DNA of 63,193 nucleotides, the filler included, from Sluysia triapertura (taxonomy: Eukaryota): NCBI GenBank assembly GCA_046118255.1. It is 5 parts of 5 records of this genome, joined end to end, with 100 filler letters (N's around TTAATTAATTAA, not from the genome) between each part and the next. Parts side by side here need not be neighbours in the genome. Positions count along the whole stretch, not along the records: positions 1 to 14,009 come from JBJNIA010010098.1; positions 14,110 to 25,378 come from JBJNIA010186591.1; positions 25,479 to 38,953 come from JBJNIA010038478.1; positions 39,054 to 50,863 come from JBJNIA010168925.1; positions 50,964 to 63,193 come from JBJNIA010127408.1. One strand, given 5' to 3'. The position numbers and the translations under genes are program-made. Shown here piece after piece: positions 1 through 63,193 of the stretch; the stretch's first letter is position 1; each line of letters opens with the position of its first letter. The notes under the pieces were generated by a model. It was not told the DNA's origin and did no database searches. It worked only from the letters and a program-made list of their open reading frames with translations.

Positions 1-920
1 CTGCATACATCAATTTTTAAAAGTCTCGATTGGATGACCAATAATAATGCTATAAACAGAAAATTAAAAACTAAAAATTTACGTCATATGTACTTTTTTG
101 ATGAAAGTTATGATTAAACAAATGAATTGTATAGTGAATTCAAGGAATTTTCAAGAAAAATGACCTGCACTAAATTGTCACGGACATTCCTTATGTTTAG
201 TAATTTTAAAACAAAGAATCTATGTTCGTGTTATCATAATGATATTATTGATAACATTATAAACAGTGGATATTCAAATTCAAGTGTTAGTGATTTAAAT
301 ATGATAACTAACTCCTAAACAACCTTGAGAAATTCAACAATAAATGTTAATTTTATAAATAGTGGAGAAAGCCATTTTATTTTGTTCACACCTTCCAATA
401 TGTTAAATAATGAATTGGTAGTAAACCGCAAAAAAATCATAAAATTAGGGAGACTCAGTATATTAATATCAAAAGAGACACAGACGAGCTACAATGAAAT
501 TTTATTTATAATTCTTTAACGATCTTTAACGCGTTAAACTTTTTCTATGAGTTGATTCAAAATTAAAGTATTTACACGGATGTAATTTCATTATCCGAAC
601 AATTTACTAAACTAGTAGTGAAGTATAAAACCGAAAATAATTATAAACGCCCTAAACTCGTATTATCCATGAAATGGCGTCTGAATCAGTACTCTATACG
701 TAAATTTCTTTAACGATTATAACAGTTAGAGGATCTTATACTTAATATAAATTCTCAACCAATCACAAATTTTTCTTCGAGTTTACTTTAATTTTTATGC
801 CTATAAATTTGACTCGAAACTTCTTAAATTATAGTTTAGTCGATTTATTTGAATTTTACAAATATATTTAATTATTACCTTTCAATTTTAACAAGAAATA
901 ATAAATAATAGAAAAACATA
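1..920 (+). mobile_element. Family 1 cargo element, copy A (5' part outside the window)
   Basis: GATTGGATGACCAA at 28-41 is the 3' arm of the CCAAT inverted repeat seen in copies C, E and G. It is followed by decayed ORFs (127-519), and 880-920 resembles the 3' end of copy E. End approximate. Confidence 0.5.
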
Positions 921-1172
921 AACGTCTATTACGAAATACTTAACTTTTTTTAAATAAATAATATGAGCAGAATAATAATTAAACAGATAATTCAGAACTA
1001 AACATTTTAAACATTTTATTGATGATTTTGAATGATTTGTGTGTGGAAGGCAATGCATATTTAAATTTAAAAAGTTTTGAAATAATTTTATTTTTATTTA
1101 CATTAAACATTATTTTTAATAAATAAATTACGGCTAAATTGAAACGATTTGAAAACATTAATTTTGTATTTA

Positions 1173-1959
1173 TTAACATGGCTTAAGGCCTGAAACAATT
1201 GAAAACAAAGACGTAATTACTAAATTTAATAAATTGACAAAATTTGTGAACAGAAAAAAATTAACATTTGTATAACAATATAATAAATATGTAGATAAAA
1301 ATTGGATAAAAATAACCAGTTCAATAGTAACACCACTGGTAAGATCACGTACTTGATAGATGTTAATTTCAATATTGGAAACGTTTAGCAATTCCACCAG
1401 GCTATCTTTGCCTATATTTATTGCATTAACGGTGAAAGGTGGTTTTTGAATGCCATTATTAAATTCGTAGAGACACTTTGCTAGTTTAGTGACTAAAACA
1501 TGCGCATTTCCACAATCAATGTGTGGATAATTCATAAGTTTTACATTATCAACAAGACTTTGTCATTAGCATTAATTTCTAAAGCATAAAAACTGTATGA
1601 ACCAATAGAAGCTACTTCTAAATTTACATTACTTTTTGGTGGTATATAGGTGACACTTTCAAATGAGACGTAACGCCAATTTTTATCATAATAATCGGTA
1701 AATTACTTTATATGGGTTTATATTTATCGAGCAATGAAAATTTAACTTGTCTACTACAATTACTTCCACATTTTACACTATTATCAGTAATATCAAAATG
1801 AACTACACAATAGTACGGATTTGAAAATAAACAACAATGATTTGTTAATTCAAACTTATCCTTACAAAAGGGAGCTTCGTGCATATTGTCCACTGTACAT
1901 TTTGTATTAGCAAAAAGGAGTTCATGGAAACTTGTAAGCAATGTTAAAATTAACAACAT
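1173..1959 (-). CDS. Hypothetical Cys-rich secreted/membrane protein, broken into several frames (tiny introns or frameshifts)
   Basis: ORF 1959-1708 begins with a signal-peptide-like MLLILTLLTSF and is Cys-rich. A linking open frame (NWRYVSFESV...) and ORF 1535-1173 with a hydrophobic C-terminus follow. No family recognised. Confidence 0.35.
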
Positions 1960-4396
1960 ATTATCGATTAAAATTTTATTATTTTTTAAATTTTTATCAT
2001 TATAATAAAAAAGTAATAATATTATGGAATCTATGTAAATGAAGTTTTTTCATTTAAAAATTGTACAGTTGAAAGTGCTGAAATATAACCATAAGTAACT
2101 GTTACACAATAAATTTTAATTTAGACTGAAATAAAGCTTTAATTCATTTTTATGGATTTAAGTCGATTCATAATTTTAATTGTTTAATTTTCATTTAAAA
2201 ATTTATTCTATTGCATAATTACACATTAGCATTATAAATACAATAATTAAATTTAATATGAATATTTTATTAAATTAATAAATTTCATTGACAAATCTTT
2301 TATCGATGCTGATTATGTTCAGGTACACTTTCATCTTATTTGACTAGATTTTAAGCGATATCGTTTCATGATCAAAATTCAGTTAGATCAGTTGGTGAAT
2401 GTCATTTTCCATATTCAACTTCATTATAATATAATTTTTATGTTATTCACACTTATGAATTCAAAATTGCATTTACTGAAACAATTCTGTTAATATGTTT
2501 TGAAATTTGATATCATTTTTCTACAACAAAGATTATTTCGTCATATATAAATCTATAAAAATGAATTTTATTAGATATTCTAACTTTATCAATATTAAGT
2601 TCATTAGGTTCATTAGGTTCTTTTGTAGAAGCCAAATTATCTGGTTTTGTTTGATTATCGACTTTGGACGATTGTTTTTCAGGTTTGATTTTTGATAAAT
2701 CTGATAAATTTTTATTGTCAATTTTCGGTTCTATTATAGTAATTGATCTTCTGCTACTTCCTTGTGATCTTGATATAGTTTTTATTGATTCTGAATCTGA
2801 ATTTCTTTTAAGTGGTTCTGGCTGACTTTTAATAATTTGTTTTGATGTATTTATATCAGGTGTAATTGATTACGTATCTATATTTTCATCTTCCTTAACA
2901 TTAGTTGGTGCTTGTTGATTCTGCATTTGTTTAAGATTCTTGAATTGTTGCTTACTATCATACTTATAATTTTATAATTCGTTCTTGCATTACTTTAAAA
3001 CGAAAATCACTATTAACTATTTATAATTAAAGTACAATTTGTTGCTGTTATTATTGTGGCACACTATTAATTTTAGTAGCATATAAAAATAGCCATAATC
3101 AATTTAATACGTTGCAGTAATCTATTTTTTGATTTATTGAAATTTTTCTGGGTTGTAATAAGGATATAAAAGGTTTGTGATTTAATATAAAAAATTCACT
3201 GAGGTAATGCGTTTGAGAGACAAAAAACATGGAGTATCTTTAATTTTCTACATGGTTTACCAGCTGTTCTGCAATATTCATAAGTTTCTGTACTCTCTTG
3301 TCGTATACTCTTCTTTTGCAATGACAAGACAACGATATAATTTCATCAAATTTTATTAATAAAATTGTTTAGCTTCTTTGATTTTCATTAATAGTACTGC
3401 TGCTAGCATTATGTTCTTCGTCATAGTCACGATTATCATACTCATTATTTTTTATTTTATTATTATTTTACGTATTTATATTATTTTATATAAACTTGGT
3501 ATACCGTAATAAATCATTCAAAAACTTAAAACTAATACGATCATACCAACCAATTACTTTTAATTAACTCCAAATCCAAATTAAAGATGTATCAGCATTA
3601 GATCAAATCCGGCAGGAAGAATGATCGTGTGTGGACATAAGTATCAAATTTAATTAAAAAATGGCGATATTTTGGAATTTTATTTCACAACTCAAACAAA
3701 CTTGTTCCATTTTTAATTTGTTTATTCCACTTAACATAATTTAATTTTTTTCTACAAATTATAAATTAAAAATTACATAGAATTTCTCTACTCCAATCTA
3801 CATTAGACATTTACTTGCTTGTTCTCATGAAAAGTAGCTTTCACGTCAAAGTTCTATTAATGGAAGTCATTTTTAGAAATAATAAAATTGCTTAGTTCTT
3901 TATTATAAGCAGTAATTTCATTTAACTTTGAAATTATTAATAATTCATTCAATACCGATAAATGTATTTCTGCCCAGAGATTTATTTTTAAAGTACTTCT
4001 TGGAAGACATAATTTATAGAATATAAGTCTTTAGCTAACTATCTTGTACTTTACTTTTGGTTATAAATAATTAAAAATGCATCCATAATATAAAATATAT
4101 TTCTATGACTATTCATAAAGCTTATTCATTGTCAAATTCTTTAATCAATCATGCTACATTTTTTGAATCTTATGTGAAATTAAGTAATTGTTTATTTTAT
4201 TGCTGATCATTAAATAATTTGTTTAATTTTGTAATCACATAGTTATATAAACGCGTTCTTATTTTAATTTTAACTATGTAGGAATTAATTATATAGATCA
4301 ATGATATTTTTCTACTCTTTTTTCAAATGATTTTTTAATATTTCAAAATTTAAAATAAAGTATTGCAAATTATCCTTCATTTATTTCATTATATAA

Positions 4397-4828
4397 ATGA
4401 AAAATTCTTCTGTTTTTCTTTTGAAAGGTAGACTATCAAAGTCTTTTATTCCTCTTCACGTTCTTCTAATTATTAATGAGATATTTTTAGCAATTTTTTA
4501 TTCATTAGAAATTATATGTTTTATTTACAAAGGAGAATCATTGGTTTATAAATATGGAATAATAAGTGGAGAAATTGTTTTATTATTCGTTATGTTGATG
4601 TTCGATATTATTCGGATTCAATTAGGAAAATATGGAAATCTCGCTGAAAATAAGATAGAAGTGATTTTTTCTTTTATTATTTCATTATTATTAATTATTG
4701 GACATGTGTTTTTTGTGGCATGGCAAACTTATGTATTATATGCAGAATTTATAGCGGGTTTAATTGGAATAAGCTTTCATGTTCTATGTGTTTTATTCTG
4801 TGTTATATCTATTGCTTTAATTGCATAA
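4397..4828 (+). CDS. TMEM216: Transmembrane protein 216 (Transmemb_17 family, ciliary transition zone)
   Basis: 143 aa with four hydrophobic segments. Motifs S..PL, F.YKG, IR..LG..GNL and QTYVL..E match TMEM216/TMEM17; AATAAA follows the stop. Confidence 0.85.
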   Translation: MKNSSVFLLKGRLSKSFIPLHVLLIINEIFLAIFYSLEIICFIYKGESLVYKYGIISGEIVLLFVMLMFDIIRIQLGKYGNLAENKIEVIFSFIISLLLIIGHVFFVAWQTYVLYAEFIAGLIGISFHVLCVLFCVISIALIA

Positions 4829-5533
4829 AATAAATGAGTATTTGTTTCTTAAATTAAATATTGTGAAAATATTTTATGATAAAGTTTAAATATTTTTCTA
4901 CAATAATATAATAAATGCAATAGCTACCTTTTTTCATTTAAAATAAATCATTGTAGAGTAGATTAAATTTGGAATAAACTTAATATAAAAAATATTCTAA
5001 AATATAAATTATATATGACTAAAAAGTTTTGTAGCATTATTTTTAAAAACTAATTTATAATAAATCAAGTTTTGGAAAGATTATTACAGTCAGTGTCTCT
5101 AAAAGTTTCAAACATATATAGTTTCATGACATATAGTTATGTTCATATATGAGTGTACATTTTATGAGAATATATTTTCAATCATTTCTTTGTTAATTGC
5201 ATTTCAACTGAATTTCATAAGAACTTAAGAACTATGTATCACCTATTAAATTATTTATAAGTTATCGCTTAGTAATTACATAATATAAATTGGTTTCGAA
5301 TTTCGGTTAAGATTTATTTCAATCTTAATGCCGAATATTGAAAATCGAGAGATTTTATTTCAAATCTCATCCCAGACTTAAATTCCACGAAGCTTAAAAT
5401 TATTTTCCGCGTATAATTCATATTAAATTAACTTTTGATTAATATAATAAAAATTATATCTATAATAAAAATACAACATAAAATACTCACTAAAAAGTTT
5501 TATAAAATTTTATTTAAATTATGTAAATTGTCT

Positions 5534-5845
5534 CTAATACTTTGTAACGCTACGGAATTTTCCACACAAAAGGCTGATTTTTGGACAATTCTTTACATCA
5601 AATGGAAACCAAAGACTTGTAAATTGATATTCTTTATTATTAGTATTCTGAGCACAAGAAAGGCCAAATTGTTTAATGGAAATATCAAATTCTAAATGAG
5701 TCGTTTCTTCACCTTCATTAACTAGATAGACTTTTTCTTTCTTAAAAGTCTCAGGTAACTTATATTGAACTTCATAATTATTATTCTCACTATTATACAC
5801 TGAGAATTCCTTAGTGACCACCACATCATCAGCAAGGGAATCCAT
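5534..5845 (-). CDS. Hypothetical protein/exon
   Basis: 103-aa ATG-initiated ORF with protein-like composition and a possible GT..AG intron at about 5540-5490. No homology recognised. Confidence 0.3.
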   Translation of the reverse strand: MDSLADDVVVTKEFSVYNSENNNYEVQYKLPETFKKEKVYLVNEGEETTHLEFDISIKQFGLSCAQNTNNKEYQFTSLWFPFDVKNCPKISLLCGKFRSVTKY

Positions 5846-6127
5846 GTTTAAAAAAATATATAAATCATTTTTAGTACTTTAGATTCCAATTTATTAATCA
5901 CATTCATTAAAATTTGTTTAATGTTAAGCAAGTTACAAAGTGATTTCAACTTGTTTAGACATTTTGAATTTAACGGTGAATTAAAATTAAAATTCGTTAC
6001 TGAACATGAATTTAGGGTACCGAATATTGAGTAAGAAGAAAAACAGTTGTGGTATTTAACTAAATAATCATCAAGTTTTATCAGTATCAGCTTCTGAAAT
6101 TATAAAACATAATAATTATAATAATAA

Positions 6128-6350
6128 TGTTAGGTTGTTATAATGACCCTCTAAATTCATTTAAAATTCTTTAAAATTATTTCTAAATCTCTAAAAATAC
6201 TTTAAAAATATTTATTTTCTAAAAAAGAAAATTCGCTTCTAAATATAGAACAGAAACTTCTAGAATGTTCTAGAACATTTCATCAATTCCTAGTGGCTGA
6301 TGATTAATTTATATACTAGGCAACAGTGACACTATTATTTTATTATAGTC
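6128..6350 (+). mobile_element. Family 2 LTR-like element, 5' fragment
   Basis: Starts TGTTAGGTTG like the copies at 43929 (+) and 12582 (-); shares the GCTTCTAAA...TTCTAGAATGTTCTAGAA block and a TATA-like site. Confidence 0.7.
6253..6275. promoter_or_regulatory. Heat-shock element (5 alternating nGAAn units)
   Basis: GAA-AC-TTC-TA-GAA-TG-TTC-TA-GAA, canonical HSE spacing, about 35 bp upstream of TTATATA. Confidence 0.7.
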
Positions 6351-7190
6351 AATTATACTATTATTATTATATGGCCTCCCAACAATTGTATTTTGAAATC
6401 TTCGGACATAACTTATTCGTAAAATTAAACATAAACATAAAATAAAAATCAATAATAAAATTTTTTTCTTAAATTATCATAAAAATATAGATATTTCATG
6501 TACCATCAAAAAATATTTATTTAATATAGAAATATTAAAAATAATGATAATAGAAATAACTAGCAAGAACAGGAATAAAAATAATAATTTTTATGATAAT
6601 AAAATAAAAATAATAATGTTAATAATTAAAACAATAACGAAAACTTAAAAATCTTTCAAAATTCTTTCTTTTCAACTTGTAAATATTTAAAATAATCTTG
6701 ATTAATTTTTTATAATGATTAGATTGTGGAGAGGTTATATTTTGAGAATTATTGAGATAAAATGTAAAATATACAATGACATGAACAATAATTTTTAGAA
6801 CGGTTGTTTTGAAGTGATTGCTAATTCTGATAAGATTCGTGGAGAGAGTGTAATATCAAATTCAGTTTACTTTAAAATATCTCTTAAATTATTAATTATT
6901 TAAGTGTTGTATCTTTATTTTTTTGCGAAATAATGCATTTCAAAATCGACAATATGTCAAAGATAATTAATCTGATAAAGCTTCATTATTAGATCGTGTA
7001 GAATGTAATACATAATTAATCCAGTGATGACTTACAAAATGACTATAAATCTTCCGTTAAAGAAATGCAACTATATTTTACTAATATACAAAAAGATGAA
7101 GTAGAGCTAGTCTGGATGACAACTTAGATGAGTATATATTAGAAAACAATGACAGAATATATAAATACACCCCTGAAAGATAAATAAAAT

Positions 7191-7855
7191 ACATAAAATC
7201 AATAAACCTTGACGCCCGTATTAACAACATTAAAACATATACTTTTTCAGATTTTTAAAACATCGATTTTTATATACTCTATGGTTAAACCACTATAAAT
7301 ATTCATTTCGCGAGATTTAGGTGTAATTTTGGAACATAACTATAATCATATTCTGTTATTATGTATACACAAATAGATTAGATTCAATTTTTACTTTTTA
7401 TATAGTTTTCATTTCGTAATAATGAAAATAATGTAAAAGTACATTTTTATTTAATCTTCTGTAATAAGACTTATTTAGTTAAACACTCTTCAAGCATAAT
7501 AATTTCAATTAAAAGTTATAAACTACTGCAAATAATATTCGGCCTGTCAAATCTGATGATATAAACCTTTTAAGTGTTGCGTCTTTCATAATTTTGATTT
7601 TAAATTATCAAATTATAACTCAATTACAAAACAAATTCGGAATCTCGATATATTCTTTAAAATATCACAATTATACAATGAAAATTCTTTTATAATAATA
7701 AACCTCTATTATAAATAAAACTAATTATTCTTTTAATAACAAAATGTTTATAACTTCAAATTTATAAATCTCTAAATATTAAAAATCACTACTAGAGGTG
7801 ACACAACTTACATAAAATCAATAAACGTTGACATCCGTATTAACAACACTAAAAA
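7191..7855 (+). repeat. ~45-bp imperfect direct repeat pair (about 7191-7236 and 7810-7855)
   Basis: ACATAAAATCAATAAAC(C/G)TTGAC(GC/AT)CCGTATTAACAACA occurs twice. Confidence 0.75.
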
Positions 7856-8071
7856 TAACAAATAAAAAAGCATATCATTTATATATTTTTGTCACTGCTG
7901 AAGCTAAAGCTAAAAAGTCATCCATTTCTTCTTTATTGTTCCTTGCTTTTGTGTTCTGATTTTTCTACAAAAATGTGACTGCTTATATAGCAGTTGACTA
8001 TCATATGGGAGATTGAAAATTGGAAATTGGACAAGACGGAAATTAAACATTTCATTAGTTTTGGGTGATAT

Positions 8072-10658
8072 TGTTGTGAAAAAGTTTATGTTTATTAGAT
8101 AGATAATTATTAGGTGTAATTGAATCAAAATAAAGTTTATTGTAAAAATGTAAGAAATAATTTTATTAAATCTATCTAATAAATATTTATTAACAGATAT
8201 TACTGAAGTACATCTATTAAAAGTTTTTTGGTAACTATTAAAAATCTTTAAACCGCTTGATTTACTATTAAATGTTTAATTAAAGAAAAATTATCAAATG
8301 ATTAATGTTGAAACATCGTTGAACATATTGAGGGTATGACATTAAACAAATCTATATCAGAAAAAAATCAAATAAAAAAGAATAATAATAAATAGTATAC
8401 GTTTATGTTTGTTGTATAATAGAATAGTTTATAAAATGTTTTTTGTATCAATCAGTGTATCGAAATGAACTGAGATATTAATTATATAATCAGTCATGTA
8501 TGTTTATGTTTAGAAACGTTGTTGAACGAACATTATGATTTTTAAATTGTTCATAAGTTAATGACAAGATGACATATTTAGCATTTTCTTTAATGTCAAG
8601 AGGTTTTGTCATTGAGATAGGTAGTGTGTTGTCAGACTGGCCGTTAGTTATATGATTAGACATATAACGGTGATTATAATTATAACTAATAATAAAATGA
8701 TTTTTTGACTACAGTTTTAAGTCGTGTATTTCATTATTATTATTGGCATCATTATTAGTAGAGTCTTCATGATTTTTATTATCGGTAAGAACTACTCTGA
8801 GAATCGAATAATACGTTAGTAATCGATTGCGACGATGCTTAATGCACTTGGAAAAGTGAAAGCAAGTGGTAGCAGTAGTTAAATCATAATTAATATGTAA
8901 ATTGTTAACGAAATTAGGGTCTGTGTTTATGACATAATTTCCTCGACTACTTTGATTATTAAGTGAAGAGCATGATCTTGACAGATTCGTAATCATAATC
9001 TCTAATTAATGCTGCAGGACGTGACTGTGATAAGAAGTTCATTTTTAAACTTTCTTCACTTTCTTGAGCTAAATCTTTCTTGATCTAAATCTTTCTTGAG
9101 CTAAATCTTTAGCTGTAGTATTATATGAAAACTCTTCTGCCTCTAAATCTTCAATAGATTTCGTATCAAATGATTGACAGAAACTATTAATTTTATTATC
9201 ACTTCGTTCAGAAATAAACATCAGATTTTTAACTTGATTAGCTTGATGAAAAGAGTTTTTATTGATTTGTGAACAACTAAAATTATCATTAATAAGAAGT
9301 TTTATTGAAATAAAGATCTGGTATGATGAAACATTTGTAGCAGTTTCATTATATTTCATAGTCAGAAGTACTTTAAGGATAAGGATATTGTTGTATCATT
9401 GTAGAACTAAATCTTTTTTAGTAGTATTTTTTAAAATTGCCATTGATCGTAATTTTTCTGATTTTTGTTTACACAGTTTTGCTGGCCGCATTAATAAAAT
9501 TACTTTTTAAAATTAAAGTTAATTACTTTTTGAGATTAACTTCGTTGTGCCGTTCCATTTTGATTAAAGATAGACCAATTGCTGTCGACAAGGTTTAATC
9601 AGAATTTTATTGGTCACACACATCTTCTGCAAACACATAGACACCAACAAAATCTTGACCAGTATGGATCGATCAAAAACCGGCCAGGAACAATAAATGC
9701 ATAATTAATAATTTTGATTGATGTCGTCAGATTTCGACATTTTAATTAATTTTTAAATACATGAAATTTAGAAATAATGATAATGATAATAATAAGAATA
9801 AGAATAAAATAAAAATAATTTCTTGTTCACTAACTATTGCACTTATCAACTCTTAATTTTTCTACAAAAATGCTGATGACCTCTAAGTTTATTAATCATA
9901 TTACTTAACATAGTTCGTTTTTGTTTAGCATAATTAAAAACTTCAACAGCTTTTGCTTTTGATTTTGTGGTTCATTATTATTGATTCTTTATGTAATTTT
10001 ATCAATAGATGTAGACAATTTACAAATGCAATTATCAATATCAAGGTTATCATTTGTAATATACTTATAATTCATTGAAGTTATTCATCTAATGAAAGGA
10101 AAGCATCATCATGATAATCATCAATAATCACTGTTCATTTTTTCAAGTTTTTTCTGCAATTCAATTTCGAATTGTTTCTTTTCATATTCAATCCATCTCG
10201 TTATTCTTTTTCTATCTTACTCAATTTAGTTTTTACTATTTTAGTGTTTCCTTTTTTATTATCCTGTATTTGTGTAGAATTATTATGGTTATGATTATTG
10301 GTTATATTTAGATGTTCTATATTACTTGAGCTTGTTTATTAAACACTAATATTCGAGTGATTAGAGACATGGATAGTGAATAAATAATATGTTAACTATG
10401 ATCTTCATGTTCGTTGTTAGTGAAGGAAGAGAAAAACAGATAAAGATAAAAAATAAAAATTATGAAGAAATGTGGTATGATAATATAAACAAGATTAGAA
10501 GTATTAAAAGAAATTCCATTTAGTTCACTGTTATTTTTAATATTTTAAATAAAAATTTAATGATTTTTGATGTAATGTGTACACTGAGTGATGTAAAAAT
10601 GTGATTTTTAGTGTAGTATGTTGTATTAAGATTTTGTGTACAGATGTTGGCCACCACA
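8072..10658 (-). mobile_element. Family 1 cargo element, copy B
   Basis: The minus strand begins TGTGGTGGCCAAC (10658) and ends CACAACA (8072), with GTGATA flanking both sides (8065-8070, 10659-10664). The leader is similar to copy F; decayed ORFs lie at 9440-8709. Confidence 0.85.
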
Positions 10659-11403
10659 GTGATAAGCCGACCAATTTTAATAATTAATTTCCGCCTGTGT
10701 CCAATTTCATTATTTTTTGTAATTATCGAAGATAATGGGATTTGTGATAAACAATTTCCTTATCTTTTCAACATCATTAAATTAAAATTTACTATCATTA
10801 TTATATAGTTATTATATCAATAACGCAATTTATTAACTTAAATTAAGGATACAACTAATGCAATAATAAATTTATTTTTCATAGAAATTTTTCGTATAAT
10901 ATGTTGTGCGTCAGCCGTACGTTACAAGTCAAGTTCAATACGTATCTGAATTAGTATCTTTATAAGCATCAGTTTAATAAATACTTTACTTATACATGAA
11001 TGTCGGAGTATATTTAAGTTTAATTTTAAATTATAAAAAATAATTAAAATGACAAATTTTTACGTTATCTACATCGACATGCTTCGTAACACTTTTAAAT
11101 ATACAAATTAAACTCATCATTATACACTAAATCTAATATTATTTTATGAGCAAATATTTTTTATTAATATATCAAATTAAATTAAATTACCAAATTATTA
11201 ATTAAATTAATTTATAAATGCATTTTCATTTTTTGTTTTGATTAAAATATTTTATATACTTATTTTGTTATTATAATTCATAATCTTGTCATATAAGTCA
11301 TAATCTTCTGTCTCTCCTTATTCTTCGCTAATCCCAATCCGAGAATCTTTTGATACTAATTTGATAATAAGTTGATTGTATATAGTCATTTTGCTTACAG
11401 TGA

Positions 11404-11405
<2 letters not shown>

Positions 11406-11468
<63 letters not shown>
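11406..11468. repeat. (TTA)n microsatellite
   Basis: Visible trinucleotide run. Confidence 0.95.
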
Positions 11469-11470
<2 letters not shown>

Positions 11471-11595
11471 ATCACTATCATTATTACAGTTAAAATTTTG
11501 AAACCACATTGTTGTTATTTTTCTTTATTGTTAATAGTTAATTTGTAATTATTCGTTTTATAAACATTGTATTAATTAAACTGTCTTAAAATTGC

Positions 11596-12582
11596 TGTGG
11601 TTTTTCTAATACTTAACATACGGCAAAATATTTTTTGCAGGGTTCGGTTACAGTAAGCGTCTTACAACGATTCGTTGGCACTCCTGTAACAAATAAGTTA
11701 AAGATTACTTAAAAATAAAGTCTCTGCAAAATAAATTAGCTACTAAATAAACGTAATAATTTATTAATCAATTAACACGAAAAGCTGAATTATTCTATTC
11801 AATAAAAATTCTACAAAAATTATCAAATTTATAGAAATTAATAAAGAGATAAAAACAACTAGAAAATTTTTGAGATTAAAGCTCCTAGAGCATTTAATCT
11901 AATCTTTATCAAAAAGTTTGCGTGGATTTTATCCCTCAATATATCGGGGATTTATAAAATTTTTCTAAAACAATAAATAATTTAAGCGGATTTTAAGATT
12001 TTAACTTAAAAAAGTTAAAACCAAACCTTATAAAATATACAAATTACCAAAAGTTAAAAATCGATCTCTAATTCCACTGATTTCGGGATCAACTTGATTG
12101 CATAAAATCCTAACGAATCTAGTAACTAGATTGATGGATGTTGAATAACTGATTAATCGTAGATATCTGCTTAAATGGTTAAAAATGAAAAAGACTGCTT
12201 GATTCAATGACTACTAAATTGCAAATGGCTGCTAAATTAAACACTGGCTGCTAAAATTAAAAAATGGCAATTTTCATTGTATGATGCTAGTTTATATACC
12301 AGTCATCATCCAATGAAAATCGATGGAATGTTTTAAAACATTCTAGAACATTCTAGAAGCTTCTAATCTATTTTTAGAAGCTTACTTTCTATTTTCGAAA
12401 TTCCATTTTCTTTTTTGGAAAATAATTGCTTTCTGAGTAATTTTACAAATTAATAATTGATTTTAGAATATTTTATATGTTTTTAATTAATTTTTTGTTA
12501 AATCTAATTATCTTAAATTAATTTTAAGCTATTATTTTATCATTTTTAGATCTTTTTAGAGGGTTGTGATTGCAACCTAACA
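11596..12582 (-). mobile_element. Family 2 LTR-like element, apparently complete solo copy (~990 bp)
   Basis: The minus strand reads TGTTAGGTTG...AGAAAAACCACA; both ends align with 43929-44459 and ~46293-46644. HSE array at 12341-12363. No clear TSD. Confidence 0.75.
12341..12363. promoter_or_regulatory. Heat-shock element (5 units)
   Basis: TTC-TA-GAA-CA-TTC-TA-GAA-GC-TTC. Confidence 0.7.
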
Positions 12583-13694
12583 ATGATATGTTATTAATCT
12601 GAAAATAATACTCCTACATTTTCATTAGTTAATATCATAAACCTTTTATCAAATGATCCGATCAATGGACGCATTTAAACTTTCCTTTTCTATATCACGA
12701 AGTTTACATATGATCCATTGGCATCATTCTAATTTTTATATGATACCTATTTACTTTAACTTTGTCATATTTTTGTTTTTCGAAGTTAATATAAAAGCAT
12801 GTAAATTCTTTATTATTCAATATTACTCACATTAAAATATTATCATTATGATTATATTTTATATTATATTTTCCACTTCCGACATTGTCTTTTTTTGAAT
12901 GAACTTCAAATACAACCTAAAATACAATAAGGTTAGTATATCATAAAACTTTATTGTTATTGTATCTCTTCTCTTTTCATTTTATCATTTGTATTTTTAT
13001 TTGTTAAGGAATTTTATCAATTCATTAAATTTACAAATAAACGAAATATATATATATATATTGCCAAATTAGAAGACTTTTGGAATTTTTAATTACAAAG
13101 TATTGAGTTGACAAATTATATTGACCTTCTGTGGGAGTTCTCGACCTTGTATACGCCTTTCATTTACAAACACACCTGTCATAACTATGTTTATACACAA
13201 ATGCATGTCTGATTTTGTTATGTTGTATAACGTTCTTAAGTTAACACATCAATTTTTGTTGAAGATAAACTCGCGGGGGTTATAGAATTAATTCTCTAAT
13301 TAATAAATTAAATTTAGCGATTAACGTTTTATCCAGCATGCTCATGTCTTGATGTAGTTATGGGATATTATTGTAGTAAGTTTTATTCGAAATTCTATTT
13401 AAATATGTAAACGTCGCTATTTATTTATTGTTTAATTTTGAGTTTAAACGTAAAATGACGTATTTTAAGCATCATGATAAAGCCATTTTTAATAACTACA
13501 AAATTGATTTAAATATAAATCATCCGTATAATCTAAATTTCAAAGTTATAGTAAAATATTCATAAGTAAATATTCTTTAAGTGTGTTTTACGCCAGAATT
13601 TGCAAAATCGTTTTTATTATTAAATATATTTTAATTTTTTGGTGTTAAAAAATTTTTTAATTAAAAAAATTTACCTGTTTATTTTTATTTTAGT

Positions 13695-13753
13695 CCCTAG
13701 GGGTCGCAAAAAAATTTCGATTCGTAAAGTGCGTCGCAGCACAAAAACCACTG
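13695..13753 (+). mobile_element. hAT (Charlie/Buster-like) 3' terminus remnant
   Basis: GGGGTCGC...GTCGCAGCACAAAAACCACTG followed by ATCTA, resembling hAT Charlie-type ends. Confidence 0.35.
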
Positions 13754-14109
13754 ATCTAAATTATAAATATAACCCACTAAAATAAAATAATAATTATAAT
13801 TATTTTCAATGATGAATACTATTTATATTTTAATTAATAATCTGCACCTAGGTAGATATTAATTTTTAATATTTATTAAGTAACAAAACTATTGGTGACA
13901 ACATTGATAACAATAACAGTACTAACAACAATACAAATAAACGTAATATTAATAATAGTAATAATAATAATAATCATCATCATCATCATCATTATTATTA
14001 TTATTATTANNNNNNNNNNNNNNNNNNNNNNNNNNNNNNNNNNNNNNNNNNNNTTAATTAATTAANNNNNNNNNNNNNNNNNNNNNNNNNNNNNNNNNNN
14101 NNNNNNNNN

Positions 14110-14180
<71 letters not shown>
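14110..14180. repeat. (TTA)n microsatellite at a gap edge
   Basis: Visible run. Confidence 0.95.
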
Positions 14181-14181
<1 letters not shown>

Positions 14182-14239
14182 AACTAAATATCTAAGTAAT
14201 TAAATGTTATAAAGTCTGAATACGCCTTGGAAATAATAA

Positions 14240-15510
14240 ATAAATGTGTAGACCAAAATTGGAACGCTACGACAATCATGGATGTCTGTTGGTAAGAGTA
14301 AGACCTGCAGAAACAGAGGAATTAATTTGTAAGTCAAATACATTACTGTTGTTTCATGAGCTACCAAGTGAGATGTTATATGATGATGTGGGACAAATTG
14401 GAGCGCACACGCATTACGAAGACTGTGAATTTATTGCTTATTTTATCATACTGGAATCCATAGATACATATATCAATGTTATTCCATATTCTTTGCATTT
14501 ATAGTGCATCTCACAGTGCATTACAATCATTTATACGATATAACATAGGACAGAGGTCGCGAAGTGGAATTGAAGAATTTACTGGCCACAGTGTAATTTC
14601 TGAAATAATTGAAGACACAGCTAGAAGTATATGGAACCAAATCATTTCAATGTGGTTCCACCAATCATTGATGAATACTTTTTGATTGGTAAATACTGAC
14701 ATCGATTACTTACTGTAATAAGTAGAGTGTCTAAACTAAAACATAAACCTTGTTGTGTCGCATATTTTATTAATAAATACATTTTAGTGTATTTTTTACT
14801 TTATTTGAGGACAATGAATGAGGTCTTGCTTAAACAGCACGAATTAATACTGTAAATCGAGTGGCTGTGATGTGTGGATGGAGTATTGCGACGATNNNNN
14901 NNNNNNNNNNNNNNNNNNNNNNNNNNNNNNNNNNNNNNNNNNNNNNNNNNNNNNNNNNNNNNNNNNNNNNNNNNNNNNNNNNNNNNNNNNNNNNNNNNNN
15001 NNNNNNNNNNNNNNNNNNNNNNNNNNNNNNNNNNNNNNNNNNNNNNNNNNNNNNNNNNNNNNNNNNNNNNNNNNNNNNNNNNNNNNNNNNNNNNNNNNNN
15101 NNNNNNNNNNNNNNNNNNNNNNNNNNNNNNNNNNNNNNCAGTCTAAACTGGCTCACATGAACGAATAAATAATGCTTGTATAAAAGACATTCGTGCAGTT
15201 CAGAAAACGTTGTCTTAAATACATAAATAAAGGAAGAATTCTTTGAAAGTAAAATGTTTATACTTTCTGATCAAGTAAGACAGATTGGAAGGAGTCGGTG
15301 GAAGAATTCGTACTGGATAGCATTTCCTCACAGGTAATTACATGTCGAAGATCATTTGTATATTTGTACGTTTGAAAGAGCGTTGACCAAGGCAGAAGAG
15401 TTAGAAACAATAAGCTTCATCGAATAAGAGAGTGGCGGCTCAAATGTGCGGAGGACAGTGATTCAGATGTGGATGCAGTTAGGGCAAGTTTCGAACAGAC
15501 TAATCAGATA
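14240..15510 (-). mobile_element. Decayed retroelement-like coding remnant (contains an N-gap)
   Basis: GC-richer and C-rich on the minus strand, with many stops. A weak RT-like stretch (KYATQQGLCFS); no decisive motif. Confidence 0.25.
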
Positions 15511-17114
15511 GAGGCTCTAACTTTCATAAGAATAAGATGAAATACAATATAAATTATTTTTAAAATATTATAGATTTGAATGTGTTTATCTNNNNNNNNN
15601 NNNNNNNNNNNNNNNNNNNNNNNNNNNNNNNNNNNNNNNNNNNNNNNNNNNNNNNNNNNNNNNNNNNNNNNNNNNNNNNNNNNNNNNNNNNNNNNNNNNN
15701 NNNNNNNNNNNNNNNNNNNNNNNNNNNNNNNNNNNNNNNNNNNNNNNNNNNNNNNNNNNNNNNTTATTATTATACTTTTTATTACCATTATTATTATCAT
15801 TATTATCATAATCATTATATTATTATTATCATCATTACTATCGTTATCATTATTATTATTATCATTATTATTCAAATAAGACAGTTCTTTGTTGCTTCTT
15901 CATCAAAAATGTAAACATCACACACAGAGTCCTGTCAATTGAACCATCTTCAATTCAGCCTTCTTTGCAACTATCTGAATTGCATTTCTGCATTGTATTT
16001 CTGCCAAAAGCACAATTATCATCATGACAACGGAACCGTGTTTTGTGAATTTTTAATTATGCAAACAATGCCTAATGAAATTACACTAAAAGGAAATAAT
16101 TAATTCTGAGACACATTGTTCCTTGTAAATATTTTATTATCGTCGATAATGATGATGCATCCATCGCTGTTTATACAAATTAAAATTTATTTATTTATTC
16201 TGCATTATATTTTACATTTTATAAATTATTTATATTTTACTTTCTTCATGTTTATCGTGAACCATCTACAGATCCACACCAATGTAGACTAAAAATGAAT
16301 ATTCTTTCGATATGAATCTCTTTTAGCGTTATTTTTTAATTTTCGTCCAGTCGAGCCTGAAACAGACAGTTTGATGTTTATATACAGTTTCTTATTTATT
16401 ATCTGTATCCATGGTTATTGTAATTCACATTCCTTGATTCTAATTATGTATTTTCTTCTGCATTTTTATTTCTTTATCGATTACGAAAGATGATGATGGT
16501 GATGACGATAATGATGATAATGATGATGTCTTGTTTGTATCTGATGCATACTTTGTTATTTAAAGATGTTTCTGAAGATACTGTTGCAGTTTTCTTATCC
16601 GTTTTTCGATATTTAGATATTTCGGATCTTGTAAAGTGTGCACCGAATAAAAGTGAGAAATTATTCATTATTTGGTTTTTTAACTCGTAACCTACGACAA
16701 AATATTATTTTTGAGCAAGCTCCGGTTGCAGCAAACAGGAACTGTGACTTTATAAGCTGATATTTTATCTGAATGGAAATTCTCAAATGTAATTTTTACA
16801 ACTTTTAATAACTTATTCTTTAACTTTTGATAATTAAATTGACACAAAATAACAAAACAGAAAACAGAGCGTTTAATGTAATAACTATATTATTGTAAGT
16901 ACGTGTTGCCCTTCATTATATCGCGGATTTAATAACTGGATGTGATCCTGACAGTACATAATTAACCAATGCATGGAATTGTAGATAAAATCGAATTGTT
17001 GTCTGTGAATATTGTCCAAGTGTGAAGGGACTGTTACTTGTGAACGGATTACCAAACTTTCACAAGAATTAAAACGGTGATGCTACAAATTTGATGCAAA
17101 ATTATACCAAATTC

Positions 17115-17230
17115 AAAATGGCGATTGTTCACTAAACTGGTTCTAGTCATCATCCAATAGAAATCGATGGAATATTAATTTTTTTAGAAGCGAATTTTCT
17201 TTTTTCGAAAAATAATTTTCTTTTCACACG
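17115..17230 (-). mobile_element. Family 2 internal fragment
   Basis: AAAATGGC...AGTCATCATCCAAT.GAAATCGATGGAAT...TTTTAGAAGC matches about 12260-12400. Confidence 0.65.
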
Positions 17231-17362
17231 ATTTTCTGAAAGCGACATGAACTCTACTTTTCCTTCCATTATTATTTCTGCTATTTTCCTTATATTCTTC
17301 TGCAAAAATTGACGAATTAGTAGATAATTCTAGAATAAGTTAATATTGTAATTGTTTGACAG

Positions 17363-17486
17363 GTCACAATGTGTAATATAGAAGACACTTGCCAGGCAAT
17401 CAGCAATCCCAATCCGTGCATTGATGGGAGAAAGGCTAACGTCAATTTGGCCGTACTGGGAGCCAAACCTAGAGTTTTTCCAGGAG
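17363..17486 (+). CDS. RBM24: RBM24/RBM38 (SUP-12-like) RRM exon
   Basis: After an AG acceptor it encodes [37 protein letters not shown], matching the RBM24/38 motif [22 protein letters not shown]. A 43-nt GT-AG intron (17487-17529) may follow, then a stop. Confidence 0.85.
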
Positions 17487-17629
17487 GTTATTCACATTAT
17501 ATTTCTGATTGTTGTATTTCCATTTTCAGCATTAAATTGATGTTTATAAATTGATGACGTGCGACGCATTGTACAAAAGATTCCTAAAGAGAAAAAAAAC
17601 TTATTATTTCATTAATTTTATCCTCAATT

Positions 17630-17856
17630 TCATAAATTGTGCCATTAATATAATAGTTTATAATAATGATATTAAATTTTAATTTAATGATATTGAAAAG
17701 ATAAGGGGGTTATCTTTAGGTAATTAGAAAGATAATTAAATTGGACACAGACGGAAATTACTGTCGAAATTCAATCAATAAAATTAGTGGGTTTATCACC
17801 GATTCAAAAGAATGGACAGTTTTAATTTCCGTCTTGTTCAATTTTCAATTTTCAGT
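17630..17856 (+). mobile_element. Small inverted-repeat element (family 3, MITE-like), uninterrupted copy
   Basis: AAATTGGACACAGACGGAAATTA (17738-17760) pairs with TAATTTCCGTCTTGTTCAATTT (17823-17844). A homologous copy is split into 8010-8070 and 10659-10840. Confidence 0.7.
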
Positions 17857-17973
17857 TTCTCAAATGATCGTAAAAGCAGAAAACTAGAAACAAAATAACA
17901 AGAGAAAAACAATGAAGAAACCGAAAACGTTTTAGCTTTAGGAACTCTGCTTCATTTCATCTGTGGATAAAGG

Positions 17974-20579
17974 TGTGGTGGCCAATCTATTACCTTAAAA
18001 AATTTTATTAAAAATATATCTTAAATATTTTACACATTTTCAAAAATTCATCAAAACATTCTTTTTACATAAGTTTTTGCCAACATAACACTCACTCCCA
18101 AAATCTGTAACTCACATTTCAAATTCACAACTAACACAAAAATAATTAAAATCATATTCGTTTCAACACCACAGAACTTTGTAAAATTCGTCACAACCGT
18201 TTTATATCTTATTCTTTTCAGATCAACCAAAATAAACTCTCATTTTTCAAAACATTTCAAATCTTCAACCTTATAACATTCAAATCTACAACCTCAACAT
18301 TTAATACCATCAAATTACACTAAGTGATTTATCAAAAATATTCTACTCGACATTTCATGACAATCAAACAACAACCACATTCGAAATTAACCACCAGATA
18401 TCTTCAAACTAATTCAAACATTCTAAATTCATGATCTGTTGTCATTTTGGCCCAAACATCACAGAAGATAATATTACTGAAATACATCAAGAAAATAAAT
18501 CATATTTTTAACATTGTATAATCATCTTTCGAACATACTAAAAGTTAGACTATAATTTACCTTTTTTTACATTCACTAAACCACACTCTTCTCAATGTAT
18601 CTTTAGGTCACAATCTCCTAATATTCAAACATTTGTTATTATTATTATCACCATTTTTAATTTTTATCATTTTTGTTTTCAATTATTTTATTTCAATTAA
18701 TTTGGTAACTACCACTACCAGTGGTGACTGCATTAATTCACAATGACAGTCAACGTCATCACTGATAGTGGTTTGCACCTCAATCATTTGGTTTCTCATT
18801 GTTCGTTTTATCTGTTTCTATTGGCCATCCAACGAGAACAAGCATTACTCTCGTCATCATTTCAACCCTTCTGGTTGTATGACCAATCAATAATCACTGT
18901 AGCTCAAAAATTTTTCATAACCACCAATTTTTATTTACTTAAATTTTTATGCACAGTAAACAATTTTGAAAATATTTTAACAATAATTAAGGAATTTAAC
19001 AAATTTCTACAAATATTACATTTGATCTTTCTGAAACTCGTTACGTATTTATTGAAAAAATCGGTATATATGCCTTTGTACAGTACGTAAAGTGAATGAT
19101 AAATTTAATTGTCAATATTATGTTATTAAAAAGATTCGAAATCCGTTTAAAAGTAAAATGACTTTAATTAGAAGTATATCCGAGATTAAAACTATTGATC
19201 ATTTCAACCATCCAAACATTATTAATATTATTGATATATTTCTTAAACAAACTTCTAATTTAAATAAAACATTTGATTTCTACGCAGTATTTAATGGAAT
19301 TGAAAATATTTGCATCGTATAATATCATCTAAACAAGAACTTTCTGATGATCATATTCGTTATTTTATGTATCAAATATTTTGTGGCCTTAATTACATTC
19401 GTCTGCAATGATGCACAAGGACACAATGATATCTGCTAATATTCTTGTAAGTAGTAGTTGCCTGATAAAGATAACTGATTTTGGAATGGCAAGGTCAGTT
19501 GAACCAATAAATCCAATACGGGTTTCTGATTCAACTTCTAATTATACACTTCAAGATGTTCTAAAGATGATAGATGAATTTCGACAATTAAAAGGTTATT
19601 ACACAATACTCCTATTTATAATATTGATGTACAAATTAAGGAACATATGTTTTTAGTACGCTTGAAAGTCTTCCAAGAAATTATTTACATGTTAACTGAT
19701 GTAATCAGAAAAAGGTACAACTTATGCAGATTCAAATTGATAAAGTCTTGCCTAGATGAACAATTAGAAAACGATGATGAGAATGGTGCTATTAGTGATG
19801 AGTTTAATGATAATTTTGAATATATAATGCTGGAATCGCAAATGGTATTATTAGTACGTTTATTTAATTTTATGTTTATTTTTAAACCGATATACAGCAA
19901 TAAAACATGTCACTTTGAAAAATGATGTTTCACCTCTTGCAGACTTGATTCATAAAGGAAATATGATTCCTAAAGGTTTTAAACTACGCATCCCAAATAT
20001 TAATGATTTGGTTACATAATCTATTCTCAGTGAAATGATCTTAGACGACGTTATTTGTATGATGGGACAAATTAAAGTAATGCGTTCTAATAATATATTT
20101 GAACATGAAGAAAAAATTTGTGAAATTAATTTAAATGGTTTAGTTTTGGTTGTTTGCGATATATTTGAATTACGCAATGAACTCTATATTACTTTCGATG
20201 ATCGGCACAATTTTTGGACATTAACAAGATATTTGAAATCGACCTATGAAGCTATTGAACGAAATTTTTTTCAAGAAATGACTAAGAGTTTTAATAAAAC
20301 TAGTTTGGAGACGATTGAAAAGGATGAAGATGAACCTAAAGTAATTACATTTTACACTGAAAATAATGATACCATAATTTTTTATTTCTGTTTAGATAGC
20401 GGAGCGGGAGAAATACGTGTCACATCACACATTATATATACGTATTAAATAAAATTTTTGCAATTTTTATTTATTAAATGTTTGTCGTAAGCTTTAAAAT
20501 AAATCTCAAATATGTTTGTCATTTCTTTATAATAATAAGTTAATTTGTAATGAAAATCGTTAAAATATAACTTAAAATA
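17974..20579 (+). mobile_element. Family 1 cargo element, copy C
   Basis: TGTGGTGGCCAA start, G-poor leader, inverted repeats at 18711-18772 and 18820-18887, kinase cargo, intron 20341-20395, end AACTTAAAATA. Collinear with copy E. Confidence 0.85.
19050..19494 (+). pseudogene. MAPK7: MAP kinase (ERK5/MAPK7-like) N-terminal fragment, frameshifted
   Basis: VIKKIRNPF...EIKTIDHFNHPNIINIIDI, LHRIISSKQELSDDHIRYFMYQIFCGLNYI and ANILVSSSCLIKITDFGMAR lie in three frames. DFGMAR is typical of ERK5. Kinase homology stops before the TxY loop. Confidence 0.8.
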
Positions 20580-20616
20580 TAATTAATTTATATACGAAAG
20601 ATAAATATGTAGATAC

Positions 20617-20778
20617 GTTTCGTGCATCATTTTTTTCTAAATACGTTGAGGATATTATTCCAGATGACCAAACAAAAGATTCGAAATATGTATTAGAGGA
20701 TAATAAATCATATATTTTGAATTGTAGAATCGTTTTAAAGATTTTTGATTCAAATTTTAAAATATTAGTATAGTGCAC
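20617..20778 (-). CDS. Possible exon of a METTL21-like lysine methyltransferase (Methyltransf_16)
   Basis: AG/GT-bounded 162-nt exon encoding FESFVWSSGIISSTYLEKN, resembling VWDAAIVLSTYLE. The next exon (VLELGAG motif) was not found. Confidence 0.4.
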
Positions 20779-21252
20779 CTAGAATATATTGTAATTCTGC
20801 CAAATCTGATAAATATCAAAGCTGACTATAAATTAACTTTACATAAATTTGGTGGGAATAGAATCTACTATAATTATAATTCATGGTACAATTTGGTTAT
20901 GTATAATTAATAATTCGTATAATCATAAGAAAGGAACATGAGGATTTGTTAAATTCTCAGAGTGGCCACAATTAAAGTTTATTGCCTTTAATTATTGTTC
21001 GTTTTGATTCTTTGAGAGATTGTAGGTTTCAGTAAATAGACAATATTTAAAAACATATTTTAAGTGTATTTTATGATTTAAATAATAAGTAAACTTTTTT
21101 TCAATTGACTAAAATTTCAAATTGGAAGTAATAAAATAGTTTCTTTTAAGAAACCATTTGTTTTCCGAAGAAAGTATTTTCCATCTTGACCAGAAATTGT
21201 GAATATTTCGTCAAAAGAAATCAATATTTTTACTGATTTCTGACAAATCATT

Positions 21253-23582
21253 TGTAGTGGCTAACCTTTTCATTTAAAATTCAAATCATTATTCAACATG
21301 ACACGTCACATCTACTAACATTTTACATCTTTACTTTTTCGGTTCCATTAAAACCTTGTTACATCTCAAAACATTGTAAATCCACAATATCGTAACATTA
21401 AAATTATACTTTCATTCAAAACCATTAAAGTACATTTCAAATTTTATCTAAAACATTTTAAGTTCACAATATTTCTACACTCAACCATTAATATCATTCA
21501 CAAACGTCAAATTCACATTCCAAAATCATTATAAAACATAATCAAAATGTATTTATTTGATATGCATTATTTCTTTTCAACATTCTTTCACAAATTCTTT
21601 TCACATTTCAATTTTCGTTATCGTATAAGCATTTTTTGTAAAAAGAATATAAGAATTAGAACAAGTATGCTTTTTCAAATCATTTAAAGAAAGAAAAGAA
21701 TTTTATTTAAGTTAATTTTATTTATCTTTCAAAGAAAAGAATTTTAATTCAAGAGATTAATGTTTAAAAGAATTTTTATGTTTTCCGGAAAGGTACAGAG
21801 AAAGATTTAAGAGTTTCTGCATTATGATTTTCTTTATTTTTATTATTATTATTATCATTTATTTATATTATTAGTTTTATTATTATTATATTATTATTAT
21901 TTATATTCGTCTAAACCAAATAATCATCAATTTTTGTTACCAACACTATCACTTGCGATTTTAACCTGTCATCAGGTGACAGTTTTTAATTTAATACCCT
22001 GAAGAAAATTTTCTAGCTGTCAACTGATGACAACTGCCAGGTTCAGTTGCATTATTATCAAAATTTTATAATTGTTGAAGTATGTAATGGTTATTGGTAA
22101 TTGGCTAACGAATAAAAACAAAGTAAGAGCGAATCTTGATGCAAAGAGTTAAAAATACTTCACAATACAATTACAATTAAAAAAGTTAAAAATTAAAACG
22201 TAGCAGATATTAAATATAGCGTAAAATCATTTTCGATAAAGAAAAGAGAAAACATCGAAATTTAATCTTATCAGAAGTTAAATTTGTATTTTACCAGATC
22301 TAGATTCATCGTAAAAATTAAAAAATTAGTTTATAGTGGAAATATTGTGAAAATTAGCATTCAATGATATCCCAATCACCCGATGTGGAATCAACTTAAA
22401 CCTAAATTAGTAAAACAGTTTTTTGTGGGTAAATTAGAATATGAAATTTATCTACGTGAACACATCATATTGTTACCAGGCAAATATATTTTCCTTAGTG
22501 TTAGAAGTCACATGGAAAGTTATTTACAAAAATTTAAATAATTGGTATAGAGAAGTGATGCAACATTATTCAGATATACCTTATATTCGCATAGTCAATA
22601 AAGTTGATATATCAAAAAATAAGTTTACTCTTTTAAATAATCCTGTTCCTGAGCATGCTTCCTGTCATCGAAAACAAAATTACACTAACTTAATTTCGTT
22701 CAAAAATGAAAGTTTACAAATGTTCTTCAAAAATGGTTATCTTGATGTCAATAACTTATCCAAATCATGAAGGTATTAATTTTAAATTAAAATTAAATGA
22801 TGAAATGTATATTCAAATCATACCAAATATACAAAGAATCGTCTCGTAATTATCATGCTTTTGATAAAGTTGATATAATAGAATTCATCTTCAATTATGT
22901 TTTCAAAGATCTTCGTTTTAGTCTATCATCAGCTATATTTCAACAAAACTTATATGTTCAGTACTTACCATCACGAAAGAACATGATTATAGATAACGAA
23001 GTCAATTACCAACATAATATGACTACTGATTCTAAGTTGAAATGTTCAGAAACAGAAATGTTTTGCACAATGTCCATCGCAATTAGATGAATTTGGAATA
23101 TGTATCAAGTTTGGTACTTTTTGTCATTATGCCCATAACGTTTTCGAGATAAGTTATGACTCTGTGCTTAATGTGATTGATGATATACATTTACGATGCC
23201 TTAATGGTCTAATTTCATCCTTGCAAAAGTATGGAATCAATTCTAATCTACAATCCAATAAATTCAAAACTCAAAATTCGGATAACAAGGTAATTGAAAA
23301 CAATGTTAATGAACTTAGACTTGAAAGAATCTGATAGTCTGAAATATAAATTCCAGTTGTGTAGTATAATCAATTTAACAAACTATAAACATTTTTTTAG
23401 AATTTTTGATTAAAGCCTTTTATAATAAATTTATGCATATATTGTTTGCAAATTTGCAAAAGAAAATCAAATTTGAATTTTTCAAAGCCAAATTAAATAT
23501 ATCTATAGTTAGATTAATAATCATTAATTATTTCAATTACTTATACTTTAATAACGAAAATTTTAAAACAGAACTTAAAACA
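21253..23582 (+). mobile_element. Family 1 cargo element, copy D
   Basis: TGTAGTGGCTAACC start, G-poor leader, ATT tract, inverted repeat 21967-21982/22017-22032. The end AACAGAACTTAAAACA aligns with the end of copy C. Confidence 0.75.
22441..22613 (+). pseudogene. RABL2: Small GTPase fragment, RABL2-like
   Basis: KFIYVNTSYCYQANIFSLVLEVTWKVIYKNLNNWYREVMQHYSDIPYIRIVNKVD aligns with RABL2 RFQSMHASYYHKAHACIMVFDVQRKVTYRNLSTWYTELREFRPEIPCIVVANKID. G4 NKxD present; G1-G3 absent. Ran is the alternative call. Confidence 0.65.
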
Positions 23583-24849
23583 TTAAACTATCGCTTAAAT
23601 CATGTCCAGTGTAGTAGAGAGAATTTTTATATTTCCTGTACTAATATTATTTTTCAGTATCAATATTATATTATATTAATTATTATTTATGTACCACCTA
23701 ATACTATATTAATTTTTGTAATTTATATAAGTAATATTTAATATTTTATTATATTATTATTTCGTACATTTCCAAGGAGTTGTGATGACAAAAAATTAAA
23801 ATTAAAGTTGTAATTTAAAACTAATTATAAATTAAATAAAATCAAATTAATTAAATCAAATGAGTGCTCTCAGAGACTCAAAAAAATGAGCTTAAAAAAC
23901 TCGAAATTAAAACGCAATACTTCGAAAAAACAAAATAGGATGTCAAGAGCATGAAATAGAATTTATCGTATTTAAATAACGAGCAGTGGAGGCTAGGGAT
24001 TAAGCGAAGTACAGTAGGGATGAAAAAACGTAAAATTTTACAGAAAAATGAAAAAACTTTAAATACCTGATCGAAAGTGTAGTTTACGTTAATGTTAAAT
24101 TTTTAAATGTCATTTAACTGTTACACTTTGTTTACAAGTTTAAATGTCAACGATAACGAATTATGCAAAGTTTAAAAGGTCATTCATATATTATTTGAAG
24201 TTTCGAAAGTTCTCTGAAAGAATTTTTATAATAAGAATGTAACTATATCATATTCTAAATTCAAGATAAATTTTTTATTTCACTGCAAGCTTCCTCACGA
24301 TTATAACTTGTTCACGAAGTGTCGAAAAACTGAACTTCACGTCATTATATAGGCGGTCACGATATTACGGACATGCAGCATCTTTCTAGATTATTTTCCT
24401 GTTCTGTCGAACACCACTTGCCATTCCGATATAGCAAACCATTTATCAAGCTCTTTTGTGCTTGTATTTTCTATAAGAGCCACACATTATAAATGGTGTC
24501 ATACAAACTTTATATGGAAATCTCGGTAACTTGCGAAAGTAATGTGAATGAACTTTGTGCATACGATTTATTTTAAGAATCATTTCGTAAAGAGATTCTG
24601 ATACCATTTTTCGAGTAGAATCCGAGTATTCTTTTAAATTATTTTGCGAAGATTTTACCTAACTTACGCTATGTAAAATTAATCTGAAGTCGAGTCCACC
24701 TAATAGATACGGTTTATATCTGGCCGAAGGCGGTCTATTAGAATTTTAAATATATTTAAAGAACTAAACTGGTCAAGAAAGAGTGTAATCCTACTCTTAA
24801 TCAACTATCAACTTATCGATTAATATGTCACGTGAATTTACGCTGTAGT

Positions 24850-25230
24850 GAGTAACGTTAAACTAGCCAAATTATAGTCTAGTCGTATGAGCAATTAAGC
24901 TAGCCGAGTATGGTCTGGCAAATTCAAGAAAATTTTATGTAATTTAAACTTTAAACTAGCCTTAGTAAGGTCTAGTAAATCTTTTACTGATTTTAGATAT
25001 TAACATTAAAAAAATTCCTCAAACTGTCTAAATATTTATTCGATACAAGATTAACAAAATAAACACGATATAACAAAATAAAAATTGTATAATAATAATA
25101 TGGATTTTGACAAATTTCTTAAGATAAAGTTAATTATTATTAATTATTAATAATTAAGTTTGGTCTTAGTTTAAGCAAGCCAGTTTATGGTCTTGCATAA
25201 GAATGTTATATTAAGTATGAGTTTAAACTT
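24850..25230 (+). repeat. Short dispersed subrepeats TAAACTAGCC...TA(T/A)GGTCT
   Basis: About five imperfect units (24859, 24896, 24952, 25171, 25204); the same motif recurs at 34725-34775. Confidence 0.55.
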
Positions 25231-25707
25231 TCCTAATTATGGTAAAGTTTGAAGCTTATAAATATCGAATTACTTTTAATCATGGAAGTTGTGGTAATTT
25301 CCAAATTCCAAGTTATTCTCCACGGACGGTAGTTTAAAAATCTAATATTTATTTACTTGTCAAAATTTCAATAAAAACNNNNNNNNNNNNNNNNNNNNNN
25401 NNNNNNNNNNNNNNNNNNNNNNTTAATTAATTAANNNNNNNNNNNNNNNNNNNNNNNNNNNNNNNNNNNNNNNNNNNNAGATTATAGAATAAAATTGGCT
25501 ATGTGGTGAAATTAATTATATAGTATATTTTTGGCTATATTGTTACATCAATGAAAAATATTTTGTAATATTTTCACTGTAAAAGACAAAGAAAAGTCTT
25601 ACTTATTTATGTCTTATCGTGAAAATTAAATTTGAGTTTTAGTTGGAAATGTCATACTTAGAATTTTATTTGGATAGATTATATATTTGGTTTTGAGCAC
25701 TTGGGAT

Positions 25708-26366
25708 CAACACCGAATAAAGGAGTGGGCAAGGCGGGCGACTTTCCGGATGCCAAATTCTGAGGAGCGCTGACATGAAAACAAAATATTTTTTACAATC
25801 ATTATTTTTTTAGATTTTTCACGAGACATCAGTTTTTTAGCAAGAAATAAATTTTTTTTCTTTAATAATACTAAATAAACACTAAATATTTTAATAATGT
25901 AAACAGTTTACAAACTGACTTTCAAAAAAAATTAATTTAATTAACTATGTTATCGAATTTTTGACAAATAGCATTACAAAAAATCTTGTATGTCACATGT
26001 ATGCAACAGAAATAGCATAACTTACTTTTCAAGGTTTATGCTGTTTCATCTCTCAAGCTTTTTAATGCACTTTTTTAATGTTTCAAGCTTTTTTAATGTT
26101 TCAAGCTTTTTTAATGTTTCAAGCTTTTTTAATGTTTCATCTCTCAAGCTTTTTATGTTATTTTATATGTTGTATCGCTTGTAAGTAAATGACGATTGTA
26201 TTATTTTTTTAATAAATAAATTTTTTACATAGTCCTTTATTGTGTAGTTTTGATTTTTTGCATTTTTTACTATTTTTTTAATTCGCAGTCAATTTGTTTA
26301 TTCTTGTGTGAAAGGGCGCCAATTTTTGTTTTACCCAGTGCGCTCAAAACCCCAGATCCGTCCCTT
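25708..26366. mobile_element. hAT-like non-autonomous element with internal 18-bp tandem repeat
   Basis: GC-rich termini (GGGCAAGGCGGGCGAC...; GGGCGCC...CCCAGATCCGTCCCT) typical of hAT MITEs; TTTCAAGCTTTTTTAATG repeated about 3-4 times at 26050-26155. Confidence 0.5.
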
Positions 26367-29300
26367 CTTGGGATTTTATTGGAAACATTTTTTATTCAAA
26401 GTCGGATTTATGATTGAATATTTATCGGAAACATACGAAAATTTCATAATAGGTACAATCTATTCAAGTTACATAAAGATTTAAAATTAATAATATTTGG
26501 GGTAAATTTTTATCATTATTGTAATAAAAAATAAACTGTACTTGTAGTAGAATTTATTTATATTATTTAAGTCTTTAAAAGAAAATTTTATTCACACTTC
26601 TATCTCTAACATCCAAGACGAGTTCGAATTGCCACTTTTCAGATCGAAATAATTTTGTAATTATTTTAAATTTAATTTATTTAGCATTATTTTAAATTTT
26701 GAATCATTTCAAATGTAAATAATCATTAATAATTTGTAAAATTATCATTTTAGGCTCCAAATCATTCTAAATTTAATGTATGGAAAAACATTTGTTTAAA
26801 TATAAATATAATTTAATGCAAAATTTAATGAATCATTTTAACTTTAATTTATGAGGAAAGATACGTGTTACGATAATGAAAAAATTTAATGGATTTTTTT
26901 AAAGGCAAAATTAATGGATTCATTTAATGGATTTATGCAATACCACCGAATGTCAAATAAGTTAAGGTAAATACAAAAACTTATGAACATTAATTCACAG
27001 AAACAAAAAGATAAGTTAAAAGAAAGTGTCCATTAGTATTATTCGATTGGTAAAAGTTGGTTAATTGTCCAATTATTTTGTAAACGCATAATTTCATAAA
27101 GGTGCAACACGATTACTTAGTAAAGGCGTAATTTCGATACTTGGAACAGTGCTATCCGGTTATTGGGTAAAAGTAATCATTCATATTTGACAAGGATCTT
27201 AACCATTTTTCAAACCGAATTAATAAGTTTAGGATACGCGGGTTTACCTTACTTACGCAAGGTATAAAATCAAATCAATCTTCACATCATTTTTCAGCTA
27301 GCTTAAGCCAAAATATTATTAAAACACATTAGAGCAAAATCCATTGCGATAAATTTTCATTTATTAAGTATTATAAACTTGTGATTTTTATTTACTTTTA
27401 GAATAACAGTTTTTCTTAGTGATAATTTTGTTGTTCATTTATTGTATTAAATAAAAGTTTGTTTGCTGTTAATTCCTTGTTTATAGATTGATAATTAAAT
27501 ACAGAATTTGCATAATGTCAATGATACGGATACAAAGGTAGAAAAAGGATTTCAAAATTAATTGTTAGTAATTAATTAAAGTATTTTTTCCAAAATCCAA
27601 ATTGTTTCAAAATTAAATGATAACATTATTTAATGAAACTACTTTTTAATGTTAAATATTTAATTGAATTATTTTTTAGTTGATAAATTAGTGGATTTTT
27701 TCAATAATTGATAAGATAATGGATTTATTTAATGGAGTTATTTTTAATTTTTAATTGGCCAAACTTAGTACATATAGATGTTATAAGATTCAAATTAATT
27801 ACAAGTCAAGTTAGAAAAATTTAGACTTCGTGAAAAAACAAAATTATAATCAATTGTCAAACTCGATTTTGTCATTTTTTATTTGGTCACCGAAAACATC
27901 ATCTAACTTTGTATTCTGTATCAAGTAGTAAGTTACTTTATATAAGTAATACTTTCGTTTTTTGCGGGAGATATAAATCATACTTAAATTTTATTTAATA
28001 ACTGTTAATATTAGCCAAATTATAAAATCACTACTATCATCAATTATTTAATAGGACTTTGCTTACGTTTTAATTGTTATTTTTATTATTGATGATTTTA
28101 TAATCAACTTGAAATCCTAAAGGTATATCTTTCGCAAGAATATAAAATGTATACTAATTTTCGCAAGTGCGTGATTTTAATAAATAAACAAATTAAAATC
28201 ATAGCCATTTTTATTAAGATATCATTTACTCATTTGATATCAGTTATCCGAATAATTTAAAAGAATTAAAAGTAAAAGTTTTACAAAGTTTCGAATTGTA
28301 TACTGTACATGAATAGTAGTCATTAATTATTAGAAACATACAGTAAATTTAAACTTTGTAAATCTAATTCTGATTTAAAGTTTTATTACAATACTAAATA
28401 TGAACATATAAATGAATTTAAAAAATGATATTAAATTTTCCTAAGATTATTTTTGTACGTATAAAATAATAATTTTAATAATAATAATTATTATTATTAT
28501 CTAAGTGAGTCATAATATGTATTTCTTCCGCTTTTGCTGAACAAAATATACGAAGAAGATTTTAAGTTCTCACGAAAGTAACTATTTATTATTTCATAAA
28601 GAAAATATTATTTCCTTTACTACCAAAGGAAGTGGCTACTTACTATCTATATCTGCAATCATACTATCCAGCCAATGGTCAGTTTTCATAGTAAGAGTTT
28701 AGTAATTAAAATTAGGTTGTATATATATAAAAGAAAAACTATCATTAATTTTCTTTAACACAATCAAATATTAAAGTTTATTTTTTCACATTTAAATTAT
28801 GTTGTATAACACATTTATCGATTATTTTATCATTATAAATTATTCTTTTATACTACATTATGTGCGTTTTCTTTCACTAGTAATTAATTTTTCTAGAAGA
28901 AAATATTGCATCAATTAAATTAAATTTTCTTTGATAAAAAAATTACAATTTAATGAATTTAAATTTTTTATATCGTTAAAATAGTTATGTCAACATTTAT
29001 GTTAGGCTAATTATTTTTAGACGCATATACGAAATAAATTATAAAAATAATTTTGTTAAATATTAATATTTAATTTTAGGTAAAATGTAACCTATAAAAA
29101 TTTGCTACTAACAAGGTTTATATGCATTACATACAATTCGAATACATAAAATAACAAAGTTAATTTTTTCATTAAACAGATTTAATTAATACATTGTATT
29201 TATTCGATACCATTTTAATGCAACATATTACTAGAAGTTAACTAGTGGAATTTACACTTGGGCCCATTGAACCAGACTGGCAGATGGAAGGTTAAATATA

Positions 29301-31794
29301 ATATTTCCATCAATCAACTATTTTATTAAATGTACTAATAAGTCCAAATATATCGTTTGTATTTTCATCACGATCTTGATTATTGTGTTAGACTATATGA
29401 CTTATGATGTTATGATAATATTCGATGTAAAGTTTATCTTAATTCTTAAAGCTTCTGTGACTTCTCTTATTTTATGTATAGAGAACTAAATTATTTAATT
29501 AAAATTATTTTAATTAAATTATTTTAATTTTTTAAGTTATATTAAATTAATTCAATTAAGTCACGAAAAAAACAACGTTAAAATAAAACATAAAATAAAA
29601 ATTACTTTAGCTCTTTCAGAACATCACTTTAAATTTTTGTTTCTAATTTTTGTAATTAGTGCATTTGTTATAAAAATGTAGTTTTAATTAAAATTTAAAA
29701 TAATCTTTTTTTTGTTAAAAGAAGTAGTAATATAATAACATAGAATTTAATTAGAAATGTGTCTAGTTTAATCCAATTAATTATTTAAAATAGAAATAGT
29801 ATTATTTTGTTAGAACTTGTCACTTTTCAAAGAATTTTATTGTAATTACAGTAACAATAATATTTTTTACACAAAAAAAGGAAAATAAATGTAAAAATAA
29901 ATTTAAATTTAATTGTAACAATTAACAAAATGATTAATAATAATAATTTTTCTTTGTATTTTATATTTTTAAAAATTGTTAAATTTTTTCTCTTATTATA
30001 TTTGTTATGTATACTTGTGGTTCCAAAACTCTGCTCAGCCGTGTGCTTGTGTGTTACAAGTATAAGGTCTAGTATCGAACGTATGTTTAAAAATTCATTT
30101 AAATATGCTTTTAAATATATTTTGTTTATATATTCACATTTCAACTATTTCTGACTTTATTTAATTTAGTTGTTTATTTATTGTGAATGGAACTAAACTA
30201 AAAATTAAAATTGGTAAATTTATTTAAAGGAAACGTTCTTCGAAATAGAATACGCTAATATTGGTAAAAATCTGGAATTATTTTTATTTGGTTCAAAATA
30301 CGCCATTTAAAGTTTTTTTTAATGTTCTGATCTGGGTCATCCAAAAGCCTTAAAACTTTTAATCTTGTATTTTAATGTGATTGAATTCTGTAGATTTTTC
30401 AAAGTTTGATTCAATGTTAAATTATTTTTGATGCGACCAAAGAGACCTATCGGACAATGAACTTGTAGATTGGATCATTTTATGTTTTCTGGAGAAATCT
30501 GAATATGTATTTTTACGAAGATAGTGTCTAAATTACTTGTCCAATACGAATGTCTACTGCTTCTACCATTTTCAGCGAAATTTTAAGGCATTTTCAACCC
30601 GATACTTTCCAAGTTGTGTAGTTATTTATTGCCTTTGCAAAAAGTCCCCATTTAGCAAAAATACAATGATCGTAATGCCACTGTAATGTATATTCCTTGA
30701 CATTTTAAGAATTTTGCGATAAATGTTATCCACTTCATACAGATATTTATCAGATTTTTTCTTTTGTAAGGTATTAGTAAGAAATTTGTAAAGATAATAT
30801 TACAGCAAAATTTTAAATCATAAAAAGAAAAAGAATTTTAAAAAATTTATAATGTGAAAATAAATTAACAAATGAAAATAATTAATAATTAAAAATCAAC
30901 TTTTACAAATAAAAGTGTGGTGGCCAACATATAATGTTAATAAATTTTATTAAAATTCACATTTCATATTTCCCAAAACACTCATCAAAAATATCCCTTT
31001 TACATAAGTTTTTGTTAACATAACATTCACCCTCAAAATCTACAAATTACATTCAAAAATTATCATAAAACAATAATCAACTAAATCAACACATTGTACA
31101 TAAAACCATACTTTTAAACACTTTATTTATTTAAACCATATTTATCCCTTTTACGTACACCAAAAACATCTTCATCCGTTAAAATCAATTAAACCCACAA
31201 TCTCATAACATTCAAACTACAATTACATTCACAACCATTAAATTACGTTAAAAAATTCATCTGAAATATTTTATTCTCCATTTCTGAACAATTCAATCAC
31301 AATCACATTCGAGATTAACTAACAAACATCTTCAAAGCAATCCAAACATTCTAAAGTCATGATCTGCATCATTTAATTCTCTACAACACATAAAGATATC
31401 ACTACTTAAACATATCAAGAAAATAAATCACATTTCAACATCGTAAAATCACCTTGTGAACATACCAAAAACTAGACTATAACTTATCTACTTTTATACA
31501 TTAAACTACACCCTTATAACATATTAATAACTAATGATCTATTAACATTTTCAGCTAGAGACATCATTTCGTTTAGAACATTAGGCTTTTTATTTAAAAT
31601 TTACGTAAAACTAGAAAACAGTAGTTCGGATTTATATTAAAAAGCCTTACGCATTATCTTACATCTTTAAGCCTTAACATCGCAAATTCACAATTATGTA
31701 AGGTTTATTTGTTTTCATAAGCCTAATATGTTGAGAAATCTAAAAGTATTTAAAGTAAGATCATGTAATTTAAGAATCTAAGATTTTATGCATT

Positions 31795-31857
<63 letters not shown>
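31795..31857. repeat. (AAT)n microsatellite
   Basis: Visible run. Confidence 0.95.
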
Positions 31858-31859
<2 letters not shown>

Positions 31860-32499
31860 GACAACATTGTCGTTCTTGTTATTATTATTGCCACTTTAAT
31901 TCTATTTATTGTAGTTCAAATATGTTCAGAATATAAAAGATATAAAAGAAAAGCACATGTTCAGATAAAATAAAGAAATTCATGTATTTTTAGGTTAATA
32001 ATAATAATAGTAAGATTCTTGTTATTATTATTATCACCATTTTTAATTTTTATTATTTTTATTTTTAATTAACGTATTAAAATAATTCAGTAACTACCAC
32101 TACAAGTGGTTACTACATTAATTTACAATGACAATCAATGTCACCACTGATAGTGGTTCAAACATCAATCAATTAATTTTTCTTCGTTTTGTTTGTACAA
32201 TTTATTGGCCATCCAACCAAAGCAAATATTACTGTAGTTTTCATTTCAATGTCTCTGGTTGGATGACCAATCAATAATCATTGTTTCCAAAAAGAGTTTC
32301 CTAACCACAATTTTATTTTACATTGTGTTTGGCAGTACTTATAGAAAATGGCTACTTTTGTATTAGAATCTATGGAAGAACAAAATAATTTCATTATTGT
32401 AGAATTTTGGAAAAATAATAAAAAATTGAATGAGCTACAACCACAATCCCAATCACAAAAACAGATAGAATATGATTAGTTAAAGTTGAAGACGAGAAT

Positions 32500-33006
32500 G
32501 TTCGAATGATCAAATTCGTTATTTTATGTATCAAATATTCTTCTATATTGATGCATGGAGACTTGAGACTTGCTAATGTTTTCATAAATAATAATTACCT
32601 GACGAAGATAACTTATTTTGGAAAGGAAAGGTCAATTAAACAAATAAATCCAACACAAATTTCTGATTCAAATTTTAATTGTACGCTACAAGATGTCGTG
32701 AAGATGATAGATGAATTTCGACAATTAAAAAGGTTATTGCATAATAATCCTATGTATAATGTTAATGATCAAATTAAGGAACATATATTATTAGTAAGCT
32801 TGAAAGACTTCCAAGAAATTAGCTACATGTTAACTCATACAATCAGAAAAAGATACAACGTATGCAGAATCAAATTCATAAAGTCTTCCCTTTATGAACG
32901 ATCTGAGAACGATGATCAGAAAGGTGTTGTTTCTAACGAGTTTAATTACAGTTTAGAACATACAATGCCTGAATTATTAGATGTTATTAATAATGCGTTT
33001 ATTTAA
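32500..33006 (+). pseudogene. Second ERK5-like kinase fragment fused to the same novel tail as in copy C
   Basis: SNDQIRYFMYQIF and MHGDLRLANVFINNNYLTKITYFGKER (subdomains VIa-VII, degenerate), then TLQDVVKMIDEFRQLKRLLHN, shared with 19540-19620. Confidence 0.75.
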
Positions 33007-33199
33007 TCTGACTCTTTATTCATTAAATAAATCTAACTATTGTACAACAATAAAGAGTATCATTCTGAAAATACATACTCCGCCCAATATAGACTTATCT
33101 CTTATGACTATTAGAGGTTTTAAATTATGTATTCAAAATACGAATGATTTGTTTATGTTATTTACTCTCAGTGAAGTGACTAAAAATGTTGATTGTGAA

Positions 33200-33490
33200 C
33201 CTAACGATTATAAAAAAGTCGATTACGAACTTAATGACTATAAAAGTATTTATTACCAACTTAACGATTATACTAATGTTGATTACGAACTTAATGATTA
33301 TAAAATTAATGATTACAAAATAAATTATTACAAACTTAACAATAGTAATATTAATGATTACGAAATTAACGATTATAAAATTACTGATTGCGAAATTAAC
33401 GATTATAAAGCTATAGATTATAAAGATGATAACAAATTTAATGATTATACAGATGATGATTGCAAACTTAACCCTTATAAAGATTATGAA
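33200..33490 (+). repeat. Coding-like 15/30-bp tandem repeat encoding (I/L)NDY(K/E)
   Basis: AACGATTATAAA/AATGATTAC units stay in frame within ORF 32981-33562. Confidence 0.85.
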
Positions 33491-36398
33491 TTCTACTGCA
33501 ATTTAAGCCAAACTCCTTGGACTAATGTGGATCCTGGTAGTGACATCAAAAGAACAATGTGAATATTTAATACCGATAAACTAGGAAATTGTGTCAAATA
33601 TGGGAACAGCTTTATATATGCCCATGGAGTAGAAGAACTGATGAATTCATACACCAATTCTTTACAGAACATCAATCATCTTCATCAAATCGGAAATATC
33701 TTAAGATCCTTTGAAACATCTAATCTGAACACGAGAAATAATGATACTATTGACAACGAACTTAAAGTAATTAAATTATACACCGAAAATAATAGTATTT
33801 TAATTTTTATATTTTGTTTAGATAACGGAACGGGAGATTTTCGTGTCACATCCTTCAGGACAGCATATTTAACTTTTATCTATGTAATAAAAAAAAGTTT
33901 TATGTAATTATTATTTGTCAGCTTTCATTTTTAATTTAAAAAATAAATCTCAAAAATTTGTATTTTTTTATTACAATAAAAAATTGAATTTTAACATAAA
34001 ATCAAAATTATATATAACATCACAACAAAAATTTTTATTACTCAACTTTATTATTTTGTATTATGAATAAAAACTTTGTTTAATTTTATTACGAATAAAA
34101 TTTATCTGATCAGCACTGCTAAATTTAATAAGAAATTTTTATCACCAGAATTTTCTGTTGTTATTGATTATAAATAGGCAGAAAACATTTTTAAAAGTAC
34201 GCAACACAAAAAATCAACTTGATAGATATTCACTACGACGTTGGTTAAGACTTTGCAATATCGAAATAATTGTTTCCACATTCGGAATTAATTGTTTTCT
34301 CTTGCCTTCAAAGTTATCTTCGCATCAACTGGGTATTCGTAACTAGAATAACATTTTTATGTGTCAATTAGAAACAATCTTTTCAGTCCATGCAATCCAT
34401 GCCGAAGTCGTAAGTTCATTTGTTATAGGATTCTCCCTTTGATTAGCATAGGGTTAAAATATTACTTAAAATCTCTATTATTTCCCGCCAAGAATTATTT
34501 CTGTTTAAGATTTTATCAAATTATACTTACGAAATAAAGTGAAGTAAGTTCAGCTAACAAGCACGATTTATGTCTATGAGGACGTCCTATTAGGCTTTTG
34601 AAAAATGAATTATTTATTAGTAATTTCACAAATTTTCTATTTGAAAGGTGCCACATATTCACATAAAATTTAAATATGCTACTTAATAATCTACTTTTCA
34701 ATCTTAAATAACGATCAAATAAATTAAACTAGCCGTTGAAAATAATTTTAAACTAGCCTTTATGGTATACCGTTCAATTTAGATTATTTTAATGAATGTA
34801 AGGTCTTAGATTTTAATGTACGCGTCAAAAGAAAACTTATCAAAATTAATTTATATTATCTACAAGTCTAAGGAATACAAAGAAGAAATACATATTAACA
34901 ATAATGTATACTAAGAAAAATGTATCTACAAAAATATCAACAAATTATAATATGTTAGAATAATTAGAAGCAATATTTTATTACTTAAATGATTTTACCT
35001 TACAACTTAAGGTCTAGTGTGATAATCAAAAGATTTAAGCAAAATTTTATGTTATTAACTAAAATAAGAACTGAAAACCTATTGAAAACAAACTTACGTG
35101 TTCTGATAATTAATTGTTATCTTCTCTGGAGGCTTAACGCAAAATTTTATCTGTATTTATATAAAATCTGCAATAAGCAACTATATTGAAATTTTCTCTT
35201 TGTAAATAATCAATTATTTCATTGAAACAAATTTATATCTATTTATTTTACAGAAATTTTATGAAAAATGTTTTAATTATAAATATAAGTATTTATAAAA
35301 CAATTTATAAAATAAAACAAATTAATTATCAATATAAAAATATAAAATAATTTATAAAAATGATTAAAACAAATTGTAATTTTTTTAATGACTTCAACCT
35401 CCAACTTCAGCAAATATCAATAAATCCAACACATGACTTAAAATCTGATTAAAATTAAATTGTAAATTAAGGAAATAACCTTAATTTTTAAATCATTATT
35501 ATATACCATAATTAATCTGTGTGTGTAATAATTTGTACATTGTGCTTAGTTTGGTTTCATTTATTAATAAAATTTAGTATTTTATTTATTAACTTATTTG
35601 TATTTTATTTCATCGAAGAGATCATTGCAAGGTTATTAAGAATTATTAAGGTTTTTAATAATTCCATATTGACGCCGAATTAAGAGAAAAACTTTCTAAT
35701 GCGTAGACTGTTCAATCTTTCAATTCTAAAACACCTGTAGCTGTGTTTTCCATAGGATATAAATCTACAAGCGAACCCGTAGATTATTAAGTTATATTTG
35801 TTGAAATAAATTTTCAGTACTTTTATTTTTAAGCTTGAAGAGTTTATAGTATAAAACGTTTATGTTAGGATTCTTCACTTTATCTTTAAAAATAAGGCTA
35901 ACTATTTTTTCCTTTGTAGTTAATTGTTCATTATTTTTTTGTTTGTAAAATGTTAAGCTATACTGCAACAGATCTAATTCTATTATTGTAACACCTTTTA
36001 AATAGTTTAATTTTTATTATTAATGTAATTTTTGATATAGACCTGACATATAATTTCATCAACATAACCCGAATAAGTTTAAAACATATTTTTATATACC
36101 TTCACTTTTAATATCTTTAACAATATTTTTGTTTTGTAAACTAAGTTATCAATTTGTTTCGACTATAATTTTATCATTTATTATAAAAGCAATTACTTTG
36201 TTAGTTTTTATAATTTACATTTCTTAATCTATTAAACATAATATAATATTTTATTATATTTTAAAAGAGCAATTATTTTTGATATTTATATAACTTCGAA
36301 TTTAAAAATTGTTTCTTGTCTAATTTAGAATTATTAAATCTATTAAACATAATTTTTCGGTAATAGTTGTCAAAAGAATTAATTAAAATTGTTTTTAA

Positions 36399-36878
36399 CC
36401 CTTTCGCCGCCGGTGGGACCAATTGGTTCCACTCGTATTTCTGTAAGTTTCTCCGGCTTAAGCAGGTCATGTTACATATTGTTTTAGAGGATTAAATAAG
36501 GACAGTGTTTTGCATAATCGTTTCTGCTTTTAAAGTGTGTTATTTAAATAATTATTTTGTGAGAAAAGTATTTGAATCAAATAAAATAAGTGAAAATATT
36601 ATAAAGTCTAAAGTTGTTTTTACTTTTGTTAGAATATGGCAGATTGCTTTAGAACATTCCACACTATATAGAGAATGTAGCATTCCACTTTGATAGAGAA
36701 TGCTACATTTACCAATTTTCACATTTAACGCTATTTTATTGAAAATTCATGAAAAATTTTACATTTTTTATTAATTTTGAAATTAACACTAACGCAAGTG
36801 ACTTTTCTCACATATATTTCATATAATCTCTCTAACAAATTTATGTTCGCAAAAATGCACTCACCGGCGGTTACAGGG
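36399..36878. mobile_element. piggyBac non-autonomous element (480 bp)
   Basis: TTAA|CCCTTTCGCCGCCGGTG ... CACCGGCGGTTACAGGG|TTAA: TTAA TSD and CCC/GGG ends, TIR 14/17. Internal palindrome at 36673-36710. Confidence 0.9.
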
Positions 36879-38041
36879 TTAAATGCAAGAAATTAACGAA
36901 GAAATTTTCATATACATATTATTTCGTATATATATTAGGTTTTCCCTTGTTTAATATGTTCAAAAGGAAGCAAAAAGTCATGTAATAGTTTGAGTAATTT
37001 AAAATATTACTCTTAAAATATAATGCAATCGAGATAATAAATAATGATTAAAAAATAACATACTATAGAAATTATTGTGATATTGTTTTTTATCGTTTTG
37101 TTATGCAAAAAGAATATAATAAAATATTAATAATTATTTTAATTCTACAAAATATTAATAATTTTTATTAAAAATATAAATGACTTTTACATAAAAATTA
37201 ATGAAAAATAAAATATTAAATAATAAAAATATTTTATTGTTTTCGGTAAAGCATTTTACATTTGTTATTATATAAGAGAAGTTCAATTAAATATTTTATA
37301 AACAATTTTATTGGCAACTTTACGTATATAAAAGGATACAGAAATAACAAATAATACAGAATACCAATACTAAGGAGTTTTAACGACAGCGATAACTTGC
37401 GATTCTACTACGATTATTTCAAATATTTTTTATGAAAAAGAGCAAGATTATTTCCCTCACGACAACTGTAATGGAAACACAGAATCTGGCTATTTGATTA
37501 CGATTAATGCAATATTTTTTTGCGGATATATGATCGAGATCGGACTTTAGTTCACTTACTTCCATTCCAGGAGAAGTATAAGTTCCGTTAATTAAATTTA
37601 TTTTCGGCTATTTTAAAAGTAGCTTCAAAATCAGTTTTAAATTTATCTGTTAAAATTTAAGAGGAATTTTAAATTATGGATATATTTCATGACCTAGTAT
37701 TTTGTTTCATTATATCTTTAAATCTTTATTGAATTATTTATTAAAGTGATATTTTTGTAAGAAAAAGGTTATAAAAGTGTAGGCCAAAGAAACATAAAAA
37801 AGTTTTCCTTTCCGAATTGTTCCTGACATTCCAGTTAGAAAGCTTAGAATAAATAGAGACCATCTAAGATAGAAATGTTGAGCATGATAGCATAGAGTCC
37901 TATTAGAAATAAAGCGTATACTATGGGCAGACTCTAAGAAATTCATTTTGGCATACGATTAATATATCAAGAAATGAAAAACTTTCCATTTTCTTGTTAC
38001 ATTAAAAATTGATTATCCAGTTTATTTAAAATAAATTTCTC

Positions 38042-38405
38042 GGTAAAGGTGTACAATAAGGGCGCCAATTTAATTAATTAAAATAATAATTAAATAAATT
38101 AATTGAGTAAATTAATTAAATAAATATTAATTGTTTTTAAATTTAAATATATGTTTGGAACACCTAAAATAATGATTCCTTCATATTTGGATGAGTTTAT
38201 GTGGATAAGAAGATATAATAATAACAATGTTAAATTTCAGAATGGAATAATTTAAATTAAACTATATTTGATATATATTTAAAATACATTATATTTTACA
38301 TTTTCTATAATTAAAATATTTCATTGCATATATTGTTTTAATACATTGTTTATTTAATTATTATATTAGTTAATTAAATTGGCCTCCTTATTGTACATCT
38401 TTACC
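38042..38405 (+). mobile_element. Merlin (IS1016-like) deletion derivative
   Basis: TIRs of about 55 bp beginning GGTAAAG(G/A)TGTACAATAAGG. The internal remnant GTPKIMIPSYLDEFMWIRRY matches the Merlin/IS1595 transposase C-terminal YLDEFxWR motif. Confidence 0.8.
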
Positions 38406-38636
38406 AATATATATCAAAATTTTATACTCGAAATTAAAAGTTGAAATTGTGCTTACCCATTAAGAGTTTTCAGTGACTATATTATTTTAAGAAAAATTGA
38501 AACTTATTAATTCTTTAACTGACAAAGTCCACTTTCTCATTTTAAATTACAAAGTATGTAAAATCTAATCTAGAATATTACGGCATTATAAAAATTTAAT
38601 GAAATAATAATAATAATAAACTAAAAAAATTCAAAC

Positions 38637-38783
38637 TTGTCTAAATTCCTCCACTGCTAAAATAAGGGTCCAAGAAAACAATACAATATGAGATACATCA
38701 TAACTTAAGCTAGGACTATATTCAACTTTCATTTTAAACAACAGTATACCGGCAAAATACATGAGATATAAAACATAGAAAAA
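38637..38783 (-). CDS. TRPM: TRPM-family cation channel exon (S1-S2)
   Basis: CAG|...|GT bounded 147-nt phase-0 exon FFYVLYLMYFAGILLFKM...IVLFSWTLILAVEEFRQ, compare TRPM2 YLWLFSLVCEEMRQ. Confidence 0.7.
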
Positions 38784-39053
38784 CTGAAATAAATTTAAAT
38801 GAAATTTAAACATTTTATTAAACAAATAAACAAATATCACTTAAACATTACATTTAATGCACAATTCCGAAGAGTACAATTATTTTTATTTTAAAATACA
38901 ATTAAAAGCGCTTAAAATTAAAACTAAGAAACATTAACTGTAACATATATATANNNNNNNNNNNNNNNNNNNNNNNNNNNNNNNNNNNNNNNNNNNNTTA
39001 ATTAATTAANNNNNNNNNNNNNNNNNNNNNNNNNNNNNNNNNNNNNNNNNNNN

Positions 39054-39240
39054 TAATAATTGATAAATACCTTTAACATTTGATTTATTCGCTTCAAACG
39101 ACTTATTATAAAAATCCACTTTTTTCTTTTCAATAGATTGGAATAGTATATTACGAGATTTTATGTATTCATTTTTTGTTTTATCAGTTTTTGGACTTCG
39201 CCATTTCCTTTCTTTGCACCGTATTAGTATTGTCAACATA
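39054..39240 (-). mobile_element. L2/CR1-type non-LTR ORF2 linker fragment
   Basis: ERKWRS...EYIKSRNILFQSIEKKKVDFYNKSFEANKSNVKGIYQLL resembles the EN-RT linker of L2/CR1 elements; truncated by a gap. Confidence 0.55.
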
Positions 39241-39991
39241 CATTAAATATAACGAATTTAACTTTCGTTTTTAGAATTTTGATTTTAAGCTTTTCACAAC
39301 CAATTATTTAATGGAAAAATTTAAGGTTCTCATTCTCAAACAAACTATTCCACAAGCATTTTAAATTCATTCCCAGATTGTCCTCTTTAACAGCAATCAT
39401 CACATATTCACTTCATTAAGTTTTCACCATTTCAACATTCCATAATTAACAATTAATTAAAATTTGACTTTGCTAAATTTTAAGGCTTTCCTTGCAAGAA
39501 CTTCATCAAACCATAACTTCGTCAAAGATCTTTTAACTTTAATATAGCATTCCGCATTCAAAAGTACATTCTTAATTAAGTAGATTACAATTTTAATTAA
39601 TTAATTTATTTTTGGATTACATTTTATTTTATGTTTAAAGGTTTTTATTAAAGTTCTAAACTCTATAAGACAATATATAAATTAATATATAAATTTATCT
39701 TTAATATTAGTAACAATGATCTTATTTCTCAAATATTTATAAGGTTATTCAAAGGTCTTATATGCATATCGAAGTCTCAGAGATTCTTAACGGTTAATGA
39801 GGTCTTTCATGATGTCAAAGTTCACAAAATCAAAGGTACCTCAGTGCCTCCAAAGGTTTTCCAAAACCATATCAAGCCTCAACAAGTCTAACTCCATTTT
39901 TATTCCAACAGTGTTTATAATATTCCATCAGTTCGATTAGTTAAATGAATGCATGCTATAAAGTTGTAAAAATTAAATTAATAAGGGAAAC

Positions 39992-40054
39992 GATATAAAT
40001 ATCCAAAATGAAGTAACTGAAGAATTGTAGTATAATGAGATTAAATCCCCATAT
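39992..40054 (-). CDS. Possible TRPM pre-S1 exon
   Basis: YGDLISLYYNSSVTSFWIF resembles TRPM FYxAPIVKFW and lies upstream of the S1-S2 exon on the same strand. The splice phase does not join cleanly. Confidence 0.35.
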
Positions 40055-41091
40055 CTAAAATTGTACTGATTTCATACATAATGAACTCCAAATTGGTATA
40101 AAGAATATATTAATGAAGATTACTGTTTAAATAGTTGACACTTATAATCATTATAGTGCAACACTTATTTCAATAAGTGCGCCGACCAATACTCCAAGTG
40201 ATTGTGCTATAGATTTTAATTTAAACTAACTCATTGAAGTTATTGCTACGTAGCCTGTAAACTTACGCAAACTGTAAGTTTACCATATTGCAAAATTAAA
40301 AACAGATAATTATTCTTAACTAGTATTTACTCGTGTTTTTAATTTTGAATGTAATTCATAATTGATCTGGCCTTTTATAATTATTTCACTTCGACGTCAA
40401 TCCACATCGCGTTGCTTCTGTAACGGGTAATTTGTAATTTTTGATTAGAGATATTGTTGATACTATTTTTTATTGTGTAAAATGTGCCCATATTGTTGAT
40501 AAATTTAACTTTACTCTTATCTGTCCGTTAATAGCCTGATCACTTTTACCTTACTTTCCGGGAATGATTTTTTTGTGGCATCACTCCTTTTTAAATGAAA
40601 TAACTTTTTTATTTTATGATAAAATACAATATTTGACATCATAAAATGAGTTGACTGAAATATACTTACACTACATTGTTTTGACATCAAATGCATGCGA
40701 CCATATGGTTGTAGCAGAGAAATCCGTACTATTTGATACATTTGATACAAACGAATGGAAAAATATATAATGCAAAACTACAAGCCGCGTCAAGTGGGTT
40801 CTTATTTAATTAAATTCATCGAAAAATGAGTTTAAGAATTGAAAAATGTGGTACAAATATACCAATAATTACTCAGAGAATAATTAAATTTGCATTTGGG
40901 TAATAATTTCAATATATATTATATATAAAAACCAACAAAAGCTAGTCTATTTTAGTATATGCGCTATTCATTAAAAACTTTTGCAATTATTTCTTAATGG
41001 TTTAACAAATATTGTGAAAATAAAAGATGAAAACATTTATTCAAACTAAATGTATATATGAGCATGCAGGATAAAAATTGTAAATCAACAT

Positions 41092-41637
41092 TTAATCATC
41101 AATTTTCTTTTTCTTTGAACTATTTTCATCAATTTCGGATTTTATTTTTTCTTTATCATTATTATTGTCATCTTCATCTAATTGAGATGTAAGGTTGACA
41201 GGTTCATCATCACTTTTTTCCGAATGATCTTTCTTTTCTATATCTTTATCACCTTTCTTTTTTCCAACATCTTTATCATCCTCATCTTTCTTTTCTTTAT
41301 CATCCTCATCTTTCTTTCCTTTATTATCCTCATCTTTCTTTTCTTTATCATCCTCATCTTTCTTTTCTTTATCATCCTCATCTTTCTTTTCTTTATCATC
41401 CTCATCTTTCTTTTCTTTCACAATCTGATCTTCATGATCCTCTTCTTTACTTTTATCAGTGCTTTTATTTTTACTTTTTTTCTTTTTTATGCTTTTGTCA
41501 ATATCACTTTTTTCATCATTTTCGTCTTCTTCTTCGTCGTCTTCATTTTCTTCTTCATCTTTATTCTCTTTGTCATTTTCTGCATCAGAACCATCTTTTT
41601 TATCTTCGGATTCATTTTGATCAACTACTTTCTTCAT
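41092..41637 (-). CDS. Highly charged low-complexity protein or terminal exon with KEKKDEDD repeats
   Basis: 181-codon open frame, preceded by an AG (possible acceptor), with a 24-bp tandem repeat at about 41270-41420 and AATAAA downstream of the stop. Confidence 0.6.
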   Translation of the reverse strand: MKKVVDQNESEDKKDGSDAENDKENKDEEENEDDEEEDENDEKSDIDKSIKKKKSKNKSTDKSKEEDHEDQIVKEKKDEDDKEKKDEDDKEKKDEDDKEKKDEDNKGKKDEDDKEKKDEDDKDVGKKKGDKDIEKKDHSEKSDDEPVNLTSQLDEDDNNNDKEKIKSEIDENSSKKKKIDD

Positions 41638-43249
41638 CTTAATAAAAATTAACTTGGATCAAAGAATGCCAAGAATTTAAATTAAGTTAATATATTTCGG
41701 AATCACATAAAATCAAAATTTAGAAATACATGAGTGAATTATATTTATAACTGTAATATTTGGTTGCCATATTTGGAATAATGTCGCATCATCTTGTAAC
41801 GTTTGGTGTAAAATATTATTAGTTTTATAGTTTTACTTTTATTGTAATTATTAATTATTATGTTATTTACAAATTACGAATACTATTTAGATGAAAATAT
41901 AAAAGTTAAAAATTTTATTACTAGCTTTTAAAAAGTTGAAAAAGTACATTTGCAATTAAAGGACATTCAAGATTAATCATATCTGATATGTAATTATTCA
42001 AACGTAAAACTACTATATAAACGCATAAGTTTTACAATAGTAATAAGTGTTATCAATTTTATTGAATTTTACGAAATTTAAATTCTCAAATTTGTTCAGC
42101 AGTTGGATAGTTATTTTTTAATTTTTTGAACAATCTTGATATTTAAAAAACTTCCTTAAATTTAGCACAGCAATTGGATAACTAATCTACAATTTTTTTA
42201 ATGACAAGCATTGGTTTTTTCGTTAGTTTTTAAATAAGTCATTTTTAGCAATTTTACAAACTAATAAAATCTTTAATACACTATTTTTGTAATATACCTT
42301 TAACCCAAGTTATTATAAATTATTTTAATGATAATCCTGATAAAATTATATCTTGAATTAAAGTTAAATTTGTTTTTCAATCCATAATATACAATGGATA
42401 CTTTTTTATTAAAGCTTTTTATAAAAAATTTTCTTATAAACTTACTAAAGTAATTCATTGTTAACGTGTTTTACATTATAATAGACTTTATTTTAGTTTT
42501 AAAAAGAGAGTTTTTATTAAAACATATATTTTTGTAACATATAGACCGTAAAATATAATAAATTGATTGATCATTTTAATGCGGATCAAATGTAAATTTC
42601 ATTTAATTTATATATTTACAATTTCATAAAAATCCACGATTTTTTTTATTGAAAAACTTAACATTTCCATATTTTCTTAATTTCAAAAAATATTTGGACA
42701 CTACATCTTACCACTATAATATTATGGATTTTATATTAACATTAACAATGGTATATATATTCGCTGACAATGGATGATTCAGATGCAGCAATTAGTTTAC
42801 TCAGACCAATCGAGTTCTTTTCTCTTAAAATCTTCATTGAATGCAAGCAAGTCACGGTAAAATTACACGATAGTATAGCGTACAAAAGAAAATAAAGTTA
42901 AAATACTATATTGCTTAGTGTTGATGTTACTACGCGAAAATTCTTGAATTTCTCCTCACCAGCTTTACGTCTAATTGAACTAAGGAAAAGAATTAAAAAA
43001 TTAAAAAATCAATAAGGAGCTTCGGCTACGTGCCTAACAAATTTGCAAAGAATTAATTTTGGCACTACGATGTATTCATTTAGTCATAATCACATGTAAT
43101 TTCATTAAAGCCAATGTTGAAATTTATTATTTTGAGTATTAATAAAATTCGTAATGAAAAAATGTACTCAAAGCATCAATTGAAAAACTAATAAATAATA
43201 ATAACATAATAAATTTTTTAGTAAGGGCATTTGATAATGATCAAATTAG

Positions 43250-43600
43250 TTAATAGTTGTGATTATAATATGTTAAGTAATAGCTACAATGAGGAAAATT
43301 CCACGAAAATAAGACAAATTTTATGCATAATAACTGATAGAAATTATATTATGAAACTTACAATTTATTGTTTAATGAAACTGCATTCTACACCTCTTAC
43401 AATTTCAGCTTGTTTGAATGTGATATTAACATTTTATATTCGCGAATTGAAGTAACTAGTATTTTAAGGCAGTTTATTTTACATGTTCCTTGTGTTAAAA
43501 ACAATAATTCTGATGAATTGCACAAAATTTTAATAAGTTTTTGCCGGGGTTTGTTATGTTATATAATTAAATTCTTAATTGTTGCTTATTGTTATATCAT
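43250..43600 (+). mobile_element. Possible decayed hAT (ZMYM1-type) transposase remnant
   Basis: RQFILHVPCVKNNNSDELHKILISFCRGL...LIVAYCY loosely follows the DUF4371 hAT region. Confidence 0.25.
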
Positions 43601-44459
43601 TTTATTTCCCAATTTTGGTTAATGTGCGTCTTAAGCGTCGATATTTTTCAAAGAATAGAGTAAATTTAATTGCGAGCCTTATGTATGACAAAGCTTTAAT
43701 TAAATATTTATTTTATAAAGTGAAATTTTGTAGTTACAATGTATCGTATAAAGTATTTTTTTAATACTATAAGTTAAACCCATTAAACGCAGCAATAAAA
43801 GGAATAGAAAACATTAGTAATTAAGCTTTTTTGGAAGCATGTGCTGCCAAAAATATTGGATAAGCACTACACTTACATTATACATAGTAAATATTGTTAG
43901 TAATAAATATTCTAAATATAGTAAATATTGTTAGGTTGTCATCACAACCTATTCAAATTACCGAATCGATGGACATAAAACATTTAAAATCTTAAACTAT
44001 AAAAAAAGAAAATTCTTACTAAAAATAGAAAAGAAGTTTCTAGAATGTCTAGAACATTCTAGAATTCTACTCACTATGATTAGCTTTTATAAATAGCTGC
44101 AGTAAACCATAAAGACGCAATACAAGTTAATAAAAATTTCGGTCACCACTTTTGTTATTATCGGTTTTTGGTACAGATTTTGATCACCACTTCGAATTAG
44201 AAAGAATTTATATTAGTAGGGATTGAGCAGAATATCCGAATGCTAATTGTCCATCGATTTAGTAAGTTTTATTGATTTAAGGTATTTCAATCTTTATGGT
44301 TGAAATAATAAAATTTACGCAAATTCATTTAATAATTTTTATTACTCAGATTTAACGAGGTTAGAATTTAAATTAAGATCTATTAGTTAAAAGATTAATA
44401 TCCTAGTGATTTTAATCCTAAATTATTAATTTTTTTTACTGCTTTTGCTTTATTATATT

Positions 44460-44959
44460 TGTGGTGGCCAACTTCTTCACAAAAATTTTATTGTATCATT
44501 ATACACTAAAATCATACATTTACAACATTTAAAATACTCAACACATCACACTAAAAATCACATTTTTATAACACTTCAACTATTTATTCCATCAAAAATC
44601 GTTAAAATTGTAATTTAAATTCAAATATAATAGTAATGTAAATGGAATTTCTTTTAACATATCCAACTTCCTTAATTTCATTTTATACTTCTTTTATCTT
44701 AGAACAATGTACGTTTCTTCGTACAAATATTTTATTGCGTATTTCAATAAGACTTGAGCATGTTTAAGAATTCTAAAGAATATTTTTTTAAAAGAAATTT
44801 TTTTTAGAAAACAATAAAGAAAAAATGTTTAGAAAGAAACTTATGTCATTTTTAATTTATTTTATTATTATTTATTTATTGTTATTATTATTACTTTTGT
44901 TATTTCATTTTTAATTTTATTATTATTTACATTATTATTTACATTATTATTTACATTAA

Positions 44960-45007
<48 letters not shown>

Positions 45008-46292
45008 GGTCATCATTAATTATTATCATTATCATTATCGTCATTAAAATTTGTTTTCAATTTGTTTTTTTGAGTAATTGCTGTCATCATATGACACTTT
45101 TAATTATAAACTTATGAATTGAATTTAGCACAGCAACAAAATGGTTGCTTCGATTGGCTTTAAATCAGTGAGCACAATTTACTTTAATCATTGGTCAACA
45201 ATTGAACACGTTGTTAAATAATGCATACATAACTACAAGTTGATCACAAATAAAAATTATTTAGAGTTAAACGTAAAGAACAATGTCGATGACGATTTCA
45301 GATGCAAATATCTCCAAATTTCCAAATTCTTATGTTTTTAATAATACAAGTTTATCTAACACTATTGTTAACTCTAATGTCTTACGTCAAGAAAATTTCA
45401 AACATTTACGTTATTTAAATGATTTTCAAACTCAACAATGTCTATTTGTCGATCATAAATGTCCATCACAAAAACCATTCACGTATTTTAATTGGCATTT
45501 TCCAAATCAATGTCGTACACCATTGGAAAAATCTGATGGGATATTCAATTACAATCCTGATGTTTAATGTATTTCATATGATGAAAACATAAATTTGCCC
45601 AAATGGAGATGATTGTCAATATGTTCATCGAAACGCTGAAGATACGGAACTTCGCTATTACAAAACCGGGCAATGCATGTATGAGACGCCAGACTCTGGT
45701 CAATGTGTTAAGAATGGTCAACATTGTGCATTTTGACATTGATTCGATGATATAAGACAACCCTTGTAAGATATCAAAAAAGCTAATGATGCTGCTGAAC
45801 ATATTGCTAATTTACTAGCTATGTTAGAAAAAGAACGAGCTCTAAGTGAAGACATCGTGCAATATTTTAACGATTCGATCCAAATAGCGAGTTCTTCGAT
45901 CAGTGGCCATCCAATTCAAAGTGATTCAAAATCTCTTGTCATCGGCAATTCTACGCGTAACGTTGATGAAAAGATTTATTCAAGGGTATACCATTTATTT
46001 TTACATTTACTATTAAATTATAATGATTATATTTTTATTCTTTTATTAAGACAACGAATCAGCGTATGGACAGCAACTTTTCAAGCATAAATGAACATTT
46101 ATTATTATCTAAATTATGTGTTACAAAACAATTTTTATTAAATCAATGAATTTTGTCTTTAATATATGTGTTAGGTGTTACTTTAATTATCTTGTCTATA
46201 AAAATATATCAAAAAGACTTAATAAAGTAATGATTTTATTTGAAATAAATAAATTTAATTTGAATAATTTAACAATAACTAAATCTAAAACA
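44460..46292 (+). mobile_element. Family 1 cargo element, copy F
   Basis: TGTGGTGGCCAAC start; leader similar to copy B; (TTA)n at 44960-45006; unkempt cargo; intron 45986-46050; end ATCTAAAACA. Confidence 0.8.
45283..45855 (+). pseudogene. UNK: unkempt (UNK/UNKL) CCCH zinc-finger N-terminal fragment
   Basis: HLRYLNDFQTQQCLFVDHKCPSQKPFTYFNWHFPNQ...DGIFNYNPDV*C, then a frameshift to ICPNGDDCQYVHRNAEDTELRYYKTGQCMYETPDSGQCVKNGQHCAF*H. Matches unkempt ZnF1-3; stops at 45565 and 45734. Confidence 0.9.
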
Positions 46293-48202
46293 TTTTATAG
46301 ACCTCCAAAATATTCTTTAATCATTTGTCTAGTATTGTTTGATAATAAATCTTTTATTCATTGTACAGATATCTTTCTTTTGGTAACGAATAATCATATA
46401 AGATTTAGAATTTTTTAGTTTAAACTAATTCAAAGATATTATGAATCAGATCGATTGAAATTGTAAAATAATTGATAAGTGTAATGCCCAAGATGGTAAA
46501 TTTAATTAATGAACTTTCCGTCAATTGTAAGTTTAGCCTAAATATCGTTACAGATACGCCCTCTTTACGATATAAGACGTTTACTGTAATCAGACCCTGT
46601 TCAATTTTTATTCTGTTGTAGATTAGGGTTTAAGAAAAACCACATTAATATAAATATACTGCTAGGCTGTGATGTAATTGATTTCAAATTTGTAATAATA
46701 ACAATTTGATTTTTATGACAATTTTTAATAATTAATATTTGATGAATTATTATTATTCGATATTAATATTATTATTAGATAATTATATAAAATATATAAT
46801 AATTAAAAAAAATTTCCAATAATTATCAAATATCACATAAAATAATAAATAACAAAAAAATAAATAAAATTAGTTGATTTTAAATACCTAAAATAAATTT
46901 TTGTTTTATTAAATTAAAGTATCAATAAACAAAATAGAGGGTTAGATTTAGCTACTTAAACCAAATTTTTTTAGAATAAAATCAGAATTAAAAGATTATT
47001 AGGACACATAGCAAGAAAATTTTGGTTTGCAGAAAAAAAATCTACGATTAATCAAAATTAATTCAATGAGTCAAAAGTAATTTTTTTGTTAATAAGTTTA
47101 AATAGAATAGGTTTAATTAATATATACTTAAAATCTCATTTTAATTTCCTAGTCCGCAAAAAGGCTAGGTTAATTTGTATTTTAAAATTTGAATTTTATC
47201 TCCTAAACCTTAAGCTTAATGAAGTAAAATCACAATTATTATTATAATTTTTTTATTGTGCTTGTATAAAATTTTTACTACACATTTATAATAAAAATTC
47301 GTAGTACTTATTTATTATTCGTTAAAATCATTTACAACTTAATCAGACCGTAAAAGGATGATTCAACCTTTAAAATACTTGAATATTTTGCAGAGCGTAA
47401 GAAGGCTGTCTTAACATATTAATAAAGTTTTGTTCGAGCTATCCAAGCTAAAGCAGATAATTCCACCACATATATTATCTCCAATTGAATAAGTCTAATT
47501 AGCCCGTCGTCAATTAGTGACATAAATCGTATCTAATTAGCCGGACTCTTCTCCAGTTCTTATTTATTTTGCTAAGTAGGTATCTCTTAAGAAAGAACCT
47601 TCGCAACACTTATATCAAGAAATTATTTTACGTTAATGTGAAAACTTCTTCAATTGGCAATACATAATAAAAAGTATATCAATATTATTTTTTACATATG
47701 CAATATACACTTATTTTAATTTAAATTTTTCTTATATGATTTATCCAGAAAATAAGCCTTGGTTTATAACAGATTAGAGTAATTAATCATGCAGAGAATT
47801 GAATATGTAAGTCTACAATATTCCCATAAATGACATATATTATTTTAATATATTAATATTACTTTGAATTATGTGGCAGTTATTAATATTATAAATAATT
47901 AAATATAATTAATCTCTAATGCTGTCACATGACAACACTTAACAGAAATATTATTGCAATTGTTTTAAAAAGTTTTCTTAAGTGATCTTGATACTACAAA
48001 ATAAAAGTGGAACTAAATTAAATGAACTTAATTATGTAATATATTATAATTATTTGTATAATACATACTGTGAATTTATAATTTGATCTTGATTTAAAGA
48101 TTTATATATTTTAATAATCACGTATTTTGAATTTTTATAATTTTAATAAATGTATTAGGTGTGCTTTTTAATTATCACGAAATTTTAATTTTTAAAAGTT
48201 AA

Positions 48203-48273
48203 CACATTATGAGCGGGTATTCTTGAGTACAGTCCATAAAACGGGTAATAATACCCGCCCCGCTCATAATGTG
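48203..48273. mobile_element. Tiny piggyBac-like MITE (71 bp)
   Basis: TTAA|CACATTATGAGCGGG ... CCCGCTCATAATGTG|TTAA: perfect 15-bp TIR and TTAA TSD. Confidence 0.85.
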
Positions 48274-48844
48274 TTAATTGTAATTTATTGATTAATTAAT
48301 TTTCGTGCGACCACTAATTAAATGAATGTTTTAATTATGACTAATAAAGTGAGTTCATTAAATTTAAGAGAATGTAATTATCCATTAATTTTACCTGATA
48401 ATTTCATAAAACGGAATCACTGTATGGAAACTAAGTTTGTTGATATAGTCTCAAATCATTAAAATATCTTTCATTAGTAATTTTATCATTAGAAAATGAA
48501 ATTTTTCACTGGAGATATTTAACCATATTTTTGACATTAATGTTTATTTTATTCAGTTGATTTTTGAATAATTTATTTTTATTCGACTTTATTTTCATTA
48601 AAATAAAACTTAAAATATGATTTCGGTTAATCAAATCCCTAACACACCCAGCAAATATTAAAATCGGATTTTTTAATTTAATCATGTTGATTAAACTTTT
48701 GAAAAACAATCAATAAAGCATAAACAAACTTGTATTTGTCGCATGCGAATAAATATACTAAATAAAGCATGCAATATTTTTGATGAAATAATCAACCTCC
48801 TTTTGTTTCTTTTTCTAAATAAAACATAGAAATACTTTTAAAAT

Positions 48845-49222
48845 TCAAACTTCTTCAGCACCAGGAACCTTCAATAAAATTTCAAGATCTTCCAATTCAT
48901 TTGCTTCATATAAATCATCAAAATTCTTTTTTACAATAAATAAAGATAAAAATCTTACTGCAACATATTCTTCATCTACAAAAATATAGGGAGGACAACC
49001 AGGTTTAATGTCATGCTTTTTTAATTCTTCGAATACTTTGTTTTTAATTTCGGCATTATTAACAAAAGCTAAATCTATTTCTGTAAATTTTATTTGCTTT
49101 GCGATAAGAATCATTCGAACAAGCTCTTGTCTTTTCTTGACCTGAATAAATATTTATGTGTTATTTAAAAATCATACCATTTGACTGCATGACAGAGAAG
49201 AAATAAAAACTTCAACACTCAT
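48845..49222 (-). CDS. SH3BGRL: SH3BGR-like glutaredoxin-fold protein; exons 49222-49178, 49141-48959, 48925-48845
   Basis: MSVEVFISSLSCSQM|VKKRQELVRMILIAKQIKFTEIDL...PPYIFVDEEYVA|NFDDLYEANE...LLKV, with 36-nt and 33-nt GT-AG introns. Confidence 0.85.
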
Positions 49223-49789
49223 GAAATTAAAATAAAAATATTTATTATAATTTTAAATAAATTACGACACAAATATATAACGAAAGGATAAATAAACTAA
49301 ACACATGTGCTATAAGTGAAATTTTGATAATTAAAAATAAAAATAAGATGCTACATATTGTGCAAATAAGTTCTTTTTTTCTAATTATTATAAACAATAA
49401 TATTTCACTAGTTTTGGTAATAAAATCAAATGAATAAAAATAATAATATTAATAATAATTTCCATTTTAATTATAATCATAAAAATTAAAAATTATTTTA
49501 TCAAATTTTTAAGATCCATTCATATAATCATATAATTTGAAAAGTTATTTAACTGTTTTTTAATGCATGCTATTAAGTACTTTTTCAACAGATGTGATAT
49601 GAAATTCAAATTGTTGGACTAGAAAAGTTTTCAATGTTGGGCAAGAATTTAACTGCAAAAGAATTAAACATATTCTTACGAAATATCTGGAAGTCTAATA
49701 AGTACGGTTTATATAAACTCGGAAGACGTCTTATGAGGATTTTTATTGAATGCGTACTATTTATACTAATCTAATTCTAGTAATTTTGG

Positions 49790-50695
49790 CTGCTCATTAC
49801 GTCCGTGGAGAATACCATTGACATGGATGACTGAGCCAAGTTTCATAATGATTCTCATATCATTATCTCCTCCAAAGGTTATCTCAAATGTTCCCTTGCA
49901 GATTGCACTATGAAGGGACTAACCATTAAAAACCGTTCCGACTGCAATGAACAATGCAGGCATTTTCTTAGCAAAAATAAATTCACTAACCCTTTCAGTG
50001 AATTGAAAGTGAAATGAACCTGTGATGCCATTAAGAATTTGGAAGAATTATCCTTGACCCACATCGAAGATACGATTGTTACTAATAATGCATTCGTGGA
50101 TCGGGTAAAAAATCAACTAAGCTGTCCCATATACAGTTTCCTCCCCTACTACACTCCGTTGTAACTCTTAAGGAATTACCAATACCGTTGTAGTCTTGGA
50201 CGACATCAGCTTAAAAAACATAATTTCAAGGGAAATCATATTAACGTTAAGGGTTCCTGCTCCCTCATTTTTTGTTAGTTTAATCTGTCTCTCTGGTTTT
50301 CTCCTAACTCATACTACACCAAACAACTTATATCTGGCTCTGATAAATAAGGACTTAGACTCCACATACCAGTCAGATTGACTATCCTTAATGCGATCAT
50401 GGCTTTCTTTAATGCTTTTATCTCAGACCCTAACTCTGATGTCATTGACTCCACTTTGCTATACTCATGATGAGCAAGCGTTTCATAAGAACTCCATTCC
50501 GAAATGCTGCAACTGGTAACACTTTTATTGGATACTGAATAATGAGAACCATCGAATCCTCCTTATATTCAACAGGGAGAACAATTTCTATTGTGTTGTT
50601 GATCCTTTGGATAATTCTCCGCGTCACATCTACCTGTTATGTGACTTCTTCAAAAATGTCATGGTAGCATACACTGCTCTGCCAGTGTACTGTAA
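49790..50695 (+). mobile_element. Truncated second copy of the NeSL-type element (ZnF and Ulp1-like region)
   Basis: Collinear with about 56030-56975, e.g. GATTGCACTATGAAGGGACTAACCATTAAAAACCGTTCCGA vs GACTGCAATATGAAAGGTCTTACTATTAAGAACCGTTCTGA. Confidence 0.85.
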
Positions 50696-50963
50696 AGGAT
50701 AATTTGACAATTTTTATGTTAAAGGATAATTTGATAATTTTTATGTTTTTTGTGTTTTTTAAAATTTTATTGTATATTTTTATTAATATTGTTAGATTTT
50801 TCCTTATTCCTAACAAATTATCTGTAGGGTCAGTTCGCTTAGTATATACGCTTTATACCAAACNNNNNNNNNNNNNNNNNNNNNNNNNNNNNNNNNNNNN
50901 NNNNNNNTTAATTAATTAANNNNNNNNNNNNNNNNNNNNNNNNNNNNNNNNNNNNNNNNNNNN

Positions 50964-51034
50964 GCTGATAGCTCAGTGGTAGAGCATTCGGACTGCGCAG
51001 ACGATGGTCCCGGGTTCGATCCCCGGTCAGTCCA
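50964..51034 (+). tRNA. tRNA-Ala-like gene/pseudogene (first 2 nt in the gap, anticodon arm irregular)
   Basis: A box TAGCTCAGTGG, D stem GCTC/GAGC, T arm CCGGG-TTCGATC-CCCGG, acceptor GCTGA/TCAGT with G3:U70 and A73, then TTTT. Confidence 0.7.
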
Positions 51035-52891
51035 TTTTACCAAGTCTAACAAATTTAACCGATTAATAATAGCCAAAACTTCAAAACAAAGAATTTTAAA
51101 TATTTCCAAAATGGCGAATGCAAAGTGGTGATAGTTTATATATGCTGGGTTTTGCTTTTATCTAAAACTTAAAAACTACCTTAGAGCAAAATAAATTAAT
51201 AGAGTCCACGTGCAGTAAACGACTTATCAGTGGCGTACCTGTAGTAACATTAAAGTATTCTTAAAGAATAACGAATAAAGATATCATGAGTAATTTATAT
51301 GCTAAGACACAATAATAGCGGTGACCAACGTGTTCGTTTATATTTAGGTTTTTTGTTGATAATAGTGCAGAAGACTTACGTGGAAATTTTTTGTTGTTTA
51401 TTTTATCAAAGAAAGTAATTAATTATCCTAAAATATATGTATATATTAGTAGAATAATGTTACAACTAACTTTGTATTAGAGTCTTACGTTATTTACCTT
51501 AAAAATGGTCAGATATCGTTAAATACAAATTCGAGCAACTCAATCGTTAATCAAAAATAACAAATATTATATAACATATATTATATAAAACTTAAAAAGG
51601 CTAAATATACAAATATAATTTATATCAAAATAATAATATAAACAATAATAATAAGAATTGATTTTGAATCAGTTTAACCTAGCCCAAGGACTAGTTGGTG
51701 ATTTTTTGTAATTGGCCTTAAGGACCAACTAAAATAAAATGATTTTAGAATTTAATGAGATTTTGTTATTGATCTTAAGGACTAACAAAAATAGGGTAGT
51801 TTAAGCAAATTGTTTAACTCTTGCGAGCGTACAAATTATTTAAATTAAACTTATTACTTAATTTAAAATTTGATAAGAAATTGTTGTCCACTTTGGTAAT
51901 ATTCAAATATCTCGACAAATTAATTAATTAGAACATTATAGAAGCTACTATTTTTAAAAGCTAATTTTTTTTTATAGAAATTTTATTTTCCCTGTTGGAA
52001 AAATAATAATAATGATGCAAAATTAAATTAAGAATTCATTACGCAAAGTAAAGCACTGGGGGCACCAAAATTATGTTGCGTCTTTGAAAATTATTAGCTA
52101 TGATAAATCAATATTATTTTAATTAGCTTAAAAAGAATCTCAATTATTTAAGTACTCACTATATCAAGTATAAATTTTCAGTAATTGTTTTACTTTGATA
52201 ATAATTATTATTCAGCCCAAAGTTAAGTTTTTGAAAATCAAATCAATAGCAATAATATAATAATTTAGTGATTAACAAAAATTAAATACAATTTATTATA
52301 ATTTTAAATATCCACTAAACAATACTAAAAATGACTAAAGTAACAAGATTAACAATAAAGTTTATAATAGTACTAAGGACATAACAATCTATCTAAAGAA
52401 ACCAAAGGTGACGCAACACTATGAAAAATACTAATTATAATTCACGATTATTCCTTAATAATAATCAAATATAAATTTCCCAAAAGCAACACAAAAACGA
52501 AAACTATTTTACTAAAATCCCCAAAAATAATATTATTTATAATTATAAAATATATTCAAAAATTACTTAAAGCATGGACCTTATCATTTGCATTATTAAT
52601 TGTAAAATTTTTTGGTATTATATTTATATTTTATCATCATCCAGTCATTCCAAATATTTGATTAAACATTCTCTCACACAAATCACTGCAACATTCTTTG
52701 AGAATAAATCCGACAATACTAACTTTAACAGTTACATGGTACAAACTGTCAAACTTTACTAGATACAAAACACAAAAAATTGATTTATGATTGATTATTT
52801 CCTTTACTCTAGTCAATCTACTTTTATTTCAATTAATTCTCACATTAAAATACCAATCATTATTATTGTTAACATACATAAAAATGATGAA

Positions 52892-55310
52892 TGTAGTGGA
52901 CAACCTTTATAATCGTTAAACTTTTTAAAAAAAATTAAATCTTTAACACTTAGATATTCACACACGTACATCCTACACAATTACAAAACAGTTCATTTGC
53001 CTAAACTAAGCCATATTCACAACCTCATAATATACAAACCACAGTTACATCTTATACCATCAACTTACACCAATAAACCTATCAAAAACATGTAACTCGA
53101 CATCCATAATAACCAAATAATATCCGCAAATGAAATTATCTACTTTACACCTTTGAATCAATTACAACATCTTAAATACACTATTCGTCTATGCATAATC
53201 ACCAAAAACACAATACAACACCATCAAAAACATCAAATAAACAAATCACATAAAACACTGTACAATAATTTTTTAAATATACCAAGAGTTGTATTGTAGT
53301 TACCTTTTTAGATTTTACTATATTACAATCTTCTCAATAAGTCTTTTATCCACGATCATGCAATACTTAAATGTTGTTTTCAATTATGTTTTAATCAACT
53401 CTTTCTAACATTCTCTATTTCATCTCACGACTTAAATCAATTATTATATCTTCAAATGTTAACTACACTTATCAACTCATTCAAAACAATTCTTACTCAG
53501 AAACTTTAATTCCAAACACATTTTAAATTTATTCCAATGTGTTAGAAATCTTTAAGATCGTGTACAGTTTTAAAGAATTCAATTTTATGCAACGAAATAA
53601 CAATAATTCGCACATTGTGCATCCTGTTATTGTTGCTATTTCATTCAATGTTATCAATTTTTACTTCATTTTTATCTTTTATATTTTGAGAAGAAAGACT
53701 AGAAGAAAGTAAGCTCTTGTATAATAATTAATAAAAGAAATTTATGCAATTTTTTCCTTTTTCGTTGTTAATAATAACAATATTGTTATTGTTATTATTA
53801 TTATCAAATTATTAAATTAATTATCAATTAAATTTTTATAAAGTACCACAACTAGTTACTACCATCACCAGTGTTGACATTGCTCATCACAATCTTCATT
53901 ATCGTGTCAACACTGATGATGGCCAACCATCAGTAATCATTGTTTTTGTTGATCAATTTGTTCTTTGTACCTGTCATCCAATCAGAACTAATTTTATTAA
54001 ACTGTATACTAAGGAACCCTGATTGGATGACCAGCCACATTCTTAAAACTAAAAAGAAAATTGCTAAAAATAAAACTACATTAATGTAATAAATTTTTAT
54101 CGATTACAAAACAATATTTTATTTACGATAAAAAAGAGAAGTCCAGCCATAAAGGAGTTATCGATAAATCTCAATGCATCTATTTATACCAAAAATTTTC
54201 GTTTTACCAAAATCAATAGACAATTCTAAAGCTCTACTGCAGGCACTTCCAAGTAATTTAAAGCATCGAAATTATGACGATTCATTTTTTGTAAAAGTCA
54301 ATTCTCATATGATTCTTGTATGTAAAAATAAATATCCATCAATTCAAGATCTAGAAAAAACTCGCCTGATATTCCTATCATGACAGTATGCAATGTCAAA
54401 ATATTATCATTCGATTCAGTGAAACCAGATGTCTATGGTTGTTTTATTTCAAATAAGAGACTCTAAAGATTCAAATGCCTCTGCAATTTTGTTTATGTGT
54501 AAGTACGCAGATTTATCTCATGAAATAATAACCGGTTATTATTATAAATAAACAGATTATTGTTCAGCTGATGAAATTAAAGTTGTTAGACGTAATCATA
54601 TTTGGATTATCGTATTTGCACGAAACTTTTGGCAGTTAGTAAACAGTCATTTAGCTACTCGATATTTTACTTTATGTGAAGACATCAAAGAACCAATCGT
54701 CCATCAGAACGATAATTCCCATTTCATTATCAAACCGAGACAGACAGTTTTCAGATATTACAAAAAAAATCCGAAATGCCAACCATGGAATGTTTTTAAC
54801 TCCGGAACAGTTTGTTTTGTTACCATTAAAAAATCAACAATACGTAGTAGTTACAGTAAAAGCTGTCACCGTTTCATGTTAAGAATGGTTACCGAAAGAA
54901 CTATAGATTATTATCGACCTATTGAAACAACATCCCTGCTATTCTATTATAGATTGCGAGAAATACCAGAAAAAACAATCAAGTGTCTTTTGGGAGAACA
55001 AAAATTAAGTGTCTGTTCTAGTATAACAAGAAATCCTTCGTTGGTGAAAAACCTTAACATTAAATTCAAGGCTAGGTTCAATGCTATGTGTAGATACTTG
55101 ACAAGAAAAATTAAAATTTTATTTGTAATAACAATTAATAAATTTACATCCTGTAATTTTTCGTCTTTTGATTATCTTAAAATTTCTTTAAAGTATGGCA
55201 TAATATTTGAGATAACTTTAAAAGATATATTTTTAATCTACTTCAATTGTTATAAAGCTTGTTTTTATGAAACTAATAATTGTTCAATAACTAATAAATA
55301 TCATTATCAA
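52892..55310 (+). mobile_element. Family 1 cargo element, copy G (3' end abuts the NeSL-type element)
   Basis: TGTAGTGGACAACC start; G-poor leader similar to C and E; inverted repeats at 53861-53922 and 53973-54031; decayed ORFs at 54170-55100. Confidence 0.75.
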
Positions 55311-55319
55311 CTAAAATCC

Positions 55320-58300
55320 CTAAATGGACGAATATTAATGTCTCGGGTAATCAGGAATACTAAAGCTACAACTTCTGAACCTAAGCCTCCTAACCCTACT
55401 AATAACATAGGTCGTAAGAATTCTGCTCTCCCTAAGACTGTTAAAATATCGAATCCTAAAGTCTCTGGACCTAGGAACAACAATGCACGTAAAGTTCTTT
55501 TCCAAAAAGTAATAATCTTCAAGTCACACTGACCCCTATTACTAACCCTGTTGTGGTGGTTAAAAAGGGCTTCACCGATAACCTGGTAATTACCATTGAT
55601 GAGGATACATTCTTCTGTGTATAGCTGAATGCAATGGAACCTCGACCTATCCATCCTATTGGTGACAAACCTATGCTGTGCTGAAGTGTATTCTGAGACT
55701 CCTGAGGAAATTCCGACCGTCACTGAGGTAGCCATCCTTAACCCTAATGCTAATCATAATGCTGCAACCTACTTCTGTGACGCACTTTCCAATAACTTCT
55801 AATAACTTAACTACTACTGCTGCTCATACATCAATCTTGAACGGCACATCTCCTGTGATGCCCACTGAGAACAATCCAACTTCCTCCTATCGCTACCATT
55901 GTTGATCCTATTAATATTCCGCCTCAAACAATTTCTCCTGCACCTACTGAGATTTATGAAATTATTAGTCTCCACAATGAATCTATCTCTACGACTCCTC
56001 CTCACATTGTCCCTGCTGAACCCTCTGTTACTTCAGCTTTCGAAAATGGTATTGATCTTGATGACTTTACCACCTATATTTCTTCAACTTCTTGCAATGC
56101 TCACATCATTATCATTAAGGGATACATTAAAAGCTCTCTACTTGACTGCAATATGAAAGGTCTTACTATTAAGAACCGTTCTGATTTCAAGGAAGTCCAT
56201 AGACATTTTACTACCAAACATCAGTCCACCACCAACTTGAGTAATCTTAAAGTAAAATGTACATGTGTAACATCAAGATATGGGAAGAGTTAAGCATGAT
56301 CTACATTAAACACACTAATGTCCTTAATAGCGACATTCGTGGTGCAGTTAAAGAAGTAACCGTCCTACCTCTTATACCGCAAGGAGATACGCAGATCCTG
56401 TACATGGTCTCATCTCCTACCACTGTTCGGTGTACTTTCCGCGGGATTACTCAAAAGCTTAATCCTAATGATTGCAGTAGCTTTAAACGTCACCAACTTA
56501 AAAAGCATAATTTTAAAGGAAATCAAGTCATTGTTAAGTGCTCCTGCACCTGTTTTTCGATAGTCTGGTTTCTTTTTCCAATTATATGGTAACACATACT
56601 GCAGACAATAATTTGACTCTTGCTCCGACTACTAAAGACCTTGTTTCCACTCACCGGCCAGATTGACTATCCCTGAACGCTGTCATGACTTTTTTCGATG
56701 CTTACATCTCTGACCCTAACTCACTAGTAATTGATTCCATCACAGCTAACTTCGCAATGTTCAGTGATGAACAAGCATTTCTCAGTGATTTCCCCATACC
56801 GAAATGATGAAGTTTGTAACATTTCTACTGAATTTTGAATATTGAGAATCCTTCTTATTTTCAATAGAGATTCTAATTTCTACTGCATCATTGACCCAAT
56901 ACACTCTTATCCACGTCATATGTGAATTTCTTAAAAGTGTTATGATCGCATACACTACATTATCAGTGTACCCAGCTAAACAAGATTTTGTATATAAAGT
57001 CATTTCCTTTCCAATTCAAATTGGTCCTACTGATTGCGGTCCCTTCATTTGTGACATTGCCTTGCAATCCCGATGTACTAATTTTTCCCAACTTGATATC
57101 GATGCTACACCAGAAATACTTTATAATATTGTTGCTCACTCTATTAAACTTCCATCTGACACGAAAGCTACACTCACATCCTTCTATTGAGTTCATTTAC
57201 AATAAAATTAGTAAGGATGATCTTTCTGTCGATGATGTCTTTTCTGAATTATGTGATTTAATACATAGGTTGTTTCCACCAAAATTCCCCAACATCCTGT
57301 GTTAGTTTAAAAAATCTCACACTGAACCAAACTAGGAAATAAAAAATGACCTGGGTAAAATCTTCCAGCAAAATCAATCTAAAACATTCCAATTAATAAC
57401 TGGTACTGCCTGTCCTCCAGTTACACCTTCAGCTATTGAAATTTGCGATTACTACAGTTCTGGTACTGTTCCTCTTTTTGACCCATCACAACTAGATACA
57501 TTGCCTTACTCTATGGACATATATACTAACGACCCAATCACTGAACAAGAAATCTTGGCTACTTTGAAATTCTGTAAAAATTCCGCTCCGGGCACAAACA
57601 AAATCACGTTTGAACATATTAAAAACGTTGATCCTCCTTTTTAATAAAATTTTTTCTATCCAAAAAATAACGCGGGTCTGGAAGAACTTTACCACCCTTC
57701 TTATAATAAAACCTAATAAATTTCACCTTGCACAAGAGGTTGCATCTTGGCGACTATTACTATTCTTGATTCCACATACCGCATTTTACCAAGATAATTA
57801 ATGACCGTCTTCTCTCCTGGATACATGCTGGCAACCTTATCAGTGCTCATCAGGCTGTGCTTCTACGTTCTGATGGTTGCACGGAGTATAACTTCCTGTT
57901 GCATTCCCTACAGGAAATTATTACTTTCATAAATCAAAAAAAGGCTAGAAAGATTGAACTCCATGTTATATTCCTTGACTTAACCATTGCTTTTGGTTCT
58001 ATCTCCCACCAAATGATCTGGTATACTCTATCACTCATGGGTCTGAACCAACACACCCTTAATCTTTTTAGGTACCTATGCGAGGATAGCAGCACGTCAC
58101 TACTGATCCTGTTCCAATTAGATATGGTATAAAACAAGGTTGCCATATTTCAATGACTCTTTTCTGTTTAGCCATTGATTACTTATTTCATAGGTTCACC
58201 TCCACGGAAGATTATATCTCAATTCGTGGAATATCATTTCACCCTTCTCTTGCCTATGCAGATGATATTGCATTTATTTATACTTCGAATAAGCACCTCC

Positions 58301-60070
58301 AGCATATACTCAACTGCATCATAAGACATGCTAAATCTGCTAATCTGATCTTCCGTCATAGTAAATGTTTCTATCCCTGATTCGACAAAGCTTTCTGTCT
58401 TCATTGATGGCACCCAAATATGAAAGATGGTGAAAATTCGATTTATTTGGTGAACTTAAAAAACAAAACCTGAGTGACCTTGACCTAACAATGGTCCAAA
58501 AAATCAAAGACTCCAGTCTAAGTTGCAGAAACAAATTTCTTATGTTTCGCAACTTTATTCACTCGCGCCTTCCATTTCACTTGCGTAATCTAAATATTAA
58601 TACCAAAATCGTTAGTAGTCCTCACGCACGGCAATCCAAAAACCTTCCCCAATCTGCTGGATATGACGAAACTTGAAAAACTTCCCATTAAACAATTATT
58701 TCTTTTATGCACACGGCGGTTTAAGTCTGATATCTTCTTACGATGACTGTATGTGCCAAAATATAATTTGCACCATCCGCCTATTTAACAGTCGAACAAA
58801 CCTTATTCGTACCCTTGCCTTGCATGAAATTCTTCGCGTCGTCAATGATAGATTAAATAAAGTCGAGAACATTTCTGATGCTCTATCTTAGCTGAATGGC
58901 GGCAAGCTCGATAAGCGTTCTGACATGGTGGACCAAAATTCGACAATCTATCCTCAATTTGCGCCGAAAATATAGAATTTTTGCTAGCTTCTTTTACTGT
59001 GAGGACCAAATAAAATTAAATATAAAATGCGACATCCTTGGTGAAAATGAAGTCATATTAAATCGGTTTCATAAAGAGAAAGTAGGTAAATATCTTCATG
59101 AATTGAATAACTTTCCAACACCAACATTTGGAAATCCCACCAATTCCAATGTCGTTTTGTTGAATGTTTCATGAGAAGTCATCTATCTGGTCGCCCGTTT
59201 TCTTTACAATTAAACAACCAGAGTTGGATTTTTATGATTAAAGCTAGAAATATTATTCTTAAGCTTAATTTCTCTCCACAAAACATTCAACTGCATCTTC
59301 CCATTACGTGTCGTTGGTGTGGCTTTGCCCACGTATTATGTCTTTGCCATTGAACTATCATTGGCCGTACAGTCAGATTCTCGAATGTCTACATAGTAAA
59401 TTTAAACAAATTGGCTTCTCAGTCACAATGGATACGCAAAGCCCCTTACTGGTGACTATAGAAGACCTGATATACAAGCGCAAGGTTCAAATTCCTGCCA
59501 ACTTTTTCTCATTGACGTCATGTCGCCGATTGATGATTGAGAAATTTAAGGCAGCCCGAACTTTCAAAATTATGAAATATTCCCACCTGAGAGATAAGTT
59601 CCAAATACAAATTAAATGTCAGGTTTCCTTTGACACGTTTGTCGTTGGAGGACTTAAATCTTGAGATCCTGTAAATGACATCCTTCTGAAGGAACTGGTT
59701 TAGCACGCCAGTGTCTCAAACTTTCCATTTAATCCTCTTTTAATATCAACAATATCCCACATAAATAATATTGTTATATATGACTTAATCTTGGTACTTT
59801 AATGAGTTTATTTATCCTATATCTTGGAGGTTTAATGTTTAATCTTTTGGATTTTTCGTAATAATCAATCTATTATACAACAACTGATATTCTCTTTCAC
59901 ATTTTCATTTACTTCTTTTCATTTTGCATTCAATGGTTTTATTTTTTCCTTATTTATTTTAGTTTTGAATTAGTGCGGCACCGATTGCACAATTTGACTC
60001 GTCGGTAGTTAACAAAAACTGCTTGTTTGGTATTAGTATTATTAATGAATATTATCTTGACAGAATAAAA
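55320..60070 (+). mobile_element. Decayed NeSL-clade non-LTR retrotransposon (ZnF - Ulp1-like protease - RT - CCHC - RLE)
   Basis: C2H2-like DCNMKG...HRHFTTKH; PIQIGPTDCGPF (about 57010-57046); RT motifs DGCTEYNFLL, IFLDLTIAFGSISH, GIKQGC and LAYADDI (YADD 58255-58266); CRWC..H...C at 59309; RRPDI, LIDV, K..KY and FVVGGL. Many frameshifts; AATAAA at about 60064. Confidence 0.9.
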
Positions 60071-60917
60071 TATTAAATATAAAACCATATGTGCAAGAAA
60101 AAGAGATTATAAAATTAGTGACATTTCAACATAAACTAAAAATTAATTTATTAGGAATCTTTCTTCCTTATTTATTAGATGAAGCTTGAGATATACATTA
60201 CTTGAAATATAGAAGTGTAGATTTCATGTTACTTCGCAAGAAATATATTGTCCAAATTTTAAAATATTCAGCGTTACATTGATTACCATTGCCACTCTAT
60301 CGATCAAAAACAAAAGAAAAACAATATTTAAACCACAGACCCACTATTGACTCTTCAATATCTGAGAAAGATGAAGAATCAAATTGGCAAACTTTCCAAC
60401 AGAGTTTGTGATCAATGTCGCGCTCACTTTAACAAATCACGTGACATAACATACAACCTAACTCAATGAATTTATAAATAATGAAAATGAATAGATAATT
60501 AAAAATATATATTAGCTTTTCTTTAATTTACCAACAATTACAAAATATTATTTCAAAAACAACTGTTTAATATAAAATATATAATTGAAACAAACTTATA
60601 ACATTAAAGTTTTATTAGGGAATTAGGAATAATATGTTTTTCGCATAATTTAACTATACAAACAATTATTTTTCATTATCAAAACTATGTATATTTTATA
60701 AAGTTACTTACAAAAAATGATTATTTATTACGATTATCATATCACATGACTTTAAACTGTTATTTATGGATACAAAATAACAGTTTAAAACAATGCTAAA
60801 TTATATACTTATAAAATTTATATTTTGAATTAGCAATATGTAATTAAATAATTAATAAGTACAGAAATCATAAAGACATAAGTTCAACTATAAATATATA
60901 TATTCAAAATTTCTTGT

Positions 60918-62546
60918 TTACTTCTTTTTCTTATTCTTATTACCTCTATTGTTATTATTATTTTTAGCATTCTTTGCATTTTTTGTGTTATTATTTGTTT
61001 CCTTTGGTACTTCAACTGGAATAGGTTCTGGTTGGAAGTTTTCATCAATCAACACTTGTTTATCGGTAATAAGCCATTGTTCTGAGCAAGTATTTCCCAT
61101 CATACGTCCATCGTGAGTGACGACTAGAACAGCTCCCTTGAATTTCTTCAAACAATCCGTTAATGCATTACAAGCATCAATATCTAAATAGTTTGTAGGT
61201 TCATCAAGAATTAATATATTTGGTCTTGACAATGATATACTAGCAAAAATAACTCGACTTTTTTGACCAGCTGATAGAAATTTCACTTTTGTTTTTAAAT
61301 CCCGTTCTTTAATACCAAAACTGCTCAAAGCTAATATTAAAGAAGGTTCTTTGACATTTGGGTGTATTTTGCTTAAATTCTCAATGGAATTTAAATCCAT
61401 ATCCATCGAGTCAACAAAATGTTGGTTATATTTACCAACTCTTAAACTGGGATTTATAAATACATCTCCATGTTTTGGTGATATTTCTTTCAATAATATA
61501 TTTATGAGAGTTGTTTTACCAGCTCCGTTTTTACCCATAACAACTGCACGGGTTGTTGGCACAATTTTAATATTGATTTCACGAAATAATTCGTGACTTG
61601 GTGAATAAGAGAAACACATGTCTTGTAATTCTATCATAGAATTTTTTATTTTACAACCAACATTTACTGTCCATTGTTCGGGTTTTTCTGTTTGAATTTG
61701 GTGTAAATGTTCGTGAAATTCTAGGAAACCACCTGCATAATGATGTACTTTTTCTTTGTTTATATAAATAATTTCTTTAGCCAAATATGACAAAAATGAT
61801 TTGTCATGTGTTATAAAAATTAACGTCTTTTTATAACCAGACAAATATTTTTTCATCCATTCTTTAGTAGCATAGTCCAACATACTACCAGGATCATCTA
61901 GTAATAAAATTTCCGGTTCTTGGATAAATTTCTGTGCCAATGCAACTTTCATTCTCCATCCACCTGATAAATTGGACACTCTTTGTTTCAACATTTCTTC
62001 ATCGAAACCGAAACCAAATAAAACTGATTCTCTTTTCCATACATCTTCTTCAGTTAAACCAAATTTCTCCATACGTTGTGCTAACATGGTTGCCTTTTCT
62101 TGTTTTGTTTTATTTAAGTATGATTTGTATTCTTGTAGAGATTGTATAATATCATCTTCGGTGTTGTGTTTTGTGAAACATTCATGGGTTTCACATAACA
62201 AAGCTTCCATTTCACAATCTACCAATTCAATACTTATATCTTCTGAAACAGCAATTTTTCTGCATTCTAATGCTTTAAACATCAATGATTTTCCAGTTCC
62301 ATTTCCACCATACACACCATAAATTTTGTTATACTCTATATTCATATTAAAGTCGGACCAAATTTCATGATCAGCTGCAAATAATTTAATGTTTTCTAGT
62401 TTCAAAGATTTAAATTGTTTTGGATTTCCTGCACAAAATTCAACAGAAACTGATCCCTCAACTCTAATGCTGTCTTTAATAAGCTGATCAATAATTTTCT
62501 TTTCTCTTAATCTTTCTTTGTCGGTTTTGAATTCGAATGTAGTCAT
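60918..62546 (-). CDS. ABCF: ABC-F subfamily ATPase (two NBDs, no TM domain), intronless
   Basis: GGNGTGKS, LSGGWRMKVALA, ILLLDDP, ITHD; GKNGAGKT, LSAGQKSR, ILILDEPTNYLD, VVTHD. Confidence 0.92.
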   Translation of the reverse strand: MTTFEFKTDKERLREKKIIDQLIKDSIRVEGSVSVEFCAGNPKQFKSLKLENIKLFAADHEIWSDFNMNIEYNKIYGVYGGNGTGKSLMFKALECRKIAVSEDISIELVDCEMEALLCETHECFTKHNTEDDIIQSLQEYKSYLNKTKQEKATMLAQRMEKFGLTEEDVWKRESVLFGFGFDEEMLKQRVSNLSGGWRMKVALAQKFIQEPEILLLDDPGSMLDYATKEWMKKYLSGYKKTLIFITHDKSFLSYLAKEIIYINKEKVHHYAGGFLEFHEHLHQIQTEKPEQWTVNVGCKIKNSMIELQDMCFSYSPSHELFREINIKIVPTTRAVVMGKNGAGKTTLINILLKEISPKHGDVFINPSLRVGKYNQHFVDSMDMDLNSIENLSKIHPNVKEPSLILALSSFGIKERDLKTKVKFLSAGQKSRVIFASISLSRPNILILDEPTNYLDIDACNALTDCLKKFKGAVLVVTHDGRMMGNTCSEQWLITDKQVLIDENFQPEPIPVEVPKETNNNTKNAKNAKNNNNNRGNKNKKKK

Positions 62547-62665
62547 TTTACTTTCGAATGAAGGGTTTTACTTTTATAATTATTATTTAAACGAAAATAA
62601 AAATTTAATTTTATTGCATAACTTTCTTAGATCATTTTTCATATTTTATGAAAAAATTTAACTAA

Positions 62666-63105
62666 ATTACATTCGAAACATGAAATTTGACGTATGTGAC
62701 ATAGAGTTGACCTATTGACAAAACGAGAAACGAGTTATGATAATAACATGAAGATCAGTGGTGTGTTATGTCACATGCCTCAAATTTCATGTTTTAAATT
62801 AAAACACTAATTTACGTAATTTTATCAGCTATTTCGAAATTATTTCAAAAATTTTATAAAATAGTCTTATAAAAATTATAAATTTATTAATGCAAAGCTG
62901 AAATATATTTAATTTAATTAACTACTGAAATTTAAAACTCTTCATATATTGTAAAGTATTTAAATTCAAAAACTTATTCTGTTACTTTAACAATATTATC
63001 AATAATTCTGTATTTTAATGGATTTTGTGTATTTAATACATTACATTCGAAACATGAAATTTGACGTATGTGACATAGAGTTGACCTATTGACAAAACGA
63101 GAAAC
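62666..63105 (+). repeat. Identical 66-bp direct repeat (62666-62731 and 63040-63105)
   Basis: Exact match by eye. Confidence 0.9.
62676..62794. mobile_element. Short MITE with 28-bp TIRs
   Basis: AAACATGAAATTTGACGTATGTGACATA / TATGTCACATGCCTCAAATTTCATGTTT (2 mismatches). Confidence 0.75.
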
Positions 63106-63193
63106 TAAATTTTTGAAATATGCATTTAATTATCGTAAAAGATACTTTCATTATTTTATAATTAATAAGTAATACATCTATTATTAAAAAACA

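Follow-up and report, generated by a model that had tools for sequence, protein, structure and literature searches.

Inserted units with host gene pieces in Sluysia triapertura as candidate long solo LTRs

In a 63,193 nt stretch of DNA from Sluysia triapertura (five parts of five records of assembly GCA_046118255.1, joined end to end; here called the window), seven inserted units (A to G) make up 25% of the sequence. We consider it most likely, with modest confidence, that these units are long solo LTRs of the Gypsy or BEL type with host mRNA pieces captured inside the LTR. Long solo LTRs are a known class with which the features of the units agree, and what the window adds is the far end of the units together with their target duplications. 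A preliminary description of the same DNA had proposed high-copy inserted units with integrase-type ends and target duplications, a view that is supported by contigs, ends and duplications. The single fixed frame proposed at the same time did not hold, since the leaders fall into two or more groups and the 3′ parts diverge.

At least seven units had been counted before. TGTRGTGG is the common start of copies B to G, and the 12-mer TGT(G/A)GTGG(C/A)(C/T)AA was found six times in the window, exactly at the positions given earlier, and in none of 30 dinucleotide shuffles, the pattern being derived from the same copies that were tested. B (8070–10658) lies on the minus strand; C (17974–20596), D (21253–23599), E (30916–34027), F (44460–46309) and G (52892–55310) lie on the plus strand. 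The two-ended copies (B to F) are 1850–3112 nt long and have sharp ends; the far end of G, which adjoins a LINE, was not found. The 5′ part of A (1–936, plus strand) is outside the window and its 3′ end is uncertain. A was not recovered by the profile of C, E and G; it is linked to the set by 11 nt of the second inverted repeat (positions 30–40) that are identical in E and G, and by a weak match of its last 200 nt to F. No further copies in the window came up when leaders, hairpin blocks and ends were searched for with profiles or single-copy queries, and no look-alikes from other genomes were listed.

Two sequencing runs were listed as containing sequence of the window, with no RNA run among those listed. 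From one run, 56 contigs depart from the window exactly at the TGTRGTGG start of C, with unlike flanks before position 17974 and an agreement among the contigs of only 0.43. Summed contig depth was 5,754–12,960 over the C leader, 9,927 at the D start, 90–3,078 over cargo and 179–270 at the 3′ ends. The ends of C, D and F were placed at 20596, 23599 and 46309, 17 nt past the ends assigned before. For D, contigs confirm the 3′ end at 23599; other copies have this end as well, and it agrees with the target bases upstream. C closes with ACG, D and F with AAA, so that the AACA-type end ascribed to B through F stands for B and E (both CACAACA) and not for the other three.

All five two-ended copies are flanked by a 4–5-bp target duplication, with four positions matching in 5/5 copies and the fifth in 2/5. 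In C the match is 4/5 and is the sole such match among 81 offsets; D (4/5) and F (5/5) have the same offset, a coincidence that 0.6% of random trials reproduced. For B and E, the register was picked by best match, and the duplication of B begins 1–2 nt past its ACA. B splits another repeat, of which an uninterrupted copy lies in the same window (17531–17941, plus strand). The flanks of B overlap on this copy at 17794–17799, the empty site, showing that B entered the host repeat as a single 2.6-kb block. The empty site of B and the end of D in contigs are independent checks on the boundaries.

A TGTTRNR-like 5′ integrase motif is matched at 6/7 positions in all six starts, and the CsRN1 integrase motif TGTGGYG at 7/7 in four starts and 6/7 in two. 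The 3′ LTR motif YNYAACA is matched at 7/7 in B and E and at 3–4/7 in C, while D and F match its CsRN1 form at 6/7; among the LTRs described for the CsRn1 clade, some likewise end in AAA (PMC3601003, PMC2582038). We found no terminal inverted repeat longer than 7–8 nt and no direct repeat between the two ends of a unit.

The leaders are G-poor (3–8% G over nt 13–500), and an ATT-rich tract is found in every copy. Both features had been described before, the leader as 500–900 nt long; the G-poor stretch measures ~200–1000 nt. The two leader groups, C/D/E/G and B/F, have only ~12 terminal bases in common, and 0/8 cross-group pairs scored above shuffles (z −1.5 to 2.4). The G leader matches that of C (67% over 341 nt). 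Paired inverted repeats, reported as clear in C, D, E and G, were recovered in all four: two are common to C, E and G, and D has its own. They lie at 18711–18886 in C (18-nt arms with a 26-nt loop and 13-nt arms with a 40-nt loop), at 32096–32270 in E and at 53861–54034 in G, with compensatory changes relative to C and E; the repeat of D (21965–22036) has palindromic TGTCA-N5-TGACA arms (z −3.4). All are on the plus strand. In the window Rfam reported a single tRNA and nothing else, so that the hairpins belong to none of the known RNA families. A pattern search with the second inverted repeat returned no viral loci and two metagenome loci, which are GC-rich, contain prokaryote-like ORFs and have no further likeness, and were dismissed as chance.

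The cargo is a decayed, sense-oriented mosaic of MAP kinase, SAM-like domain, Ran-like GTPase and Unkempt fingers (D, E, F). Exchangeable, decayed host-derived cargo had been claimed, in agreement with the Pfam and PDB matches and with the comparison of C and E, which are homologous from start to end in four blocks (71–78% identity) with different cargo between the blocks. The kinase fragment of C (19080–19563) matches Pfam Pkinase positions 14–169 in three frames, i.e., it is frameshifted, and MAPKs in the PDB; the former label ERK5-like stands as far as a MAP kinase, and the matches do not single out ERK5. C further contains a SAM_KIDINS220-like domain (20026–20241; PF23307, E 8e-11), whose ORF had no PDB match; its place is held in E by a decayed Unkempt-type finger (33566–33637; PF25427, E 3e-4, below the cut-off). 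In D, a Ran-like small GTPase fragment (22447–22629; PF00071, E 1.5e-6), labelled RABL2-like before, had Ran as its only match in the PDB (E 8e-7), and an Unkempt-type CCCH finger (23065–23142; PF25427, E 4.9e-5, below the cut-off) belongs to a module related to that of E (D–E tblastn E 0.002). The unkempt cargo named earlier for F was recovered as an N-terminal finger cluster (45400–45733) matching 5ELH residues 3–59 and 70–120 (E 1.7e-14 each). All these features are on the plus strand. The SAM-like domain of C and the fingers of D and E had been overlooked in the preliminary description. The C kinase (~155 residues) and F Unkempt (~118 residues) pieces are colinear with the proteins, with no space for an intron; the cargo pieces were probably captured from mRNA.

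As described before, the ORFs of A, B and G stay without a name: no identity was assigned to the cargo of A and B, and the ORF of G (from 54552, plus strand) is an orphan, with 0 matches among 160 candidates of near length, a best Atlas score of 0.77 with low recognition and one PDB match (E 0.06). A search of 1.84 billion representatives with the kinase-plus-orphan ORF of E gave one match, to a repetitive kinase from a plant that is not related to it. None of 10 window proteins was present in the protein collection, and the ABCF gene had an unnamed protein as its best match (32%). In line with the earlier account, 60 stop-free ORF pieces from A–G (45 + 15) contained no gag, pol, integrase or transposase domains.

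Alignments of the last 200 nt were obtained for 3/15 pairs, with C–E clear (z 13.7) and A–F (z 4.8) and B–F (z 4.0) weak. A short 3′ intron had been noted in C, E and F; a candidate intron, judged from sequence, is present there (plus strand; 20341–20395, 55 nt, GT-AG, in C; 33767–33821, 55 nt, in E; 45986–46050, 65 nt, in F) and also in B and D, i.e., in 5/5 two-ended copies.

The starts and ends, the duplications, the empty site of B, the end of D, the lack of both longer terminal inverted repeats and end-to-end direct repeats, the colinear cargo without space for introns and the cargo swap between the shared blocks of C and E were counted for the solo-LTR reading. Reverse transcriptase would switch onto co-packaged host mRNA and sister elements, exchanging kinase, GTPase, SAM and Unkempt pieces inside the LTR; integrase would insert the full element, and LTR–LTR recombination would leave a single LTR between target duplications. 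The inverted-repeat block would probably be the LTR promoter or an RNA-hairpin region; conservation is described as higher in R/U5 than in U3, with stem-loops retained where R is long (PMC3601003). Several findings count against this reading, namely that no paired LTR, primer-binding site, purine tract, gag or pol was seen beside any copy within the window, that the end of C fits the LTR motif poorly and that the duplication of B begins past its ACA. The candidate sense intron sits awkwardly with repeated rounds of reverse transcription, except if the LTR runs antisense to the cargo. Such an orientation may apply, and both the survival of the intron and the richness in relatives of the G-poor end would follow from it. 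After template switching, cargo normally has the same sense as the RNA of the element, and the two clues thus point to opposite orientations.

CsRn1-type solo LTRs (Metaviridae/Gypsy) resemble the units, as far as these reports describe them, in the TGTGG start, the ACA/AAA end (B, D, E and F), the short duplication, the lack of a terminal inverted repeat, internal stem-loops and one better conserved end (PMC3601003, PMC2582038). The listed CsRn1 LTRs are 146–383 bp long versus 1.9–3.1 kb here (PMC2582038), which counts against a solo LTR, and their duplication is 4 bp, whereas that of the units may be 5 bp. Unlike CsRn1 LTRs, the units contain pieces of host genes as well as a candidate intron, with no parent element seen in the window; the clade is marked by a tRNA-Trp primer site and a clade-specific Gag, and no internal region was seen with the units. 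Kilobase LTRs and very high copy number are reported for Ogre (LTRs of 1.9–6.5 kb) and planarian Burro (GYPSM1), whose elements exceed 30 kb and accumulate many host-like domains; compared by description, these domains belong to the internal polyprotein, and those listed do not include kinase, GTPase or Unkempt (PMC6431247). LTR-mediated retrocopies including maize Bs1 share partial, multi-parent host pieces, intronless there and apparently so here, and non-autonomous re-copying. In the cases described, their cargo takes the place of the internal sequence, with an LTR on either side and in few copies, whereas the units are single and without repeated ends (PMC5131818), and this too counts against the solo-LTR reading. 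No description of this family was found in the literature searched; Repbase, Dfam, most subscription papers and the original Burro paper lay beyond the search and may contain it.

The units could instead be complete non-autonomous DNA-moving units, with short TG ends recognised by a trans-acting, Gypsy-integrase-like transposase. They would then bring along a promoter, an intron and a poly(A) region of their own, and gap repair from cDNA or sister copies would exchange their cargo. We regard this as a possible but clearly less probable explanation; it comes near the idea of the preliminary description. It would accommodate duplications that enclose the whole unit, the intron retained in 5/5 copies, the low agreement among the contigs departing at the C start and the finding that 0/6 starts and 0/5 ends adjoin retroelement internal sequence. 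Ginger1 and Ginger2 share the TGTNR start and a 4–5-bp duplication (PMC2836005), and animal Pack-TIRs multicopy host cargo and retained introns (PMC8277862). Against it, the relatives differ strongly in number between the two ends, and the window contains no transposase. Between them, Ginger and Pack-TIR elements are described with terminal inverted repeats of at least 40 nt (~40–270 nt in Ginger1/Ginger2), a CCGG target, a 9–10-bp duplication and a transposase, none of which was seen in the units (PMC2836005, PMC8277862): at their ends 13–18 of 40 positions pair, only the first 7–8 contiguously, and neither long terminal inverted repeats nor the 9–10-bp duplication of Pack-TIRs and Pack-MULEs were found. 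Without such repeats, Ginger and Pack-TIR fail, and the ends, that of C apart, fit LTR integrase motifs. Slightly more doubtful still is a eukaryotic gene-cassette system of short-ended, promoter-bearing cassettes that lack terminal inverted repeats and have no LTR parent; a borrowed integrase would move each of them as one piece of DNA, in which the own intron is kept and the coding slot is refreshed from host mRNAs, with a recurring Unkempt finger.

The fall in depth from leaders to 3′ ends, and the few 3′ alignments, would suit a mobile piece consisting of the ~1-kb leader with hairpins alone. This piece would act as a promoter arm, and the cargo beside it, a processed pseudogene or a duplicate from a gene family, would have been co-copied later. 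We consider this improbable, as B is one block inside another repeat, the D end is shared with other copies and matches the target bases, and C/E homology spans start to end. Helitron-type rolling-circle capture, or a foldback element, would explain the hairpins, and serial sense-oriented gene fragments are described as typical of Helitrons (PMC6431247). The units start with TG, are flanked by target duplications and carry their hairpins mid-element, not near the 3′ end, with no long arms. Helitrons start with TC, end in CTRR and make no target duplication, and the duplicated target of B largely refutes them; such an origin is very unlikely.

If the cargo does lie inside the LTR, each insertion or solo LTR would leave behind a self-contained set of promoter, chimeric ORF, intron and end. 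Domains would then be shuffled and gene parts mixed on the scale of the genome, and annotation could report orphan genes and gene-family expansions that are false. With the ends corrected, a search for paired units would tell an LTR from a DNA cassette of a new kind. All copies examined are decayed, and thus no functional new gene is shown. Read as coding, the 3′ intron of C and E gave a dN/dS of 0.68 over 34 codons only, too few to inform. For the C/E cargo dN/dS was 0.77–0.92, a near-neutral drift.

The 12-mer start occurs six times in the window, at the positions given for it in the preliminary description, and in none of 30 shuffles. Run X1 may represent the source sample. Of its contigs, 7,263 matched window 17400-23800 at a likeness of at least 80%. 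Fifty-six of them left into unlike flanks (agreement 0.43) exactly before 17974, the first base of copy C (17974-20596), and at many loci the start is therefore a sharp boundary. The exact single-locus contigs of X1 had a depth of 17.5-19. Summed contig depth in this run, which does not equal copy number, was 5,754-12,960 over the C leader (the G-poor 5′ part), 9,927 at the start of copy D (21253-23599), 90-3,078 over the cargo (the host-gene pieces), 179-270 at the 3′ ends and 19-64 in the flanks. We take these depths to mean no more than that the start has many relatives and the far end far fewer.

A G-poor leader is present as had been described, with a length of about 200-1000 nt instead of 500-900 bp. 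The single fixed frame proposed for all copies did not hold: there are two leader groups, C, D, E (30916-34027) and G (starting at 52892) versus B (8070-10658, minus strand) and F (44460-46309), none of the eight cross-group pairs exceeded its own shuffles, and the last 200 nt aligned in only 3 of 15 copy pairs. C-leader sequence was joined to D-leader sequence in three X1 contigs.

Copy B sits within another repeat. Both of its flanks align to an uninterrupted copy of this repeat, overlapping at 17794-17799, and the whole 2.6-kb block was therefore inserted. The intact copy spans 17531-17941 and the split one 7850-8069 and 10659-10940. This short repeat is very abundant, one bin exceeding a summed contig depth of 35,000, and has its own 22-nt internal inverted repeat, B being inserted between the two arms. 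For C, D and F the flanks suggest that the ends lie 17 nt beyond those first given. At this offset the upstream five bases recur (C 4/5, D 4/5, F 5/5), and such a common offset arose in 0.58% of 20,000 random trials. Between 23573 and 23623, over the end of D, contig depth falls from 165 through 50 to 0; three contigs exit after 23599, and two listed pieces stop at 23599 and 23600. For positions −8 to −1, duplication matches were 3, 1, 2, 5, 5, 5, 5 and 2 among the five two-ended copies, the registers of B and E being selected by best match. Because of these counts the target duplication is either 5 bp long and partly decayed or 4 bp long with one variable base added. At the left ends of C, D and E all three mismatches affect the base adjacent to TG and none the other four positions, which could point to the second of these forms. 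The far end of G was not found, and copy A (1-936) may belong to the family, judging from one exact 11-mer and a weak 3′ likeness.

The general LTR integrase motif is given in PMC3601003 as TGTTRNR...YNYAACA, and that of the CsRN1 clade as TGTGGYG...MSYYAMA. In four copies the start agrees with the CsRN1 form at 7/7 positions, in the two others at 6/7; the ends of B and E fit the general form (7/7), those of D and F match the CsRN1 end at 6/7 positions, and the end of C fits poorly. CsRn1-like LTRs are listed in PMC2582038 with AAA or ATA ends, 4-bp duplications and, among the rows examined, lengths of 146-383 bp. No unit has terminal inverted repeats past 7-8 nt, and neither a primer-binding site nor a clear purine tract lies beside any copy.

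The cargo of C is a MAP-kinase piece with frameshifts that covers Pfam positions 14-169, together with an orphan stretch plus a SAM-like domain. In PDB, one kinase fragment is closest to p38-delta and another to plant MAPKs, then ERK5. Copy E has the kinase and orphan stretch in common with C; at C's SAM position it carries an Unkempt-type finger together with a tandem repeat. The cargo of D comprises a piece of a Ran-like GTPase as well as an Unkempt-type finger, and F contains the N-terminal Unkempt finger cluster. The kinase piece is colinear with protein over about 155 residues and the Unkempt piece over about 118, leaving no space for introns, and the cargo was probably captured from mRNA. 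Four blocks of C and E show 71-78% identity and are separated by unlike sequence, and exchange therefore took place inside a kept unit. In small samples and with no significance test, dN/dS was 0.77 (83 codons) and 0.92 (53 codons) for the C/E cargo, and 0.50, near saturation, for the D/E finger module. The cargo of A, B and G gave no convincing match. Copies B, C, D, E and F each have a candidate intron, an AT-rich GT-AG stretch of 49-65 nt, at a distance of 236-331 nt from the end; similar patterns occur elsewhere, A and G included. A 460-nt block of E that contains a perfect AAT run (31520-31980) is absent from C, and E also has a tandem-repeat ORF without stops in which N, D and Y are frequent (33190-33490).

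C, E and G have in common one inverted repeat with 18-nt arms and a 26-27-nt loop, and a second with 13-nt arms and a 39-40-nt loop. Folding z-scores were −2.6 to −5.4 (−3.4 for D's own repeat) in windows picked around the repeats, and between G and C/E five columns changed on both sides with the pair retained. The 12 non-Watson-Crick cells, which share ancestry, comprise seven G-U on the minus strand, one on the plus strand and four on neither. Six of seven hairpins fold better antisense to the cargo, the C-rich plus strand being a bias here. The second repeat holds a CCAAT-like word, and DNA promoter sites are therefore possible. No Rfam match was obtained for the inverted repeats.

We lean towards the view that the units are long solo LTRs with host pieces inside the LTR. 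LTR-type ends and a short duplication around a single, unrepeated unit are the expected appearance of a solo LTR. Kilobase LTRs are known in Ogre and implied for Burro in PMC6431247, and PMC5131818 describes intronless multi-parent pieces as marks of template switching. Against the solo-LTR reading, the captures described so far in PMC5131818 sit between LTRs, and no parent element was seen. Reverse transcription would also hardly keep a sense intron, unless the LTR is antisense. The hairpin strand and the better-kept end, GT-rich on the minus strand, speak for an antisense layout; the cargo direction and the CsRN1 asymmetry speak against it.

The intron is accounted for by the main rival, in which a borrowed integrase moves a self-contained cassette in DNA form and which we regard as rather unlikely; in PMC2836005 and PMC8277862 there is no known model of this kind lacking terminal inverted repeats. 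Still less probable is a mobile promoter arm next to unrelated pseudogenes, a view weakened by B, D and the end-to-end homology of C and E, while a Helitron or foldback element is very improbable and fails on the unit ends. Ginger and Pack-TIR were rejected on their defining feature (terminal inverted repeats here are at most 7-8 nt), as was the between-LTR retrocopy type, since direct repeats between the two ends are absent from every unit. In their working the units resemble LTR-mediated gene capture. The preliminary description stands in part. No description of the family was found in the literature covered, from which the original Burro paper, Repbase and Dfam lay outside.

The window (GC about 25%, 767 N) has few genes and many repeats, and the seven units occupy 15,876 of its 63,193 bases. 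Intact-looking host genes are a single-exon TMEM17/216-type gene (4397-4828), SH3BGR (48845-49153) with a probable 33-nt in-frame intron, and a divergent, intronless ABCF gene (60921-62546) whose protein is only 32% identical to its best relative. A LINE (55310-59700 and 49800-50700) with Ulp1 protease and RT domains, decayed and presumably NeSL-type, adjoins copy G; a fragment at 50200-50690 is 67% alike. The element at 38042-38405 is MITE-like; its terminal inverted repeats are 91% alike and 57 nt long. A second dispersed repeat family lies at 6152-6319, 12287-12485, 17146-17222 and 44002-44058 (66-88% alike), and two of its copies also contain the word CATCCAAT of the cassette's second inverted repeat. 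On the minus strand, 41092-41658 is an open repeat ORF rich in D/E/K and without Pfam match. All four N gaps, near 14050, 25420, 39000 and 50910, are assembly joins, because each has a 12-nt all-frame-stop spacer between N runs; copies A-G are free of them. Beside an assembly gap lies a tRNA-like gene (50961-51035), called Arg-GCG with an unusual anticodon, which may be a tRNA-derived repeat.
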